64,000 nucleotides of DNA, taken from assembly GCA_963752155.1 (NCBI GenBank), contig CAVVXH010000008.1, forward strand, positions 32,001 to 96,000, in the 5' to 3' direction. The stretch comes from an uncultured Parachlamydiaceae bacterium (GTDB lineage Bacteria > Chlamydiota > Chlamydiia > Chlamydiales > Parachlamydiaceae). Both the position numbers and the translations under genes were made by a program. The notes below the pieces were generated by a model. That model had not been told where the DNA came from, searched no databases, and saw only the letters and a program-made list of their open reading frames with translations. Positions 1 through 64,000 of this stretch are shown here, one piece after another (position 1 is the first letter of the stretch; each line of letters starts with the position of its first letter).

Positions 1-861
1 AGGAAAACGATCATAATACTCGTCAATAATAAATCCTTTTAACATTACACTTCTAATCATAAGAATCCAAAAATTTCGCGGGCCAAAGTCCTGTTTTTCC
101 AAATTATACATCGATATTTGCCCACAGAGAACGATTCGTGCATGCTTGTTGATGAGCATTAAGACTTGATCGGTAATATCTCCGCCTACATTGTCAAAAT
201 AAACATCCACACCATTTGGACAAGCTTTTTTTAATTCTTCAATATAAGTTGTATTTTTATAATTGATAGCCGCATCAAATCCCAGTTCATTAATTAAATA
301 ATTTGCTTTTTCATCACTCCCAGCAATCCCCACAACACGGCATCCTTTGATTTTGGCTATTTGTCCCACGATAGTTCCAACGGCTCCCGCAGCTCCTGAT
401 ACAACTACTGTCTCATCTTTTTTAGGCTTGCCAATATCTAGCAAGCCAAAATAGGCTGTCATGCCTGGCATGCCTAATACTCCTAATGCTGTCGTGACAG
501 GCCCTAAATTTGGATCTATTTTTTGTAAGTCATTGCTTTTCACAACGGAAAAATCCGACCATTCAAGATAGCCATGTACTACATCTCCCTTCTTAAAATC
601 AGAGCTGTTAGACTTTACCACGCGTCCTATCCCACCACCTGTCGGAGGTTGATTCAACTGGAAAGTAGGAAAATGTATGGTCTGTTCATACATTCTTCCG
701 CGCATATAAGGGTCGACTGAAAGAGTTAACGTTTCTACAAGAACTTCCCCTTCTTTAGGTTGAGGAATTGTTGTTTCATTCATAGCAAAATCAGACAGTT
801 TAGGCATTCCTTTTGGACGTGCTACAAGTAGAATTTGATGATTAACTTCTTTTATATTCAT
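1..861 (-). CDS. NADP-dependent oxidoreductase (MDR family, CurA/PTGR1-like), runs off the window edge
   Basis: Manual translation from ATG at 861: MNIKEVNHQILLVARPKGMP...LSVDPYMRGRM...LGVLGMPGMTAYFGLL...VVSGAAGAVG...YFDNVGG. Confidence 0.9.
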   Translation of the reverse strand, partial: MNIKEVNHQILLVARPKGMPKLSDFAMNETTIPQPKEGEVLVETLTLSVDPYMRGRMYEQTIHFPTFQLNQPPTGGGIGRVVKSNSSDFKKGDVVHGYLEWSDFSVVKSNDLQKIDPNLGPVTTALGVLGMPGMTAYFGLLDIGKPKKDETVVVSGAAGAVGTIVGQIAKIKGCRVVGIAGSDEKANYLINELGFDAAINYKNTTYIEELKKACPNGVDVYFDNVGGDITDQVLMLINKHARIVLCGQISMYNLEKQDFGPRNFWILMIRSVMLKGFIIDEYYDRFP

Positions 862-889
862 ATGTTTTACCCGTGTTGATCATTTTTTT

Positions 890-1930
890 TTAAATATGAG
901 AATCTTCTTTATTTCTCGTAGTTCTTTCTAAAATCCATTCTGCAATTAGATTTAATGCATTTGTAGCAATGGTCTCTTTAATTTGTGCATATTCCCCGAA
1001 AGATCCATCATGACATGTTTGAAATAAATGATTCAGTCTTGGCAGCTCGATCAGTTCATAGTCTTTATTCCCTCCTTCCTTTAATGCTTTACCAATGATC
1101 GAAAGATTTTTTTTAGACAAAACCTGTTGATCTAGCTCGCCATTAAGTGCAAGAAGCGGAATTTTTACTTGTTTCAAGGCTATAGCCGGATCGTAAGAAA
1201 GAAAAAAACGAAACCATGGTGTATTAAGATAGCCAAGTTCCACATCTATGGCATCAGATTCTTCACGTGTGAGCTCTTGTTTTAAATGAGAATGTCTAAT
1301 AATAATTTCACGTAATTGTTTTGCAGCAACTTCAGAATCCTTTTCATTTTTTAAAACATCAAATAGCATTTTTTTATGCTGATATTTTTTTTCAATGGCT
1401 TCTTTCGAAGTTCCTTTAGCTCTTTCAACGGATTCATTCCAGCCATACATAAATTTTTCTCCTGAAACGGCACATGCCGCCATCAACACAGCAAAAGCAA
1501 TATCTTGCGACTTTACAGCTGCCATCGGTGCTATGATTCCACCTTCACTCCATCCAATTAATCCGATTTGTTTTGGATTGACTTCCCTACGAGATTTAAG
1601 AAATTCGACCCCTGCAAGTACATCGTCGGCAAAGTCTGCAGTTGTTGCCATGTTAAAATTTCCGGTGGACTCCCCGCATCCGCGTTTATCGAAACGAAGC
1701 ACCGCAATTCCTCTAGAGGATAAATATTCTGCTAAGACTTGAAATGGCTTATGGCCAAAAATTGCTGCATCACGACAACTTTGTCCTGCACCTGCAATTA
1801 AAATCACTGCGGGAAAAGGCCCTTTAGAATCAGGGAATGTTAATGTGCCGGATAAATTAATATCTGCAACTGAGTTATATGATATAAATTCTGCTTGCCA
1901 ATTGCATAAGCCCGGGTTCAGTGGATTCAT
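890..1930 (-). CDS. Alpha/beta hydrolase (S9/S15 peptidase-like)
   Basis: LRFDKRG, nucleophile elbow GWSEGG, GELDQQV and LNHLFQ catalytic motifs. Confidence 0.85.
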   Translation of the reverse strand: MNPLNPGLCNWQAEFISYNSVADINLSGTLTFPDSKGPFPAVILIAGAGQSCRDAAIFGHKPFQVLAEYLSSRGIAVLRFDKRGCGESTGNFNMATTADFADDVLAGVEFLKSRREVNPKQIGLIGWSEGGIIAPMAAVKSQDIAFAVLMAACAVSGEKFMYGWNESVERAKGTSKEAIEKKYQHKKMLFDVLKNEKDSEVAAKQLREIIIRHSHLKQELTREESDAIDVELGYLNTPWFRFFLSYDPAIALKQVKIPLLALNGELDQQVLSKKNLSIIGKALKEGGNKDYELIELPRLNHLFQTCHDGSFGEYAQIKETIATNALNLIAEWILERTTRNKEDSHI

Positions 1931-2374
1931 TTATTTTTTCTCCTTTAAAAATTTTGCATATTTTTTGATAAGAATTTTCAATTCTTTTTCTAAGAAAGCG
2001 CAGTAATTGGCCATTTCTTTAAGCTGCACTAAGCTTTCCATCGCTTTAGGAGGGATTTCTTCGATGATAGAACGTAATTTTTTAACATCCTGTACTTTTT
2101 GATGAAGATTTAGGTTCCAAATATCTTTTTTTAATTGATAGAAATCTGCGCGTTCTTCAGGGAGTAAAACCTTCTCGATGACCCCTAATGTCAAAAGCCT
2201 CCTTAGTTCTACACTTGCAGTGCTTTTACTAATTTGTAACTTCTCGACCAACAGTCCCATTGAAATAGGTTTGGTAGCAGTCACAAAAAATCCAAACATA
2301 CGACCATAAGTTTTGCTAAGTCCTACTCCATCAAAATAAATCCCAAATTTATCTAAAACTTTTTCTAAATCCAC
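1931..2374 (-). CDS. GbsR/MarR-family winged-HTH regulator
   Basis: GLSKTYGRMFG...LQISKSTASVELRRL...ERADFY pattern; translationally adjacent to the hydrolase. Confidence 0.8.
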   Translation of the reverse strand: MDLEKVLDKFGIYFDGVGLSKTYGRMFGFFVTATKPISMGLLVEKLQISKSTASVELRRLLTLGVIEKVLLPEERADFYQLKKDIWNLNLHQKVQDVKKLRSIIEEIPPKAMESLVQLKEMANYCAFLEKELKILIKKYAKFLKEKK

Positions 2375-2694
2375 TGTAGTTCCTTAGTTTTTTGTTCGGA
2401 CTGTTCGGCCCACACAGAACAATTTACAACATTTCATGAAATCGGTCTACTGAAATTTTACCTCAATATGATTATGGAATGGTCAAGGCAACTGGTCGCA
2501 TGGATGAATTGCGAGACCCGTTCCGTTTATGTTGCCCTACCGAGTGATGCGCATAAACCTGTGATTCCATATCTTCCTAATAGGATGTAATATCGAATTG
2601 AAGTCTTTTTGAATATTCTTCGAGTTTAGCAGTAAGGATTGGCTGAGTATTATTGGATTTTAGAGTATAATGAGTAAGTTCATAACGATAATCG

Positions 2695-4647
2695 ATGCAA
2701 GTGAAGGTGACTCTTAGGATGAGAAATATTATGATAAACTACACAAGACTTCTGATTGCTGTACTTATTTTAGCTTTGTTTGGAGTCGCATGTTCTTCGC
2801 AAAACATTTCTAACAGTAAAGCGCCTGCTCAGTCAATCGAAGAGTTGCAAATACAACTTGAAAATATACTTAAAGAAATGCAGGTACCAGGCATGGCTGT
2901 TGCAATTGTAAATCGAAATGGCCCCGAATGGATATCTGGCTTGGGCAAAGCTGATTTAGCCAATGATCGACCTGTAAACGCATCAACTCTATTCCGTATA
3001 GGGTCGGTGTCTAAGAGCTTCATCTCCCTTGCTGTCCTTAAGCTAGTTTATGAAGGCAAACTTTCACTTGAAGATCCTGTGCAAGAACTCGTACCAGAAG
3101 TTTGGTTTGGCAATAAGTGGGAGGCGAGCGAGCCAATACGTATAGTCCATCTCTTGGAAAACACTACCGGTTGGGATGACATGCATTTGCGTGAGTTTGC
3201 CAAAGACCCTTTAACAATGTCCTCTTTTGAGACGCTTGATTATGACCACAGCTCTCGAATCTCCCGCTGGTGTCCTGGTACACGCATGTCTTATTGTAAC
3301 TCCGGACCAGCCGTTGCAGCTTATATAGTGGAAAAGATTACTGGCAAGAATTTCGAAGAATATATCGAGCAGAGTTTTTTCAAGCTTATTGGAATGCAGA
3401 CAGCGACATACTTTCAACCGATTTCGGAATTAGCTACAGTACTTTATCATAGCGACGGAAAAATGCCCCTCCCTTACTGGAACTTACTTTACCGTCCTAT
3501 CGGCTCTATCAATGTTAGCGCCAATGACATGGCGAATTATCTTCTGTTTTATCTTAATCGCGGCAAGATACATGGCACACAAGTTATACCAGCCACTATT
3601 TTTAATCGGATGGAAGTTCCTACTAGCACTTGGGCTGCCAAAGAAGGATTGCAGGCGGGATATGGTTTAAGTAATTATTGTACCACCTACGATGGTTTTC
3701 TGTATCATGGGCATGATGGGAATGTTCCAGGGGGACTTACTGCCATGGCATACATGCCTAAAGAAGGCATTGGTTATTTTTATAGCCTTAACTCTGGCAA
3801 TCGAGAGGCTTTTAAGAACGTCGGAACGGTCATTCGTGCATATGTCACACGTCAATTAGAAAAACCATCTCTTCCCTCAGCGTTTTCTCTTTCTGAGACA
3901 ACCTATGCATATAGCGGTTGGTATGAGCCCAATTCGTCTCGCATGGAATTTTTTTCTTTTCTAGAACGTTTGATTGGCATGTCTTATATTCATTTTAAAG
4001 ACAACACGCTCCTTGTTGATTCTCTTAGCGAAAGAAATGCAATATTTCTTCCTGTCACTGATACTCAGTTTCGTTATGTGCCTTTAAATGAATCTCAAGA
4101 TGTAGAACCGATACTTAAGTTGCTTAAGCCGAACCTTGAAGGGCAATTTATCCAAATTAACTGGGGGCTAAGAAACGCATTCTTAGATGTTACTCTGAAA
4201 CGTATCCCTACATGGCTTGCAATCTTTGAGATTATCACTGCTGGATTTGTTTTACTAGCTCTTACCTCAACTCTTCTTTTTGCGCCCTTTTGGATTTTTC
4301 AAATTCTGAGTAAAAAGCATCGCTATCTTGCTGAACGTAGCATATTGTTATGGCCACTGATCGCAGTATTGAGCCTGTTAAGTATTGTTGTCGTATGCAT
4401 GTTGTCTAATATGGATGTTGCTATCGAGCGTCTGGGAAATTTGACCATTTGGTCTTTTGCCTTATTTTTAGCAACCATCGTTTTTTGTGCAGCATCAATT
4501 GCAAGCGTTATCGCTTTGTGGCGAACTCCTAAACATGAAGTTCGTGGGATTGTCCACTTATATTCGACAATGCTTTCTATTGCTCTAGTGATAACTACAG
4601 TTTATTTTGCATACTGGGGCATTATTGGTTTACGTACTTGGGCATGA
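2695..4647 (+). CDS. Serine hydrolase (beta-lactamase class C-like) with C-terminal membrane helices
   Basis: FRIGSVSKS (SxxK), YCN (YxN) and HGHDG motifs; lipobox-like GVAC; 4 hydrophobic C-terminal segments. True start may be a few codons downstream. Confidence 0.85.
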   Translation: MQVKVTLRMRNIMINYTRLLIAVLILALFGVACSSQNISNSKAPAQSIEELQIQLENILKEMQVPGMAVAIVNRNGPEWISGLGKADLANDRPVNASTLFRIGSVSKSFISLAVLKLVYEGKLSLEDPVQELVPEVWFGNKWEASEPIRIVHLLENTTGWDDMHLREFAKDPLTMSSFETLDYDHSSRISRWCPGTRMSYCNSGPAVAAYIVEKITGKNFEEYIEQSFFKLIGMQTATYFQPISELATVLYHSDGKMPLPYWNLLYRPIGSINVSANDMANYLLFYLNRGKIHGTQVIPATIFNRMEVPTSTWAAKEGLQAGYGLSNYCTTYDGFLYHGHDGNVPGGLTAMAYMPKEGIGYFYSLNSGNREAFKNVGTVIRAYVTRQLEKPSLPSAFSLSETTYAYSGWYEPNSSRMEFFSFLERLIGMSYIHFKDNTLLVDSLSERNAIFLPVTDTQFRYVPLNESQDVEPILKLLKPNLEGQFIQINWGLRNAFLDVTLKRIPTWLAIFEIITAGFVLLALTSTLLFAPFWIFQILSKKHRYLAERSILLWPLIAVLSLLSIVVVCMLSNMDVAIERLGNLTIWSFALFLATIVFCAASIASVIALWRTPKHEVRGIVHLYSTMLSIALVITTVYFAYWGIIGLRTWA

Positions 4648-5163
4648 GCTCAACTGTATGTTGGCCGATTTTCAGAAAGGCTGATTCTAAAACAATGTCG
4701 AAACCAAATAAGCCAAAAAGTAAAAATCAGCAATACTTTACTAATGAGGATTGGCTTCCTCAAATTAGTGAATGGAAAGGATTGAAAACTGCTATAGAAG
4801 TTACTTCAGAAAGGATCATCAATTGGAAGATTCAGTCGTGCACTCAATATTATATCTGTAGTCGAATAGCTTCGGCCAAACAATTTGCGAAATGGATAAG
4901 GGGGCAGTGGTCGATAGAAAATAATCTTCATTGGGTGGCAGATGTTGTATTTCGGGAAGATGATGCCACAAATAGAGTAGGGCATTCAACAGAAAATCTA
5001 ACTCTTGTTAGAAGACTTGTGATGAACATGGTCAACTTATTTGACCCATCTGTAGGATTAGCTGCAGCTAGACGATTTGCAACACATGAACCCGATTATT
5101 TGAAAGGAATGTTGATTAAAGTTTTTAGAAAAAATGTCAAATCTTTTTAGTGGGAACGCCCTG
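4638..5163 (+). mobile_element. ISAs1-family IS remnant (transposase 3' part plus right end)
   Basis: YYICS...IRGQWSIENNLHWVADVVFREDD motif; sequence ends GCCCTG at 5158-5163, the reverse complement of the CAGGG terminus typical of ISAs1; N-terminus missing. Confidence 0.85.
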
Positions 5164-5620
5164 CTCCGAATGATTTTAAAAGAGAAGATATTATTTTGCA
5201 TTATTTAAAACAAATCGATGGGTTTGTATTACAAAAGTCTATATAGCAGACATTCTCCAATGTCATTAAGTTAAGGAATGGAAAACCGTAGAACCGCCGA
5301 GAGCGCCAAGGAAAAGCAAGTGGGATCATAACCTCAAAAAAAATTGAACAGAAACTGTAGCTCTCAACTTCAAAAAAGTAATGTTCTTAAAGCCGTTGTC
5401 TTTTTGTCTTTTTGTGACCAAAATCTATATTATTAATATATCTGGGTATGGTAATATAAAAAAGATGAACCCTTAGGTGTTCCCTTAAATAATGAGCTGC
5501 TCTGCGTTTGTTATAAAAAGAAAATTTTATATGGGGACAACCATTCACCGCACTAACCTCCTAAGTTATTGTTTTTCAAAATCACAATAGGAAATTTTTT
5601 ATTTAAACCGGAGAAATATT

Positions 5621-6457
5621 ATGAATACAGAATTTAGACAAATTGATTCTTTATTGCATCTAAATGAGCACTTAGAAAATAAAGAACTTAATGGAAACTC
5701 TTATAAAGTTTTACTTCTTGATTTTGACCAAACTCTTGTTACAGCTACTCGATATTTTGGATCCGAAAGTTGGTATTATTTTATGCAAAACCAAATCGAC
5801 AAAGATAAAAAATTTGCTATCAATACTCACTATAGATGGTCTGTAAAGGTTCGTAAAAAAAACCCATATATTTCCTGTGAACCTAGCGGGGAAATTACTG
5901 ATCTCATAAATAAATTTAGATTAAGTGGCTGGAAGGTTCTCATACTTACGGCTCGAAAGACAGATATGTTAAACGTAACTTTGCAACATATTAAAGATGC
6001 TGGTTTGCCTTTTAATGATGCAGATATTCTTTTTATTAAACCCTTTCCTGGAACAAAAGCAGAACGTTTTAAAGAATGGTTTGAATCTCAAAATGATGCA
6101 AAATCAATAACAAACTTAACTATACTTTTTGCTGATGATGCATTGAAACATTGCAATGATATGCTTACTTTGAGTAAAACCATTGACAACAGTATTAAAG
6201 TAAAAATTGATTGTTTCCATTATTCTAAAGCCATTCCTAATGCCAATATTACTCCTAGACAACTTGACGTCCTTGCTGTCCAATTAGGTGCTTTCATTAA
6301 TAAATCACTCCTTCCCTTAGATGATGACATTAGTAATGATGATGTTCAGAAAGCCAAGAAAATTTTAAATATGGATGATATAACTGCTGAAATTTTATTT
6401 AATAAAATGGCAGAAATCGTAGAGAAAAACCCAAAATATTATTTTCAAAAGATTTAA
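5621..6457 (+). CDS. HAD-fold protein (DUF2608-like)
   Basis: LLDFDQTL (motif I), ILTAR (motif II), LFADD (motif IV); GGAG RBS upstream. Confidence 0.65.
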   Translation: MNTEFRQIDSLLHLNEHLENKELNGNSYKVLLLDFDQTLVTATRYFGSESWYYFMQNQIDKDKKFAINTHYRWSVKVRKKNPYISCEPSGEITDLINKFRLSGWKVLILTARKTDMLNVTLQHIKDAGLPFNDADILFIKPFPGTKAERFKEWFESQNDAKSITNLTILFADDALKHCNDMLTLSKTIDNSIKVKIDCFHYSKAIPNANITPRQLDVLAVQLGAFINKSLLPLDDDISNDDVQKAKKILNMDDITAEILFNKMAEIVEKNPKYYFQKI

Positions 6458-6655
6458 CCTAAATTCAATACAAGAGAGGAATAAGCCTCTCTCTTGTATT
6501 TTTGTAACTTGCCCGGAATTCTTGAGACATTATTGTTTACAAATAATTCAGATTTATGTTATGACTTTACTAGTTCGCGAGATTGGCCAATCAAAATCCA
6601 ACGGGATTTTGCGGTCATAGAATTTTTCATAAAAACTCTAACTGCAAGGAATAAA

Positions 6656-7114
6656 ATGAATGGATTCATTACTGCAGATTTGTCTTCATTAGGACATACA
6701 ATTGCTTATGTTGATGGTAGTAAATGCAACAATAAAACTAAGATTGAAAATCGTTTAGAAACTCAATTGAGAAGGGCAAAAACTGAAGAATGTGGCTTTC
6801 AATGGAATGGGAGAAATATTAAAGAAGTCATTATTTCCAATATGATCATTTATGACCGTGTGGATATGGCATGTTTACAATGGTTTATAAATGCAGCAAT
6901 AAAAATTGATTTATCTAAGTCCTACGTATCTTCAGAAATCCTGAATGAACTTAATGAAATATGTCAGATGTCAATCGATGTGAACTGGAAAGTTCCAGAA
7001 GGTTCCTCTATTAGGATTCCAAAACTCACCGGTTATAGCGGTATGGCAATAACAGATAAAACTGAAAATCTTTGCGAACGGATTGGATTTAAGGTTTTCT
7101 TAGGTGGTTTATGA
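6656..7114 (+). CDS. Hypothetical protein
   Basis: ORF track 6494-7114; ATG at 6656 follows an AAGGA RBS; no recognisable motif. Confidence 0.5.
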   Translation: MNGFITADLSSLGHTIAYVDGSKCNNKTKIENRLETQLRRAKTEECGFQWNGRNIKEVIISNMIIYDRVDMACLQWFINAAIKIDLSKSYVSSEILNELNEICQMSIDVNWKVPEGSSIRIPKLTGYSGMAITDKTENLCERIGFKVFLGGL

Positions 7115-7722
7115 AAAAAACATTGATTACTATATTACGCAATCGAATACCTCTGCTGAACAATATCGACAAGCTGCTGATCAACTTGGAACAGTATTAG
7201 CCGTAGAATGTGACGTTCTCTTTCCTAAAGCTACGGTGTTTGTTGATACCCCTCTAGCACATACTCACGGCGTATGCTTTAAACATGAGTCCGTCTTAGT
7301 TCCTATTTTAAGATCAGGCCTTGTTCTTTTGCCGCCATTTATGCGTTTCCACCCAGGAGCAAGCCATAGGTTTCATTGGCACTCGCCGGGATGAAAAAAC
7401 CGCAATCACAGAACTCTACTACACAAAATTGCCGCCATTTAATCATGACAATCCTATCCTCCTGTTAGATCCTATGATTGCCACTGGAGGGAGTGCCGCA
7501 CTGGCAGTCAAAGTTTTGAAAGCAGCTGGTGCGGTAGAAAAACAGATCACTTTGATTGCATTTATAGCTTCTCAGGATGGTATTAATCGCTTCCAAAAAG
7601 AATGCCCAGATGTCGGCTTAGTCATTGCGCAAGTCGATGAAGGACTTGATGAGCAAAAACGCATCATCCCTGGTCTAGGAGACTTTGGTGATCGTTATTT
7701 TGGCACAAACAATAAAATGTAG
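7111..7722 (+). pseudogene. upp: Uracil phosphoribosyltransferase, frameshifted twice
   Basis: MKKTLITILRN / NTSAEQYR...VPILRSG / RRDEKT...LLDPMIATGGS...IIPGLGDFGDRYFGT are spread over different frames (shifts near 7145 and 7363). Confidence 0.85.
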
Positions 7723-7730
7723 TTTTGAAT

Positions 7731-7894
7731 TATAGATCTTTTCACATGACTTCGTAACAAAATTCTAGCAGATTTTGACATAGATTGCAGATGAAGAAAA
7801 CGTGACATACATGGGTGTAGGCGCGTTTTCTTCATCTGCAAGATATGTCAAAAGATGCAGAATTTTGTTACGAAGTCATGTGAAAAGATCTATA
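7731..7894. repeat. 164-bp palindromic element (MITE-like) between convergent upp and ppsA
   Basis: TATAGATCTTTTCACATGACTTCGTAACAAAATTCT ... AGAATTTTGTTACGAAGTCATGTGAAAAGATCTATA, with an inner stem TTGCAGATGAAGAAAACG/CGTTTTCTTCATCTGCAA. Confidence 0.9.
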
Positions 7895-7896
7895 GC

Positions 7897-10311
7897 CTAT
7901 CCTCGTTGCTTTTTTTCGTGTTTAGTAATAATAACAAGCGTCTTTATCACCGCGTCAGGACTTAAACTGATGCTATCAATTCCACAATCCACTAGAAATT
8001 TGGCAAATTCCGGATAAGTCGATGGGGCATCGCCACAAATTCCAATCTTGCGCTTGCGCTTTTTGGCCACACTGATGACATGTTCTATCATCCGAGTGAC
8101 AGCTTCATTTCGTTCATCAAAAATGTCCGCTACTAATTCGCTGTCGCGATCGACTCCTAGAGTCATTTGTGTCAAATCATTGCTTCCAATACTAAAGCCA
8201 TCAAAAATATCACAGAATTTATCGATTAAGACGACATTACTAGGAATCTCGCACATAACATAGACTTCTAACCCATCTTTACCTTGCACAAGGCCATTTT
8301 CTTTCATTACCTTTAAGACTTTTTTGCCCTCTTCAATGGTTCGGCACACAGGGATCATAACCTTCAAATTGACAAGGCCAAATTCTTCTCTAACTTTTTT
8401 AATTGCTTTACATTCCAATGCAAAGCCCTCCTTATAACCGGGACTATAGTACCTGGAGGCCCCACGCCAACCGATCATGGGATTCTCTTCTTTCGGTTCG
8501 AAATACTCTCCACCAATCAGATTTACATATTCATTTGTTTTGAAATCACTGAAACGCAAAATCACATCGCGAAGGTAAAATGCAGCAGCAATGATCGCAA
8601 CACCCATGGAAAGCTTATCGACAAAATATTGTTTTTTATCAGTGTAACCAGCGGTCAATTCATTAATTTTACGCTGTGTTTTCGTGTCTTTAACTTCTTC
8701 AAATTTTACTAGTGCCATTGGATGGATACGGATATATTCAGTAACTATAAATTCTTCACGTGCTAATCCGACTCCATCGTTTGGTAAAAAACTTAATTCG
8801 TAGGCTTTATCAGGATAACCAACATTGATCATTATTTTCGTTTTCGGCTTCGGAACCTTTTGCACATTAATCCTTTCAACCTTGTATTTGAGTAAACCAT
8901 CGTATACTAACCCCTTTTCCCCTTCAGCACAGCTAACAGTAATGTTTTTCCCTGTTTCGATTAATTGAGTAGCATGATTAGTTCCCACAATGCATGGTAG
9001 GCCTAGTTCACGGCTTACAATGGCCGCATGCGATGTCCTTCCTCCTCGGTCTGTCACAATGGCTGAGGCGATGCGCATGATCGGCACCCAATCGGGATCT
9101 GTAATCTCTGTGACTAATATTTCGCCGGCCTTAAATTGTGCAATATCTTTGGCGTCCTTGATAACTCGAGCAGAACCTTGCGCGATCTTACTTCCTACAC
9201 TTTTGCCTTGTACAAGTACCTTGCCTTTTTGAAGTAATCTATATTCTTCAATGATATTTCGATTTCGTTGCGATTGCACCGTTTCAGGACGAGCTTGCAC
9301 AATAAATAGTTCTTGCGTTTGACCGTCTTTTGCCCATTCTAAATCCATTGGAGTCCATCTACCATATTTCGAGCTGTAGTGGTCTTCGACTGCTATGGCC
9401 CACTTAGCGAGTTGCAATGCTTCGGCTTCAGTTAAACAAAACTTTTTTCTATCCTCTTTTGATGTATTGACCTTCTTGACTGGATGTAGCGCATTTTTTG
9501 TATAGACTATCTTGGTTGCTTTTTCGCCAAGACGCTTATCAATCAAAGGTTTGTAACCTTGCTTGAGCGTAGGTTTAAAGACATAAAACTCATCAGGATT
9601 AACCGCTCCCTGGACTAGACTTTCCCCAAGGCCATAACTTCCAGTAATGAAAACGACATCCGGAAAACCGGTCTCCGTATCTAGAGTAAAAATAACACCT
9701 GCAGAAGCTAAATCTGAACGGACCATTTTTTGGACGCCGATAGATAAATAGACTTTGAAATGATCAAACTTGTTCTCATGACGATAGACAATAGCACGAC
9801 TCGTGAACAATGAGGCAAAGCAGCTTTTACATGCATCTAGCAACTGCTGTAGCCCACATATATTGAGAAAAGACTGCTGTTGTCCAGCAAAACTAGCACT
9901 TGGTAAATCTTCCGCAGTAGCTGAAGAACGAACAGCAACATCTGCATTCTCTACCTTGCATAATCAAGATAGTTTGTGGTAGGCATTGGCAATGGCATCT
10001 TGCAATTCGGTAGGAAGCTCACAACCCATGATCAGCTTTCGGGTTTTTTCTCCTGCTTTTTCCAAAGCTTGGGAATCGTGTACATTCAATCCATGTAAAA
10101 CAGCTTTTAGATCGTTGAGAACACCAGCCTTTTCGAGAATATATTTATAGGCATAAGCAGTAATTGCAAATCCTTGAGGAATCTTGACTTTTGTGTTCTT
10201 GCGCATCTCACCTAGCGAAGCATTTTTTCCACCAACTAGTGAAATATCTTCAATGCTAATCTCGTCAAACCAAAGTATGAAAGACTTTTCACGTTCCTTT
10301 TCCTTTTTCAT
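7897..10311 (-). pseudogene. ppsA: Phosphoenolpyruvate synthase with an in-frame TGA at 9964-9966
   Basis: VGGKNASLGEM, then LS*LCKVENADVAVRSSATAEDLP in the same frame, GGRTSHAAIVSRE (phospho-His), GFSIGSNDLTQ. Confidence 0.9.
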
Positions 10312-11159
10312 GATAGTTCCCCGTGTTTTGCTTTTGAGATAATAATACTCCATTCTCTTTCTAAGTTAACTCGGTCATCGGGATGAGCAATACTAATAAG
10401 AGCTGCCGCCCGCTCTTTTAAAGTCCTTCCGAAGAGATCGACAACGCCATATTCAGTAATGACATAATGCACATGAGCTCGAGTTGTTACAACACCTGCA
10501 CCAAGCTTTAATTGCGAAACGATTCGAGGGGCGCCCTTATATGTTCGCGCTGTCAATGCAATAATGGGTTTTCCACCTTTTGAAAGCGCTGCTCCGCACA
10601 TAAAGTCAAGTTGGCCACCAGCTCCTGAAATGATTCTACTTCCTACAGAGTCTGCACAAACTTGGCCTGTTAAATCTACCTCAATAGCTGAGTTAATTGC
10701 AGTCGTCTTCGGATTTTGAGCGATCACACTCGGACGATTAACGAAACCTATATCTAATTGGACCACTGAGGGATTGTCATTGATAAAGTCATAGACCCTC
10801 TGTGTTCCTGTTACAAACCCTGATACCGTTCTACCTGGATAAATGACTTTTTTTGAATTATCTACAACACCAGACTCGATTAAAGCAAGCGCTCCATCAG
10901 ACCACATTTCTGAATGAATGCCTAAATGCTTGTGGTTGATGAGAGAAGCTAGAATGGCATCCGGAACAGCGCCGATTCCAATCTGCAAAGTTGCTTCATC
11001 TTCAATCAGATTAATGAGTTCAGTATTTGTTAAACGTTCAGCTTGAATAAAAAGAGCTGTCAGCAGAGCATGTGGCGTGGCAGCAGCACCATGCACAAAC
11101 ACACGTTGACCTGCGCGAATCACTTCAATTGCTTTTTCAGCCGAGCTCATTTTTTGCAT
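10308..11159 (-). pseudogene. Acetyl-CoA hydrolase/4-hydroxybutyrate CoA-transferase with an in-frame internal deletion
   Basis: N-terminal RVFVHGAAATP joins directly to ATLQIGIGAVP...HSEM...SGAGGQLDF; 283 aa, well short of typical family length (about 430 aa). Confidence 0.75.
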
Positions 11160-11536
11160 TAAGAAAATCCTCCTTTCTCCTTTTCTCTTTGGAAAATTTT
11201 CTTTTTAATTTTTTCTATCTCTTGTTCTTCCATTTCTTCAATGGCAATCAATTCATTTGTAGCTTCTTTAGTTACTCGTATGAGTTCATCTATTTTTAAA
11301 TGAAGTGCTTTACTTTCTCTGTTTTGTGTATTTTGAATGATAAAAACCATTAAAGCCGCATTGAGTGTTGCAATCGTATTAAGAATTAACATCCATGTGT
11401 TATTAAAGCCCAAAAAAAATCCAATGATTAACCACATAGCCACCACAAAGAGCGCCAGCACGAAAGTTATAGGGCTACCCGCCTTTTTAGCTGACCACGA
11501 TAAAAACTTTGAAAGAGGTGGTATTTTGCGTGCCAT
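11159..11536 (-). CDS. Low-affinity iron permease (Fet4-like) family protein
   Basis: MVFIIQNTQNRESKALHLKIDELIR signature. Confidence 0.85.
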   Translation of the reverse strand: MARKIPPLSKFLSWSAKKAGSPITFVLALFVVAMWLIIGFFLGFNNTWMLILNTIATLNAALMVFIIQNTQNRESKALHLKIDELIRVTKEATNELIAIEEMEEQEIEKIKKKIFQREKEKGGFS

Positions 11537-11671
11537 AAATAAACTCCTTTATATGGAATCTTATCTCATAGTTTATTTTAATTTGTTATTATTTTTTTGT
11601 TTTCACCAGCGGCATATGGCTCATTATGTTTGGCTTCCAATAGCTCAAAAACGGCAACTGCTGAGAAAAAC

Positions 11672-11707
11672 AAATCACCAAATCATAAATTCTTGATTTG
11701 GTGATTT
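11672..11707. terminator. Stem-loop, probable intrinsic terminator of the minus-strand operon
   Basis: AAATCACCAAATCA-N8-TGATTTGGTGATTT just past the stop of 11710-12267. Confidence 0.55.
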
Positions 11708-11709
11708 AA

Positions 11710-12267
11710 TTAACTTAAAAGATCCTCTTTAGGTACTTCACAACTGGTTTCATTTTTAGATGCTTTATCCAAAAGACTAAGAATAGTTTTTTCAGCGACA
11801 GGTTTATAATCCCAAACCTCAACACATAGATTGAGTTGATTGGATATGATTTTCCTAGGTCTTTTTTCATGGACATGCCCATGCAATTGAAAATGAGCAG
11901 GTTTTTCATTTGAAGGAATATGGATAAGTTCAACTAGATGTCGGCCTATTTTTAAAAAGGCTGATTCTAAAACAATATTGAATCCAACTCGCATCATGTA
12001 GCTTGCATTTCGATCATGATTTCCACGAATGCAGATTTTATGACCATTGAGTTGAGAGCAAATGGAGTGAAGATGATCGACATCACCAAATCCAAAATCT
12101 CCAAGAAAGAAAACTTGATCGTCGGCATCAATGCAATCATTCCAATTATTGATAAGACAGCGATTCATTTCCTCTACATTTTCAAATGGCCTACCTGTAT
12201 ACCTAATGATATTGGTATGTGAAAAATGAGTGTCTGAAATGAACCATTTTTTCATTTTAGTCACCAC
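11710..12267 (-). CDS. Calcineurin-like metallophosphoesterase
   Basis: SDTHF, LGDF, GNHD and HGHVH motifs. Confidence 0.85.
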   Translation of the reverse strand: MVTKMKKWFISDTHFSHTNIIRYTGRPFENVEEMNRCLINNWNDCIDADDQVFFLGDFGFGDVDHLHSICSQLNGHKICIRGNHDRNASYMMRVGFNIVLESAFLKIGRHLVELIHIPSNEKPAHFQLHGHVHEKRPRKIISNQLNLCVEVWDYKPVAEKTILSLLDKASKNETSCEVPKEDLLS

Positions 12268-12683
12268 TATTCTATCTCTACAGCAGGGTAATTTTCAGAA
12301 TAGGATTCACCCAAAACGCCATAGTAGATGACGAGGCGCTTTTCAAAGTCTACAACATAACTCACTACACCTGCTTCCCAAGAAGCTTTTAAGAATTCTG
12401 GAAAAGTGCTTTGTCCTGCTTGATCGATCCTTAAGGCTTTTATAAGAGCCTCACGATCAAACGGAGGAATATCAACAGTCGTGTTAACAAGGGGTGTGCC
12501 TTGACTTACAACAGAACCATGCACAGTAAGATAAATACTCTGGCACGAAGGGAGGTTCCAAATATTCCGAGTGATTCCAGCTTTTCTTAAAGCTTCAGCA
12601 AGGTAAGGAAAACCTCCTACTTTGGGACGAATGCTCATAGCGAATTGTTGCGCCTTTAGAAGGTTTTCGACAGCTTTGCTCAT
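12267..12683 (-). CDS. DUF1398 family protein
   Basis: RPKVGGFPYLAEALRKAG...DQAGQSTFPEFL...EAGVVSYVVDF. Confidence 0.75.
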   Translation of the reverse strand: MSKAVENLLKAQQFAMSIRPKVGGFPYLAEALRKAGITRNIWNLPSCQSIYLTVHGSVVSQGTPLVNTTVDIPPFDREALIKALRIDQAGQSTFPEFLKASWEAGVVSYVVDFEKRLVIYYGVLGESYSENYPAVEIE

Positions 12684-12729
12684 ATTCTTCTCCTGACTCT
12701 AAAGTTAAGGATAAACTTTTTTTCATCCT

Positions 12730-13653
12730 CTATTTTAGTCTGTTCAATATTTTTAATTGATATGCGATTTGAGCTCCTCCAAGCAGAATGAGCCAGCTTA
12801 AGTTAAGCCATATTAAAAATAGAGGAATGGCAGCAAAACTGCCATACATGGCGCCATAACTCGTCACACCAATCTGGAAATGAAAATAGGTCCATTGGAC
12901 AACCTGATAGGTTGTTCCGGCGAGGATGCCTGCAATCACCGCTGATTTCCATGGCACTTTCGCACTCGGCACAAAACGATAAATAAAGATGAATGCCAGC
13001 CAACTTAAAACGAATGGGACAAAATGGAATAAAAAATAAATAACTGGACTGAGAACATCATAAAGGTCAGTTGCTTTACTCGCTTCAATAATTTCTCTCA
13101 ATGCATAAAGAGAAATACCACTCGAAACGATAAAAAAAATGGGACAAAAAAATAGGATTGCTAAATAAGAGATAAATGTTCTTGAAATGGAACGTGAGTT
13201 TGTTTTTTTCCAAATACTGTTTAAAGACTGTCTGATGCAAATCATAAGAGTAATAACAGCCCAGATTAACATAATGATGCCAGTTCCTGCAATCACCCCG
13301 CCGTGAGTATGCTCTAGTGTTGAATGCATAAAATCCATTATTTTGTAGCCTATTTCGGATTGATCTTTAAATCTGTCTAAAATGGCAGATTCTAAAGATT
13401 TTTCAAAACCGAACTTTATTGCTATTCCAAATGCCACGGCTAAAAAAGGAACGATCGATAATAGAGAATAATAAGTTAAGGCTGAGCTTTTTAAAAAGCA
13501 TTCATCTTTAATGAACCCAATACCTGAAGATATAGCAATTTTTAACGATCTTATAAAAAATGATTTGATGGGTTTGGCAGGATCCTCCGGAATATTCCAT
13601 AGATCCTCATCAAAAAGGTGACGCATCCGATCTAACATGCTGTGTTTCATCAA
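12730..13653 (-). CDS. YihY/virulence factor BrkB family membrane protein
   Basis: ALTYYSLLSIVP and YGAMYGSFAAIPLFLIWL motifs. Confidence 0.9.
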   Translation of the reverse strand: MMKHSMLDRMRHLFDEDLWNIPEDPAKPIKSFFIRSLKIAISSGIGFIKDECFLKSSALTYYSLLSIVPFLAVAFGIAIKFGFEKSLESAILDRFKDQSEIGYKIMDFMHSTLEHTHGGVIAGTGIIMLIWAVITLMICIRQSLNSIWKKTNSRSISRTFISYLAILFFCPIFFIVSSGISLYALREIIEASKATDLYDVLSPVIYFLFHFVPFVLSWLAFIFIYRFVPSAKVPWKSAVIAGILAGTTYQVVQWTYFHFQIGVTSYGAMYGSFAAIPLFLIWLNLSWLILLGGAQIAYQLKILNRLK

Positions 13654-13715
13654 ACCTCCCTAGTGCATTTATTCCGGGGAAAAGACTTCTCATTCTCGAC
13701 AGAGAGTAAAAATAT

Positions 13716-13782
13716 CAGCAATTCCCGCTAATTTCGGGGTTCGGGCACGAAAGCGAGCAAGAAAGTTTAGCGGGAATTGCTG
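13716..13782. repeat. Inverted repeat element (16-bp arms)
   Basis: CAGCAATTCCCGCTAA ... TTAGCGGGAATTGCTG in a divergent intergenic region. Confidence 0.75.
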
Positions 13783-13866
13783 TAAAAATATTGTCAATAT
13801 TGATCTAATCTATAAAAGGAGATACGGTGGAATTTGGTGTAATAATAATTATTTATAGATGAACTC

Positions 13867-14210
13867 ATGGAAATATACACAGCAAATTCCGCAATTTTTA
13901 GAATTTACAGGCTGCTCCTAACCATTTTTATCATCTTTGCTCTTTACTTTGCAAAAACAATTCTTATTCCTTTAACGCTTGCTGCCTTGCTGACCTTCCT
14001 TCTTTCCCCCATTGCAAAAAAATTAGAAAAATGGATCGGGCGAATCTTTTCTATTTTGCTTATTATCATCGTTGTTTTTACGGCAATTGGGTTGGCCGTT
14101 TTTGTCTTCACTAGACAGCTTATTCTGTTTGGATCGAATTTCCAAAAATACAATGAAAACATCTAAGAAAAATTGCAGGCATTTCAATTTCCGCAATGGG
14201 AAATATTTAA
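13867..14210 (+). pseudogene. AI-2E family transporter, N-terminal fragment
   Basis: LYFAKTILIPLTLAALLTFLLSP motif; in-frame TAA at 14164-14166, then truncated. Confidence 0.75.
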
Positions 14211-14330
14211 AATGTGGTGAGGAACGGATCTCCACGGAAGATCGCTACAACATTTTCCTTTTGACAAAGAATTTTCCTATGCAGAATAGAAAGAACAAGG
14301 ATTTATTTACATTGGATTAGGTATACCTCA

Positions 14331-14575
14331 ATGACGCACAGTAAAGATAGGTTATCACCTGTGGTGGTTATTACAGGAGCCTCAGCAGGAGTTGGTAGAG
14401 CTACAGCGCTTTTATTCGCTAAGCACGGGGCCAAAATTGGCTTAATTGCTCGTGATAGTGAGCGTTTAGACAATCTCAAACAGGAAATTATAAATCTTGG
14501 CAGTGAAGCAATCGCAATTCCAATGGATGTTACAAATTCTGATGACATGTTTCGCGCAGCTGATGAAGTTGAAAA
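14331..14575 (+). pseudogene. Short-chain dehydrogenase (SDR), N-terminal fragment
   Basis: VVITGASAGVGRATA Rossmann motif; breaks off at about 80 aa with no YxxxK. Confidence 0.8.
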
Positions 14576-16978
14576 ACGCGAATGTCTTGGAATTGGATAT
14601 TTTAACCTATGATGGCGTACGCATGAAGGTAGGCCCTACTTCAAAAGAAGAAATGGAAAAATATATTCAAGAAGGCGGCCGAAAAGGGGAAATATATGCT
14701 AAACTAAAAAGTTTTACTGAAAAATACTCTTCTATTATCGAAGAAAAATATCCTAAAATTCCACGATGTGTCTCAGGTTATAATCTTACATGGCTGCTCG
14801 AAAAAAATGGATTTGATGTAGCTAAAGCCTTAATTGGCAGCGAAAGCACCTGTGTCACTATTTTAGAAGCCACTGTTAGATTAGTCTATAGCCCTCCGGT
14901 TCGATCCCTTCTAGTTTTGGGTTATCCTGATATTTATACAGCTTGTGATCATATCATGGAAATCATGGAACATAAACCTACAGCTCTTGAAGGAATTGAT
15001 ATTGACTTAGTTGAAGATATGAAAAAAAAGAAAATTCATCCTCAAGATATAAAATTTTTGCCGGATGGAGAGGGATGGCTTTTCATAGAATTTGGTGGAG
15101 AATCTAAGGAGGAGTCGGATGGTAAAGCAAAAAAACTTATGGAAGAGCTAAAGAAAAAGTCTCAACCACCTTCAATGAAATTATATGACGATCCTCCTAT
15201 TGAAAAAATTTTATGGAAAGTACGCGAATCGGGTTTAGGTGCTACAGCGCGTATTCCAAATGAAAAGGATACTTGGCCAGGGTGGGAAGATTCTGCCGTG
15301 CCTCCAGAAAAAGTGGGAAATTATCTTAGAGAATTGCGTAAACTCTTTAAAAAATATGATTATAAATGTGCGCTTTATGGACATTTTGGACAAGGCTGTA
15401 TTCATACGCGTATTGATTTTGATCTCTACACTGAAGAAGGACTGAAAAATTATCGTTCATTTATTAATGAGGCAGCTCATTTAGTTGTTTCATTTGGAGG
15501 ATCACTTTCTGGAGAGCATGGGGATGGGCAGTCTAGAGCTGCGTTGCTTCCGATTATGTTTGGGGATGAATTAATTAAGGCTTTTCGTGAATTTAAATCC
15601 ATTTGGGATCCTGAATGGAAAATGAATCCTGGAAAAATAACAGAACCTTACCAACCAACTGACAATCTTACGAATCAGTCCTCAGTACGATCCTCCGGTA
15701 TTAAAAACACATTTCAAATTTCAGGAAAGCGGAGGAATGGGGGGATTTGCAAGAGCCACCACTCTTTGTGTGGGAGTCGGAAATTGTCGTCGTTATAATG
15801 AAGGAACTATGTGCCCTAGTTACATGGTAACTAAAGAAGAAAAACATTCTACGCGAGGGAGAGCACGCCTTTTGTTCGAGATGTTGCAGGGTAGTGTTAT
15901 CGGAAAAAAACTTTGGAAGGATGAATCTGTAAAAGAAGCTTTAGATTTATGTCTTGCCTGCAAGGGCTGCAAAGGTGAATGTCCTATGACTGTCGACATG
16001 GCAACATATAAAGCAGAATTTCTGTCTCATTATTATGAAGGAAGATTACGACCGAGATCTGCCTATGCTTTTGGTTTGATTTCTTGGTGGGCAAAATTTG
16101 CTTCCTATATGCCTAATTTCGTTAATTTTCTAACACATGCGCCAGGAATATCTACCCTTGCAAAATGGATGTCGGGAACAGCTCAGGAAAGATCTATTCC
16201 TCACTTTTCAAAACAAACATTTAGAGACTGGTACGCCAAAAGAGAACCATCGCAACAAAAAAAACATAAGAGAGTTATTCTTTGGGTTGATACCTTTAAT
16301 AATTATTTTCATTCAGAAGTAACACAAGCAGCGTTTGAGACTTTAGAGCATTTAGGTTTTGAGGTGGTGATTCCAAAATCCTCTCTATGTTGCGGAAGAC
16401 CTTTATATGATTACGGAATGCTCGAGTTGGCTAAAAAGCTCTTGAAAGAAATTTTGTCTACAATGAAAAAAGATATTGAAGATGGAACTCCTATCATTGG
16501 GCTTGAACCTAGTTGCGTGACAGTATTTCGTGATGAACTTGTTAATTTATTTCCATCAAATTTTGATGCGCAACGTCTCAAAGAGCAAACTTATTTATTT
16601 AGTGAATTTCTAGTAAAATACGCTAAAGATTGCAGTTTTAAACCTCTTAATAAAAAAGCAATTGTACAAGGACATTGTCATCATAAATCTGTTTTAAAAT
16701 TTGAAGATGAAAAAGAAATTTTACAGCGCTTAGGCCTTGATTTTGAAATTTTAGATTCTGGGTGCTGTGGTATGGCTGGTGGCTTTGGATTTGAAAAACA
16801 GCATTACGATGTTTCGATGAAAGTTGGAGAAAGGGTACTCATCCCCGCAATCAAAAATTCTTCTCCTGATACCTTAATTATAGCTAATGGCTTTAGCTGC
16901 CGTGAGCAGATTATTCAAACAACCGGAAGAGAAGTTCTTCATTTGGCTCAAGTTGTACGTATGGCTATCAAAAGATAA
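14575..16978 (+). pseudogene. FAD-linked oxidase/Fe-S protein (GlcD-GlcF/YdiJ-like), 5'-truncated and frameshifted near 15670
   Basis: SGYNL...GSESTC, GHFGQGCIH, SGEHGDG, then CVGVGNCR...CLACKGCKGECP and CCG motifs in the next frame. Confidence 0.85.
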
Positions 16979-16981
16979 TTC

Positions 16982-18325
16982 ATGGAAGCAAAAAACAACC
17001 CTCAGCCTATTGAAAATTATGGAGTTATTGGGGATAGCATAAACCAAAATTCCATTTGGACTAGATATGTAACGGCTGTCTTTGGAATTTGGTTGATCAT
17101 TCTACCCCTGACATTTACAACTCATGATGATCTCATATTCTGGAATGATATCATTACAGGAATAATTCTGACCGGCTTGAGTCTTTTATCTCTTCGCTCT
17201 GAATGGCTTTGGTTGCCTTGGGTGATATGTCTTCTGGGTGTATGGCTCCAAATGGCACCACTAATTTTCTGGGCTCAAGATGCTTTCACTTATTTAAATG
17301 ATACCATTATAGGTGTTTTTACAATTATATTTTCTATTCTTATTCCTGGGAGTCCTGGAGAAAGGATTCATCATGGCATAGAAAAGCCTATTGGATGGTC
17401 CTATAATCCTTCATCATGGTTGCAACGTATTCCTATTATTTTTTTTGGTTTGGTTGGTTGGTTTACGGCTCGTTATATGGCCGCTTATCAATTGGGGTAT
17501 TTAGATCACATTTGGGATCCTATATTTGGAGATAATGGTACTTTAAAAGTCATTACTTCTAGCATCTCACAGAAATTTCCAGTCTCTGATGCTGGTTTAG
17601 GAGCTTTTGCCTATACAATAGAAGTCTTAATGGGATGCAAAGGAGGGACACGTCGCTGGTATACAATGCCGTGGATTGTTATTTTATTTGGTGTTCTTGT
17701 TGTTCCATTAGGTTTAATAAGCATCATTCTCGTTATTCTTCAGCCACTTCTTGTTGGACACTGGTGTTTTTGGTGCCTCCTCGCAGCTATTTGCATGCTC
17801 ATTATGATAGCTCTTACTGTCGATGAGGTGGTCGCTGTCGTGCAATATCTTGTACAAGTTAAATGCACTAAACAACCTTTTTGGCAAGTTTTTTGGAAAG
17901 GTGGTGATTTCGCTTTGCCTTCAGATGAAGACGCAACGACACCACTAAATGCTCCTTTCACAAAAATGTTTCCGGAGATGATCCGAGGCTTTACAGTTTC
18001 TTGGTCACTTTTTATCAGCGCACTGATAGGTTTCTGGCTTATGATTTCCCCTTCTCTTTTTGGAATGGACAATCTTGTCTCCTATAACAATACTGTGTTC
18101 GGAGCCTTAGTTATAGCGGTTTCGGTTATTACCATGGCTGAAGTTGTACGCAAATTCCGATTCCTCATCCTTCTCTTTGGCCTTTGGATAATTATCTTTC
18201 CTTGGATTTTCTCTGGTAACACATATAATCCTATTTGGAATAATTTTATTGCCGGATTCTTTCTTATCATTCTCAGTATTCCGCGCGGAAAAATCCTAAA
18301 TCATTACGGCAACTGGAAACCTTAA
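16982..18325 (+). CDS. SPW-repeat/vitamin K epoxide reductase (VKOR) family membrane protein with a GH15-like first ~18 aa
   Basis: PIGWSYNPSSWLQRIP, PVSDAGLG and WCFWC (CxxC) motifs; N-terminus QPIENYGVIGD resembles the start of GH15 glycosidases. Confidence 0.75.
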   Translation: MEAKNNPQPIENYGVIGDSINQNSIWTRYVTAVFGIWLIILPLTFTTHDDLIFWNDIITGIILTGLSLLSLRSEWLWLPWVICLLGVWLQMAPLIFWAQDAFTYLNDTIIGVFTIIFSILIPGSPGERIHHGIEKPIGWSYNPSSWLQRIPIIFFGLVGWFTARYMAAYQLGYLDHIWDPIFGDNGTLKVITSSISQKFPVSDAGLGAFAYTIEVLMGCKGGTRRWYTMPWIVILFGVLVVPLGLISIILVILQPLLVGHWCFWCLLAAICMLIMIALTVDEVVAVVQYLVQVKCTKQPFWQVFWKGGDFALPSDEDATTPLNAPFTKMFPEMIRGFTVSWSLFISALIGFWLMISPSLFGMDNLVSYNNTVFGALVIAVSVITMAEVVRKFRFLILLFGLWIIIFPWIFSGNTYNPIWNNFIAGFFLIILSIPRGKILNHYGNWKP

Positions 18326-18410
18326 AACCCAACTTACTCCCTATATTTCTGAGACTACAACAATGGGTTTTCTGACTTCTAGCTGTTTTGTTGTTCTGGG
18401 TTAAGTTTTT

Positions 18411-18836
18411 CTATCTTGATTGTTGGGAATTTTTGCGTTTTTCTATTTCAGGAGTATCAATATCTGATAAGCCTCGATTTAATTTTTTCTTTATACTAGC
18501 AGCTAGACTGTGATACCGATCTTCTAAGGCTTGAAGTTCCTCATCACTTAATTCTTCGATATTCAATAGCTCATTATGCGCACCTTGAATGGACCGAATG
18601 ATTTCATCTAATTTTAAATGTAAAGCTTTCGTATCGCGGTTTTGTGTGTTTTGAATAAGAAAAACCATCCAAAAAGTGATGATTGTGGTTGTTGTGTTAA
18701 TGACAAGCTGCCAAGAATTACTGAAATGAAAATAAGGACCTGTTAATGCCCAAATTATAACAAAAGAAATTGCGCAGGAGAATGCGATTGAGCTCCCAAG
18801 TAATATAGACATATATTTTGATATTTTGGAAAACAT
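18411..18836 (-). CDS. Low-affinity iron permease (Fet4-like) family protein, second copy
   Basis: WQLVINTTTTIITFWMVFLIQNTQNRDTKALHLKLDE. Confidence 0.9.
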   Translation of the reverse strand: MFSKISKYMSILLGSSIAFSCAISFVIIWALTGPYFHFSNSWQLVINTTTTIITFWMVFLIQNTQNRDTKALHLKLDEIIRSIQGAHNELLNIEELSDEELQALEDRYHSLAASIKKKLNRGLSDIDTPEIEKRKNSQQSR

Positions 18837-18889
18837 GGCGCTATTCCTTGTTATTTTTCATACCCAACATAATCAAAGCCCTGGTCCCC

Positions 18890-20230
18890 TTAAGAATTAA
18901 GTTCAAGCCATCCACCAGTGAAGCCTGCATTATGTAATCCATTAACAACATAAGAACATCTCTTCATTATATTCCAGATAAGCTTGGATTGAAAATTTTC
19001 GATCATGATAATGATTGGACCCTGGTTAAGCCCAAATTGCCATGGAGAGACCCAGCCCTTTTTAGAATTATCAAGAAAAGAAGGATTGAAGCTTGCATCA
19101 AACCCGTAATCGCTATGCCTTTTCAAATCAAGCTCTTCTATAGCGTGCCGAATAGTTTTTAATACTATTTTTGGTTCAAAGGGTAAAGAAGCGACGACTG
19201 CCCAAGGGGATATTGTCCCATCATCAGGTCCAAAAGGAATCCCTCTTGCCTTATATCCGTAAAATTCTTGCTCTTTGCCATTAACCAAAATTTTACATGG
19301 GCCAGGACCATCACTTGCTGTAAATCCCCATCCATATATACCATAATGAGCAAATCCTTTTGGGTTATCTATCGCATATTTTTGTTGTAAACAGGTAGCT
19401 CGGCGGCTATTTTCAAAATAATCAATTCCGACCCTCCTATTCATATCATCCTTTATGCCTTTAAAATCCAGCCAAAGATGGGACATTTGGTGAATAAAAA
19501 GAGGTCCGGCATAAATGCATTCAATGCCATACATCTTTTTCAATTCAAATGTTTCAGTCCATTGTTTATACCCTAACGGGTCTATAGGAAAAGTTGGTGA
19601 GCCTATTGCTAATACATAGAGAATAATTGCTTCGTTATAACCGTTATTCCATCGATGATTAAGAAAACCAGATTCTGGTTTCCAGCCATGTGTTAGTGTT
19701 TTTCCGCCATCTAATGCCCATTGCCAGTCGACTCTTAAATAGAGCTCCTCAGCTATCTGACAAATTTCTTTTTCTTGGTTGCTTTCACCAGTAAAATAAT
19801 TTCTGACAGTTAGCATTCCTGCCATTAAAATCGCTGTGTCTATTGTTGATAATTCACTTTCCCCTGCCCGTTTACCGGTATTCATATCAAGAAAATGATA
19901 ATAAAATCCTTTATAGCCGGTAGCATCAGTTTCAGTTCCATGCTTGCTTGATTGAAAGAACCTTAAAACAGTTAGTATTCTCTTTATAGCCTCTGTTCGC
20001 GAAATTAACCCATGTTCTAATGCAATTATATAACAGGTAAGCCCCAGTCCTACCGAAGCTATACTTGATGGAGATCCTGGTTGTGTCTTATCAGCTATCA
20101 AACCTGTTTTTAAATTGATTTCATTGAGAAAATACTTAAAAGTTTCAGCTTTTAAGAGTTCAAGCATTTCCTCATTAGTCCCTTGCGAATTCACAATTTT
20201 CTGTAATTTTAATTTAGCTTGTTTTTTCAT
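18890..20230 (-). CDS. Glycoamylase/GH144-like (DUF3131-related) glycosidase
   Basis: SSIASVGLGL, YKGFYYHFLD, ELSTIDTA, GPLFIHQMSH, WGFTASDGP; ATG at 20230 overlaps the upstream stop (ATGA). Confidence 0.8.
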   Translation of the reverse strand: MKKQAKLKLQKIVNSQGTNEEMLELLKAETFKYFLNEINLKTGLIADKTQPGSPSSIASVGLGLTCYIIALEHGLISRTEAIKRILTVLRFFQSSKHGTETDATGYKGFYYHFLDMNTGKRAGESELSTIDTAILMAGMLTVRNYFTGESNQEKEICQIAEELYLRVDWQWALDGGKTLTHGWKPESGFLNHRWNNGYNEAIILYVLAIGSPTFPIDPLGYKQWTETFELKKMYGIECIYAGPLFIHQMSHLWLDFKGIKDDMNRRVGIDYFENSRRATCLQQKYAIDNPKGFAHYGIYGWGFTASDGPGPCKILVNGKEQEFYGYKARGIPFGPDDGTISPWAVVASLPFEPKIVLKTIRHAIEELDLKRHSDYGFDASFNPSFLDNSKKGWVSPWQFGLNQGPIIIMIENFQSKLIWNIMKRCSYVVNGLHNAGFTGGWLELNS

Positions 20231-21684
20231 GCTATTTCCAAAGTTATACAAGCAGTTCCCTGAGCAGGCATATCAATTTCGATAAAGGCAGACTTTTTCT
20301 CCCGAATTATATGAATTGGTTCTTTTCTAAGAGATGAGGCTAACTCCAACGCACTTACCGCTTCTTGTGTTAATGTCCTAGGTTGCTCCATTTCCACCCA
20401 CGCCTTCCTGGCATTAGCGTGAGTCTCATCAATTCTTTCGACAAAGGAAGATAGTATTTTTCCAACATTCTTGAGATGGATTCTAATCATTTCGGTTTTT
20501 ATGGGATGCTTAGGAAGGGCCCAATTTGTAATAAGAAGTTTGATGACTCCTGGTTTTATGGTCACCCAAATATCCGCAGTTGGATGAGTACCGCTAACTG
20601 GCAAGATGTGTTCCCCTATTCCACTCAGCAATTGATAAGCGCGATAAGAAGGTTTTGGAATTCCATATATATTTAAAAGACCAAAGCCCCCGTGAAAAGG
20701 TATTGATGAAAAATAATTTTCTTCAAAAATATCCGAAAATGTCCAATAGCTGTAACCCTTTACATATCCTTGGGCTTCCATTACAGTCTTTGTGATAAAT
20801 GCAGCGGCGTATGGCTGATCGTGCAAGTCGTCGAAAGGATTTGATGATGTGCACCATTCTGTATAATACACCGGTTTTTTACCCGCCTCTGCCTTTACTT
20901 TCGCAGCCTCATCTCTTAACACACTTCGTTTACTTTGCGCTAATTGTGCTATAGTATCATCGCCCGGTTTCCCAAAATCATCGGTGGGGTATTGATGCGT
21001 AGAAATAAAATCAAAGGGGACCTTATTTTTTTTACAAAAATTTACAAAGTCAGTGACCCAAGCATTATCGGCTGTAGCAGGTCCTCCTACTTGTAATGAC
21101 TTGTTAATTTTTTTTATGGCCCTCGCAGCATGTTGATAAAGATGGAAATAGTCAAGTTTGGTACCTGTCCAAAATGCTGAAAGATTCGGTTCATTCCAAA
21201 TCTCAAAAAACCAATTGCTTACTTCTGCTATTCCATATCTATCAACCCAATGTTGAACTAATTTATGGATGAGAGTTTCCCAATTTTCATAATTTTTGGG
21301 AGGAGTGACATTATCTTTGTAATGAAAAACTGTCTCTTTCCCAGAAGAAAGAGTAAGCGGCATAAATGATAATTCCATAAAAGGTCGCATGCCAATGGAA
21401 AGTAAAAAATCACATATCTGATCGGCATTGAAAAAAGAATACACAAGCTCATTATTCTCATTAACGAGCGTGCTAAGATTATCTGAGAGTATTCCATGAA
21501 ATCTGACATGTTTAAAACCTAGCTCTCTATGGCAACGAGAAATTTGCCTTTGCCAATCTGCACGCAATGCTAAAGTCGCATGGCCACTACCAACAGTATG
21601 TTTCCAAAAATGTGGAAATGGTTGAGTGGAATCAGTGATTGAACAAATAAAATTAATAGTTTCTAAATCCATGCCAACACTCAT
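20227..21684 (-). CDS. Glycoside hydrolase family 39 (beta-xylosidase-like)
   Basis: HVRFHG, ELSFMP, FEIWNEPN (acid/base), YTEW (nucleophile), SYWTFSDIFEE. Confidence 0.9.
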   Translation of the reverse strand: MSVGMDLETINFICSITDSTQPFPHFWKHTVGSGHATLALRADWQRQISRCHRELGFKHVRFHGILSDNLSTLVNENNELVYSFFNADQICDFLLSIGMRPFMELSFMPLTLSSGKETVFHYKDNVTPPKNYENWETLIHKLVQHWVDRYGIAEVSNWFFEIWNEPNLSAFWTGTKLDYFHLYQHAARAIKKINKSLQVGGPATADNAWVTDFVNFCKKNKVPFDFISTHQYPTDDFGKPGDDTIAQLAQSKRSVLRDEAAKVKAEAGKKPVYYTEWCTSSNPFDDLHDQPYAAAFITKTVMEAQGYVKGYSYWTFSDIFEENYFSSIPFHGGFGLLNIYGIPKPSYRAYQLLSGIGEHILPVSGTHPTADIWVTIKPGVIKLLITNWALPKHPIKTEMIRIHLKNVGKILSSFVERIDETHANARKAWVEMEQPRTLTQEAVSALELASSLRKEPIHIIREKKSAFIEIDMPAQGTACITLEIA

Positions 21685-21937
21685 GAAATTTTTGTAAATT
21701 TTCTTAGTGACCGTAAAAAGCTTCCTAAGAGGTAGTTACCAACTCAAAAAGGTGAAGTCAGATTCTTATCCTTTACAAAATTATGTTGAATTGTTTGGTA
21801 TCTCATTTCAAGACATACTCGATCTAAAAAAAATAATCTACTACAAAAATTCTTCAGATTTTATCAAATATTAAACATCATTTTGGGGAGGCAGCAAAAA
21901 TCGCATCTTCAAGAATATGGGAAGAAATAAATTTTTT

Positions 21938-21973
21938 ATTTGATCAGACTTTTTTAAAATAGTCTGATCAAAT
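21938..21973. repeat. Inverted repeat (terminator- or operator-like)
   Basis: ATTTGATCAGACT-N10-AGTCTGATCAAAT. Confidence 0.5.
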
Positions 21974-22088
21974 CTATTTATCTGAACAGAGATATACTTG
22001 ATATAGAAGAATCAAATTCTTAATACCTTTTAGCAAGGATAATTGCCGGCCTAACATCACATCCCCTACCAATACTATTCTCATTTGT

Positions 22089-22742
22089 CTATCTGCTTTT
22101 TCGATTAAGGTGCTTACGGAACCATTCCTTAGCAAGTCTTGCGACCTCTTCTAAGCAACCTAGTTCTTCAAAAAGGTGTGTGGCATTTGGGATGATTTCG
22201 AATTTTTTAGAACAAGTTAATTGGGCAAAGGCTTCTTGATTTAATTCGATGACGCCAAAATCATTTCCCCCAACAATAAAAAGAGTCGGAGCAGTTACAC
22301 TATTTAATATATTCATGGCTAGATCGGGACGTCCGCCTCGCGAAACAACAGCCTGAATTTTCTTACCCTTTTCCGAAGCTACTCGAAGGGCTGCTGCTGC
22401 TCCTGTACTAGAGCCGAAAATTCCTAAACCAAGATTTTGTGTGTCGGGTTGTTTTTCTAACCATTGAACCACAATATTTAATCGATCCGTAAGAAGATCG
22501 ATGTCAAATCTTGTTTGATAATTTTCATCTTCTTGTTTAGAGAGCAAATCAATAAGTAGCGTTGCCAATCCTGCGTCATTTAAAATATCGGCTACGAAAT
22601 TATTGCGAGGTGATAATCTGCTACTCCCACTCCCGTGGGCGAAAAGCACAATTCCTTGAGCAGATTGTGGAATCTTAAGCATTCCTTCCAATAGAATATC
22701 TTGATATTTTATCTGGACTAATTTTTCCATAATTTTATCCAC
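22089..22742 (-). CDS. Dienelactone hydrolase-like alpha/beta hydrolase
   Basis: FAHGSGSSRLSPRN, FGSSTGAAAAL, VSRGGRPDLA, ATHLFEE. Confidence 0.85.
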   Translation of the reverse strand: MDKIMEKLVQIKYQDILLEGMLKIPQSAQGIVLFAHGSGSSRLSPRNNFVADILNDAGLATLLIDLLSKQEDENYQTRFDIDLLTDRLNIVVQWLEKQPDTQNLGLGIFGSSTGAAAALRVASEKGKKIQAVVSRGGRPDLAMNILNSVTAPTLFIVGGNDFGVIELNQEAFAQLTCSKKFEIIPNATHLFEELGCLEEVARLAKEWFRKHLNRKSR

Positions 22743-22889
22743 CTTATTTTACAATGATAAACGCATATCGCTTTTCAGCCCATTTTTATAGAGATAGATT
22801 GCTCTGGTATTGGTCGCTATTGATTTTTAAGATAGACCACGATGTATTAGTTTTTAAGAATAAAAATTCATACATCGTGTTTTGTTTGT

Positions 22890-23534
22890 TTAAACTTTCC
22901 AACCTTTTTCTTGAATTGGATCGTATACGAAAGCTACTTTAGCTCCTTCTTTAAGAGATTTAGGAACATGTTCTGTAACAAATTGAACACGCGTTTGTTC
23001 GTCAGCATTATCGATATTGGATAGTTTTTCAGAATCCAGTTTGGCCAAAGAATCTAAAATATAGCCTCGCTCTACCGTTAGAGTATCGTATTTAAATAAG
23101 CGATTAGCAACGTTTGTAAGTTGTTCACGGTAAGCTGAATCTACAACTGAAGAGAGAATTTCTGTTGCCCACATCACATCATGACCTCGCGTTCCGATAG
23201 GCATGATAAAGCAAACTTGTTTTAGTAGAACATCCCATTGACTTTGATCAACGTTTAATAGACAATTAATAATTGTACTACGTTCAGCGTTAGAACATTT
23301 ATCTGTAAATACATTGCGCAGAGAAAGATAAAGAGCCTGCAATATTTCAACAGGACGTTCAAATAATTTTTCTTCAAAACCTATAAACTCACTCTTTCCG
23401 CATTGCACAGGTTGCAAATGACTTATGTATTTTCTCTTTAATGCAAATGAATTGTTATAAGATTTTCTTGCTTCACTCGTATTATACAATAAAGATAAAC
23501 TTGTTGTATCTGTATGAGGTTCATAAGGGTTCAT
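22890..23534 (-). CDS. Hypothetical protein
   Basis: 214-aa ORF with AGGAG RBS; no recognisable motif. Confidence 0.6.
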   Translation of the reverse strand: MNPYEPHTDTTSLSLLYNTSEARKSYNNSFALKRKYISHLQPVQCGKSEFIGFEEKLFERPVEILQALYLSLRNVFTDKCSNAERSTIINCLLNVDQSQWDVLLKQVCFIMPIGTRGHDVMWATEILSSVVDSAYREQLTNVANRLFKYDTLTVERGYILDSLAKLDSEKLSNIDNADEQTRVQFVTEHVPKSLKEGAKVAFVYDPIQEKGWKV

Positions 23535-23723
23535 ATTTTTAAGTTTCTCCTGTTTAAGATTTTTTTTGTGGTCTTTAAGATTGCTCTGACTTAACTATTT
23601 CGTAAATATAGCCTAAAATGGATTAAAAGCCAAGACGTTATGGCAATATGCCAAGTGTGAATGAGTAGTCTCAGACCACATGACCCCTATATGTGCCGTA
23701 AGGATCGAAGTCGGGCACAGGGA

Positions 23724-23791
23724 GCGAGTTATAAGGGCGGTCGCCTTTCATATTACTCATTACCATTCAACTGCTATGAGTAAGATGATAA
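23724..23791. mobile_element. Degenerate att site/arm remnant (outer boundary of the island stack)
   Basis: GCGAGTTATAAGGGCGGTCGCCTTTCATATTACTCATT...CTATGAGTAAGATGATAA aligns with 39625-39686. Confidence 0.75.
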
Positions 23792-24089
23792 GGGGTTAGA
23801 GTCTGCTTATGATTTCTCCTCAACTCTTTTCTCCATGAATATCTTTATCCTTAAAAGGCTTATTTCTCATCTGTTTTCAATGCAACGTCCACCACGCCAT
23901 TTACTTCAAACATGTCCATGAAGTGTTTATACATTTCTAGCCTGTCTTCTCCTCCGCTGGATGTCAAAAGCAACGCTTGGCCGTACTCTTCAATATCCTG
24001 TACGATTCATTCATGCCGGTAATAAGCTAGGATTACCCTATTGATGTCAGGCTTTCCGTAACCTTTATAAAACAATTCCTCTTCGCGGA

Positions 24090-24363
24090 TTATCCCAAAC
24101 AGGTCCTTCAATCGCTTTAATGACTACGTTTTCAAATTGGTTTATTTGTATTTCTTCTTTCAATTCATTAGGGTGATGCAAGTAAGCAAAAGAGAAGCCT
24201 TCTGAGATTTTCTCATGCACTCCTGTTTTGAATTCTTGATCAATGAAATTTGAAGTGTTCGATCTTTTTCCAATCTGTTAGAACTAAGCCGTTCTTGCTC
24301 ATTCCCTTCCGAATAATATTTTTCAAGAGCGTGATCTAATTTGTGTTGTTTTGATTTTGCCAT
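24090..24363 (-). pseudogene. Class I SAM methyltransferase remnant (internal deletion)
   Basis: YYSEGNEQERL...LEKDRT start, followed in another frame by GFSFAYLHHPNELKEEI...AIEGPVW. Confidence 0.55.
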
Positions 24364-24414
24364 TTTTGAACCTCTAATCGATATTTAAACGTTGCCACGC
24401 AGTGAAAGAGCCTA

Positions 24415-26460
24415 TTATTTGTTCAGCATTACTTGTTTTTCTTTTGCTTCATTTGCGTGCATTGTTACTCCTTCAGGGTCCATGTCATGAGAGCGTATAA
24501 CTGCACTGGAGGACTGTATTTCACCCAAAGAAATAGGTTCATAAGCACCTCCTAAAAACTGGGCTAAGAGCCACTCGCTATAAGCTAAATAACACATAAT
24601 ATTATTGAATTTCGTAATGCCATGTCCTTCATCAGGGAAAGAGAGATAGGTGACGGGTAGTTGCTTTTGTTGCATTTTCTCAAAAATCTGGTCGGATTCA
24701 GAAGCTGCAACTATAGGGTCATTAACCCCATGAACAAGTAACAAAGGTTTTTGAATTTTATCTACATGATTTAGAGGAGAACAGCTCTCTAAATAGGGAA
24801 TTTCATTCTCCTTATCTGGGTTGCCTCCCATACTTTTGATAAAAGCATTCTTTGTGAAGTACATCATTTTATCGGAAAGTGGAGATACAGGGAACTCCCA
24901 GTAAAACGGCACTCTATTTAAAACAGTTTTCAAATTTGAAGGACCACATATTGCAACGGCACAGGCAAATACATCTGGAGAAAAAGTAAGACTCGCTAAA
25001 GCCTCATAACCACCATAACTACCTCCAAAGACCGCAACTTTATCTTTATCGGCGATCTTTGAATCGATGCACCATTTTACCGCATCTAGAACATCTTGAT
25101 GTGCTTTTTTCCCCCACTGCCCATTACCAGCATTGACAAAGTCTTTTCCAAATCCGGAAGACAAGCGGAAATTTACGCTTAAAACAGCATACCCACGATT
25201 AGAGAGCCACTGATGATCTGGAGAATATTCATAAATATCGCGAACTTTAAAAGGACCTCCATGAGGAACTACGACTAAAGGAAGAGGTTTTGTAGGTCTG
25301 CCTCCTTGATCCATGTCCTTTGGCAGCGTTAAGTAACTTACTAGATTGAGACCATCATTAGAAGGAATGACTATGGGATACATCTTAGCTAAATTAGCAA
25401 GCTTTGGGAAAGAGTAAAGCTGATAAAGATTTTTTATTGGCCGATTGTACAGCCAATATTCAACACCTTGGTCCGGAATACTATTCTTTAAAATCCAGAA
25501 TTGATAATCACCTGAGTGGTCAAGAATATCGAAATTTACCCCTATCTTACTAGAAAGATAATTAATATCAGCTTTGATTCTTTCGTTAAGAGGATGAAGT
25601 TCTTGGTGTGTAAAGTAAGTAGAGTAGGCTACCGGCTTATTATTTTCAAAATAGACATCTATAATATCGCTTCGTTGGTCTTTTCCTAATAAAATCTCTG
25701 TACGAGTTACATCAAGAAAAATCTTTTTTAGTTGTGTTGTATCGCTCCCCCTATTATCTAAAAGATAAAGAGCATTTTCTTGATCATCAAATCGTAAACA
25801 TTCAGTATGAAAAGCATCTTCCGCAGAAACATTGAAAAGAACACCGTTCTTTTTATCTAACAATGTAAGAGAGCTATCTTCATTCATGCGCACTTTTACA
25901 ACTAAATTTAATTTGTTATCGAAAACAAAATTAATAAATTCATCGTTTTGATAGAACATTTTAAGAGAATCGTTTGCAAAATCTAGTAGGTAGAGATCGT
26001 GAAATTGGGGATTACGATTGTTAATACCAATAACTGCTTTAGAATCTGTTGTGCTGACATAAAATACCTTGGCATTAATATCTTTATATTCAACTGTAAG
26101 ATCCTTAATCTTATGAGAACCTAAGTCAACTGAATATAATCTAAACTGTCCAGTGCCATTAGTATCTTTAAGGAGGAGGATATTTTTATTGTTAGGAAGC
26201 CAATAAAACCCCTTAATTTCAGGTTCTTTAAAATCTGTAATTTGTTGTGCCCCTTCAAGAGAAAGTCCAGGAGTAATATAGAGATTCATCGTCCCTTCTC
26301 TGTCAGCTCCCACATAGGCCAAGCGATGAGAATCAGGACTGATCTTTATTGCCATACATGGAGGTTTTTTGAATAATTCTTCGCGAGGAATTAACTCGCC
26401 AGAGATCAGAGAACAAGGAATTAACAAATTAGCAAGGCCAAATAAAATTTTGTTTTTCAT
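24415..26460 (-). CDS. S9 family peptidase (acylaminoacyl/dipeptidyl peptidase)
   Basis: Signal peptide, HGGP, GGSYGGY, HGVNDP, FPDEGHG catalytic triad motifs. Confidence 0.92.
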   Translation of the reverse strand: MKNKILFGLANLLIPCSLISGELIPREELFKKPPCMAIKISPDSHRLAYVGADREGTMNLYITPGLSLEGAQQITDFKEPEIKGFYWLPNNKNILLLKDTNGTGQFRLYSVDLGSHKIKDLTVEYKDINAKVFYVSTTDSKAVIGINNRNPQFHDLYLLDFANDSLKMFYQNDEFINFVFDNKLNLVVKVRMNEDSSLTLLDKKNGVLFNVSAEDAFHTECLRFDDQENALYLLDNRGSDTTQLKKIFLDVTRTEILLGKDQRSDIIDVYFENNKPVAYSTYFTHQELHPLNERIKADINYLSSKIGVNFDILDHSGDYQFWILKNSIPDQGVEYWLYNRPIKNLYQLYSFPKLANLAKMYPIVIPSNDGLNLVSYLTLPKDMDQGGRPTKPLPLVVVPHGGPFKVRDIYEYSPDHQWLSNRGYAVLSVNFRLSSGFGKDFVNAGNGQWGKKAHQDVLDAVKWCIDSKIADKDKVAVFGGSYGGYEALASLTFSPDVFACAVAICGPSNLKTVLNRVPFYWEFPVSPLSDKMMYFTKNAFIKSMGGNPDKENEIPYLESCSPLNHVDKIQKPLLLVHGVNDPIVAASESDQIFEKMQQKQLPVTYLSFPDEGHGITKFNNIMCYLAYSEWLLAQFLGGAYEPISLGEIQSSSAVIRSHDMDPEGVTMHANEAKEKQVMLNK

Positions 26461-26759
26461 AACATCTCCGGCTTAGAGTCTCTTAAAATAAGCATTTTTG
26501 CACACGGTTCATAGGAAATTCAAGCAAATTCACTATCGAATTTAAGAAATGCTTCAGTGGTACTTCGAGCTCGATCAACGCCCTCTGCATCAGCATGTAT
26601 AGTCGAAGCCACTTGAACAAAGAGATTGGCCAATGGCATATCCACACCATCACAAATTAAACGCTTAATACTTGCTGCATAATCATTCTTCCAAGCCGGG
26701 TCAACTGGGAGTGGTGCTTGGGTCGGCCGCCCGGGAGTTGCGCTGAAAAACAAAGTTCT

Positions 26760-28246
26760 TCAATAAGAGTTTTCTGATTTATAAGCCGTAAGCCACAATT
26801 CGGCCTTTCGAATTTTGGGGATGATGGCACTTTCGTTTTTACTGAAAATTTTCATCAAAGCTAAAGTGCGGTAATTTGACGAAAATAAAGGTTGATGTTT
26901 TTGAAGAAAACGCCAAAAAAGACCATCCCATATCTCTGTCCACTCACCTTTAGGGTAGTTACTCATTTTTGTAATATAATTAGAAGAGGCAATATAAGGT
27001 TTAGTGACAATAGTGCCTCCATCGGCATATTGACTCATCCCAAATACATTGGGTACCATTACCCAGTCATAAGCATCTACAAAATTTGCCATAAACCATT
27101 TATAAATTTCTTGCGGTGAAATTTCTGTCAGCAATAAAAAATTCCCTAAAACCATCAGACGCTCAATATGATTGCAGTATCCGGTTTTTAAAACCCTTTT
27201 AATGATGGTGTCGATAGGTAAAATGCCAATAGCGCCTTTCCAGAACTTCTCAGGAATGCTCTCATGATGATTAAAAAAATTAAATGAACGTTGAAATGAA
27301 CCTTTAAAAATATAGGAAGCTCGTACAAATTCTCTCCAGCCCATAATTTGTCGCAAAAAGCCCTCCAGCGAATTTATAGGAATCGAATGTTTTTCAGCAT
27401 GATGGATGGCAGCTTGAATCACTTCAAGGGGAGTCAGAAGGCCAATATTTAATAAAGGGGAGAGCACGCTATGAAAAAGAAAAGAGTCTTCTTTTTGAAT
27501 AGCATCTTGATAGGCACCGAATAGTGGTAGTTTATTTTTTAAAAAAGTCTGAAGTGCCTCGTGAGCCTCTTTATGAGTTGTTGGATATAAAAAGGGAGAA
27601 ACCTCCCCAATAGCATCAGGAAATTCCCTTTCCACTTCTGCAATCACCTTTTCAATATATCGGTTTTGGCAAGGGAGAAACATAGAGGGAATAGGAAGAT
27701 CTTTAGGAATTTTTTTTCTATTTTCGATATCGAAGCTATATTTACCTCCGACTGGATTTTTGCCTTGCATCAGGATATCCAAGGTTTTTCTGTTGGTAAG
27801 CATAAAACTGGGCCATTGAATAATGCTCTTTATTACAAAAAAGGCCCTTAAGTCAAAGCTGGAATGAGATAAAGCCTGGTGCGGGATAGAAATAAATTTT
27901 CCACCCATATTTTTCCGCCCCTATCGTTAAGATCACGTAGAAGCCATTCATCTGCAAATTCAGCGACGTAAATAGTTTTGATATGCTTTTTACCCAGGAT
28001 ATCAAAAAAATCATCCCCGCTTTGCGAGATCTTTGGAAGGGATATAAAATTAATTTTGGTGCTGCTTGGGAAGCATTTCGGCATAACTGTGCATCGCAGA
28101 TCTTAAGGAGAACCAGTCTTTGTTTGTGAAATAGTTGGACTTTAAAAAAAAGAAACTCTTCCACAAGGTAAATGTGGCGTCCAGAGGCTAAGCAAGGATG
28201 GTGGTAGGAATAATTGGTCTGGAAATATGAGCGTAATATCCGTCAT
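26760..28246 (-). pseudogene. Cryptochrome/photolyase-related protein (DPRP/bacterial (6-4) photolyase-like), several frameshifts
   Basis: MTDITLIFPDQLF start at 28246, FHKQRLVL, GGKYSFD.ENRK, FHSVLSPLLNIGLL, GYCNHIERLMVLGN, VDAYDWVMVPNV. Confidence 0.8.
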
Positions 28247-28479
28247 GTTCTTACTATGATCCCACTAATCTAAGTCTTGAAGCATCGTTGGCTATCAACA
28301 ACTCCCCGGCCGGGTTATAGCATAATTTACCAGGATGTGGCAAGTCGCTTCGCAAAAAACGAATCTGCTAAAGCACATGCCCCATCAAGGACAACCGAGG
28401 TGATTGATTTTGATAATGTTTTGTCAATCTCTCAAAGACGTTCATAGGGAAATTCTCTTGTTTAAAAGCTGTGTTTCAA

Positions 28480-29186
28480 GCGGTGGGAAAAGAGCGTCGA
28501 GCCATTGAATGGCAAGAGCTTCTTCTTCTTAAAGAACAGTTTCAACTAAGCATGGGAGCTATTTGCTATCGTCTTAAAGATTTGGGAATCTTTTAAAGCG
28601 CCTTGCCATTGGTGCCTGACCTGATATTCTGACATTTGCCTACAATGATAACGTAACCTCCCAGGAGGGCAAATGTCAGAATGTCAGGTCTGGAACCAAG
28701 GCTAAACGTTACCTCTCAGAATTTAGTATCTTGTTATTAATTGAAAACGACGCTTTTTTCAGTTGCGTAAATCTTGGGGGTAAGGGACTGTGCAATAATA
28801 ACTTGTATGATTGGGCAACGCGAAAGCTCCCGTGGTTAAGCGATCGAAAGTGACCCCATATTATAATATGGGGTCACTTTCGATCGCTTAACCACGGGGC
28901 TTTGGCGCAGCCCAATCGTGCAAGTTATTGTTGCACAGTCCCTAACGTTTCAGCCTTGGTTCCAGACCTGACATTCTGACATTTGCCCTTTAGGAAGCAA
29001 TGTTATCGCATCGGCAAATGTCAGAATATCAGGTCTGGAACCAATGGCAAGGCGCGAACTTGTTATTTAGGAGAGCCGGGAATAGAAATTCCTTCAGAAA
29101 AAGATCATGCCTTTAACCAAATGCTGTTTCATGCTCTTGGTGAAGAATATATTGGGGAACCAAAAGCCGCAGAACTGTTAACTTGA
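28480..29186 (+). pseudogene. ImmA/IrrE-type (XRE-associated Zn peptidase) C-terminal remnant, interrupted by the palindromic element
   Basis: ELLLLKEQFQLSMGAICYRLKDLGI lies left of the element and EPGIEIPSEKDHAFNQMLFHALGEEYIGEPKAAELL lies right of it. Confidence 0.6.
28591..29074 (+). mobile_element. 484-bp nested palindromic non-autonomous element, copy 1
   Basis: Hairpin module A (about 28600-28703) and inverted A' (about 28952-29055); IR AGGGACTGTGCAA...TTGCACAGTCCCT; perfect 70-bp palindrome 28829-28898; near-identical inverted copy at 35140-35518. Confidence 0.85.
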
Positions 29187-29417
29187 CCTCAGTTATTTTT
29201 CGACTCCCTTATGAGATCGCAGTTTCTGATATCCTATTTGAATTTGCTCTCGAAAAACCTTTAAACGTTGGAGATTCAGATTGTTAGTCCTTAGCTAATT
29301 TTTCAATAACATTATTTCCATCTCGTCTTAAATTGCTGTAACAGTGTATAGTAAGTCTGCTACCTTCGTTTTTTTGCATATTTTCTTAATCATTAACCAA
29401 AACGAATCTTTGTAATC

Positions 29418-30401
29418 ATGAGTATTATTTCTGTCGATTCTCTGTCGAAAGAATTTCTTGTTCCAAAACGCAAGCATGGATTTTTTGGAAATTTAGCGTC
29501 ACTTTTTAAACGAGAATATGTAAAAAAGACCGCCCTTGACCGAATTAGTTTTGATATCAATGAGGGAGAATTGGTTGGGTTCATAGGCCCAAACGGTGCA
29601 GGTAAAAGCACAATGGTAAAAATCTTATCTGGCATCTTGGTCCCAAACAGCGGTAGTGTCAAAGTCTTGGATAGAATCCCATGGGAGCATCGAATTGAAA
29701 CAGTGGGCCAACTAGGGGTCGTTTTTGGACAACGTACACAACTGTGGTGGGATCTCCCTGTTATTGAGTCATTCGAGTTGCTAAAAGACATTTACAACAT
29801 TTCTGATAAGGAATACAAAACGACTCTTCATTCCCTCTCAGAAGTTCTTGAATTGTCAAAATTGATGCATGTGCCAGTCCGTCAATTGAGTTTAGGGCAA
29901 CGGATGCGCTGCGATATTGCCGCTTCACTACTGCACTCGCCCAAAATCCTATTTTTAGACGAACCGACAATAGGTTTAGATGCTGTCAGCAAGTTAGCAG
30001 TTCGCGACTTCGTTCGTCATCTTAACAAAGAACGTAACGTAACAGTTTTGCTCACAACGCACGATATGGATGATATCGAGTCTCTATGCAGTCGTGTGAT
30101 TATACTAAACGAGGGTCAAATTTACTTGGATGGTACATTGTCGACTTTGCGCAAAAAGTTGTCTCCTGAACGTCGACTGATTGTAGATTTGATTGACGAA
30201 AATGACACAGTATCTGACCCATATGCCATGCTTATTAAGCAAGAAGGACATCGCGTCTGGTTAAGTTTTGACCCAACAAAGATTACAACTACTGAATTGA
30301 TTACACGCATTACCTCGAAACATTCTATAAGTGATTTGTATGTCGAAAATCCGTCTATACAGGAAATTATCGCAAAATTTTACAGAAATACGAATCTATG
30401 A
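29418..30401 (+). CDS. ABC transporter ATP-binding protein
   Basis: GPNGAGKST, LSLGQRMR, FLDEPTIGLD, TTHD. Confidence 0.95.
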   Translation: MSIISVDSLSKEFLVPKRKHGFFGNLASLFKREYVKKTALDRISFDINEGELVGFIGPNGAGKSTMVKILSGILVPNSGSVKVLDRIPWEHRIETVGQLGVVFGQRTQLWWDLPVIESFELLKDIYNISDKEYKTTLHSLSEVLELSKLMHVPVRQLSLGQRMRCDIAASLLHSPKILFLDEPTIGLDAVSKLAVRDFVRHLNKERNVTVLLTTHDMDDIESLCSRVIILNEGQIYLDGTLSTLRKKLSPERRLIVDLIDENDTVSDPYAMLIKQEGHRVWLSFDPTKITTTELITRITSKHSISDLYVENPSIQEIIAKFYRNTNL

Positions 30402-31186
30402 AGGCATATCTTGCGATACTTTATGCCCGTATGGCAACGCTCTTTCAATACCGTGGTGCTGCTTTCGCTGGGGTGGCTACGCAAATATTTTGGGCCATTA
30501 TTAAAACTATGATTCTTACAGCGTTCTATGCTCAGAATTCTGTTTTACAGCCTATCACCCTAACTCAAGCTATCACATTCATATGGCTAGGACAGGCCTT
30601 ACTGGCATTATTACCATGGAACATCGACAAAGAGCTTGAAGCGCAGGTCAAAAACGGCAATGTATCTTATGAACTTGTACGGCCTATAAATCTTTATTCC
30701 CTTTGGTATGCCAGAGCTTTTGCTATAAGAACAGTCCCAACTATTATGCGTTGTATACCAGTATTCATGGTTGCAATACTGTTTTTCGGGCTATCTGCAG
30801 TTTCTTGGGCTGCTTCACTGACTTTTGGAATTTCACTAATTTTGGGTGCTTTCCTGTCGGCTGCTATCACTACATTAATTATCATTAGCCTTTTTTGGAC
30901 TATTTCAGGCGAAGGTATTCAGCGTCTGATGCCTCACGTAGCTCTCCTTTTATCTGGCTTAATCGTACCTTTACCACTATTTCCTGAATGGCTTCAACCT
31001 TTTCTAAACCTTCAGCCCTTCAGAGGGGTCATAGACATTCCTAGCAGGCTATACACTGGAGTAATTCCAATTCAAGAATCTTCTTATTATTTAGGATTCC
31101 AACTGCTTTGGATTTTGATTTTGGTTGGAGTTGGTAGGTGGCTAATGAGTCGCGCTTTAAGACAAATTGTAATTCAGGGCGGATGA
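30398..31186 (+). CDS. ABC-2 family permease
   Basis: Six TM segments, GNVSYELVRP, C-terminal IQGG; ATGA overlap. Confidence 0.9.
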   Translation: MKAYLAILYARMATLFQYRGAAFAGVATQIFWAIIKTMILTAFYAQNSVLQPITLTQAITFIWLGQALLALLPWNIDKELEAQVKNGNVSYELVRPINLYSLWYARAFAIRTVPTIMRCIPVFMVAILFFGLSAVSWAASLTFGISLILGAFLSAAITTLIIISLFWTISGEGIQRLMPHVALLLSGLIVPLPLFPEWLQPFLNLQPFRGVIDIPSRLYTGVIPIQESSYYLGFQLLWILILVGVGRWLMSRALRQIVIQGG

Positions 31187-31189
31187 TTC

Positions 31190-31981
31190 ATGGACAAGCT
31201 TCGACTTTTTTTCAAACTAATCGCAATTTCATTCAAGTCTCAAATGCAGCACCGCGCTTCTTTTTTGATGCTGATTTCTACATATTTTTTGTCGACATTT
31301 ATTGATATTATTGGGATATGGGTACTTTTTGACAGATTTGAAATGGTTCAAGGATGGTCATTAAAAGAAGTAGCAGTCATTTACGGAATTATGCATATAG
31401 GATTTTCAATTCCTGAAGCTTTTGCAAGAGGTTTTGATAATTTTGGATTGTTAATCAGAAATGGCGATTTCGACAGAGTATTGCTCAGACCTCTTGGTAC
31501 TTTATTCCAAATGGCTTCTCGAGAAATTCAATGGATGCGTCTTGGGCGTTTATTGCAAGGGTGCATCATTTTGGCGTGGGGCTGCTTAGAACTTCAATTT
31601 TCTTTGAGCTCTCTACATATCCTGATTATATTTTTAGCTATCTTAGGTACCGCAGCAGTCTTTTATGGACTTTTTATTCTGCAAGCTACGTTGACATTCT
31701 GGACTACTGAAACTCTAGAATTAATGAATATCACTACTTTTGGAGGTCTTGAGGTTGGACAATACCCTATCAGCATCTACAATCCTATCTTGCGAGGATT
31801 TTTTACTTTTATTATCCCTTTGGCATGTGTGGCCTATTACCCAATTGCCACTGCATTGAATCATGAAACAATTCCTATGTGGCTTGGGACTATTGCTCCG
31901 TTGGGTGGCCTTGTATTCCTTTATTTTTCCATCAAGCTATGGAAACTGGGCGTTCGACATTACAGTTCAACAGGAAGCTAG
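31190..31981 (+). CDS. ABC-2 family permease (second subunit)
   Basis: GDFDRVLLRP, QYPISIY, C-terminal YSSTGS. Confidence 0.9.
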   Translation: MDKLRLFFKLIAISFKSQMQHRASFLMLISTYFLSTFIDIIGIWVLFDRFEMVQGWSLKEVAVIYGIMHIGFSIPEAFARGFDNFGLLIRNGDFDRVLLRPLGTLFQMASREIQWMRLGRLLQGCIILAWGCLELQFSLSSLHILIIFLAILGTAAVFYGLFILQATLTFWTTETLELMNITTFGGLEVGQYPISIYNPILRGFFTFIIPLACVAYYPIATALNHETIPMWLGTIAPLGGLVFLYFSIKLWKLGVRHYSSTGS

Positions 31982-32146
31982 CTTCTGAAAACCAAGTATC
32001 TTCATCTATTAGAGGCAAAATCTCTTCAACATGTTTTGTTTCTAAGATTTTTGCTTCGACCTCCAATGAACCTAGACAACAAAGTGCCTTTATAACTAAT
32101 CGAATTTTTAACAAAAACACCCAATCAAGTCAATTGGGTTTTAATA

Positions 32147-32707
32147 TTAAGTTAAGGGATCAATAGATGGATAGTGAATGATGTCGTATACGGTTGAACT
32201 TTGTTCAGAAAAGTTGCGATAACCATGAGGTTGGCATGCGTCAAAACGAAGGCCTTGACCTTTAGTTAATAATTTCCAAACTGAATTAGAAAAGACTTCC
32301 ATAGATCCTTCAGCTACTAGTACGTGTTCGATAACATTTGGTTGATGTGGAGGAGATATGTGCTCACAACCTGGCAAGAGTTCGATTAAAAACATCTCGC
32401 ACTTGAGTTTCTCATCAAAAGGAAAGATCGGAAATACTTTAATTTTGTCATCACTTGGGTGAAGGGTTTTGGTCTGGCCAATACTATGTTCTGGTTGGTC
32501 ATCGGCTATAAAAAGGGAAAAGGGGACGTTAAAACCACTGGCAATTTTCCATAGAGTAGAAATGGTTGGGCTAGATTCTGCACGCTCAATCTGACCAAGC
32601 ATTGCTTTGCTTACGCCTGTCTCTTGAGCAGCTTTATCAAGGCTCCAACCTCGCTCTTTTCGCAATGTCTTTAAAGTTGATGCAATACGATTTAATATTT
32701 CCATCAT
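32147..32707 (-). CDS. XRE-HTH plus cupin regulator (SutR/YdcN-like)
   Basis: WSLDKAAQETGVSKAMLGQIERAESSPT; cupin motifs HISPPH, EHV, PHGYRN. Confidence 0.9.
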   Translation of the reverse strand: MMEILNRIASTLKTLRKERGWSLDKAAQETGVSKAMLGQIERAESSPTISTLWKIASGFNVPFSLFIADDQPEHSIGQTKTLHPSDDKIKVFPIFPFDEKLKCEMFLIELLPGCEHISPPHQPNVIEHVLVAEGSMEVFSNSVWKLLTKGQGLRFDACQPHGYRNFSEQSSTVYDIIHYPSIDPLT

Positions 32708-32730
32708 AAAAGCTTACATTAAAATTTACT

Positions 32731-32748
32731 TGTGCGTTATAACGCACA
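32731..32748. promoter_or_regulatory. Perfect 18-bp palindromic operator candidate
   Basis: TGTGCGTTATAACGCACA between the divergent regulator and operon; a half-site ATAACGCACA follows near 32776. Confidence 0.65.
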
Positions 32749-32803
32749 TCTGCTAAAATAGGCTAATTGTACAAGATAACGCACAAAATTTATAGGAGAA
32801 AAT

Positions 32804-32914
32804 ATGACAACACTTAGCAAGAGCGCAGAGATCGTACAAAGAGCCCTTGGTGAAAAAAAAGAGCTTCAAAAAGTAACAGGTGGAAAAGTCATTTCTGTAA
32901 AGGAATCAACATGA
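32804..32914 (+). pseudogene. YbaK/EbsC-like remnant (36 aa, centre deleted)
   Basis: AGGAG RBS; MTTLSKSAEIVQRALGEK-KELQKVTGGKVISVKEST resembles the first and last residues of YbaK/EbsC proteins; ATGA overlap with alaX. Confidence 0.55.
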
Positions 32915-33636
32915 GAAAGGTCTTTTGGGATAATCCTTACCAACAAAGTCTTGAAACGAAAGTGAGCCAAGTCGATGAGAATGTTATTGTTTTTGCTGAA
33001 ACAATCGGCTTTTCAGAGTGTGGGGGGCAAGAAAGTGATGTAGTGACAGTCAATGATATTAGAGCCATATCTTCACATATGGACAAGTGTGCCCCTTTTT
33101 TGATTTATTATACCTTTCCGGAGGGTCATGGTTTTGTTCCAGGGGCAAATGTCATCATGAAAATAGACTGGTTACGCCGTAATCGATTAATGCGTTTGCA
33201 TTTTACGTGTGAGTTGATTCTTGTTCTCATGAATCGCCTGTTTAATGAAGCGCCGGAGGGTGTCGAGCTTAAACCTGAAGACATTGATACAGTTATCAAA
33301 AAAAGAGGGGCTCATATTGCTGAGACAGGAGCTCGTGTAGATTTTGAATGTGATGTGAACATTGCTGTGTATTTTCCAAAGCTTCTCGAAGAGTACAATA
33401 AAATTATTTCTACCGATCTCCCAATTGAAAAAGGATTTCTTGATGAACTCAATCAAATTCGTTATTGGAGGCTGCCTAATATCGCAACAGTTCCGTGTGG
33501 AGGCACTCATGTTCATTCAACTAGAGAAGTAGGGTTTATCGAGCTCAAACGAGATAGAGCAAACAAGGGTGTAGAAAGAATCAGGATCTCCCTTAAGGAC
33601 AATCATAGCTCAGAAATTTTAGAACAAAAAATTTGA
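32911..33636 (+). CDS. AlaX-type alanyl-tRNA editing protein
   Basis: GGQESD, RLMRLHF, VPCGGTHVHSTREVG. Confidence 0.85.
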   Translation: MRKVFWDNPYQQSLETKVSQVDENVIVFAETIGFSECGGQESDVVTVNDIRAISSHMDKCAPFLIYYTFPEGHGFVPGANVIMKIDWLRRNRLMRLHFTCELILVLMNRLFNEAPEGVELKPEDIDTVIKKRGAHIAETGARVDFECDVNIAVYFPKLLEEYNKIISTDLPIEKGFLDELNQIRYWRLPNIATVPCGGTHVHSTREVGFIELKRDRANKGVERIRISLKDNHSSEILEQKI

Positions 33637-33686
33637 TTGGAAAATTTTTCAACAATAAAGCGGTCATTTTTTAAGATATTTCTATT

Positions 33687-34229
33687 TCAGACTTGAAAAG
33701 AGCTTTCTCTCTTCTTGATAAATAGCTGTAATACGACAGGGCGTTGTAGCGCATCTTTGCTCTTTATTTGCTTATGTTCGCTAAAACCGGACTTTTGAAA
33801 TAAACGTATAGAAGCTTTATTTTGAATATCGGGATCGGCTAAACAATACTGATAAAAAGGCCAAATCCACTTTTCCAAAAATCTAATTAGAATCATGTAG
33901 CCCATGCCTTTTCCTAAGAAACTTTCTTCTCCAATCAATAGGTCTATCCCTGCAGCATTTTCGATAATTTCATAAGGCAAGTCTTGTTCCTCCCAAGGAT
34001 GATCTTTAAGAGGATAGCTTTGGATATAACCAATTGGTTGCTTTGAATGAAATATTACAAAACATTTCATGTGTTTTGCACCTTGAACATAGGGTAGCAA
34101 TTTTTTCTGAACGTCTTCAAATGTCCAAGACCTTAGAGAATAAAATTTTTGAACATGTGATTTATTGAACCACTCATGAATGATTTGAAAGTGAGATTGA
34201 TTAAGACATTCGAATGATAATTCTTCCAT
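33687..34229 (-). CDS. GNAT acetyltransferase (AAC(6')-like)
   Basis: PIGYIQSY, GIDLLIGE..LGKGMG, DPDIQNKASIRLFQKSGF. Confidence 0.85.
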   Translation of the reverse strand: MEELSFECLNQSHFQIIHEWFNKSHVQKFYSLRSWTFEDVQKKLLPYVQGAKHMKCFVIFHSKQPIGYIQSYPLKDHPWEEQDLPYEIIENAAGIDLLIGEESFLGKGMGYMILIRFLEKWIWPFYQYCLADPDIQNKASIRLFQKSGFSEHKQIKSKDALQRPVVLQLFIKKRESSFQV

Positions 34230-34890
34230 TAATTTATCTTCCTAATACCATTTTGTTGCCATAGCTTTAAGAGATTTTGTTCTTTCATTCTATCGATGCC
34301 TATTTGTATGTCATCTTTCTGCTTTTGTTTTTCCCAATCAATAATTGCTGAAATTGTTTGCGCTAGTGGACGGAATGTAAGACCGGCTTGAATAGCCTTT
34401 TTTACATCAACATTTAGAAAGCCTGGCATTTTGCGCTTATATGAAAGCCATAAAGGCAATTCGGCCCAGTCTTGCACTCCATGTTCAATAAGAAAATCCT
34501 CATTCACCCAAGTAAATGAAACATCTTTTTTGCTGATTTGCGAACACGTTCTTAGCAATTCCTCAAAACTTATGGGAAGTTTGGGTCCTGTTGCATTATA
34601 GAAACCTGTTTCTTGCCTTTCGACCATAGAAACAATCCATTTTGCCAGATCTCGCACATCTATAAATTGAAGATTCTGTGTTGGTGACCCCGGTGCTAAA
34701 ATTTCACCTCCATCCAAAACGCGTAAGGGCCAATAGGCAAATCTATTGGTAGGATCACGAGGCCCTACAATAAGACCTGGGCGAATAACTAAAAAATTAT
34801 TTGGAAAATAAGATTCTATAATTCCTTCACAAGCCGCTTTTAATGCTCCGTAGGTTTTCTCATTGATTTCTTCATTTGCCTTATCTTCAA
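34229..34890 (-). pseudogene. NAD-dependent epimerase/dehydratase, C-terminal fragment
   Basis: YGALKAACE, IRPGLIVGPRD, QFIDVRDLA; Rossmann N-terminus absent. Confidence 0.75.
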
Positions 34891-35147
34891 GTTTCGCTAA
34901 AGAAATAATCTTCATGAATGCTAAGCGAATGAAAATTCTCATAGACACCTATAGTAGAGATGAAAGTATAATGCTACTTGATACGGGTGTCCAGCCTATT
35001 GAAAGCACTCTTAGAGTAGCTGCTCAATATTCCCCACAATTAGTTCCATTATTTTTAGAAAAAGGGGTAAAACCTACAGATATGACCTTATATGTTATTG
35101 CCCGATATTCCCCACAACATGTTAACCTAGTTTCTGATTTCTCCTAA
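34890..35147 (+). pseudogene. Ankyrin-like repeat fragment
   Basis: Two similar units LLDTGVQPIESTLRVAAQYSPQ / FLEKGVKPTDMTLYVIARYSPQ, cut off by the palindromic element. Confidence 0.45.
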
Positions 35148-35518
35148 ATAACAAGTTTGCGCCTTGCCATTGGTGCCTGACCTGATATTCTGGCATTTGC
35201 CAATGCGATAACATTGCTTCCTAAAGGGCAAATGTCAGAATGTCAGGTCTGGAACCAAGGCTGGAACGTTAGGGACTGTGCAACAATAACTTGCCCAATC
35301 ATACAAGTTATTATTGCACAGTCCCTTACCCCCAAGATTTACGCAACTGAAAAAAGCGTCGTTTTCAATTAATAACAAGATACTAAATTCTGAGAGGTAA
35401 CGTTTAGCCTTGGTTCCAGACCTGACATTCTGACATTTGCCCTCCTGGGAGGTTACGTTATCATTGTAGGCAAATGTCAGAATATCAGGTCAGGCACCAA
35501 TGGCAAGGCGCTTTAAAA
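35140..35518 (-). mobile_element. Nested palindromic element, copy 2 (379 bp, central 105 bp missing)
   Basis: Reverse complement of 28591-29074 with few substitutions and no central palindrome. Confidence 0.85.
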
Positions 35519-35575
35519 ATCTGTTATTTCCCGATAGGGGGCGCCGCAGGCGACTGTCTCGCTTTGCGTAGAAGC

Positions 35576-35833
35576 TTATAATCGCTTCCTGAACGAATAC
35601 AAGAATATTCCTAGCTTGTTTTTAAAAGCCAAGTGTCGAAATTTATCCCCATCATTATTGCCAAAGACACCACGTAAAGGAGCTTGTAACCCTTGAAAAA
35701 AATGAAGGATGAAAGGAGATACCCAATCACCACAATGAAAAACCCAAGATACATTTTCATCGTTGAAGTGTTTAACAGCCTTTTGAATCAAATCACCTTG
35801 GTCGTGAGTATCAGAAAGAACTCCTATTTTCAT
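35576..35833 (-). pseudogene. YfcE/MJ0936-type phosphodiesterase, N-terminal fragment
   Basis: MKIGVLSDTHD...HCGD...GVFGNND, truncated at 85 aa. Confidence 0.75.
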
Positions 35834-35845
35834 ATTTCTCCCAAT

Positions 35846-37006
35846 TTATTGTTTTTCTGCAAAAATTTTTATAATTGGATGCGTATGATAATCGGATCTC
35901 TTATTCGCTATTTCCACATCCACTACCTGAAATTTCGCTTTGCTAAGTAACTCGACTAGTTCACCCGGTTCATAAAAAGACCAATATTTTTCTAGCCCTC
36001 CATAACGATCATCAGCTCCAAAAGATTCGTCGATATGGCTTTGCTTTACAGAAAGATAAAGAACTCCTTTTGATTTCAAAATGATACGCATCTTATCAAG
36101 AACGGAGGGAATATTTTGCTTTGGAACATGCAATAAAGCACAATTTGCCCAAACCCCATGAAAAGATTCCGAAGCAAAGGCTAATTTCTCTATATCCATG
36201 ACGTGAAAAGAACAGCAAGAAGCGTTTTGTCTTGCAAGCTCAATCATTTTGGCTGAAAAATCCACGCCAGTAACCTCAAAACCAAAACTAGAAAACACTT
36301 TTGCATCTCTCCCAGGGCCACAACCAATATCAATGATTTTTGCGCCTCTTGGAAGTCTTGCAATAAATTTTTGAGCTTCTTCTTTTGGATGGAGATCGAT
36401 GGTGTTTAAAGCATAACGTGATGCAGACGCCTCATAACTGTTAAAGGTCACTAATTTCTTCATAACCTTATCGACAAATCGCTTCATGTGAGGATCTGTG
36501 CGTTCATAAGGAATTTCTTTCTGATGAAACCACTGAATTTGGTAAAACTCATCTGTATCAAATGTTAAAGGTGTTTCTCGATTGCCCCTTAGAACATACC
36601 AAAGGGAGACATCTGTATGACGAGCCACATTTCCTACAGTGTTTGTAACAGTTAAGAAAAGAGGATCTTCAAACAAAAATTCTGCATCTATTCCTAACTC
36701 TTCTTTAGCTTCTCGTTTAACAGTCTCTTTTGGATGTTCATTAAGCTCTACATGTCCTCCAGGAGGCAGCCAAAGTTCAGCTTTCTTATGGTCCACAAGT
36801 AGAAGTTCATTGGTTTGAGGATCTATGACGATGAAGTAAGAGACCAAGTGAATGTTTGGTTTATCTGGCTTTGCAATTCGAAAAATCTCTGCACCTGATG
36901 CAATCCAATCTTTAACAAAATCAAGCTGCTCTCTTTCTGCAATGTCAAATGGAATGATAGAATCAACAGTTGTTAGGATTTCTTCTCGGATTACAGAGGT
37001 TATCAT
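35846..37006 (-). CDS. NUDIX hydrolase fused to class I SAM methyltransferase
   Basis: Nudix box GGHVELNEHPKETVKREAKEELG; IDIGCGPGRD; GVWANCALLHV; likely start MITSV at 37006. Confidence 0.85.
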   Translation of the reverse strand: MITSVIREEILTTVDSIIPFDIAEREQLDFVKDWIASGAEIFRIAKPDKPNIHLVSYFIVIDPQTNELLLVDHKKAELWLPPGGHVELNEHPKETVKREAKEELGIDAEFLFEDPLFLTVTNTVGNVARHTDVSLWYVLRGNRETPLTFDTDEFYQIQWFHQKEIPYERTDPHMKRFVDKVMKKLVTFNSYEASASRYALNTIDLHPKEEAQKFIARLPRGAKIIDIGCGPGRDAKVFSSFGFEVTGVDFSAKMIELARQNASCCSFHVMDIEKLAFASESFHGVWANCALLHVPKQNIPSVLDKMRIILKSKGVLYLSVKQSHIDESFGADDRYGGLEKYWSFYEPGELVELLSKAKFQVVDVEIANKRSDYHTHPIIKIFAEKQ

Positions 37007-37007
37007 T

Positions 37008-37140
37008 TTACCGTTTATCCCCATAAAGCATATCTTCAAGATTCTGTTTTACAACTGGCCATTCATGATCAAGTTTTCGATACCAAGCTGTATCCCGATT
37101 ATAATTCTCGTTTTGTCAATAAGGATTCTAATATTTTCAT
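37008..37140 (-). pseudogene. RimJ/RimL-like GNAT remnant (start and C-terminus only)
   Basis: MKILESLL start, then YNRDTAWYRKLDHEWPVVKQNLE in another frame. Confidence 0.5.
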
Positions 37141-37149
37141 AGGTTCTTC

Positions 37150-38664
37150 CTAATTAAATCCTGTCGGATCAAGCTCTCTTACATCGAATACCCCTTTCAG
37201 AAGAGTACCGAAGTATTCATAAGCTTGAATGCTTCTTGCTGTGGTATTTAAAGTAGGTGGGGGATAGGTAATTAAATCTTCTGAATCAATAGCCACTACC
37301 GTAACAGCTTCTAAACTTTCGTTGTTCTGATTGAGACGATAGATGGTCACGTGCGCATTATTTGAGAAAGTAATATAGATCCGTTTTTTTCCTTGTCTGC
37401 CTTGCCATGAACTTCCAGCGCCAAAATAGTGTTGATCATAGAATTGAGAAATTTGCCCTAATCCTTCGTTTGTTGGAGATTTTTCAATAGATTTCCATTC
37501 AGTATCATGCTCAAACCCAAAACGTAAGACCTTTTCAGTTCCAAAAAACGATTCAAATTCATCATAAACGATTTCTTGAGCATAGTTTTTATATCTATTG
37601 ATTTGTCCATTATAAGGATCCCATCCAACACGCGCTGCATGTGGAGGAAATAAAATAATTTTGTCTGAAAAAGGCTGTAAAATAGCCCATAAAGCTTGAG
37701 AACGGCACCATCCACCGGAACAGACGGGATAAACTGCATCTCCGAGATTGATCTGAATTTGTTGCTTATTGGATTCTAAATTAGGAATGCATTTTAAGAT
37801 TCCGCCTTTGCAAAGAAAATTTTGTAAACACTTTTGGACACTCGTATTTGGATTTCGTTCTAAGTCATCGTCATTTTTAAAAGGTACTGTCGCTGAGATA
37901 CTTGTAATTTGTAGTGACAATTCAGAAATGGAATCAAGGACCATATTTGACTTAGAAAAATCTTGACCCGCTGTGATTTTGTTTGGTATCGCTACCGTGA
38001 TCATTCCAGCCTTAGAAGCGGCTTCAACACCTGCTCCAGAGTCTTCAATCACTAAACAGCGATCAGGAGGAATGTTAAGCTTTTTTGATGCTTCTAAATA
38101 GATGTATGGCTTAGGTTTGTTTTTGCCTTCAAGATCCACATAATTTTCTAAATCATCTGAACCTGAAATTATTAAATCAAATGCCTGTTCCAATCCAATC
38201 TGTTTCAGATTAAGAAGAATTTCACTTTTAGAGGCAGAAGATGCTAAACCCAGCTTTATTCCAAGTGCATTTTTGTTTTGAGACAGATAACTAGCAAAGT
38301 TCACTGTTTCTTCAATTGGGTGTATCCCACATTCTTGCAATTTCTGATATTCACTACGCCTCAAAAGAATGACTTTCTCCGGAATTGATATGCCTTTAGC
38401 TTGTTCTAACATCTCGACAATCTTTTTTGAACTATGACCAGCTACAGCTTTATATTCTTGGATGGAGAGTTCGATATCTAGAGTAGCTAAAGCTTGTTGC
38501 CATGCAAGGAATTTTAAATGTTCGGTGTCTACCAAAACCCCATCACAATCAAAGATAATTGCATCCACGCCCCCAAAGAGCGGGGTTAAAACTGAAGCTA
38601 CTAAGCTGGGACTTTTACAAAATATACAAACCATTATCAACCTGACAAAGATATTTTTTAGCAT
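37150..38664 (-). CDS. HAD-family phosphatase fused to a C-terminal CX5R (LMW-PTP/ArsC-like) domain
   Basis: IIFDCDGVLVDTE, LASS, KPKP, VIEDS; C-terminal VCSGGWCRSQ; hydrophobic N-terminal leader. Confidence 0.75.
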   Translation of the reverse strand: MLKNIFVRLIMVCIFCKSPSLVASVLTPLFGGVDAIIFDCDGVLVDTEHLKFLAWQQALATLDIELSIQEYKAVAGHSSKKIVEMLEQAKGISIPEKVILLRRSEYQKLQECGIHPIEETVNFASYLSQNKNALGIKLGLASSASKSEILLNLKQIGLEQAFDLIISGSDDLENYVDLEGKNKPKPYIYLEASKKLNIPPDRCLVIEDSGAGVEAASKAGMITVAIPNKITAGQDFSKSNMVLDSISELSLQITSISATVPFKNDDDLERNPNTSVQKCLQNFLCKGGILKCIPNLESNKQQIQINLGDAVYPVCSGGWCRSQALWAILQPFSDKIILFPPHAARVGWDPYNGQINRYKNYAQEIVYDEFESFFGTEKVLRFGFEHDTEWKSIEKSPTNEGLGQISQFYDQHYFGAGSSWQGRQGKKRIYITFSNNAHVTIYRLNQNNESLEAVTVVAIDSEDLITYPPPTLNTTARSIQAYEYFGTLLKGVFDVRELDPTGFN

Positions 38665-39500
38665 TTTTTATTTCCTTCATAACCTGCAAAGCAATATTTA
38701 CCTGAAAACGCTTTAGCTACAATTCGATCTCTTTCAAAAGATAGAATCGTATAAATCTCAGGAACGTTATCTCTTATATTGGGACCACAAATATTGTCTC
38801 CCATAGCCGGACAAGTGATGTATGGAATACCATCGATTTCCTTTGCATGGAAATAGTGTAGATGAGCTTGTAATACTGCCAATACATGACTGGACGTCGC
38901 AATGACTTCTCTGATTTCTTCCTGATTTTTTAGAAACAGAGCTGATTTATTGCGGTTATCACTTGCTTCGAAGAAGAAATTACCATTTACATCATGATCA
39001 TCTATTGCACAATGCGTAAAAACGATTGCAGGTTGTTTAACCTGTTTTAGCAGGTCCCTTAACCAGCCTAATTGCTCAGAAGGGAGTGAACGAATTCTAT
39101 GATCTTTGGGGTCAAATTCTAGGCCAAGCCATATCAAGGTAAAATCACCAATTTTTTTATAACCATAACTCTTTTGAGTGAATCCATTATCATGCCAAGC
39201 ATTTTCAACATCATCTAACAACATGTTCTTCAGCTCATGATTACCCAATAAATGAACGACAGGGCATTTTATTGATTCAAAATTGGAAATTAAACGGCGG
39301 TATTTTGTAACATCAAGCTCTTTTTCTTCACTTCGGATAAGATCGCCAAGGTTGACTAATGCTTCAGGAGTATGTTCTGAAATTATTCCTTGCAAGAAGC
39401 CTTTCAGCATATCTTCAATCAAATGAGATGAAGCTCGTACTTTGCCATTATGTTCCAAACATTTTCCAACATGAATGTCATTAACGATTGCGATTTTCAT
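38658..39500 (-). CDS. Metallophosphoesterase
   Basis: DIH, LGD, GNHE, FTH, AHLH. Confidence 0.85.
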   Translation of the reverse strand: MKIAIVNDIHVGKCLEHNGKVRASSHLIEDMLKGFLQGIISEHTPEALVNLGDLIRSEEKELDVTKYRRLISNFESIKCPVVHLLGNHELKNMLLDDVENAWHDNGFTQKSYGYKKIGDFTLIWLGLEFDPKDHRIRSLPSEQLGWLRDLLKQVKQPAIVFTHCAIDDHDVNGNFFFEASDNRNKSALFLKNQEEIREVIATSSHVLAVLQAHLHYFHAKEIDGIPYITCPAMGDNICGPNIRDNVPEIYTILSFERDRIVAKAFSGKYCFAGYEGNKKC

Positions 39501-39589
39501 AAGTTTTTCCTAATAAGCTCAGCTGTCTGTTGAAGCTCTTCTGAATGTAATCATCATAAAACTTAAGCACTGTTACTCAACAAGTTATA

Positions 39590-39768
39590 AAAAGTGGGGC
39601 AACTTGGACTTGAACCAAGGACCAGCGGGTTATGAGGGCGGTCGCCTTTCACATTACTCATTCAACCGCTATGAGTAAGATGATAAATGGTTTATGCCTA
39701 AAATGCTACTGGATTTTATTGAATTTGACTGGCAGAATATGCCTTTCACTGCACCACTAGTGCACCGC
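39590..39768. mobile_element. att site: 3' 42 bp of tRNA(CAT) (39595-39636) plus conserved arm region
   Basis: TGGGGCAACTTGGACTTGAACCAAGGACCAGCGGGTTATGAG is identical to 52571-52612; TGCACC pair at 39750/39761. Confidence 0.92.
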
Positions 39769-40026
39769 AGATTATTTGAATCAAAGTATTTTATAGGCTG
39801 TTCTTGCATTTTTATTAGTTAATTTTCCTTGTTTGTTGATAATAAAAATATTGACCGACCAAAGCTTTTGCCATTCGAGTCAAAACTTGCTCGCAACTGC
39901 ACTTAGCACATGAGTCAACGATATGAGTATCAATTGCGTATTTTAAATTTTATGTTTGTGATCCGAAAGAACTTCATCGATTATACGCCAACATTGCTTG
40001 GACTCTGAATTATTGCGATTATTTTG

Positions 40027-40512
40027 TCATTCGGCAATCTCCGCATTCTTTGGAATTAATTTCTGGAAGATACGGATCATGCATTCCTTTTCCTCTACAG
40101 TAAGATTATGAAAAAATTCTGTGTCTTTTGTTTCAACAGCAGGCAGTGCTCTCTTAAGAATATCTGAACCCTTCATTGTTAAAATCGGATTTTTTGCTCT
40201 TCCATCAGAGGATTTTTCACGCATAATGAGTTCTTTTTGCTCTAGCCCTTTTATGATCTGAGAAACAGTGTTTGGATCAAGTCCCGCCATTTTGCCAATG
40301 AGAGCTTGAGTCACACGATCTCCTTTTCTGGTTAACCACCCTAAAGTAGCAAGAATGACGAATTGCGGATGAGTCAGACTCATTGATTTAAGCATCACTT
40401 CAATCGACCCACGCCACGCTGTGCTAATATGCCATAAGAGGAAGCCAGGGCTACGATCTGGAGTATCATGAACACTGATCTTTTTAAAATTGATGCTTTT
40501 CTTCATGATCAA
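40027..40512 (-). CDS. MarR family regulator
   Basis: SPGFLLW...LTHPQFVIL...DGRAK. Confidence 0.9.
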   Translation of the reverse strand: MIMKKSINFKKISVHDTPDRSPGFLLWHISTAWRGSIEVMLKSMSLTHPQFVILATLGWLTRKGDRVTQALIGKMAGLDPNTVSQIIKGLEQKELIMREKSSDGRAKNPILTMKGSDILKRALPAVETKDTEFFHNLTVEEKECMIRIFQKLIPKNAEIAE

Positions 40513-40925
40513 ACTCCCATTGCTCTGGAGATGACTTGAAACTCTTGTTGCGAAATTTCAAAACAACCTCTTCTAAAAGGAAATCCCCATTTTTGCTTAT
40601 CCTTTATGAAAGATAGCTCATTCAACAAGGTTTGGATAGGAATCTCTCGGCATTTCAGAAAAGACACATCGCGACGCCAAGGAACAAAATCTTCACTCAT
40701 AGCAAAAAGATAAGGGTCACCTTCTTTGATTTTTCCTATTGCCGTGAAAGATTGGCAGGGTTCCTTTTGCCCAAATTTTATAGTCGGGGAATAATAGACA
40801 ATCCAATCGCCTTCCTTCATTTGATTTAATGGGCCAACTTTTCCATGGCAAACCTGAGCAAATCCACCTAATATTCCTCTTTGCACATGCTCTTTGGATG
40901 CGACTCCTATCCAGTACCGTGTCAT
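40509..40925 (-). CDS. EVE domain protein
   Basis: YWIGVASKEHV..G..GGFAQVCHGK...GDWIVYYSP. Confidence 0.9.
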   Translation of the reverse strand: MTRYWIGVASKEHVQRGILGGFAQVCHGKVGPLNQMKEGDWIVYYSPTIKFGQKEPCQSFTAIGKIKEGDPYLFAMSEDFVPWRRDVSFLKCREIPIQTLLNELSFIKDKQKWGFPFRRGCFEISQQEFQVISRAMGV

Positions 40926-41296
40926 TATTTTTCCTCGTGGAGTTTGTATATCCTAATTCTGTGTCCATCAGGATCAAGAACAACAAAAGTGCGTCCAAAG
41001 TCCATGTCTGTTGGTTTTTGAGCGATTGTCACATGCTTTTTACCCCATTGCTCATACAAAGCATCTACATCTTCAGTTGGAAAGCATATTTCCAACGCGC
41101 CAGCAGGAGCAACAACTTGTGGTTCTGCTGTATATTTGGACCATAAGCCAAGCATCACTCCATTTTTGAGGGCGAACATAACAAATGTGGGTGATTCCTC
41201 AATCGGTTTGATCTCAAATATCTCTTGATAAAAGAGAGCGCTTTTTTGTGGATTTGAAACGAAAAGAAGAATGAATCCTAAGCTTGGTGTGAACAT
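40925..41296 (-). CDS. VOC/glyoxalase family protein (EhpR-like)
   Basis: SALFYQEIF...LGLWS...PTDMDFGRTFVVLDPDGHRIR. Confidence 0.9.
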   Translation of the reverse strand: MFTPSLGFILLFVSNPQKSALFYQEIFEIKPIEESPTFVMFALKNGVMLGLWSKYTAEPQVVAPAGALEICFPTEDVDALYEQWGKKHVTIAQKPTDMDFGRTFVVLDPDGHRIRIYKLHEEK

Positions 41297-41324
41297 GGTT
41301 ATCTCCTGGTTAATGATTATATTG

Positions 41325-41411
41325 TACGTATACGTATTATATTTGTCTATAGATGTATTTTTTTAGATAGAAATAGACAAAAATGTCTTAAATAGACTAT
41401 ACTGTCTATTT
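41325..41411. promoter_or_regulatory. Divergent promoter region with palindromic operator candidates
   Basis: TACGTATACGTA (41325-41336); AGACAAAAATGTCT and AAATAGACTATACTGTCTATTT upstream of the YheO-like gene. Confidence 0.5.
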
Positions 41412-41424
41412 AAGGAGTTTTTGA

Positions 41425-42024
41425 ATGAATGAGTTAGAACATTATAAGCCAGTCGCGGAGGCTATTAGCCTTCTACTTTTTCCTCATGCTGAAGTGGTTA
41501 TCCATGATCTTCGTACTGGCTGTATCAGAGCCGTTTTTAATAATCTCTCCAAGAGAAGAGCAGGCGATGAGTCTTCATTAGATGAAATAGACAAACTGTC
41601 TGATACCCAAGAGGTATTTCCTCCTTATTTCAAAATCAACTGGGATGGAAGAAAAATGAAGTCGGTAACAGCTGTCTTGCGCAGCAGTCAAGGCAAGCCG
41701 ATTGGTCTGTTATGCATTAATCTCGATATTTCAAAGTGGGAGGAAATGCATCATTTCATTCTTGACTTGATCAAACCAGCGACAGAGATGCCTGACTTTC
41801 TATTCAAGAATGATTGGAGAGAGAAAATCAACATATATGTCTCTTGCTATCTCAAGCAACATGCCTTGTGTTTAGAATCTCTTGATAAAGCAGAGAAAAA
41901 AGAATTATTGCTCGCTCTTCATAAAGAGGGCGCGTTTAACACAAAAAACGCTGCTTCTTATGTCGCTGATGTTCTACAAATTTCACGAGCCACAGTTTAC
42001 AATTACCTGAAGGATAAACCATGA
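41425..42024 (+). CDS. YheO/DauR-like PAS-HTH regulator
   Basis: EVVIHDL, MKSVT...IGLLCINLD, GAFNTKNAASYVADVLQISRATVYNYL. Confidence 0.9.
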   Translation: MNELEHYKPVAEAISLLLFPHAEVVIHDLRTGCIRAVFNNLSKRRAGDESSLDEIDKLSDTQEVFPPYFKINWDGRKMKSVTAVLRSSQGKPIGLLCINLDISKWEEMHHFILDLIKPATEMPDFLFKNDWREKINIYVSCYLKQHALCLESLDKAEKKELLLALHKEGAFNTKNAASYVADVLQISRATVYNYLKDKP

Positions 42025-43157
42025 AAATACCACCGTTTAAGTTAGAAGAATTCTGGAAGAAATATGAGTTTACATCTCCCTATTTGCTTTGCTGTTCGGA
42101 TGCGGAAACTTGGAGCTTACAGCAACTGCTAGCTCTTGCTGATTCTGAATCTTTGAAGCTTTGGGAGTCATTAGCTCTTGGATACACAGAATCACCAGGA
42201 CATCCTTTGCTTCGGGAACAGATTTCTCATTTGTATGCTTCCTTAAATTCGGATCAAGTTCTTACCTTTGCAGGCGCTGAAGAAGGAATTTATTGTGCAA
42301 TGAGAGTTTTAGTGCAATCTGGAGATCATGTGATTACGATTGATCCCTGTTATCAATCACTTGCCACTCTTCCAGAAACGTTTGGAGCTACAATCACAGC
42401 AATTCAGCTGCATCCTGAAAATCAATGGAAGTTGAATTTAGAAGAGGTTCAAAAAGCATTTCAGCCAAATACCAAGCTTCTTATTCTCAACTATCCTCAT
42501 AATCCAACAGGAGCCCTTCTAGAGAAAAAGATATTGGAAGGCTTAATCGCGCTGGCAAGAAAAAATGGAGCTTATATTTTTTGTGACGAAGTGTACCGAT
42601 ATTTGGAAATAGATGAAAAGGAAAGAATGCCTTCAATTGCCGATGCATATGAAAAAGGAATCTCTCTTAACGTGATGACAAAATCATTTGGCCTAGCCGG
42701 CCTTAGAATCGGCTGGATAGCTACTCGAGATGCGACCTTCTTAAGTGAGGTAGGCTCTTATAAATTGTATACTTCTATCTGTAATAGTGCTCCAAGCGAG
42801 ATTTTAGCTATCATTGCCCTCCGTTCTAAGGAGAAGATTCTTGAGCGTAATCGAGAGATTGTCTTACAAAATCTACAAATCTTAGAGGCATTTGTAAAAC
42901 GGAATCGGCAATATGTATCTTGGATACGTCCTCAGAGTGGAACAATGGCTGTTTTACAGCTTTTGTTACCTGTATCCATTGAAGATTTTGCTGAAGATTT
43001 GGTTCGCTCCGAAGGAGTGTTAATTATGCCCGGTCCTGTATTTGATCTCCCAGGAAACTTTTTTCGCATCGGTTTTGGCAAGAAAAATATGCCTGAAATT
43101 TTGAAACGTTTTGAAACCTATCTTCAATCCCAAGGAGACCGCTATGCAGCATCTTAG
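42021..43157 (+). CDS. PLP-dependent aminotransferase class I/II
   Basis: NYPHNPTG, DEVYR, TKSFGLAGLRIGW. Confidence 0.9.
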   Translation: MKIPPFKLEEFWKKYEFTSPYLLCCSDAETWSLQQLLALADSESLKLWESLALGYTESPGHPLLREQISHLYASLNSDQVLTFAGAEEGIYCAMRVLVQSGDHVITIDPCYQSLATLPETFGATITAIQLHPENQWKLNLEEVQKAFQPNTKLLILNYPHNPTGALLEKKILEGLIALARKNGAYIFCDEVYRYLEIDEKERMPSIADAYEKGISLNVMTKSFGLAGLRIGWIATRDATFLSEVGSYKLYTSICNSAPSEILAIIALRSKEKILERNREIVLQNLQILEAFVKRNRQYVSWIRPQSGTMAVLQLLLPVSIEDFAEDLVRSEGVLIMPGPVFDLPGNFFRIGFGKKNMPEILKRFETYLQSQGDRYAAS

Positions 43158-43169
43158 TAAACAAGCCAG

Positions 43170-43570
43170 TTGTCTACGTTCATAAAGCATAGAGCTGATT
43201 TTCTTGCGTAAAGTTCTGACATTCCATTTTTCTATGCGACACATCTCAGCATAGAAATCACGTTTTAATAGATCTTTGAGTGGAATTAATTCAATAAAAT
43301 GACTCCAGCTCAATTGTCGCATCAGTGTCGCGACAATTTGCTCATCAGGGAAGACTTCTACAAATTGCAACATTCTTCGAAGGCTTTTCTCTGCAAAGCC
43401 TTGTCCAAACTCCATCGCCAATTGTCGCGACACTGTCGCGACAATCTCCTTTCCATAATCTGCACGCTTTTCTTGTAGAATTTCCGAACGGATTCGATAG
43501 CCAATTTTCCAATAAAGAGCGGTAAGACTTGAATTGATTGCAATCGCTATAGATTGACGAGTATTTTCGT
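43170..43570 (-). pseudogene. YhcG/DUF1016 N-terminal fragment
   Basis: LYWKIG...ADYGKEIV...LSWSHF...RDFYAEMCRIEKWNVRTLR. Confidence 0.8.
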
Positions 43571-43752
43571 TCCCATTGTTTGCATACTGTAGGATAACCT
43601 TTAATACGGACAACAGCTCGCCAACCGACGATTTTTCCATTTCGATCTTTACGTTTATAAATAGACATAGCTCAAACCTCATAGGAGTTATAGTTTGAGC
43701 GGTTGGATAATGCTAGTTAAGATTGTTCTTCACTGCACCAAATTTGCACCGC
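43565..43752 (-). pseudogene. Integrase 3 remnant: leader plus first ~35 codons
   Basis: MSIYKRKDRNGKIVGWRAVVRIKGYPTVC (ATG 43668) and its upstream 85 bp are homologous to 52340-52501. Confidence 0.8.
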
Positions 43753-43856
43753 AAATGATAAAATTAGCTTGATACAACATTTTATTTCAAAATGGGGGTT
43801 TGGATGGTAGATGCATCTACCAATAGGCCCATAGAGGAAATCCTGCTGCACAGTTA

Positions 43857-44807
43857 TTAGAATTCTTGAACGGAATTCCAATCATCAATTGTGCTTTGAA
43901 TTACAGTTTTTAACTGCTGAAAAAGTTGAGGTCTCTCTGGAGGAGAATCTAGAAGTTGTAGAATATTCACAAAATCTGTGATTAAGGCTGAGCGAAACAA
44001 GTCTTTGGGAAGTATTCCTCCAAAATCGGTGTACCCTTTAATTAATGCCTCCATCTTGCAAGGGAACTGTTCTCTATGGCGCATTAAAATAGCAAAATCA
44101 AGGATTCCTATGCCTGCATGAGCAAATTCCCAATCCAAGACAAACACTTTTTTTGCGTGGTAAAGCAAATTGACAGGTTTAAAATCAGAATGAGTGAGGC
44201 TGACGTTATCTTCAACGATTGGAAAAAATTCTTTATTTTCCTGCATGAATGAAATGGTCTTATCAGCTAACTGATCTCCCAGCCTCTGTCTGACAAATTT
44301 GCCTTTAGAAATAATTGAGAAGGCTTCTTCAAAATAAGGGTTTGATCCTCTTTTAAAGACATGGGAGATGGTCATGCCATCCCCAAATAAACCTGCTTGC
44401 GGAAGCTTGAAACTATGAATAGTGGCAAGTACATGTCCCAATTCGTACGACAAGAAATTTCCACTTTCGATAGCTACTTCGGAAATGTGGCTGCCTGAGA
44501 TAAATTCAAAGATAGAGTATGCCCAAGGTTCATGAGATTCATTGGCGTATATCAGTTTAGGAGTTGAAACTTGACCATCGATGAGCTGATGAATAACTCT
44601 TTCTGTTTTACAGTGAGTTCGGTCTCTTGCATAAAGCCTCAGCACAAACTTGTTGTCGTCTATTGTAAATTTGTAAGTTGTATTGCGAGCCCCTCCAGAA
44701 AGAATTCCCCATTCATCTAGCCTATTACAACCAAAAGCCTTACGCACCAAAGCTAAAAGTTCTTCATGATTCAAATAGATATTTTGGATGCTTCTCTCTA
44801 CATTCAA
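43857..44807 (-). CDS. Aminoglycoside phosphotransferase (APH)/kinase family protein
   Basis: [26 protein letters not shown]. Confidence 0.85.
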
Positions 44808-45148
44808 ATCTCTACTCCTTTTCTAGCTACTGCCATAATGTGAGCACTGGCTCCCAGTATTGATTCCTCAAGAGTGAGCACTTCTGATAAAAATTTCCCA
44901 ATTTGCTTTGGAGGAAAGTTGACTACAGCAATCACTTGTTTACCAATAAGCTCTTCTTTGCAGTAATGATGGGTTATTTGAGCCGAAGAACGTTTTCTTC
45001 CTAGATCACCAAAATCGATTTCGAGTTTGTAGGCTGGCTTGCGCGCTTCTAGGAAGTCTTCAACACTTACAATAGTTCCAACACGAATATCAACCTTGAG
45101 GAAATCGGCATATTGGAGCTGTTGTGTCATTTCTTTTTTAGCTTCCAT
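44804..45148 (-). pseudogene. csaA: CsaA-like tRNA-binding protein with a replaced C-terminus
   Basis: [12 protein letters not shown]...SSAQIT...[16 protein letters not shown], followed by [17 protein letters not shown], which resembles a methyltransferase C-terminus. Confidence 0.7.
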
Positions 45149-45168
45149 AATCTAATCCTTCAAATTGT

Positions 45169-45795
45169 CTAACGGCTGTTAGACTTTTTTGCTTTGGTTT
45201 TTTTCGGCTTCTTTTGGCTTTCGAGGACAGTACTTAATTCAGCTTCAAACTGGGGGGTGGGTAATGCCATTTTGAAGTTTGTTATTGCCTTTCCCTCTCT
45301 GTGATACAGGTCATTTTCAATCCAGATTGTGAGCATGCTACGGCTCCAGCCATGCTCTATTGCCTTAGAGGCATACCAAAGACGCTCATCATTATCTTTT
45401 ATTTTTTGAAGAAGTAGGATGTTATGTCCCCAGGGGATGCTAAAAATAGGCAAGGATTCAAATTGTCGCACAGCTTGTGCGACTTTTTCATAAGCGATAA
45501 AAAATGCCTTCATCCTAAACATGTTGGCTCTTGAAAACCCTTCTATCCCAGGGAACTCATTTTGGAGGTCTTTAGCTACTCTTTCCAGCACTTTGCTACC
45601 CCAGCCTTCCCTCTCCTGTTTTTCAATTATATCCTTACCAATCTCCCAATAAAGCTTGATCAATTCACTGTTAACTGCGACTGCTGCCTTGATCTGGGCT
45701 GATCGAATTTTAGCCTTCAGTGATGTGATGAATTTGGTATATTCAGCAGGGGATACATCTCCCTTTTTGATGGCTAGGCTGGACTTTTGAGACAT
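45169..45795 (-). pseudogene. YhcG/DUF1016 family protein lacking the PD-(D/E)xK domain
   Basis: AQIKAAVAVNSELIKLYWEIG...IPWGHN...GWSRSML...GKAITNF...LPTPQ jumps straight to the C-terminal tail. Confidence 0.75.
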
Positions 45796-46153
45796 GAAAA
45801 AACTCTATTAAAAATGAAGCCAATCATAGTTGATGGAAAGCAAAAAATCAAGATAAGGATGCCTGAGGATTTGTCCGAGGATTTTTGATCTTATCTCATT
45901 TCTGGAGATGGAAAAGGGCCACTTATCATTTTGAAATCTGCACGGGATGTCTTTTGTAAATTGATGCCAGTTCTCTGAGAGTTTTTTGTGCTTTAGCACC
46001 TTCTAAAGCTAATTTTGATGCAGCTCCATATTTTTTTTTCTTATCGTCGCTTGACAATCACAATTTTTATACAGCACTTTTTGAAGCATAAGAGTTAACC
46101 CAAGTTTTAGCGTGTTTTTACTAAAAGCAACTAAAAAAAAGGAGAAAACACAG

Positions 46154-46370
46154 ATGACTGAAGAATGCCCCAAAGACTACATGACCCCTACGCAACTTGT
46201 CAAAGACCCTTGTTGTCCATTCAGCAAGCGAGCTTTGTACTGGCACATTTGGAGAGCAGGAATCAATGGCTTAGCCCCCGCAATTTATCGTGTAGGCTGA
46301 AAAGTGATACTGTCGCGCTCGGGTTTTATAGCCTGGCTGACAAGTCATCAAAGGAAGCCAAAATTAATCC
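46154..46370 (+). pseudogene. Excisionase/AlpA-like small DNA-binding protein with an in-frame TGA
   Basis: YMTPTQL...FSKRALYWHIW...NGLAPAIYRVG*KVILSRSGFIAWL; GGAG RBS. Confidence 0.6.
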
Positions 46371-46459
46371 TGTTATATCTGAAACTCTTTCAAGAGCAGA
46401 AGAAGCGCAACATCCTAATTCAGACAGGATTGTTAAGAGACAGGGGTTTACCATCTCTA

Positions 46460-46795
46460 TTAGGCTTTTCTAGCAAATCTCTGGTCTGAGAGATTGCCTA
46501 ACTGTGTTTTCCACCAAAGAAGGTGCTGTTGGGTATTTCGCGCATTTTTAGGTTTTGAAGGGAGAACTTTTGCAATGTAGCGGTCAATGAGCTCATCAAG
46601 TTTGTTTTGCTTGGAAGTCATTGTAGGAAAGTACATGCCTTGTCTACGCTTTGTTTCTTCTTGAGCCTTCCAAGTTCTAGCTTCCAATAGGGTAGGAAAG
46701 CTTTTTGATTGAGGAGGGAAGCCATCGTTTAATCTGACTTGAGCCCTGTAGCTCTTCGTACCATCTTTATTTGTGATTTTTTGTATACCACGCAT
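46460..46795 (-). pseudogene. Integrase 2, N-terminal fragment
   Basis: MRGIQKITNKDGTKSYRAQVRL...SKSFPTLLEARTW...LIDRYI...HLLWWKTQLG, with no catalytic domain; lies next to the att copy. Confidence 0.8.
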
Positions 46796-46931
46796 GTCAG
46801 CACCTTTTGGTTTGCTGCTGCGTGCTGTGCTTTTTAGTGAATCTGTGTGCATTGTGTGTGCATCGACAGTTTTTTCGTTTTTAGAACGATCCACAAAATC
46901 ACACCTAACTTGTTGTAGAAGAATAGGTTAG

Positions 46932-47115
46932 AAAAGTGGGGCAACTTGGACTTGAACCAAGGACCAGCGGGTTATGAGGGCGGTGGTCCGCCATATAACC
47001 CAATACCATCCAACCGCTATGAGTATGATGGTAAAGGATTTATGACTAAAATGCTACTGGAATTTATTGGATTTTGATGGTGCAATGGGTTCATCGTTGC
47101 ACCGCTAGTGCACCG
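46932..47115. mobile_element. att site: 3' 42 bp of tRNA(CAT) (46937-46978) plus conserved arm region
   Basis: Identical 42-mer to the tRNA 3' half; downstream region homologous to 39637-39768; TGCACC pair at 47098/47109. Confidence 0.92.
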
Positions 47116-47120
47116 TGGGA

Positions 47121-48167
47121 TTAAGAAGGTCTGCGTTTCTTCGGGCTTTTCTTAGGACTGTTCGAGTCAATTTGTTTAACTTCCTTAATAGCCTCGATAA
47201 AGTGCCTCTCAACAGGAGACGGAAGTTCGTTTAATTGCTGCCGGTATTTAGCGTATTCAGCCTTTGCCTTATCAAGAGCATTTTGATGGCTAATTTTACC
47301 TGCATGAGTGAGAATATCACGGTCACTGGTGCGGAGAAAATCATCTAGCTTGACAATCCAGTCTTTCATATACATAGGTTTTCGACTTAAAGCTTGTAGC
47401 TCTGCAAAATCGAGATACATGGCAACAATTAGATTAAGAGTTTCAAGTTCATTGTTGTTTAAATAATTTTTTGCAATTCCAATATCTGGGACACGTAAAT
47501 TATTGCCTGTCCAAGAGGTGAGTCCCATATTCGGCTTTGTAGAGTCTGCTCGAGTGTGGATAATTTCAGCCGCAGTATGCCCGTGAGCAGCCCAGTGCAT
47601 CTTGTTTTGTACAATGGCAAAAAACTCCTCAGACAAATCTGAACGTGGATTGTAATCAATACTTGTAGCATAAATATCAAGAACCTTTCGCCAAAAGACT
47701 TTTTCTGACGAACGGATGTCTCTAATGCGTGCCAATAGCTCATCAAAATAATTACCACCACCAGATTGCTTTAATCGCTCATCATCTAAAACAAATCCTT
47801 TGATAAGGTATTCTTTCAATCGTTGAGTGGCCCAAATGCGAAATTTGGTGCCTCTATGAGAGCTGACTCTGTATCCTACGGAGATGATCACATCTAAGTT
47901 ATAAAAGTCTATTTGCCGTGTGACTTCTCGTGATCCTTCGGCTTGAACTGTCCGGAATTTCCGGATAGTTGAATCTGCAGAGAGTTCCCCTTCGCTAAAG
48001 ATATTTTTTATATGCTCTGAAATCGTTCTCTTATCTTTGTCAAACAGCTCGCTCATTTGAGCTTGACTTAGCCAAACAGTCTCATCAAGAAGACGCACCT
48101 CAACTTTAGTAAGGCCATCTTCGGTTTGATAAAGAATTAGATCACTATCAGGCACGTTAGTTTTCAT
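47121..48167 (-). CDS. Virulence RhuM family protein
   Basis: ETVWLSQAQMSELF, YNLDVIISVGYRV.S.RGTKFRIWAT, YFDELLARIRDIRSSEK. Confidence 0.92.
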   Translation of the reverse strand: MKTNVPDSDLILYQTEDGLTKVEVRLLDETVWLSQAQMSELFDKDKRTISEHIKNIFSEGELSADSTIRKFRTVQAEGSREVTRQIDFYNLDVIISVGYRVSSHRGTKFRIWATQRLKEYLIKGFVLDDERLKQSGGGNYFDELLARIRDIRSSEKVFWRKVLDIYATSIDYNPRSDLSEEFFAIVQNKMHWAAHGHTAAEIIHTRADSTKPNMGLTSWTGNNLRVPDIGIAKNYLNNNELETLNLIVAMYLDFAELQALSRKPMYMKDWIVKLDDFLRTSDRDILTHAGKISHQNALDKAKAEYAKYRQQLNELPSPVERHFIEAIKEVKQIDSNSPKKSPKKRRPS

Positions 48168-48533
48168 TTAAAAGAACTCCTAAATTTTCTCTGACTGGGG
48201 ATACCGATCATATCTCCCTTACTGCATTATAGAGTCGAACTAGCGTCTTTGATGTTAGAGAGATTTTACTTAAAAAGATACCGAATTTTATTGGATTTTA
48301 TGGCACAACAGGGTTCTTTGTCGCCAATGCAGCATCAAAGGCACATGATTAAGTACTCTACCATACATACATTTTGATGAGGCGACTAGATGCATTTAGC
48401 ACTTTTGACTGGAAAAAGTTATCTTTTCCAAATAGAATGATTTCAAAATTTAACCTGAAAAAGCTAATTGATGGAATTATTCTTTTGTAGACTGTGTCGG
48501 ATTGAGGAACATAGCTTTTCTAGAGTAGGAGAT

Positions 48534-49152
48534 ATGATGACTAAAAAAATAGGTATTTATCTAGCAGGAAGTATAAAAAAAGGGCATGAAAATCCTCAAG
48601 AATCGTTTTGGACAGAAAGTGATATAGCTCTGATACAAAATAGCTTTCAAAAACGCGAAGTCATTTTTTTAAATCCTGCTTTCCGCATGGACAACCTTGC
48701 AGACCAGTATTCTGTATTTGGCAGAGATATGACTCAAGTCTTTTGTAGTCATGTGGTATTTGTCGATGCTCGAGACAGAAGAGGTCTTGGCGTAGGAGCT
48801 GAAATGATGTGGGCCAAAATGAATAAAATTCCCGTTGTTACTTGGGCTCCAAAAGACACTCACTATAATAAGACCAAAACGACGATTTTAGGAGTGGAAG
48901 TGAACGATTTTATACATCCATTTGTTTACGGATTGAGCGATAAAATCATTGATAGGCTAGAGGAAGGGGCCCTATGGATAGAAAAAATGTTGTCTGATCC
49001 ATCTATTGAGATTAAAGGGCTCAAGCACATTCAGGCTGCCCATGCAATATTACCAAGAAAGTCAGTTGCCAATTGATTTACCCATGCGTGAGATTTTAAG
49101 TTGTGAGACCTTTAACAACCGATTGACTAGACCACTTGCTGAAGTACATTAA
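48534..49152 (+). CDS. Nucleoside 2-deoxyribosyltransferase-like protein (apparent +1 frameshift near 49040)
   Basis: IYLAGSI...FLNP...FGRDM...GVGAEMMWAK.NKIPVV. Confidence 0.6.
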
Positions 49153-49164
49153 ATTAGAGGGAAA

Positions 49165-49509
49165 ATGAAGAAGTTTTTAATTTTAGCGTGTTTGGCCTTA
49201 ACTCAAGCCCAAGCATTAGAATATGAAGTACAGTTGGAAAATGATCAGGTTTGTGTTTCTCGAGTAGTGATAGAGCCAAAAGAAGAGATTGGTTTGCATC
49301 GTGATGCAGTACCTCAAATTATTGTAGGGTTACGAGGTGGAACCATCACTAGATTAGAGGCAGATGGACGAGAAGTTGACGTTGAATTTCCAACTGGAAA
49401 GGCTGTGTATCGCCCTGTTGATCCAGAAGATGAGTTGCACAGAAGCGTGAATAGATCAAATGCTCCTATTGAAATTATCATTATTCAGATGAAAAACAAT
49501 TCAAATTAA
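49165..49509 (+). CDS. Secreted cupin-domain protein
   Basis: Signal peptide; ENDQVCVSRVVIEP...GLHRD...LHRSVN. Confidence 0.7.
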   Translation: MKKFLILACLALTQAQALEYEVQLENDQVCVSRVVIEPKEEIGLHRDAVPQIIVGLRGGTITRLEADGREVDVEFPTGKAVYRPVDPEDELHRSVNRSNAPIEIIIIQMKNNSN

Positions 49510-49511
49510 GG

Positions 49512-50136
49512 ATGTCTCAGATGTTTCGAGTCTTTTTATGTATCTTTCTTTTGGGGAGTAGTTTTATGCATGCAGAAGTCACAGAGATGATCGAACTAGA
49601 CATTATTCCATATGAAAAATTGATCCAAGGCGATTTCGATGCTCTGCAGACACTAGATAAGGCATTACATGAAAAAGGGATTGTTGGTGTTCGAGGAGTG
49701 CCTGGTTATAAAGCAAAATACGAACAATTCATTAATGCAGCTAGAAGATTTAGTGCCCTTCCCGAAGACGTAAAAGAGAGCTATAAGCCAAACAGAGCAC
49801 TTGGGGAGACTTTTCTTGGATATGAAATGGGAAAGGAAAAATTTTTGAGACCAGATGGCACTTGGATAGTCGATGACCTAAAAACTTCCTACTATGCATA
49901 TATTCCTGATAGCACTAAAAACAAATGGCCTTTAGAAGTTAACTTGCAAGAGCCATTTGAAGCTTTAGGGCAATTAATGGCAGACACTGGCGAATTGGTT
50001 ATGCATAAAATTGGGCTTTTAGGGAGTGTTACAGGCTTTGAGTTAGAAGAAGATTCTCGGCTAGGTCGGATGCTCTATTATCGTAAGAGTGACAACAATG
50101 AAAATCCTCATTGGTGTGGTGCTCATTTTGATCATG
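49512..50136 (+). pseudogene. 2OG-Fe(II) oxygenase (IPNS-like), 3'-truncated
   Basis: GRMLYY...WCGAHFDH (HxD), then an abrupt junction with opposite-strand primase remnant. Confidence 0.7.
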
Positions 50137-50720
50137 CCAATCAAGCTTCCAAGGTAGACAAAGAGAGAAGCTACAAAATAGTCTTCAGCTATTTGCATCT
50201 GCTTGGCATTTCCTTGTATCCAATCAGTAAGTTCTTGAGGTAAAGTTAATGTAGGGCAAGGCAAAACCTCGCTTAAAAGCTCCTTAATGGCCTCAGGCGG
50301 GCTGTTAAAAGCAGGTGGTCCATCAACATTCTTTTCAAAATACTTGAATGCATCCAAGGAATTGCTGTTCACGTGATCTTCAAACGCAATCCTTAGATAT
50401 TCTGAATGCGGCTCATCAATGGGGCCAAAACCATCCCATTCAGGTGGACATTTTGAATGGGCTAGAATCCAATCCACAAAATCATCACCCTTATTCTCGA
50501 TAGAAAGTTTACAGACTGTCAGCTTTGCACTTGGACAAGCTTTTTGAACCTCCTGAGCTACTGCCTCCATATACTTGTGGCCAGGGTTATCATTGTCAGG
50601 GATAAGCACGAATTCGCAAACATGTCTAAACTTTGCTAATATCGCCCAATCCGCATACTGGGCTTGACTTGATCCCATCATTGAGGTCAGTGCCGATAAG
50701 CCTAGATGATGCGCTTCGGC
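50136..50720 (-). pseudogene. TOPRIM primase plus start of DUF3987-like domain (replication remnant)
   Basis: LGLSALTS.MGS...ADW...LIPDNDNPG...KGDDFVDW; LPQELTDWI...QMQIAEDYFVASLFVYLGSLIG. Confidence 0.7.
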
Positions 50721-51354
50721 GGCTACCAACTGAGCGTTAGGTCTGCCTTCTAAAAGCTCTCTTGCCAGTCCTTGGAGGATTTGAGCGACTAGGTGGATAT
50801 CTATAGGGTAGGCTGTAGCAGGCGCAATTCGACTGATTTTTCCTGTATGCTGATCAACTCTCATCTCCTCAGGAAAGATTTCTTCGATAAGGCCTCTTTC
50901 CTCTTGAGACAATTGTTCCCTTAGATAAGCTGTAAAACTTCTAAGAGAGCGTATTTTAGATGATCTGCGACCTTTTTTTCTTTTCATTTCTGACGCTATC
51001 CTTTCTAGGTAAACCTCTAGAGTTTCATTAGAGTAAGGCTTCTGGATAATGCGTTTCATGTAATCTTGGATGTCAAGATTGAGTTCAAGCCATTCCTCAT
51101 AATAGGGCTTAGCCAACTCCTTTGCTGCTTCGACCACAGGAGATGTACGATTAAATTTAGGAAAGTGATCGTATAAATCTGCAAATATCCAACAAAAGAG
51201 CCTCTTTACGAGGCCAAGGATCAATATTATCATCTCCAAACCCAGGTGTTCCTGCTATGCTAAGACCTGACGATTTCCAGATTTCTTCTTTTCGTTTCAT
51301 CTGAGATAAGAAATCTCGGAGAACGTCTTTTAAACGTTCAAGCTGGTTGCTCAT
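50720..51354 (-). pseudogene. Hypothetical protein downstream of the integrase, frameshifted and fused to the primase remnant
   Basis: ORFs 51157-51354 and 50061-51239 overlap in different frames. Confidence 0.4.
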
Positions 51355-52418
51355 TCATTGCCCCGATGTTAAGATTTTCTGTAATGCCCTCAGAGTATTT
51401 TCTAACGAGATCGGCTTCGAGATGGGTATAACGCTGAAGCATTTGTAAAGTACGATGTCCCATTGCTGTTGCAAGCTCAAGGTTAGAAGCACCCTGGCGG
51501 GCTGCCAGAGTGGCAAAGCTGTGTCTAATGTCATGAAAGCGTAGATTAGTGAGTTCTGCTCGCCTAAGAGTTTCTTGCCATGGTTTCTTGATGTCAATTT
51601 CGCCAAATGCCGTTTTGCTGGCAAAGATCACTTTTTTATTGGGTTGCTTGATCTCATGAAGGCGTTTTAATTCCTCAACGACCTCATCAACCAAGGGTAC
51701 ACTTCTTGGTCGGCCATTTTTAGTTTCTTTGAGATGAGCAAGTTGATTCTTAAAGTCATGGTCCCACTTGAGTTGCAAGATTTCTCCTTGCCTCATACCT
51801 GTTGTGATAGCCATCAGAACAATGCAATATAGATAGGGGTTGCGACTCTCTTTGCAGGAAATGATCAGACGAGATGCTTCATCTTCAGAAAGAATGCGAT
51901 CTCTTCCTTTGGATTCTTTGAGCTTGATTAGGTTAAAGCATGGGTTTTCATCTATCCAGCGAAGACGGCGACAAGCATAGGTTAAGCAAGAAGATAGAGC
52001 GGCAATATAGCGGTTGACGGTTGCAGATGAACGCTTCTTTCCATTAAGCATTGGCGTTTCCACCAAAAGCTGCCGTTCCTTAGAAAGAAGCTCAGGTGTA
52101 AGATGGACAAGCGCATAGCCAGCAAGTCGCTCTTTCCAGTAATTCATATGACGAATAGCGTCTTTTTTTGCTCGCAAATGCTCTAATGCGCCATCAGAAA
52201 TATAGCGTTGAACAAGATCAGCAAAAGTGCGATGGGTGTTGACTCTTTCAAACTTGAACTGTCCCATCTTGATCTGGCGTTCAACTTCTTGTGCCCAATC
52301 TTCAGCTTCTTGTTTGCGATCCAAATGATTGCAGACTGTAGGGATAGCCTTTGATACGGACAACTGCTCGCCAGTGACTAGTTCCGTTCTTATTTTTACG
52401 CTTTTGTATAGAAGCCAT
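51338..52418 (-). CDS. Tyrosine recombinase/integrase 1 (+1 frameshift at 52341-52343)
   Basis: TGMRQGEI (R), ETKNG (K), FHDIRH (HxxR), MGH, RYTH; true N-terminus MASIQKRKNKNGTSHWRAVVRIKGYP is in another frame; gene starts about 150 bp from the tRNA 3' end. Confidence 0.9.
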
Positions 52419-52570
52419 TGCTCAAACCTCATGTGTTAATGGTTCGAGCGGCTGGATGGTGTGTGTTAAGATTGTTTTTCGTTGCACCGCCATTGCACCG
52501 CAAGCCAAATTTTAGCTTGAACAATATTATTGAATCAAGCTAAATCCTGCTCACAGCTAATGGAAAAAAG

Positions 52571-52644
52571 TGGGGCAACTTGGACTTGAACCAAGGACCA
52601 GCGGGTTATGAGTCCGCTGCTCTAACCGACTGAGCTATTGCCCC
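52571..52644 (-). tRNA. tRNA with CAT anticodon (probably tRNA-Ile2; elongator Met not excluded)
   Basis: GGGGCAATAGCTCAGTCGGTTAGAGCAGCGGACTCATAACCCGCTGGTCCTTGGTTCAAGTCCAAGTTGCCCCA cloverleaf; G1-C72 paired, so not an initiator. Confidence 0.93.
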
Positions 52645-52810
52645 TGAAAAGAGTACAGCTTCAATTTAATAGATGTACAATTAATCGTCAACATGAAAAT
52701 AAACTCAAAAATTCTCTAAATTAAAAACGTGGAGAAATTCCTCACTATATCTCTAATGAGAACTTTGCTGCAAATTTTAGTGTCTGAATGATAAACTTGC
52801 TTTATGAAAT

Positions 52811-52883
52811 TGCACCGAAGAGGGCTCGAACCTCCAACCACCCGGTTCGAAGCCGGGTACTCTATCCATTGAGCTATCGGTGC
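52811..52883 (-). tRNA. tRNA-Arg(TCG)
   Basis: GCACCGATAGCTCAATGGATAGAGTACCCGGCTTCGAACCGGGTGGTTGGAGGTTCGAGCCCTCTTCGGTGCA. Confidence 0.93.
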
Positions 52884-52999
52884 GGTGAAAATCATTTTAC
52901 CAAAATCTCATTTTACTTGCAATTCATTTGTCGAAACTTTCGCAAACATTATCTAGAGGGCCTAAGCGGCAAAAGTTTTCCTATTGCCTATAAAAGATT

Positions 53000-55219
53000 T
53001 TAAATAGGATGGCTTTTTAAATTACTTTGAAGGAGTTTAAGCAAATAATCATATTCAGCTGCTGCTTTTTGCATCTCTCGTTCTACCGACGAGACCCCAT
53101 CGTCCATTAGCCAAAATGATTTCCTTGGCATAGGCTTGAAGGTTGTTTAAGGTCAAGCGTACACGATAATAAAGCTTCTTCCATATTAGGAAAACTTAGA
53201 GCTATATTGAGTAACCATGAACATTTCGCTTCTTCACTACGTTGTAAACGAAAAAGATCAAAATAATAACCCGCCGGACTTTCCAGATCTGAAATTAGAA
53301 AACGCTCCGAGTAGGATTGAGTTCCATGAACATCAATCATCTCACAAGCTACTTTCATCTGCGATTCTCGCCTTTTCTTCAGAATACCATTCCTGCACCA
53401 CGATGCGCTCTTGCCCCTCAACATAACTTTCATATTGCTCGAATTCCTCAGCAGGAACCAATTCATGATCAACTTCAGCAAGGTAATGTCCTCTTTGCCG
53501 CTGAATTTTGAAAAGGAGTTGCCCGTAACCACAATCAGCGTTCATTAAAAGTACACTATTTTTCCACGAAAATCCATCCGCAAAGCAATTAAGATCTTCA
53601 ACACTAAAATTCCTTTCAGGACGCCGCGTTTGTGCAACTATATATCCTCCAGAAGTTTGCACTAAGAAAATATCTAACAGTTTCGAAGGTCCCACATTTT
53701 TACCCAAAACTTCTTGTAACCAACGATACGTGACGCGATCAAATGCGTTTGGATCCAATGTTGTCAGAACCCAAAAAATTAATTGCCGCGGAGGCATCCC
53801 ATTTTTCAGCCCCAAAGTAACGGTAAACCATTTTTCACGTGCTTGAATAGAATTAAAAACATCTGCTAATGATTTAGCTCCCACTAAATGCGCACATAAA
53901 AGCATAAATAAAATATCAGTCAATTTATGAGGTTTTTGTCCTTGTAACCCTTGGCGCCCCCCTCCTTTAGAATCACGCTCAGTTTTAACTTTAATGAGAT
54001 CCGGTAACATTAATGCAAGCCATGGCGGGACAAAATTTCTAGAATCGTTTTCAACGGCTTGAAACAATTTATGATGTGCTGTAGGAACAGATTCATCTGA
54101 TTGTGTCCTAATGAAAGGGGCTAGCACAGCGACGTCTTCCGGTCTCTTTAAATCAACGCTATTTTCGTTAAGAATTTGTTCTCTTCGAAGGTCATCGGGA
54201 ATTTCTTTCTCATTTTCGATAGTAGAATCCTCACCTTTAGGCACTTCTTTAATTCCAACTGTGGCATCAGGAGCATTTTCGTCAGTAGAATCGACTTCTT
54301 GAGGCAGTACAACAGAATCGGGATCAGCTTCCGCGGGTTTATTTTGAGCTTCTTGTGAGGTATTTGAGGAAACTATTTGAGATTCAGGCACAGGAATGTT
54401 CTTGTCTACGTTTTGACTTAAATCTGTATTTTGAGGTATTTCAGGAATCTTTTCATTTTTTTGAGAGCTTTCAGAAGTAGGTGTCGAAGGAATACTTTTA
54501 TCCACAACTTGATCTTGCCCATCATTTTGAACCGATGGGTCTATGCCCTCTCCCGTCTGAACCTCATTTGTCTCTGATGATTTTTGATTTTCAGGAACTG
54601 AAGGTTGATCAGGTTTTGCATCAGTAGCTTCAGGAGGAGTCATCTCTGAAGGAGATTGCCCTTCATCTATAGGAAGAATCTCTCCTTCTGTTCCTTCTTT
54701 TGCTGAAGGAACCTCTTTCGACTTCTCATCCCCTTCTTTTTTTACAGGAACAGTTTGATCTGCCTTACCTTTTTCTGGAGATTGTTGCTGCGGATCGTTT
54801 CGCCCCTCTTCGCTTCCATGCACTTCAATACTCACCAGATCCTTTCCAGGAGAACTCCCCTTCGGAGCTGCTTCGTCTCGTCGAGCTCCGCTTTCTACTG
54901 GTGCTTGTACAGGAGGTTTCTCCACGCGGGGTTGCGACTGTTGACTTCGAATAGCTAATACAGCTAGTTCATTTAAGACAGGCTTAAATTTAGTAATTAA
55001 TTCCTTAATTATATTATGTTGAGAGAATTTCTGTATCGACTTTAATCCGGCTAATTTGAGATTCACAGAACCTGGGACAGTTAAAACAGTTCCGGCTAAA
55101 AGATCAATCACTTGCATTTTATCGGGTAAGGCCGCACCTCCTTCCTTAGGAGAAGATAGACTTGATATAGGAACGGCGGAAAAATCGGCAGAACCCGCAC
55201 CGAGAGCTGAACCCATCAT
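53000..55219 (-). CDS. Large acidic low-complexity protein with a C-terminal degenerate ISAs1-transposase-like domain (ORF to 53342; continuation to about 53000 via apparent +1 shifts)
   Basis: HKLTDILFMLLCAHLVGA...LGLKNGMP...LDPNAF...W, then ERFLISDL...SWLLN and EREMQKAAAEYDYLLKLL in downstream frames. Confidence 0.7.
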
Positions 55220-55330
55220 AATATACCACCTTATTTACTTACCCTTACCTTCTTTTCCATTATACAATATTTGTTTATTTTTCCTATTTTTTTCCTTTCA
55301 TTTTATTGCATTTTTATACAATAATATTTT

Positions 55331-55423
55331 ATACTAGGCGCGGCCATAGATTGTATTTTTTTGCTGCGTCAAAGCCCGCGCTCGAACGATCAAAAAAACA
55401 CAATCTATGGCCGCGCCTGGTAT
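55331..55423. repeat. Inverted repeat element upstream of glyA
   Basis: ATACTAGGCGCGGCCATAGATTGT ... ACAATCTATGGCCGCGCCTGGTAT. Confidence 0.8.
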
Positions 55424-55440
55424 ATAACAAGGAGTTCAAT

Positions 55441-56928
55441 ATGGGTAAATTGCTTGAGAACTATTTAGACAAAACTTCAAGAGAGAAGCAAACTTCTAGC
55501 GCCATTGCTTATTTGGCAGCTCTTGATCACTTGGGCGATGTCGCCCCCTCGATTGCTGCAGCAATCATCCAGGAACTTCAAGACCAACGTTCTAATCTGA
55601 AACTTATTGCTTCTGAGAACTATTCTTCATTGGCTGTTCAATTAGCCATGGGGAATTTGTTGACAGATAAATATGCTGAAGGATATCCACAACACCGTTT
55701 TTATGCCGGTTGTGAAAATGTCGACAACATCGAAATCGAAGCCCGCGAGACCCTGAAAAAGCTTTTTGGGGCAGAATGTGCTTATGTACAACCTCACTCT
55801 GGAGCCGACGCCAATTTAGTCGCTTTCTGGGCGATTCTTGTGCACCGAATTCAAAACAAAGAAATCGAAAAATTAGGAAAAAAAGGGATCGACGAACTAA
55901 CTTCAGAGGAATATGAAACAATTCGAAAATTGATGGTCAATCAAAAAATCATGGGAATGTCATTGAATTCTGGAGGACACCTTACCCATGGCTATCGACA
56001 CAATATTTCTTCCAAAATGATGCAAGCTGTCCTATATGATGTTAATCCTGAAACAGAGCTATTAGATTATATTGCATTAGAGAAACAAGTCCAAAAAGAA
56101 CGGCCAGCCATCTTACTCGCCGGCTATTCAGCCTATCCACGTCGTCTCAATTTTGCTAAAATGCGAACAATCGCTGACAGCGTAGGGGCCGTTTTAATGG
56201 TGGATATGGCTCACTTTTCAGGGCTTGTCGCCGGAAAAGTCTTCACCGGAGAATTTGATCCGGTTCCTTATGCCCATCTAGTCACTTCGACGACGCACAA
56301 AACTTTACGTGGTCCTCGTGGTGGATTTATCCTCTGCAAAGAAGAATTTGGAGAAACGATTAATAAAGGATGCCCTCTAGTGCTTGGCGGCCCCCTACCC
56401 CATGTGATTGCTGCTAAAGCGATTGCGTTTAAGGAAGCTAGCACAGATGCATTCAAAACCTATGCTCATTCTGTCGTCGACAATTGTCGTCTATTAGCTC
56501 AAGCTTTAATGGAAAGAGGGGTGCGTTTAGTCACTGGCGGAACAGAAAATCATTTAATGGTGCTCGATTTGACATCTTTCGGCCTCACTGGTCGTCATGC
56601 AGAATCGGCTCTACGAGAAGCCCACCTCACGATAAATCGAAATGCCATTCCTTTTGACATCAATGGCCCTTGGTACACTTCTGGAATACGTATCGGTACT
56701 GCTGCGATAACAACCCTTGGTATGGGGCCGAACGAAATGAGAGAAATCGCTGATGTTCTAGTTGACATTCTTTCAAATACATCCCCTGCACTATCTAAAG
56801 ATGGACAACCGAGCAAAGCAAAATTTCAGACTAACCCAGCAATCTTAAAGAAATCTCAGCGGAGAATCGATGAACTTCTTAAACGCTTTCCCCTCTATAC
56901 TGAACTCTTATTACCAGATTATAAATAG
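55441..56928 (+). CDS. glyA: Serine hydroxymethyltransferase (long chlamydial type)
   Basis: LIASEN, DKYAEGYP, QPHSGADAN, GGHLTHG, TTHKTLRGPRGG; AAGGAG RBS before ATG 55441. Confidence 0.97.
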   Translation: MGKLLENYLDKTSREKQTSSAIAYLAALDHLGDVAPSIAAAIIQELQDQRSNLKLIASENYSSLAVQLAMGNLLTDKYAEGYPQHRFYAGCENVDNIEIEARETLKKLFGAECAYVQPHSGADANLVAFWAILVHRIQNKEIEKLGKKGIDELTSEEYETIRKLMVNQKIMGMSLNSGGHLTHGYRHNISSKMMQAVLYDVNPETELLDYIALEKQVQKERPAILLAGYSAYPRRLNFAKMRTIADSVGAVLMVDMAHFSGLVAGKVFTGEFDPVPYAHLVTSTTHKTLRGPRGGFILCKEEFGETINKGCPLVLGGPLPHVIAAKAIAFKEASTDAFKTYAHSVVDNCRLLAQALMERGVRLVTGGTENHLMVLDLTSFGLTGRHAESALREAHLTINRNAIPFDINGPWYTSGIRIGTAAITTLGMGPNEMREIADVLVDILSNTSPALSKDGQPSKAKFQTNPAILKKSQRRIDELLKRFPLYTELLLPDYK

Positions 56929-57004
56929 GGGACCGAATACTCTTGGAAATAATTATTTCCCCGATCATAATCAAGACATACAGCAATAATTTAAGGAGAG
57001 GGCT

Positions 57005-57607
57005 ATGGCCAAAGCAGATAAAGAACAAGGAAATATTTCCTATATCAAGGTTAAAGATCGAATCGATAGCGCAATTCTCGATGCCCGTCGAATATTTATT
57101 TGCGACGCAATCGATAGCAACAGCACCGAAGATGCGATTCGAAAGTTATGGTATCTTGAGCTAACGGATCCAGGCAAACCGATTCTCATAGTCATCAATA
57201 GCCCTGGGGGTTCGGTCGATTCAGGTTTTGCGGTGTGGGATCAAGTTAAATTAATCTCTTCTCCAGTCACAACCTTGGTAACAGGATTGGCAGCTTCAAT
57301 GGGTTCAGTTTTAAGCCTATGTGCTTCTCCCAAACGACGTTATGCTACCCCGAATGCTCGCATTATGATCCACCAACCTCGACTAGGAGGCGCTATCCAA
57401 GGGCAAGCCACAGATCTCGAAATTCAAGCCAAAGAAATGATTAAAACACGCACAATGTTAGTACATGTTTACATGGAAGCAACCGGCAAAGATTTTAAAA
57501 CAATCGAGCGAGCTATCGATCGTGACACTTGGATGTCTGCGCAAGAAGCCTTGGAGTTTGGTCTACTTGATGGCATTGTTACGTCATTTAAAGATTTAGC
57601 TAAATAA
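57005..57607 (+). CDS. clpP: ATP-dependent Clp protease proteolytic subunit (ClpP1-type)
   Basis: [30 protein letters not shown]. Confidence 0.96.
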
Positions 57608-57647
57608 CGGCTCAAGAGATCAATGCATTTATTTAAAGGACTTAATT

Positions 57648-58871
57648 ATGTCTACGATCATACAAGAACCGCAAAACCCCCTAATATTACGCTGTCATCG
57701 TATTATGGATGCCTATGCCAAATCAAATGATGAACGCGATTTTTTTTTAAACAGGACTGAAGGCTATTTAATTTATGTTGATTTAGACAAATCTCAGGAA
57801 GAGCTCGATCTTTTAGAAAAAGAAATAAACGAATCTAAAGATGAATTTGTCATGGTCCCTAAATTAACTTTCTATGAAACTAAAAAAATCATGGAAGGGT
57901 TCATTGCTGAAAAAGTCTATGACATCGACACTAAAGAAAAATTGTTAGATATCATTCAGTCCAAAGAGGCTCGCGAAAACTTTTTAGAGTTTATTTCAGA
58001 TCATCATGCTGAATTTGAAAAATGGCAACAATACTATCAAGAGCGCTCACGCATTCGCATCATCGAGTGGTTACGTCTCAGTCATTTTCATTTTGTCTTT
58101 GAGGAAGATCTAGATTTAGACGGAGAAATCATTGATAAGCTCAAGAGAAATATATTCGAAACAAAAGTGGGTAAGGATCTTATTTCAGCACGGAAAGGAT
58201 TAGCTCTGAAAGCCAAAACTTACTACTCCACAGAAGCATTGAATCCTCGGCCTAAACGCGGGCGACCTCCCAAACAAGCCATGAAAATAGAAGTTGAAAC
58301 TCAGGCTTCAGTGGATATTTATCTGACTATTTCGCCTGCTATCAGACCTTTTCTATTTGTTCCGGATATCTCTAGTGCCTCTTCAGTGAATTTTTCAGCC
58401 AAATTTGATGAAGAACTCGATTTGCTCGTCCCACGACGCTTAAGTCTTGAGGAAATTGACACTGAAACAGCTTTACAAAATAAGATGGCTGCTCTACGCA
58501 GTCTATCTGCTCGATGGATCGATAATGAACCTTTTGATGATGAAGATTCAGAATCTGAACTTGAATCCGAATTCAACGAGGAAGTTGTCAAGCCTAAATC
58601 TAAGTCCTCTCCTGTTGCTAAAAAACCTGTTGTTAAAGAAGCCAAGGTAACGAAAGGAATAAAAGAAACTAAGACAGTTAAATCAGGGAAGTCGGCTGTT
58701 AAGGGAAAAAATGAAAGTAAGAAAACAGATAAAAAGGGAAAAACAACCTCAAAAGCAAGTTTAAAGATTGCTTCAAAGACAAAAACCCCGCCGCACAAGA
58801 CGACTAAAAAAATTGAAACTAAAACGTCCAAAAAGCCAGCTTTACGCTCGATTGTCAAAACGAAAAAATAA
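57648..58871 (+). CDS. UPF0158 family protein with a Lys-rich tail
   Basis: QNPLILR.HRIMDA.AKS.DERDFFL...EKVYDIDTKEK...ERSRIRIIEWLR...LNPRPKRGRPPKQ. Confidence 0.85.
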   Translation: MSTIIQEPQNPLILRCHRIMDAYAKSNDERDFFLNRTEGYLIYVDLDKSQEELDLLEKEINESKDEFVMVPKLTFYETKKIMEGFIAEKVYDIDTKEKLLDIIQSKEARENFLEFISDHHAEFEKWQQYYQERSRIRIIEWLRLSHFHFVFEEDLDLDGEIIDKLKRNIFETKVGKDLISARKGLALKAKTYYSTEALNPRPKRGRPPKQAMKIEVETQASVDIYLTISPAIRPFLFVPDISSASSVNFSAKFDEELDLLVPRRLSLEEIDTETALQNKMAALRSLSARWIDNEPFDDEDSESELESEFNEEVVKPKSKSSPVAKKPVVKEAKVTKGIKETKTVKSGKSAVKGKNESKKTDKKGKTTSKASLKIASKTKTPPHKTTKKIETKTSKKPALRSIVKTKK

Positions 58872-59106
58872 CATTCCGTTCGCGTCCCCCTTGCGGGACG
58901 TGAACTTCCGCGACAATCACTGTTCTAGACTGGGCTTCCAATTCTTAGGTTTCCTCTTTAAAAGGAAGAATATACAAATTGTACTTTATCTCAAAAAATA
59001 ATACAATTAAACTAAGTTTTGCAAATTTCTATTGAGTTACAGTTTTGCCATTGCTGCTTTTGACCTCAACAAAATTTGCCCATCGCTTCAATAAAAGGAA
59101 TCAAAT

Positions 59107-60180
59107 ATGGATATCTCAGACCCTCTTATTTACAATAAAAATCACTCATCCGGTTTATGGTCTAACTCCACTATAGGTCAATCCACCCTAAGGATATCAG
59201 AAATTTTCATCACTACAGTGATACTTAGTGCAACAGGATGTTCTATAGAAGGATGGATGCAGCATAGCCTGCCTGACGTAGTATATTATACCAGCTATGG
59301 AATCATTGTCGCTGCTATTGGTTGCTTATTTGCCAGCTGTTTCTGCTGCGCATCTACAACAGAAACAGAATTTCGGGAATCATTTGTCGAATTAATTGAA
59401 CCAAAGAAAGTAAAAAAACTAGGACTGAGTTCCCAAGTTCACCAGTTGTGTGAAATGGATATTGAAGGAGCTTATCTCTCCTGTAATTTGCAGCAGATGG
59501 TTGCAATAACGAATGAATGGAAAGAAAAAAAATTACTCCACATCCTCAACACAATTCCTTCCTATTTTATCTCAAATTCATACCAGAAAAGTGCTTATGA
59601 TATAGCGACACCTCTTCATACACCATTGATGCATTGGGCCAGCAAGGGCAACTTGGAGGCAGTGAAGATCTTGTGCACGCACGGCGCTGCAGACAATTGT
59701 TATCCATATAAGTTGATGGCTGGTGTAGTCACAAGTGCACTTTATGTAGCTGCCATTGAAGGGCATTCTGCTGCTGTTGATTATTTATTAAAGCAAGGAG
59801 CAACTCCTACGGTACAATTTAACCATAATGTCTTGTTCAGTTTTGTTCCTTATTTTGTATTTGCAATCTATCACAACGATAAGATTAATCACCAAAATCT
59901 TGATTGTTTAGCAAAGATTCTATCTCATTTAGAAAAAAACGCTCCAAATGATCTAAAAAATCAATTGCAAGTCCCCGTGAGTAAAAAGCAAAACTGCATT
60001 GCTTATATGGTTGAAGCTCATCAAAAACCACAAAATCATAACCTATTAGTTACAATGCTAAAGCAGTTTGGTGGGTCTGAAAACAAGGTGTTTTCAATCG
60101 ATGAATTAGAAAAATTAGGGTGCAATATCGGCACAGGCTGTACGTTAGTGGAACAAGCTAGTTTGAAAGAGCTTTTCTAA
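59107..60180 (+). CDS. Ankyrin repeat protein with an N-terminal hydrophobic hairpin
   Basis: TPLMHWASKGNLEAVKILCTHGA; SALYVAAIEGHSAAVDYLLKQGA. Confidence 0.8.
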   Translation: MDISDPLIYNKNHSSGLWSNSTIGQSTLRISEIFITTVILSATGCSIEGWMQHSLPDVVYYTSYGIIVAAIGCLFASCFCCASTTETEFRESFVELIEPKKVKKLGLSSQVHQLCEMDIEGAYLSCNLQQMVAITNEWKEKKLLHILNTIPSYFISNSYQKSAYDIATPLHTPLMHWASKGNLEAVKILCTHGAADNCYPYKLMAGVVTSALYVAAIEGHSAAVDYLLKQGATPTVQFNHNVLFSFVPYFVFAIYHNDKINHQNLDCLAKILSHLEKNAPNDLKNQLQVPVSKKQNCIAYMVEAHQKPQNHNLLVTMLKQFGGSENKVFSIDELEKLGCNIGTGCTLVEQASLKELF

Positions 60181-60390
60181 CTTTGGCTACAAATTGTAAA
60201 AATTTTCACGCATTATTTCTAGAAAAGGAAATCCTTTTAGGTTGATCAATGGGGCTTCTGAATGAGGGTTCTACGAAATTGGCGGCTTAGCTATGTACGA
60301 GAAAAAATCACACCCACTAACTTATTATTGCGTGATTCTTTATTGCAAAAATGGTATATATAATATCTAAACCATAAATTTCGGAGTCCT

Positions 60391-61416
60391 ATGCTTTTCC
60401 TGAGGGCATTTGGTATAATGATATGGCTGTTCTCTACATTACCTCTAGAAAACAGCTGCGAAAATACTGAACTCATCTACGACGATTTCTGTGACCAAGG
60501 CTCTTCCTATTTTAATAAATGGACCCTACCCTACTATGGGATCGCTGGAGAAACCTTTGTTTCTGAAGGAGGAGTCCTAGAATTATCCTTCCTACACCAA
60601 CGCCTAAAAGTTTCAGCTCCAAAATTTTGTTGGTCATCTGATTACAGAGATTTGGATCATATTAAATATTTGGCAGAAAGCACTCAACATTTTCCAATAC
60701 CTGAAGAAGGGAGTATACTGTTTTCATCATTGATGAAAGCCTATGTTTTTTCTACCTACCCCGCGGTTAATGTATCCGCCTATTCGCTAACGAACAATGA
60801 TGGTGTAAAATATAAAATCGAAAAAGGTCGACAAGCAGGCGCTATTTTACGCATGTCTAATGCTCATGAAACAGGTCAAGTCTTTGATTGGGTAGTTTAC
60901 GGAGATCAAGCATTCGCTCTAACTGAAAGGCTATTCAATGCCCCTATTTATCCTGCAAATATTGATACAGCCTATACTCAGGTCGTTAAAACATTCAAAT
61001 TGAGCTCCAAACCGCATCATTTTGCAATCCGCTATTCACGTCATCTTAAAACTCTCTCCGATCAAGTAGAATATCTAGTCGACGGAAAAATCAAGGCTGT
61101 GATTAAAAATATTGGAATCCCCTTAGATAAGCAAACTGGATATTACACTCGTAAAGATAAGGTCATAGATCCTTCTCAAGGCCCAGGGGAACCCCTCATC
61201 CAGAAAATGTCTTCAATGGTCATTGGTCATGGGTTATTCACACGCGTAGATAGTTTCCCTTATCAACAATCTACTCCGAATGATCGAAATGTGATCATCC
61301 CGTTGAAAGGGTCAATTATTACTCACACATCAAAATCTCCCACAGTCTTTTCTCGGATATGGGGTCAAGGGGCAGCAGGATTTTATTATAATTTTAAAGT
61401 TGAAACTTCTAATTGA
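60391..61416 (+). CDS. Secreted hypothetical protein (DUF6081-like)
   Basis: DHIKYLAEST..FPIPEEGS, ETGQVFDW, ALTERL, WGQGAAG; signal-like N-terminus. Confidence 0.55.
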   Translation: MLFLRAFGIMIWLFSTLPLENSCENTELIYDDFCDQGSSYFNKWTLPYYGIAGETFVSEGGVLELSFLHQRLKVSAPKFCWSSDYRDLDHIKYLAESTQHFPIPEEGSILFSSLMKAYVFSTYPAVNVSAYSLTNNDGVKYKIEKGRQAGAILRMSNAHETGQVFDWVVYGDQAFALTERLFNAPIYPANIDTAYTQVVKTFKLSSKPHHFAIRYSRHLKTLSDQVEYLVDGKIKAVIKNIGIPLDKQTGYYTRKDKVIDPSQGPGEPLIQKMSSMVIGHGLFTRVDSFPYQQSTPNDRNVIIPLKGSIITHTSKSPTVFSRIWGQGAAGFYYNFKVETSN

Positions 61417-61432
61417 ATAATACTTATAACAC

Positions 61433-62632
61433 TTAATCTTTCCACAAAATCCAATAAGTCGTTCCTTCTGGACCATTACGCGCAGCATGGAGCCGTCGGC
61501 TAACTATATTTTCGGGTCGTAATAACCGCTGATAAAGATCATCAAAAAACTCTGGAGAATCAGTAAAAAAATGATGCAAATTTCGAAGTCTATTGATTGG
61601 CGTTGCGTCTACGACAGAAAAATTTCGTGCTCCTTTAGCCTGCAGATCAAGCAATTCTAAAGCCTCCTCAAACTCATATTCTCCCAATCTATCTTGAGGA
61701 GGCGTTGTTACTTCCGCTAATCGACCCAACCTTCGAGAGTTGTTGATCCAATGGCTCATCAACAAAGCACGATCATTGGAAGAAACATAGGCCGTTAAAT
61801 GTCTAGAGAGGGCTTGAATTCTTTCTGAAAATTTCTCATCAAAAGCTTGAGCTGATACGTCTGGCGCTGACAATACTACATGATCAAGTTTTAATTTATC
61901 CTGAATAAGATCTGAATGAGTTGAAAGCCAGGCAAAAGAATCGCAAATTGTTTGACAACCAAGGCTGCTTCCCATCAACCACACATTTTCAGCCCCTATA
62001 TGCCGAACCACCGTTTCCAGAAGTTGGCCTAGATCTGAAGCAGACTTTGTAGCGACTAATTGTGAAGCTGCATAGCCTCGCTGACCTTCACCTTGATTTC
62101 CAGGCCAATCGAATAACAACACAGGCGTATCGATATCTAAAACATAAGCGGTGTAAGCTGTTTTTAGAGCTGCAGATTGAAACCAATCTCTAAAGCCCCA
62201 AACAATCACTAACACAGATTTTTTGGGAGATGCCTCAACAGCTTCACGCAATTGTGCTTGAAAATTGTCCTGAGAAAGCTCTTGTCGATCTGCCCATTTC
62301 ATACTTAACGTATCAAACCACACAAATGGCAAAATCTGTTTATATGGCGAGATAAAGACATCGAACGTACCGCTTGAAATATCGGTTCCCAATTCATTTC
62401 CTTGACCATTGAAAGTTTCTTCACGGTTGACACGATTGGTGGTGTAAAAAAACTGAAAACGACGCTGATCCCCTTCCTGAATACCCGGCAATCGTCCGGC
62501 AAATGTTGAACGGATTGGTACAGGCCCAATCCCCATAAAATTTTGATTAACATAGATTGCAAGAATCCCCACAAGAGCAAGCAATGTAACAAATAATAAG
62601 ATCCAAAATAATCGTCGATACCGAATTTTCAT
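61433..62632 (-). CDS. DUF900-type alpha/beta hydrolase, membrane anchored
   Basis: FYTTNR, VLVIVWGF, FDWP, GSSLG, VLSAPDV, SSNDRAL; ATG 62632 overlaps the upstream stop. Confidence 0.8.
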   Translation of the reverse strand: MKIRYRRLFWILLFVTLLALVGILAIYVNQNFMGIGPVPIRSTFAGRLPGIQEGDQRRFQFFYTTNRVNREETFNGQGNELGTDISSGTFDVFISPYKQILPFVWFDTLSMKWADRQELSQDNFQAQLREAVEASPKKSVLVIVWGFRDWFQSAALKTAYTAYVLDIDTPVLLFDWPGNQGEGQRGYAASQLVATKSASDLGQLLETVVRHIGAENVWLMGSSLGCQTICDSFAWLSTHSDLIQDKLKLDHVVLSAPDVSAQAFDEKFSERIQALSRHLTAYVSSNDRALLMSHWINNSRRLGRLAEVTTPPQDRLGEYEFEEALELLDLQAKGARNFSVVDATPINRLRNLHHFFTDSPEFFDDLYQRLLRPENIVSRRLHAARNGPEGTTYWILWKD

Positions 62633-63402
62633 ATAATCCTCTTTTCTCGTTTCCATATCATAAAGATCAGCCACATTCCCGCCGTTGCTGCTAATAAATG
62701 CTTCAGAGTGTGCCCACTGACAAGGTGATGACTCAAGGCAAAGATTTGATAATCCAATCTCTCGAATATAACAGCCAATAAATAGCAAAAAATGACGAGA
62801 GAAAGATCCCCACTTCTGCTGTAGGGGGACGGAACAAACAACATGACAAAAGTTACTAAAATCGCAAATACTTGGACACCTAGATAGAAACGTAAATCCC
62901 CTTCTCCAAGTAATTCACCGTGCTGCCAAGACAAGACACTATAAAACCCTATCCCCAGCAACAGAGGCCATAACCCTATCCCAAGAATTATGTGGATTCT
63001 CTCGGCTATCAGAGCTGCAACTAAGGACATAAAAACGATTGTCATCGGCAATCTATCCCAGACTAGACGTGAATTACTCGGTTCAAGATGATAATAGCTT
63101 GATCCTACAGCTGTTAATATTAAACCGATTGAAACTCCCATCCAAAGCCAACGTTCACGATTGTCTACAAAGAACACTTTTCCTGGATAAAATAAAACAA
63201 ATAGGCCCCAAAATCCAGCCACAGCAAATAAAACATTCGACAATACATTGGAGGCATTAGGTATCCCAAGCCAATTTCTTTGGTCAACAAAATGGTGATA
63301 GCTTAATGGTTGTGGAATTGGCCCTAGGAACAAACCTACCACAACGATCAACACCACCACAGCAACAAGAAGTGTCATAGCTGTATTCTTGGAAACCATC
63401 AA
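62629..63402 (-). CDS. Alkaline phytoceramidase-like (CREST) membrane hydrolase
   Basis: PQPLSYHHFVDQR, NVLSN, GSSYYH, LVWDRLPM, SGHTLKH. Confidence 0.85.
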   Translation of the reverse strand: MMVSKNTAMTLLVAVVVLIVVVGLFLGPIPQPLSYHHFVDQRNWLGIPNASNVLSNVLFAVAGFWGLFVLFYPGKVFFVDNRERWLWMGVSIGLILTAVGSSYYHLEPSNSRLVWDRLPMTIVFMSLVAALIAERIHIILGIGLWPLLLGIGFYSVLSWQHGELLGEGDLRFYLGVQVFAILVTFVMLFVPSPYSRSGDLSLVIFCYLLAVIFERLDYQIFALSHHLVSGHTLKHLLAATAGMWLIFMIWKREKRII

Positions 63403-64000
63403 TTTCTCTTAGAATTTTCTTTCATCCGTTAGCCTTATTCTTAAAACGTAAAGCTCTTTATGTAAAGTTTTAAATTTAAATAAAGTATCTCCAAGATCTT
63501 CTTCAACAGTTGCAATGACAAGGCGCCAATCTTAGGTTACCCACAAAGACACATATGGGTTATAGAATAATCATACCCACAGCATCGCTAACGCTTGCTA
63601 TGTGCAATTTTTGAGATAGAATCCTTTATATTGCATATAAATTTCTAAAGAGATAGAATGTTCAACGTATCATAGCAGAAAAGAATCATGTTTTAAATAT
63701 TGAAAATTATACCGCTTGGCAACAAATTCTCGAGGTAGCTCATGGAAAACAATCATCATAGTGATTTTGTTAAGAATTGGCTAATAATTCATAAACTAAG
63801 TATGGAACGAGCCATTGATGATTCAATAAGAACAGGTGTACCTCTTGTTATAATGTAGGAAGGTAAAATCATTGAGTTAAAACCTAAGTTTAAATATGTC
63901 CGTGTTCCAATTGAACCGGAAGAATAATTAAATGCCTAATTTGATTCAATAAATACCTTCACTAATTCTGCAAAGTGATTATAATCCTGAGAAAGAAAAT

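Follow-up and report, generated by a model that had tools for sequence, protein, structure and literature searches.

The window, by which we mean the whole 64-kb stretch of DNA analysed here, belongs to a metagenome-assembled genome (MAG) of 3.13 Mb in 22 contigs, with 80% completeness and 4% contamination. MITE-like repeats are plentiful in this genome. The genome has four tRNAs with the anticodon CAT. An intact tRNA(CAT) is followed in the window by units labelled E1, E2a, E2b and E3 with increasing distance from the tRNA:

52570..52644, minus strand: intact tRNA(CAT), the integration target, either elongator Met or Ile2 (ARAGORN; Rfam, 70.1 bits)
52566..52612: att core copy 1, which starts at C32 in the anticodon loop, reaches the tRNA 3' end and takes in five trailer bases (exact 47-nt repeat)
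52433..52565, minus strand: E1 integrase-side arm (P'), with TGCACCGC twice, at 52483 and 52494 (sequence comparison)
51338..52432, minus strand: E1 tyrosine integrase (PF00589, 4.8e-30)
50061..51239, minus strand: E1 backbone fusion remnant, a 392-aa ORF made of pieces of two genes of relatives
48468..50243, plus strand: E1 cargo, namely a 202-aa protein of no assigned family, a cupin-like protein and a DIOX_N-only oxygenase piece (profile search)
47121..48167, minus strand: RhuM-family gene, PADLOC defence candidate PDC-S05, the last E1 gene (PF13310, 3.9e-117; PDC-S05, 1.7e-155)
46979..47115, unstranded: E1 distal arm (P), with TGCACCGC at 47098 (sequence comparison)
46932..46978: att core copy 2, at the E1/E2a junction (exact 47-nt repeat)
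46487..46931, minus strand: E2a integrase-side arm and 103-aa N-terminal integrase stump, running from 46795 to 46487 (tblastn)
43857..46473, minus strand except for the first ORF: E2a cargo, namely a 102-aa ORF of no assigned family (plus strand), DUF1016_N (PDC-S02), a CsaA-like tRNA-binding protein and an APH-family kinase
43555..43781, minus strand: E2b integrase-side arm, with TGCACCGC at 43745, and 37-codon integrase stump, running from 43668 to 43555
40027..43682, unstranded: E2b cargo, namely DUF1016_N (PDC-S02), a class I/II aminotransferase, a YheO-like regulator, VOC/glyoxalase, EVE and MarR
39637..39767, unstranded: E2b distal arm (P), with TGCACCGC at 39761 (sequence comparison)
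39590..39636: att core copy 3, with neither integrase nor integrase-side arm to its left (exact 47-nt repeat)
23798..39589, unstranded: E3 body, without backbone genes (profile search), holding Metallophos, HAD, a NUDIX-methyltransferase fusion, a Metallophos_2 fragment, an epimerase fragment, an AAC(6')-like GNAT, AlaX, HTH-cupin, an ABC-2 transporter, a frameshifted photolyase-like gene and peptidase S9
23723..23797, unstranded: outermost junction, with 62 nt of distal arm and 13 nt of core in which the anticodon reads TAT instead of CAT

The initial annotation had reported the 3' 42 bp of the tRNA as a perfect repeat at 39595, 46937 and 52571, and all three copies are present, with none expected from 100 shuffles. 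The true length of the repeat is 47-48 nt rather than 42 nt, because the five trailer bases belong to it. The 47-nt core has three copies in the 3.13-Mb genome, all at the tRNA(CAT) locus, so the 42-mer is not scattered genome-wide. This copy number, the arms and the integrase remains refute the view that the repeats, whether as fragments of tRNA pseudogenes or as a dispersed repeat, have no tie to integration. That view has the abundance of MITE-like repeats on its side and nothing further, while every core has arms beside it, together with integrase genes or stumps that all point the same way, and tRNA(CAT) lies directly upstream in 17 of the 44 loci that encode relatives of the integrase; we consider its probability negligible. 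A degenerate fourth copy had been proposed near 23724. A core remnant does lie there, but as 13 nt of the anticodon stem/loop (23723-23735) that align, together with the adjoining arm, at 84% to 39624-39692, and not as a degenerate 42-mer; further left only 9 of 34 bases match the core register, the remainder of the core being lost. Since the outermost junction retains just 13 nt of core, the outer end of the stack is only provisional.

The E1 integrase starts by homology at 52418 and is about 360 codons long. Compared with a 93%-identical copy (L059) and a metagenome contig, it carries a +1 frameshift at about 52341-52347, near codon 26, and an upstream ATG at 52432 opens a 364-aa frame whose first 27 residues are foreign. 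R214, K238, H300 and R303 occupy conserved columns in an alignment of 16 integrases; H326 and Y334, assigned by motif, would complete the catalytic set R-K-H-R-H-Y. In the fusion ORF, residues 12-185 correspond to a conserved gene that relatives have next after the integrase, and residues 172-370 match the Toprim part of a DUF3987 primase-helicase of about 690 aa whose helicase domain is absent here; Toprim_2 and primase profiles gave weak hits. The oxygenase piece overlaps this remnant, and 48394-50136 recurs in a different context on a 6.9-kb groundwater contig. The RhuM gene has a counterpart with 86% nucleotide identity in a related genome (G012:C3).

The middle units retain integrase stumps only. 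The E2a stump matches the 16 integrase queries at up to 55% identity (tblastn, E down to 3e-29) and represents a different subfamily from the E1 integrase, to which it is 22% identical; its arm and stump region is 86% identical at the nucleotide level to a locus in a genome of another family (G039:C57). The 37-aa E2b stump reaches 68% identity to the integrase queries, and next to it, at 43.7 kb, the expected att core and E2a distal arm are absent. With exact cores on both sides and nothing but integrase stumps, E2 as a whole (39637-46931) has the structure of a cis-mobilizable element (CIME). The same structural definition fits E3, which has one exact core, one 13-nt core and no integrase of its own; none of the 16 integrase queries detected a remnant beside 39590. 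Pieces of E3 have homologs with 66-84% nucleotide identity on other contigs of a same-genus genome (G001), in which the flanking core genes are 72-80% identical.

The cargo families listed by the initial annotation (GNAT, APH, NUDIX, HAD, VOC, EVE, ABC, AlaX, DUF1016 and RhuM) were all recovered. Its statement that cargo persists while backbones are deleted holds for the loss of integrase and replication genes, but it goes too far for the cargo itself, as the photolyase-like gene is frameshifted and the Metallophos_2 and epimerase genes are fragmentary.

The arms are conserved as well. The E1 P' arm is 74% identical to 43564-43781 and, across 67 nt, 94% identical to G012. The distal arms at 23736-23797, 39637-39767 and 46979-47115 are homologous to one another (81% between the E1 and E2b copies) and show 78-90% identity to arms adjoining att copies in three related genomes (G011, G012 and G014), the E1 arm being 86-90% identical there. 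The 8-mer TGCACCGC occurs five times in the 64 kb against 0.6 expected, each time inside an arm, and is a candidate integrase-binding motif.

Related genomes carry arrays with other cargo at the same site. At least two copies of a 31-nt core were found in 39 of 73 genomes of the family, while a reversed-pattern control gave zero. Intact elements in relatives comprise the integrase, a conserved gene of no assigned function, a CHC2 zinc ribbon and a DUF3987 primase-helicase (RepB_primase in some), and their cargo includes RM and AbiE. Neither same-genus genome contains any E1 or E2 DNA apart from att. The first, G001, has the tRNA on a contig with neither an integrase of this family nor a partial core, and the second, G002, has a different integrase stump at the site; relatives sharing the same gene order without att copies were thus not encountered.

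These data show the hallmarks of an accretion array: direct repeats of the tRNA 3' part bound the units, with an intact tRNA at one end; a tyrosine recombinase lies at the tRNA-proximal end of E1, with stumps in E2a and E2b and none in E3; conserved arms with repeated candidate integrase-binding motifs flank the core; and the site has different contents in related genomes. At this locus, tyrosine-integrase elements that target the tRNA have accreted in tandem, and 23723-52612 very likely holds the remains of at least four of them, likely inserted successively into the 3' part of tRNA(CAT). Repeated site-specific integration by related tyrosine integrases, as first suggested, is borne out by att cores, arms with a shared 8-mer, stumps and differing contents in relatives. 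The comparison of the locus to a gene-capture array did not hold in the sense of an integron, with its IntI, attI and attC: the integron-integrase model scored 40 bits against a cut-off of 265, and the multi-gene units are bounded by tRNA cores instead of attC.

An assembler could in principle have chained single elements of different strains through the shared core, and the source is a MAG in 22 contigs with incomplete recovery and some contamination, as given above, of which no sequencing run compared contained more than 17% of the sampled E1 words. Against this, many independent genomes have arrays of this type on large contigs (G011, 2.26 Mb; G074, 2.67 Mb; G075, 2.59 Mb; and G006), the stump at 43.7 kb lacks any core, which chaining could not produce, and the core, at 47 nt, falls short of the usual length of reads and assembly words. 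We therefore hold such an artefact to be very improbable.

The order in which the units arrived is less firmly established. The three integrase starts (52418, 46795 and 43668) share one orientation, as noted initially, all being on the minus strand and pointing away from the tRNA, and the integrase remains do shrink outward, from about 360 codons (frameshifted) to 103 aa, to 37 aa where att is lost, to none at 39590. The description of the stack as age-ordered stands insofar as this loss is monotonic in the window, and a newest-inside, oldest-outside order is likely; a strict chronology is undated, and relatives are mixed. Among 11 arrays in relatives, five show a gradient, three are flat, one is uninformative and two (G075 and G082) are contrary, with the more decayed integrase nearer the tRNA. 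GC contents of 40.8, 40.0, 38.9 and 38.1%, compared with 38.4% for the genome, form a trend that lies inside the genome SD of 2.8%.

A real but non-chronological stack, whose units arrived together as a co-excised composite or whose newcomers entered internal or distal att copies, is the less probable reading, though a serious one. It agrees with the two contrary arrays, with internal junctions that resemble complete attP sites with an arm on either side, and with one slot in G065 that holds two full integrases and no att between them; co-mobilisation is also discussed for neighbouring islands in Dehalococcoides (PMC3146451). The three cores, moreover, are identical despite the near-total loss of two integrases, which is expected only with deletion rather than point decay, or with core homogenisation. 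The successive order is favoured by the monotonic loss in the window, by the same direction in five of the seven relatives' arrays with differing slots, and by the absence of E1 and E2 from the same-genus genomes, in one of which (G001) E3 genes have homologs.

In the mechanism that we propose for successive integration, an incoming circle would carry an attP made up of distal arm, core and integrase-side arm. Upon recombination with the tRNA, the element's copy would rebuild the tRNA and the displaced core would end up at the far end. Later arrivals would mostly enter at the tRNA-proximal site and shift older units outward, and deletions would afterwards strip the integrase and replication genes. 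The stack is probably immobile by its own means now, because its only long integrase is frameshifted and the neighbouring replication gene is a fusion stump. Among the contigs searched (contigs only, from partial relatives), no excision product was found. Exact cores and arms would still permit excision, given a related integrase in trans. As integrase-less blocks keep exact cores and candidate binding arms, any incoming relative's integrase could move them, and tentatively, with the balance tilting against it, the tRNA(CAT) locus may be a family-wide, still-working exchange platform of environmental chlamydiae, at which integrase-less cargo is excised, reshuffled and exported by the integrases of incoming relatives.

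In streptococcal ICEs and IMEs, site-specific accretion reportedly yields tandems at the 3' end of a target gene, in which CIMEs, integrase-less att-flanked units, adjoin a unit that has an integrase. Unlike these, the units in the window have no detected relaxase, oriT or type IV secretion genes (no such Pfam family among 36 ORFs scanned between 23.7 and 52.6 kb), and they do not qualify as ICEs or IMEs. Within the chlamydiae, the island Pam100G of Protochlamydia amoebophila UWE25 presumably lies at a tRNA-Gly gene. Pam100G is a genomic island between short direct repeats, but is a single 100-kb element with F-like conjugation genes and 17-bp repeats, in contrast to the stack seen here (PMC548262). 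The suggestion that the present elements are undescribed in chlamydiae was overstated, as an 11.3-kb island that varies between strains and has its integrase near tRNA-Met, PnaD_GI4 of Protochlamydia naegleriophila Diamant, was published in 2016 (PMC5010888). The account given of PnaD_GI4 there treats it as one island and describes no att repeats, arms or tandem structure, nor a distribution across the family; frameshifted mobility genes are noted in the five variable islands of that strain, and another island of the species has a photolyase-like gene, as does E3 (PMC5010888).

Prochlorococcus tycheposons are tyrosine-recombinase elements at tRNA genes with primase/helicase modules and cargo, and they share partial tRNAs, fragmented integrases and stacked units with the present locus (bioRxiv 10.1101/2020.12.28.424599). 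Their layout of integrase, primase/helicase and cargo at a tRNA is found in relatives, while the window keeps only a stump of it; the host here, unlike theirs, is an obligate intracellular member of the Chlamydiota, and the likeness is one of organisation. The ssrA islands of Dehalococcoides also lie in tandem, and direct repeats of a small-RNA gene's 3' end bound each of them; integration modules are present in some and lacking in others, and the authors discuss them as possible cis-mobilizable remnants (PMC3146451). The target of these islands is a tmRNA, the repeat is 20 bp and the recombinase is a CcrB-like serine recombinase (PMC3146451), whereas here they are a tRNA, a 47-nt core and a tyrosine integrase. 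Att-bounded tandem pile-ups are well known from other bacteria, and the principle is already known.

Chlamydiae are strictly intracellular, and their gene gain is still debated, with attention mostly on plasmids and one conjugative island. Here, more than half of the family genomes sampled have one and the same tRNA gene as a recurrent target of small integrase/primase-helicase elements. The cargo includes candidate phage-defence genes (RhuM and DUF1016; RM and AbiE in relatives) and enzymes of drug-modifying type. The defined att core, arm motif and integrase family might become an integration tool for genetically intractable chlamydiae. If the exchange platform proved true, it would amount to an integron-like trade of defence and detoxification genes among obligate intracellular bacteria in shared amoebal hosts.

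The feature is genuine: a decayed accretion array of integrative elements targeting a tRNA(CAT), clearly bounded on three sides and truncated at its outer end. The source genome is a MAG. We refer to the units as E1, adjoining the tRNA, E2 (E2a and E2b), and E3, the outermost.

Features of the array, from the tRNA outward (minus strand)
52570-52644, minus strand: intact tRNA(CAT) (ARAGORN and Rfam)
52433-52528: integrase-side arm of E1
52418: homology-supported start (ATG, MASIQKRKNKNG...) of the proximal integrase, int1
50061-51239: 392-aa ORF, a fusion stump
46979-47115: distal arm
46795 to 46487: E2a integrase stump, 103 aa, at most 55% identity, E 3e-29 (tblastn)
43666-43781: counterpart of the E1 integrase-side arm
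43665 to 43555: E2b integrase stump, 37 aa, at most 68% identity (tblastn)
39637-39767: distal arm
23736-23797: distal arm
23723-23735: 13-nt core remnant

A tRNA-Arg(TCG) lies 170 nt to the right of the tRNA(CAT) (ARAGORN, Rfam), and Rfam found two tRNAs and no other family over 20-56 kb of the window. The initial annotation had described the 42-bp 3' part of the tRNA as perfectly repeated at two further sites, and the exact 42-mer was indeed found at 39595, 46937, and 52571; 100 shuffles gave 0 matches. The exact repeat grows to 47-48 nt once 5 tRNA trailer bases are included and is confined to these three places in the whole assembly (3.13 Mb, 22 contigs, 80% complete). On the tRNA it begins at C32 in the anticodon loop and continues to the 3' end, an arrangement that we take to be the classical anticodon-loop type of integration site in tRNAs. 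The degenerate fourth copy proposed near 23724 stands as the 13 nt of core plus an adjoining 62 nt of arm (84% identity to 39624-39692), but not as a decayed 42-mer; in the 34 bases left of 23723, nine positions match the core by manual count, which is chance level. The anticodon CAT reads TAT in this remnant. A core variant sharing the TAT change on a contig of a same-genus genome (G001:C196) was ruled out as an ortholog, having no arm homology.

The genome has four CAT tRNAs, of which two identical initiators flank one elongator-type gene on another contig (G000:C21:8003-8258), while the remaining one is targeted by the island. As the target scores slightly closer to tRNA-Ile(GAT), it may be a lysidine tRNA-Ile2, although the Met versus Ile2 scores are not decisive.

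Integrase remains were sought by tblastn with 16 queries, the window's own and 15 from relatives. Besides the full gene, matches fell in three places, one of them consisting of short artefacts from reading through the core at 39.6 kb. With stumps of 103 and 37 aa and no integrase-like sequence beside the 39590 core, the series read initially (near-full length, about 110 aa, about 35 codons, none) is borne out. The frame of the proximal integrase is broken after codon 26, with an extra base in a C-run at 52341-52347. A gene in another MAG (locus L059) that is 93% identical is open throughout, and a contig from an air metagenome has one letter fewer at 52347. An upstream, out-of-frame ATG at 52432 rejoins the main frame, giving a 364-aa ORF with foreign first 27 residues which keeps all catalytic residues (R214, K238, H300, R303, H326, and Y334). 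The extra base may be a genuine mutation or may have been introduced in assembly.

As no core adjoins the stump at 43.7 kb, the 7.3-kb "second element" resolves into two former units with a deleted junction, E2a at about 43.8-46.9 kb and E2b at 39.6-43.8 kb. The E2a stump is only 22% identical to int1 and belongs to a different integrase subfamily. Together with its arm (46487-46978) it has 86% DNA identity to a locus in a different chlamydial family (G039:C57), which exceeds the 72-80% of flanking core genes within the genus and thus suggests a recent transfer of this stump and arm between chlamydial families. The best plasmid match to the integrase was 36%, on a Legionella plasmid (tblastn), and the best phage match 32%. 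Kinship to chlamydial plasmid integrases was rejected, as there was no chlamydial record among the 15 listed of 2686 matching plasmid records, nor a chlamydial genus among the top ten organisms tallied for these tblastn matches.

Outward from the tRNA, each unit runs from integrase-side arm through integrase and cargo to a distal arm abutting the next core. The three distal arms are 79-91% identical to each other and 78-90% identical to sequences adjoining att copies in three other genera (G011, G012, and G014), while the two integrase-side arms share 74% identity. The octamer TGCACCGC occurs five times in 64 kb versus 0.6 expected, and all five copies (39761, 43745, 47098, 52483, and 52494) lie inside element arms, making them candidate arm-type integrase-binding sites of the E1/E2b type. 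By eye, the arm that goes with the other integrase subfamily (46840-46880) seems to have TGTGCAT-type repeats instead. A 240-nt stretch without an intact ORF (23863-24101) has 81-84% identity to copies in G001:C43, G002:C124, and G012:C95, the last 1.2 kb from an E1-type arm, and three further copies in the source genome; it resembles a small, frameshifted gene that moves with these elements.

Units at this tRNA in relatives carry four backbone genes, namely the integrase, a conserved protein of 340-445 aa with no Pfam family, a CHC2 zinc-ribbon ORF, and a DUF3987 protein of about 690 aa or a RepB_primase-DUF3987 protein. The 392-aa ORF of the window matches the second of these at residues 12-185 (56% to L059) and the Toprim region of DUF3987 proteins at residues 172-370, and the helicase domain is absent; the replication module is thus lost even from the youngest unit. 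All cargo families named in the initial annotation were found. By NCBIfam/PADLOC, the GNAT is AAC(6')-like but below the family cut-off, the tRNA-binding protein CsaA-like, the editing protein AlaXM-like, RhuM the defence candidate PDC-S05, and both DUF1016 genes PDC-S02. The proposal that cargo persists while backbones are deleted holds for the backbones but only partly for the cargo, since a photolyase-like gene is split (homologs in G039 and G001 span 26753-28289), a Metallophos_2 gene is reduced to 85 aa, and an epimerase lacks its N-terminal half.

Two inverted clusters of MITE-like palindromic repeats (28591-29074 and 35140-35518; 96-100% mutual identity) bracket a 6.1-kb block of ABC-2 transporter, HTH-cupin, AlaX, GNAT, and epimerase-fragment genes. 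The repeat units of the clusters match roughly 60-300 distinct places in the source genome, many near 100% identity, and in tens of copies in same-genus genomes.

E1 and E2 DNA is missing, the core excepted, from both same-genus genomes (G001 and G002), while several E3 genes have G001 homologs on other contigs at 66-84% nucleotide identity, beside 72-80% for the flanking core genes (SHMT, ClpP, and UPF0158). G001 was dropped as an empty-site (attB) reference, as its tRNA contig has only 914-2446 in common with the window and both flanks are otherwise rearranged. A broader test used 11 arrays with a full tRNA in relatives, picked for several copies on one contig and related to each other.

Longest stop-free integrase stretch (aa) per slot, from the tRNA outward, in arrays of relatives
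G066: 452 / 319 / 97 / 49
G074: 451 / 356 / none
G045: 451 / none
G080: 360 / 94
G011: 237 / pieces / none
G065: 364 / 357 / 370 / 354
G006: 359 / 363
G021: 441 / 421
G048: none
G075: none / 153 / 139 / none
G082: 181 / 262

A gradient was seen in five of the 11 arrays, three were flat, one was uninformative, and two were contrary. Given how the arrays were chosen and their mutual relatedness, this is a tendency and not a statistic. The age order initially proposed for the stack draws support from the loss of integrases, the absence of E1 and E2 in the same genus, and the five arrays; the flat arrays lend it none, and the two contrary ones contradict it. GC content by segment also changes monotonically, but the trend is small and lies well inside the noise of the genome. 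After the first insertion the tRNA-proximal site is no longer a bare attB, and internal junctions have arms on both sides, so that entry at other att copies and co-transfer of composites are possible.

The 31-nt core (at most 3 mismatches) was matched in 62 of 73 family genomes, with at least two copies in 39 (the source genome included), and the reversed-pattern control gave 0 in every genome. Single-contig arrays have up to five copies, spread over 62 kb in G065. Since some occur on contigs of megabase size, arrays are not peculiar to fragmented bins. Two genomes, G073 and G074, have 13 and 10 copies, those of G074 on both strands over 0.86 Mb of one contig, which points to rearrangement among att copies or to more than one target gene. 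Across species-representative genomes, the integrase family occurs in MAGs labelled Parachlamydiaceae, Waddliaceae, Simkaniaceae, Anoxychlamydiales, and Neptunochlamydia, and in a few labelled Verrucomicrobia or Acidobacteria. Among the 44 best loci, tRNA(CAT) is directly upstream of the integrase in 17 and 2.7 kb off in one, tRNA-Lys(TTT) is present at six, and the remaining 20 loci contain no complete tRNA. At L074, L075, L084, L086, L090, and L100, the integrase adjoins tRNA-Glu/tRNA-Lys(TTT) pairs, not tRNA(CAT), and these six of 44 loci suggest a second target specificity inside one integrase family. Contigs from four sequencing runs (lake, groundwater, sludge, and air) carry separate E1 modules at 90-99% identity, and at most 17% of sampled words of 46800-52700 were present in any run searched. 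Joints near att in these contigs have sides of 20-23 nt, too short to trust for circles either way.

Left of 23.7 kb, a search with 17 att regions of relatives gave no further att or arm remnants. Its only find was a recurrent Metallophos-like gene at 11666-12174. A 185-aa Metallophos_2-like gene at 11710-12267 has 69-83% protein identity to genes that directly follow the distal arm within elements of G006, G004, and G014, and could be the trace of an older unit that lacks att, some 12 kb beyond the left boundary first drawn. Same-genus genomes also differ over the 20 kb left of the array, where older remains may lie. Within 4600-22000, DNA homologs are nearly absent in the two same-genus genomes, and genes are split or partial (UPRTase, 7104-7722; PPDK, 7897-10353; AcetylCoA_hyd_C only; FAD-oxidase_C only). 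The region may represent an older part of the island or additional plasticity, and frameshifts from assembly could account for some of the splits. On the right, a 625-aa ORF adjoining the tRNA-Arg (53342-55219) has a DDE_Tnp_1_assoc/ISAs1 N-terminal-like segment at residues 427-507 and no family match elsewhere.

Arrays of this kind are already known. At ssrA in Dehalococcoides, PMC3146451 describes tandem islands flanked by repeats of the 3' end, some of which lack an integration module and are considered there as cis-mobilizable. For Protochlamydia naegleriophila Diamant, PMC5010888 tabulates an integrase island near tRNA-Met (PnaD_GI4), and its authors report frameshifted mobility genes among the variable islands of the strain. 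Our literature search found no account of tandem arrays at tRNA(CAT) in Chlamydiota, with the supplements of PMC5010888, which may detail PnaD_GI4, lying outside it, and nothing relevant in the accessible portions of a pangenome paper (PMC8242063) and a plasmid paper (PMC7846284). To the known kind the present array adds a defined core and arm motif, an integrase/primase-helicase backbone, and tRNA(CAT) as a hot spot across the whole chlamydial family.

Follow-up and report, generated by a model that had tools for sequence, protein, structure and literature searches.

The window analysed here, a stretch of 64,000 nucleotides from an uncultured Parachlamydiaceae bacterium, carries on its minus strand a gene at positions 53000 to 55219 that is divided into three frame pieces and would comprise ca. 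739 codons if read through. Its set of open reading frames consists of 53342-55219 (625 aa), 53107-53532 (141 aa) and 53000-53131 (43 aa), with an ATG start codon at 55219 that is preceded by a Shine-Dalgarno-like AAGGTGG and a TAA stop codon at 53000-53002. A preliminary description made from the DNA letters had placed this gene between tRNA-Arg and glyA, and we indeed find the tRNA at 52811-52883 and glyA, encoding SHMT (E 5.9e-122), at 55306-56928. The short motifs quoted in that description are likewise all encoded in the three minus-strand frames, namely HKLTDILF (53906-53929), GLKNGMP (53792-53812), LDPNAF (53741-53758), ERFLISDL (53284-53307) and KAAAEYDYLLKLL (53030-53068). As already remarked there, CAGGG ends are absent (neither CAGGG nor CCCTG occurs within the gene or its flanks), and no inverted repeat bracketing the gene was found. 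A scan for promoters and terminators returned counts not above those of shuffles. Read from its N-terminus, the predicted protein is composed of an arm of ca. 415 aa (53975-55219), a helix-turn-helix domain (aa 427-501, 53717-53941) and a region reaching from 53716 down to 53003 that resembles the remnant of an RNase H-like DDE core followed by C-terminal helices.

The helix-turn-helix domain, which is the best conserved part of the family described below, matches the Pfam family DDE_Tnp_1_assoc (PF13808) with 53.1 bits against a cut-off of 32.3 (E 3.3e-14), so that the resemblance to transposases is far above chance; it is the only PF13808 match in the genome from which the window was taken. 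Colinearity with ISAs1 transposases had been proposed for the whole C-terminal part, and this is borne out by a profile-profile alignment (hhalign) of long homologues of the gene with true ISAs1 transposases, which gave full-length homology at a probability of 100% (E 1.8e-61, 321 columns). Homology with the ISAs1 family (NF033564, with PF13808 and a DDE_Tnp_1-type core) thus extends over the C-terminal ca. 320 aa, including the helix-turn-helix, the order of secondary structure elements and the C-terminal helices. Against the NCBIfam model of ISAs1 transposases (NF033564, cut-off 70 bits), the window protein reaches only 36.7 bits and covers positions 1-72 of 314, while an intact homologue from another genome (G011) exceeds the cut-off with 92.6 bits over positions 87-298. 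Of the 30 matches from a search of the ESM Atlas, those listed (the first three, then the best one from every additional set of families) belong mainly to DDE_Tnp_1 / DDE_Tnp_1_assoc clusters at 0.89-0.90, with one listed cluster having no common Pfam family.

Catalytic residues were aligned with those of genuine ISAs1 transposases, of which the window itself provides a fragment at 4638-5150 that had been put forward as the genuine motif for comparison and is a true ISAs1 C-terminus (NF033564 positions 211-314, 101.7 bits). The suggested loss of the catalytic motifs was correct for the most part: The IDGK segment with the first catalytic Asp is absent, and the equivalent of the second motif, TIDAMG, reads LMNADC (53531-53548), with Asn in the Asp column. 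The helix equivalent to HWxIEN, encoded in the second frame piece as QRSEEAKCSW (53215-53244) and aligned as RSEEAK, has changed as well but retains the Glu of the third motif, to which the claim of loss does not apply. For the structure of this domain we turned to a homologue from the same genus (G001), of which the AlphaFold model has a pLDDT of 90.1 over the C-terminal domain. Among solved structures, this model comes closest to Tn5 transposase (Z 5.4, rmsd 4.5, 139 aa; PDB 1mm8, 1muh, 1b7e) and piggyBac (Z 4.9), yet these matches are weak, the one to Tn5 covers the RNase H-like core only, and the next rows at similar Z are the unrelated Argonaute PIWI (three rows), NurA and EndoV. Foldseek against the PDB found no match at E <= 0.001 (the weak rows include 1b7e and 1muh), and a sequence-profile search of the PDB gave nothing below E 0.14. 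Over the whole C-terminal domain, the mean charge is -4.8 in the long homologues compared to 0.0 in true transposases, with the helix-turn-helix itself at +2.5; a mildly acidic C-terminal domain of this kind is unusual for a DNA binder.

Long homologues of the gene form a family of proteins of ca. 690 to 810 aa that is represented in 12 of 73 Parachlamydiaceae genomes and spans eight genera. Each of these 12 genomes has exactly one long frame (686-766 aa), and in 11 of them it is uninterrupted by any stop codon. Across 301 genomes of the order, frames of at least 600 aa were detected in three, all of them Parachlamydiaceae, while the other 16 genomes with matches have frames of 346-423 aa that are multicopy in five of them. 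In a library of 1.8 billion proteins, long forms (642-810 aa) make up 52 of the best 150 representatives. The segment with the first catalytic Asp is a gap in all 68 aligned rows of long forms (65 of them distinct), only 20 of the 68 keep D at the second Asp and 53 keep E at the Glu, whereas 46 true transposases have the triad as D in 45, D in 45 and E in all 46. In a tree, the long forms (17 rows) fall on one side of a 100/100 branch that separates them from 10 true transposases, and together with the common deletion this branch indicates that the long forms arose only once from their parent family of transposases. No paper on this gene family was found in the accessible parts of the literature on ISAs1, domesticated transposases and Parachlamydiaceae. 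The family thus appears not to have been described before; its members are single-copy proteins of Parachlamydiaceae in which a long disordered arm is joined to a transposase whose cutting site is gone. Further DNA of closer relatives of the window gene was sought by scanning contigs of genomes (with the window protein) and of metagenomes (with the protein and with an alignment), but none was recovered, and a scan of genome contigs with one intact homologue returned only that homologue's own record.

Given the lost catalytic motifs and the frame shifts of the window copy, one could suspect an ordinary decaying insertion sequence, i.e., a dead ISAs1 copy that happens to lie behind a fortuitous upstream frame. 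A true ISAs1 element of this family has CAGGG-type inverted repeats (matching at 20 of 22 positions) and a 10-bp target duplication, and true copies are multicopy; the long forms are instead single-copy and without inverted repeats or target duplications. Intact homologues of 686-810 aa, all with the same deletion, were found in 11 further genomes and dozens of library clusters, their arm carries conserved motifs and six genomes share synteny. Provided that these frames are translated, we regard a decaying insertion sequence as refuted by the family-level data and consider it highly improbable. The proposal that the gene is a domesticated ISAs1 transposase without catalytic activity, joined to a disordered region of ca. 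400 aa, is in turn upheld at the level of the family, i.e., by intact single-copy relatives in eight genera that share one deletion and fall into one clade.

The genomic context of the long forms supports this view in part. An AAA_5 ATPase gene lies upstream of the long form in six of 11 loci, followed further out by SurE, YitT, QueG and LOG, so that syntenic orthologues with common housekeeping neighbours are indeed found in six genomes. The earlier assignment of the gene to the core genome is only partly right for the window copy, which borders on an integrase/tRNA island. Neither this copy nor its same-genus relative G001 has neighbours in common with the six syntenic loci or with the other.

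Selection on a dead nucleic-acid-binding fold had been anticipated and receives indirect support at the level of the family, where the helix-turn-helix is conserved and the core relaxed. Mean pairwise identity within the helix-turn-helix is 39.2% among long forms compared to 37.0% among true transposases, whereas in the core regions it drops to 22-27% compared to 34-46%. In six genome pairs, dN/dS (NG86) was 0.16-0.22 for the C-terminal domain and 0.17-0.46 for the arm wherever it could be computed, i.e., not close to 1, though these values are only a rough bound because dS is saturated in every available pair (1.7-3.9 or not computable). The C-terminal domain evolves fast, with a dN of 0.37-0.61 compared to 0.07-0.32 for the AAA_5 ATPase, its 630-aa partner and SurE in the same genome pairs, in which an unnamed fourth neighbour has a similar dN of 0.40-0.49. 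This fast evolution of the gene family could also reflect weak constraint.

The last ca. 115 codons of the window gene are spread over three frames. Three +1 shifts had been described near 53370, 53141 and 53104, and we locate them, each approximately, at 53371-53377 (after which the 625-aa frame stops at 53342-53344), at 53151-53157 and at 53100-53104 (around 53102), where the reading returns to the frame of the 625-aa ORF. If these shifts are real, the window copy is a pseudogene with a truncated product of 625 aa. Many conserved or essential genes are similarly broken by 1-nt indels across the assembly, including those for a ClpC-like ATPase, RNase R, SctV and a nucleotide transporter, and the ClpC-like ATPase lies in as many as six pieces, the best four of which are 88-99% identical. 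Two of nine genes flagged as broken, those for the ribonucleotide reductase small chain and lipoyl synthase, proved to be false alarms caused by query frames that included 5' untranslated sequence. An altered genetic code as the cause of the in-frame stops was set aside, since the breaks consist of frame switches with mixed stop codons. With so many conserved genes broken, pseudogene calls in this assembly are untrustworthy without the reads, and the assembly-wide excess makes the shifts uninformative on any decay of this gene in particular.

A recent pseudogene, in which real shifts cut the product at 625 aa and deprive the core of its final strands and helices as the gene is lost in this lineage, would explain why the window copy is the sole one of the 12 long forms with internal stops and why the third shift lies outside any homopolymer run. 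Other genes of the window appear damaged, too, with an in-frame TGA at 9964-9966 in pyruvate phosphate dikinase and several gene fragments, and loss of the long form must be common because none was found in 61 of the 73 Parachlamydiaceae genomes. However, the broken conserved genes suit assembly error better, as does a genome completeness of only 80% despite 22 large contigs, and three shifts in the same direction within 275 nt with none in the other 1,940 nt would be odd for random decay. The shifted part is also not clearly more diverged than the remainder, given that identity behind the first shift, divided by identity ahead of it, amounts to 0.81-1.02 for pairs with the window protein compared to 0.88-1.04 for pairs of intact relatives. 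The intact closer relatives, which are 723-808 aa long, are open through all three shift sites. Since broken conserved genes are frequent in this assembly and divergence in the shifted part does not exceed that of the remainder, we consider it somewhat more likely that the three shifts are base-calling or assembly errors than that they reflect recent decay, which retains considerable though lesser weight; the full reading of a recent pseudogene in a lineage that is losing the gene is slightly more doubtful still.

The N-terminal arm is rich in P, E, S, Q and K and was rightly described as acidic, with a net charge of -31 over 409 aa. AlphaFold confidence (mean pLDDT of 48.7 over aa 1-420) points to disorder, and helices are predicted only at aa 33-46, 69-94 and 399-417. 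Across the long forms the arm measures 350-480 aa and is highly variable yet contains short conserved motifs. In the alignment of the subfamily to which the window protein belongs, these include a block running from RRDEAAPK to DLVSIEVH (54818-54883), where D115, E116 and V133 are nearly invariant over 23 rows, and the sequence VPPWL (54017-54031) directly before the transposase-derived domain. A search of the ESM Atlas with the arm gave no usable match. The protein has neither a signal peptide nor a membrane segment, and its 19-aa hydropathy peaks in a helix of the helix-turn-helix.

Such an arm raises the possibility that the family are type III-secreted effectors, in which the arm would hold a secretion signal and host-interaction motifs and the helix-turn-helix would bind DNA of the amoeba host in the manner of a nucleomodulin. 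Disorder is frequent among chlamydial effectors, and Ehrlichia has DNA-binding effectors that are both acidic and disordered. An arm that is long, disordered and fast-evolving, contains short conserved motifs and is polar and Pro-rich at its extreme N-terminus would fit this idea, as would the absence of signal peptide and membrane segments, an export gate of a type III secretion system that is encoded in the genome, and an evolution that is faster than that of three of the neighbours mentioned above, though similar to that of the fourth. However, all these features fit a cytoplasmic protein equally well, the annotated loci have no chaperone-like gene as a neighbour and in six genomes it is found among housekeeping genes, so that we consider an effector unlikely.

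Another candidate function is suggested by a palindromic element at 55327-55427 in the intergenic region shared with glyA, which has 37-nt arms of 92% complementarity around a 27-nt loop. A dispersed element of ca. 160 nt, with 14 loci in the genome, is present here as a shortened copy. Copies of dispersed palindromic repeats lie directly upstream of the long form in four of 11 genomes and in three different genomic contexts, and for the window genome alone we estimate the chance of finding a repeat beside the gene at about 0.007. We had considered these repeats as ISAs1-derived MITEs but reject this for now, since their ends are unlike CAGGG-type inverted repeats and no upstream repeat is present in seven of 11 genomes. 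The protein might nevertheless regulate or bind repeated DNA, either by inhibiting active ISAs1 elements in a dominant-negative manner or by binding the dispersed palindromic repeats. SETMAR binds MITE ends, and the Tn5 inhibitor protein is a dominant-negative inhibitor. Besides the repeats themselves, this reading could draw on the conservation of a helix-turn-helix that once recognised the ends of an insertion sequence and on the fact that the only genomes with at least seven ISAs1 matches (G048, G049 and G003) lack a long form. Against it, the upstream region is unique in seven of 11 genomes, the four repeat families look unrelated with none starting with CAGGG, and several genomes with a long form have no intact ISAs1 to regulate. 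The repeat association was moreover noticed post hoc among related genomes that are not independent. We thus judge the repeat-directed function to be quite unlikely and treat the link between the palindromic element and the gene as a candidate association.

Taken together, we propose with a probability of about 0.78 that the gene is a member of a Parachlamydiaceae-restricted family of exapted ISAs1 transposases that are catalytically dead and probably bind DNA. Such a protein would no longer be able to cut or join DNA but might still recognise it through the helix-turn-helix, and we infer this DNA binding from the conservation of that domain only. The disordered arm could then act as an interaction module or, less likely, as a secretion module, and the DNA that is bound could be chromosomal targets inside the bacterium or DNA of the host. 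Compared to ISAs1 transposases, the long forms have shed the segment with the first Asp, mostly replaced the second Asp and gained the arm. More speculatively, and with low probability in our view, the family might be a bacterial counterpart of SETMAR or CENP-B, i.e., a dead DDE transposase that binds specific DNA with its helix-turn-helix and recruits partners with its arm, with the target being the dispersed palindromic repeats or, after type III secretion, amoeba DNA. With either target, it would be a regulator that is specific to this lineage of obligate intracellular bacteria and derives from an insertion sequence.

Whereas host proteins exapted from DDE transposases are well documented for eukaryotes, bacterial cases are seldom reported, and with at least 52 clusters at 50% identity in eight genera the present family would be a sizeable bacterial case. 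It is also internally consistent in combining a universal deletion of the first-Asp segment with a retained DNA-binding domain and a newly gained, long disordered arm. For chlamydia biologists, it is a concrete candidate, open to testing, for a DNA-binding regulator specific to the lineage or for a host-directed protein; for transposon biologists, it would be a natural example of what stays under selection once an ISAs1 transposase stops transposing.

Several known systems resemble the family in part. The Tn5 inhibitor, a variant of the transposase without catalysis, exerts its effect by binding, but it is a truncated product of an active element, whereas the gene studied here is separate, syntenic, diverged and equipped with an added arm. 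Eukaryotic domesticated DDE transposases such as the piggyBac-derived PiggyMac/Tpb2p and SETMAR are, like the long forms, single-copy host genes derived from transposases that are immobile and have kept a DNA-binding domain; several of them keep catalysis, however, whereas the present family belongs to bacteria, no longer has the triad and is confined to one family of obligate intracellular bacteria. Among bacteria, TldR proteins (nuclease-dead repressors derived from TnpB) and RAYTs (REP-associated tyrosine transposases) are transposon proteins that were exapted for host functions, though their folds and chemistry are different (RuvC-like and RNA-guided for the former, HUH for the latter). 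RAYTs are single-copy genes beside dispersed palindromic repeats and still catalytic, and the position beside such repeats is shared, as a partial association, by the long form in four of 11 genomes.

The minus-strand gene at 53000..55219 encodes a protein that descends from ISAs1 transposases and, judging from its sequence, would work like a domesticated transposase with a gained disordered arm. In the deposited sequence it spreads over three minus-strand ORFs, i.e., a 625-aa ORF with AAGGTGG ahead of its ATG start (53342-55219), a 141-aa ORF that overlaps it in a different frame (53107-53532), and a 43-aa ORF (53000-53131), which together contain every motif quoted in the preliminary description. 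As also stated there, the gene lies between tRNA-Arg (52811-52883) downstream and the divergently transcribed glyA upstream. Its first ca. 415 residues form an arm in which P, E, S, Q, and K are abundant and W, Y, and C nearly lacking, with a net charge of -31; AlphaFold (23-row alignment) modeled this arm with a mean pLDDT of 48.7 and predicted helices only at aa 33-46, 69-94, and 399-417. Within the subfamily of the window gene, the arm has short conserved blocks (N-terminal M-T-x-P, RDE...DLVxIEV, and VPPWL). The DDE_Tnp_1_assoc domain (PF13808, hereafter HTH) follows at aa 427-501 of the 625-aa ORF (E 3.3e-14), and the same residues match the first 72 positions of the NCBIfam ISAs1 model with 36.7 bits versus a cut-off of 70.

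Matches of any kind were found in 24 of 73 Parachlamydiaceae genomes and fell into two classes. Ordinary ISAs1 transposases have frames of ca. 370 to 430 aa and are frequently multicopy, with several or many per genome. The second class, a long form of 686 to 766 aa, was found in 12 genomes from eight genera, always as a single copy. Eleven of these 12 long forms have no internal stop, the exception being the window copy, which is the only DDE_Tnp_1_assoc match in its genome. Across an order-wide sample of 301 genomes from 47 families, frames of at least 600 aa occurred in three genomes, all of them Parachlamydiaceae, and the other 16 genomes with matches had frames of 346 to 423 aa (several copies in five). 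When 1.84 billion representative proteins were searched with a profile, 7,998 matched at E <= 0.001, the best 150 of which include 52 long proteins (642 to 810 aa) matched over their C-terminal ca. 320 residues; the remainder of these 150 are nearly all transposases of ca. 360 to 450 aa, with a few shorter pieces and intermediate lengths. The sole source name found for long forms was "hypothetical protein," and full-text searches of the literature outside subscription journals gave no paper on such a family.

Profile-profile comparison of 11 long-form C-domains with 20 true ISAs1 transposases gave a probability of 100% (E 1.8e-61, 321 columns) over nearly the entire transposase, bearing out, together with the Pfam match, the proposed transposase likeness of the C-terminus. 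One intact long form (genome G011) scores above the NCBIfam ISAs1 cut-off with 92.6 bits. We aligned 68 long rows (65 distinct, three being duplicates) with 46 true transposases, which have IDGK, TIDAMGCQ, and HWxIEN as expected (first Asp 45/46, second Asp 45/46, Glu 46/46), whereas the first-Asp segment is a gap in all 68 long rows, of which 20 retain the second Asp and 53 the Glu. In the window protein, the same gap is combined with an Asn at the second position and a retained Glu, so that the loss of catalytic motifs claimed for it holds for both Asp positions but not for the Glu. In a maximum-likelihood tree, all 17 long forms tested lie on one side of a 100/100 branch versus 10 true transposases, and this branch together with the common deletion points to a single origin of these sequences. 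The C-domain of the same-genus homologue was modeled from a 108-row alignment with pLDDT 90.1 and pTM 0.88. Foldseek returned no match to this model at E <= 0.001, and a structural search against representatives had Tn5 transposase at the top with Z 5.4 (rmsd 4.5 over 139 residues), followed by piggyBac transposase with Z 4.9. Further down, amid unrelated rows of like Z, come three rows of Argonaute PIWI domains along with NurA and endonuclease V, which are all RNase H-like. Such matches of a predicted model at Z of ca. 5 are consistent with the fold implied by homology rather than independent proof of it; sequence search found no solved structure of any relative.

No inverted repeat bracketing the window gene was found, and, in line with the preliminary description, neither CAGGG nor CCCTG occurs in the gene or its flanks. 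By contrast, a true ISAs1 element in a related genome is flanked by a 10-bp target duplication and has CAGGG-type terminal repeats that match at 20 of 22 positions. Of the four features that define an active ISAs1 element, the window gene lacks three (family score cut-off, triad, and inverted repeats with multiple copies). An ISAs1 variant in the related genome G048 (loci L026 and L040) combines a 522-aa frame, with ca. 100 aa extra at the N-terminus, and an intact triad with at least eight near-identical copies, CAGGG-type inverted repeats, and a 10-bp target duplication (element at ca. 853-2658 in L040). At 6 of 11 loci with flanks, these six from five genera, the long form has the same AAA_5 ATPase gene on its upstream side in divergent orientation, and beyond that gene follow the 630-aa partner of AAA_5, SurE, a YitT-family membrane protein, QueG, and a LOG-family gene. 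Synteny of orthologues holds for these six loci but not for the window copy or the relative from its own genus, whose neighbors differ from those loci and from each other; the AAA_5 pair of the window's genome is on a different contig from the target gene.

The HTH (mean charge +2.5 in long forms) has a mean pairwise identity of 39.2% among long forms and 37.0% among true transposases, and the three former catalytic core regions have 22% to 27% versus 34% to 46%. Nei-Gojobori dN/dS over six genome pairs was, where computable, 0.16 to 0.22 for the C-domain and 0.17 to 0.46 for the arm, values that are rough because dS is saturated in every pair (1.7 to 3.9 or not computable). The long-form family evolves fast, with dN of 0.37 to 0.61 (C-domain) and 0.66 to 0.87 (arm) compared to 0.07 to 0.15 for AAA_5, 0.17 to 0.28 for its partner, and 0.26 to 0.32 for SurE in the same pairs, though one unnamed neighbor matches the pace of the C-domain (0.40 to 0.49). 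The data show transposase ancestry, a single origin, a lost catalytic triad, and lost marks of mobility, along with a retained HTH and a gained disordered arm. We infer that the long-form protein has stopped transposing, probably binds DNA via its HTH, and uses the disordered arm for interactions. The previously suggested role as a type III-secreted effector binding host DNA would fit the disorder of the arm, the rapid evolution, and the lack of export signals, but no chaperone gene lies near the long-form gene at the annotated loci, and we consider this role unlikely.

Directly upstream of the target gene, between it and glyA, lies a large palindromic element (55327-55427) that is a shortened, 98-nt copy of a dispersed near-perfect palindrome of ca. 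160 nt (about 150 to 164 nt). Its 14 loci in the genome, all intergenic, comprise six full-length copies (149 to 164 nt), the window copy, one 76-nt two-arm copy, and six single arms; none of the palindromic repeats has ISAs1-type ends. In three other genomes, too, the long-form gene is immediately preceded by a large palindrome of a dispersed family, namely in G001, the same-genus genome (9 loci), G074 (at least 50 loci), and G064 (2 loci), though the four repeat families seem unrelated and their genomic contexts differ, and the upstream region is unique in the seven remaining genomes. The chance of such adjacency is ca. 0.007 under a uniform model for the window's genome alone and for an observation made post hoc. 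These elements speak for a long form that regulates or binds repeated DNA, but with an association that is partial and was noticed post hoc we regard this as quite improbable; the association itself is an unexplained lead.

Past the end of the 625-aa ORF, the frame continues in the same-genus homologue as well as in five closer intact relatives (723 to 808 aa, C-domain identity 51% to 68%), and following them places +1 shifts at ca. 53371-53377, ca. 53151-53157, and ca. 53102, after which the original frame resumes up to TAA 53000-53002. The three shifts reported near 53370, 53141, and 53104 are therefore real in the deposited sequence. Nine of 28 genes for which the same-genus genome has a good orthologue were flagged as broken, two of them false alarms and at least six with real frame switches, including the ClpC-like ATPase (six pieces, the four best-matching ones 88% to 99% identical to the orthologue; 14 internal indels whose length is not a multiple of three), RNase R, and phosphoketolase (+1 and -1 shifts 435 nt apart); orthologues of more distant relatives were split in 2 of 58 cases. 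The type III export gate gene (SctV) and one of six nucleotide transporter genes are split likewise. Splits of these five conserved genes by 1-nt indels were seen at contig loci such as C10:261742-264281, C12:19729-21932, C5:194728-197079, C10:589611-591652, and C9:16805-18270. Together with a completeness of 80% despite only 22 contigs, the many split genes suggest an unpolished assembly or else genome-wide decay. In the target gene, the ratio of identities after and before the first shift is 0.81 to 1.02 in window pairs and 0.88 to 1.04 among intact relatives, and with so many genes split we therefore lean toward assembly or base-calling error for the three shifts. Recent decay is a sizeable, if less probable, alternative: damage is not solely of the indel type, since the nearby pyruvate phosphate dikinase gene is broken by an in-frame TGA (9964-9966). 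That gene lies in a run of damaged metabolic genes (7312-11204) with a uracil phosphoribosyltransferase fragment (profile 89-206 only) and an acetyl-CoA hydrolase ORF matching the C-terminal domain only.

Apart from the target gene, ISAs1-like sequence seen in the genome is limited to a C-terminal fragment of a genuine ISAs1 transposase at 4638-5150 (NF033564 positions 211-314), which directly adjoins the end of a beta-lactamase-family gene and, as previously described, has an intact HWxIEN-type motif. In the stretch 51338-52644, a tyrosine integrase gene (Phage_integrase E 4.8e-30) adjoins tRNA-Met (52570-52644), which suggests an integrated island on its left whose edge is ca. 400 nt from the target gene. 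Within it, ORFs 43023-43712 and 45172-45804 match the DUF1016 N-terminal domain only (E 6e-45 and 7e-44) and may be truncated nuclease genes; the interval between them contains a gene of the phosphotransferase family and a small one that encodes a tRNA-binding domain. The island also carries a RhuM-family gene (47124-48167, E 3.9e-117), and an ankyrin-repeat protein gene lies at 59095-60177, beyond glyA and clpP as seen from the island.
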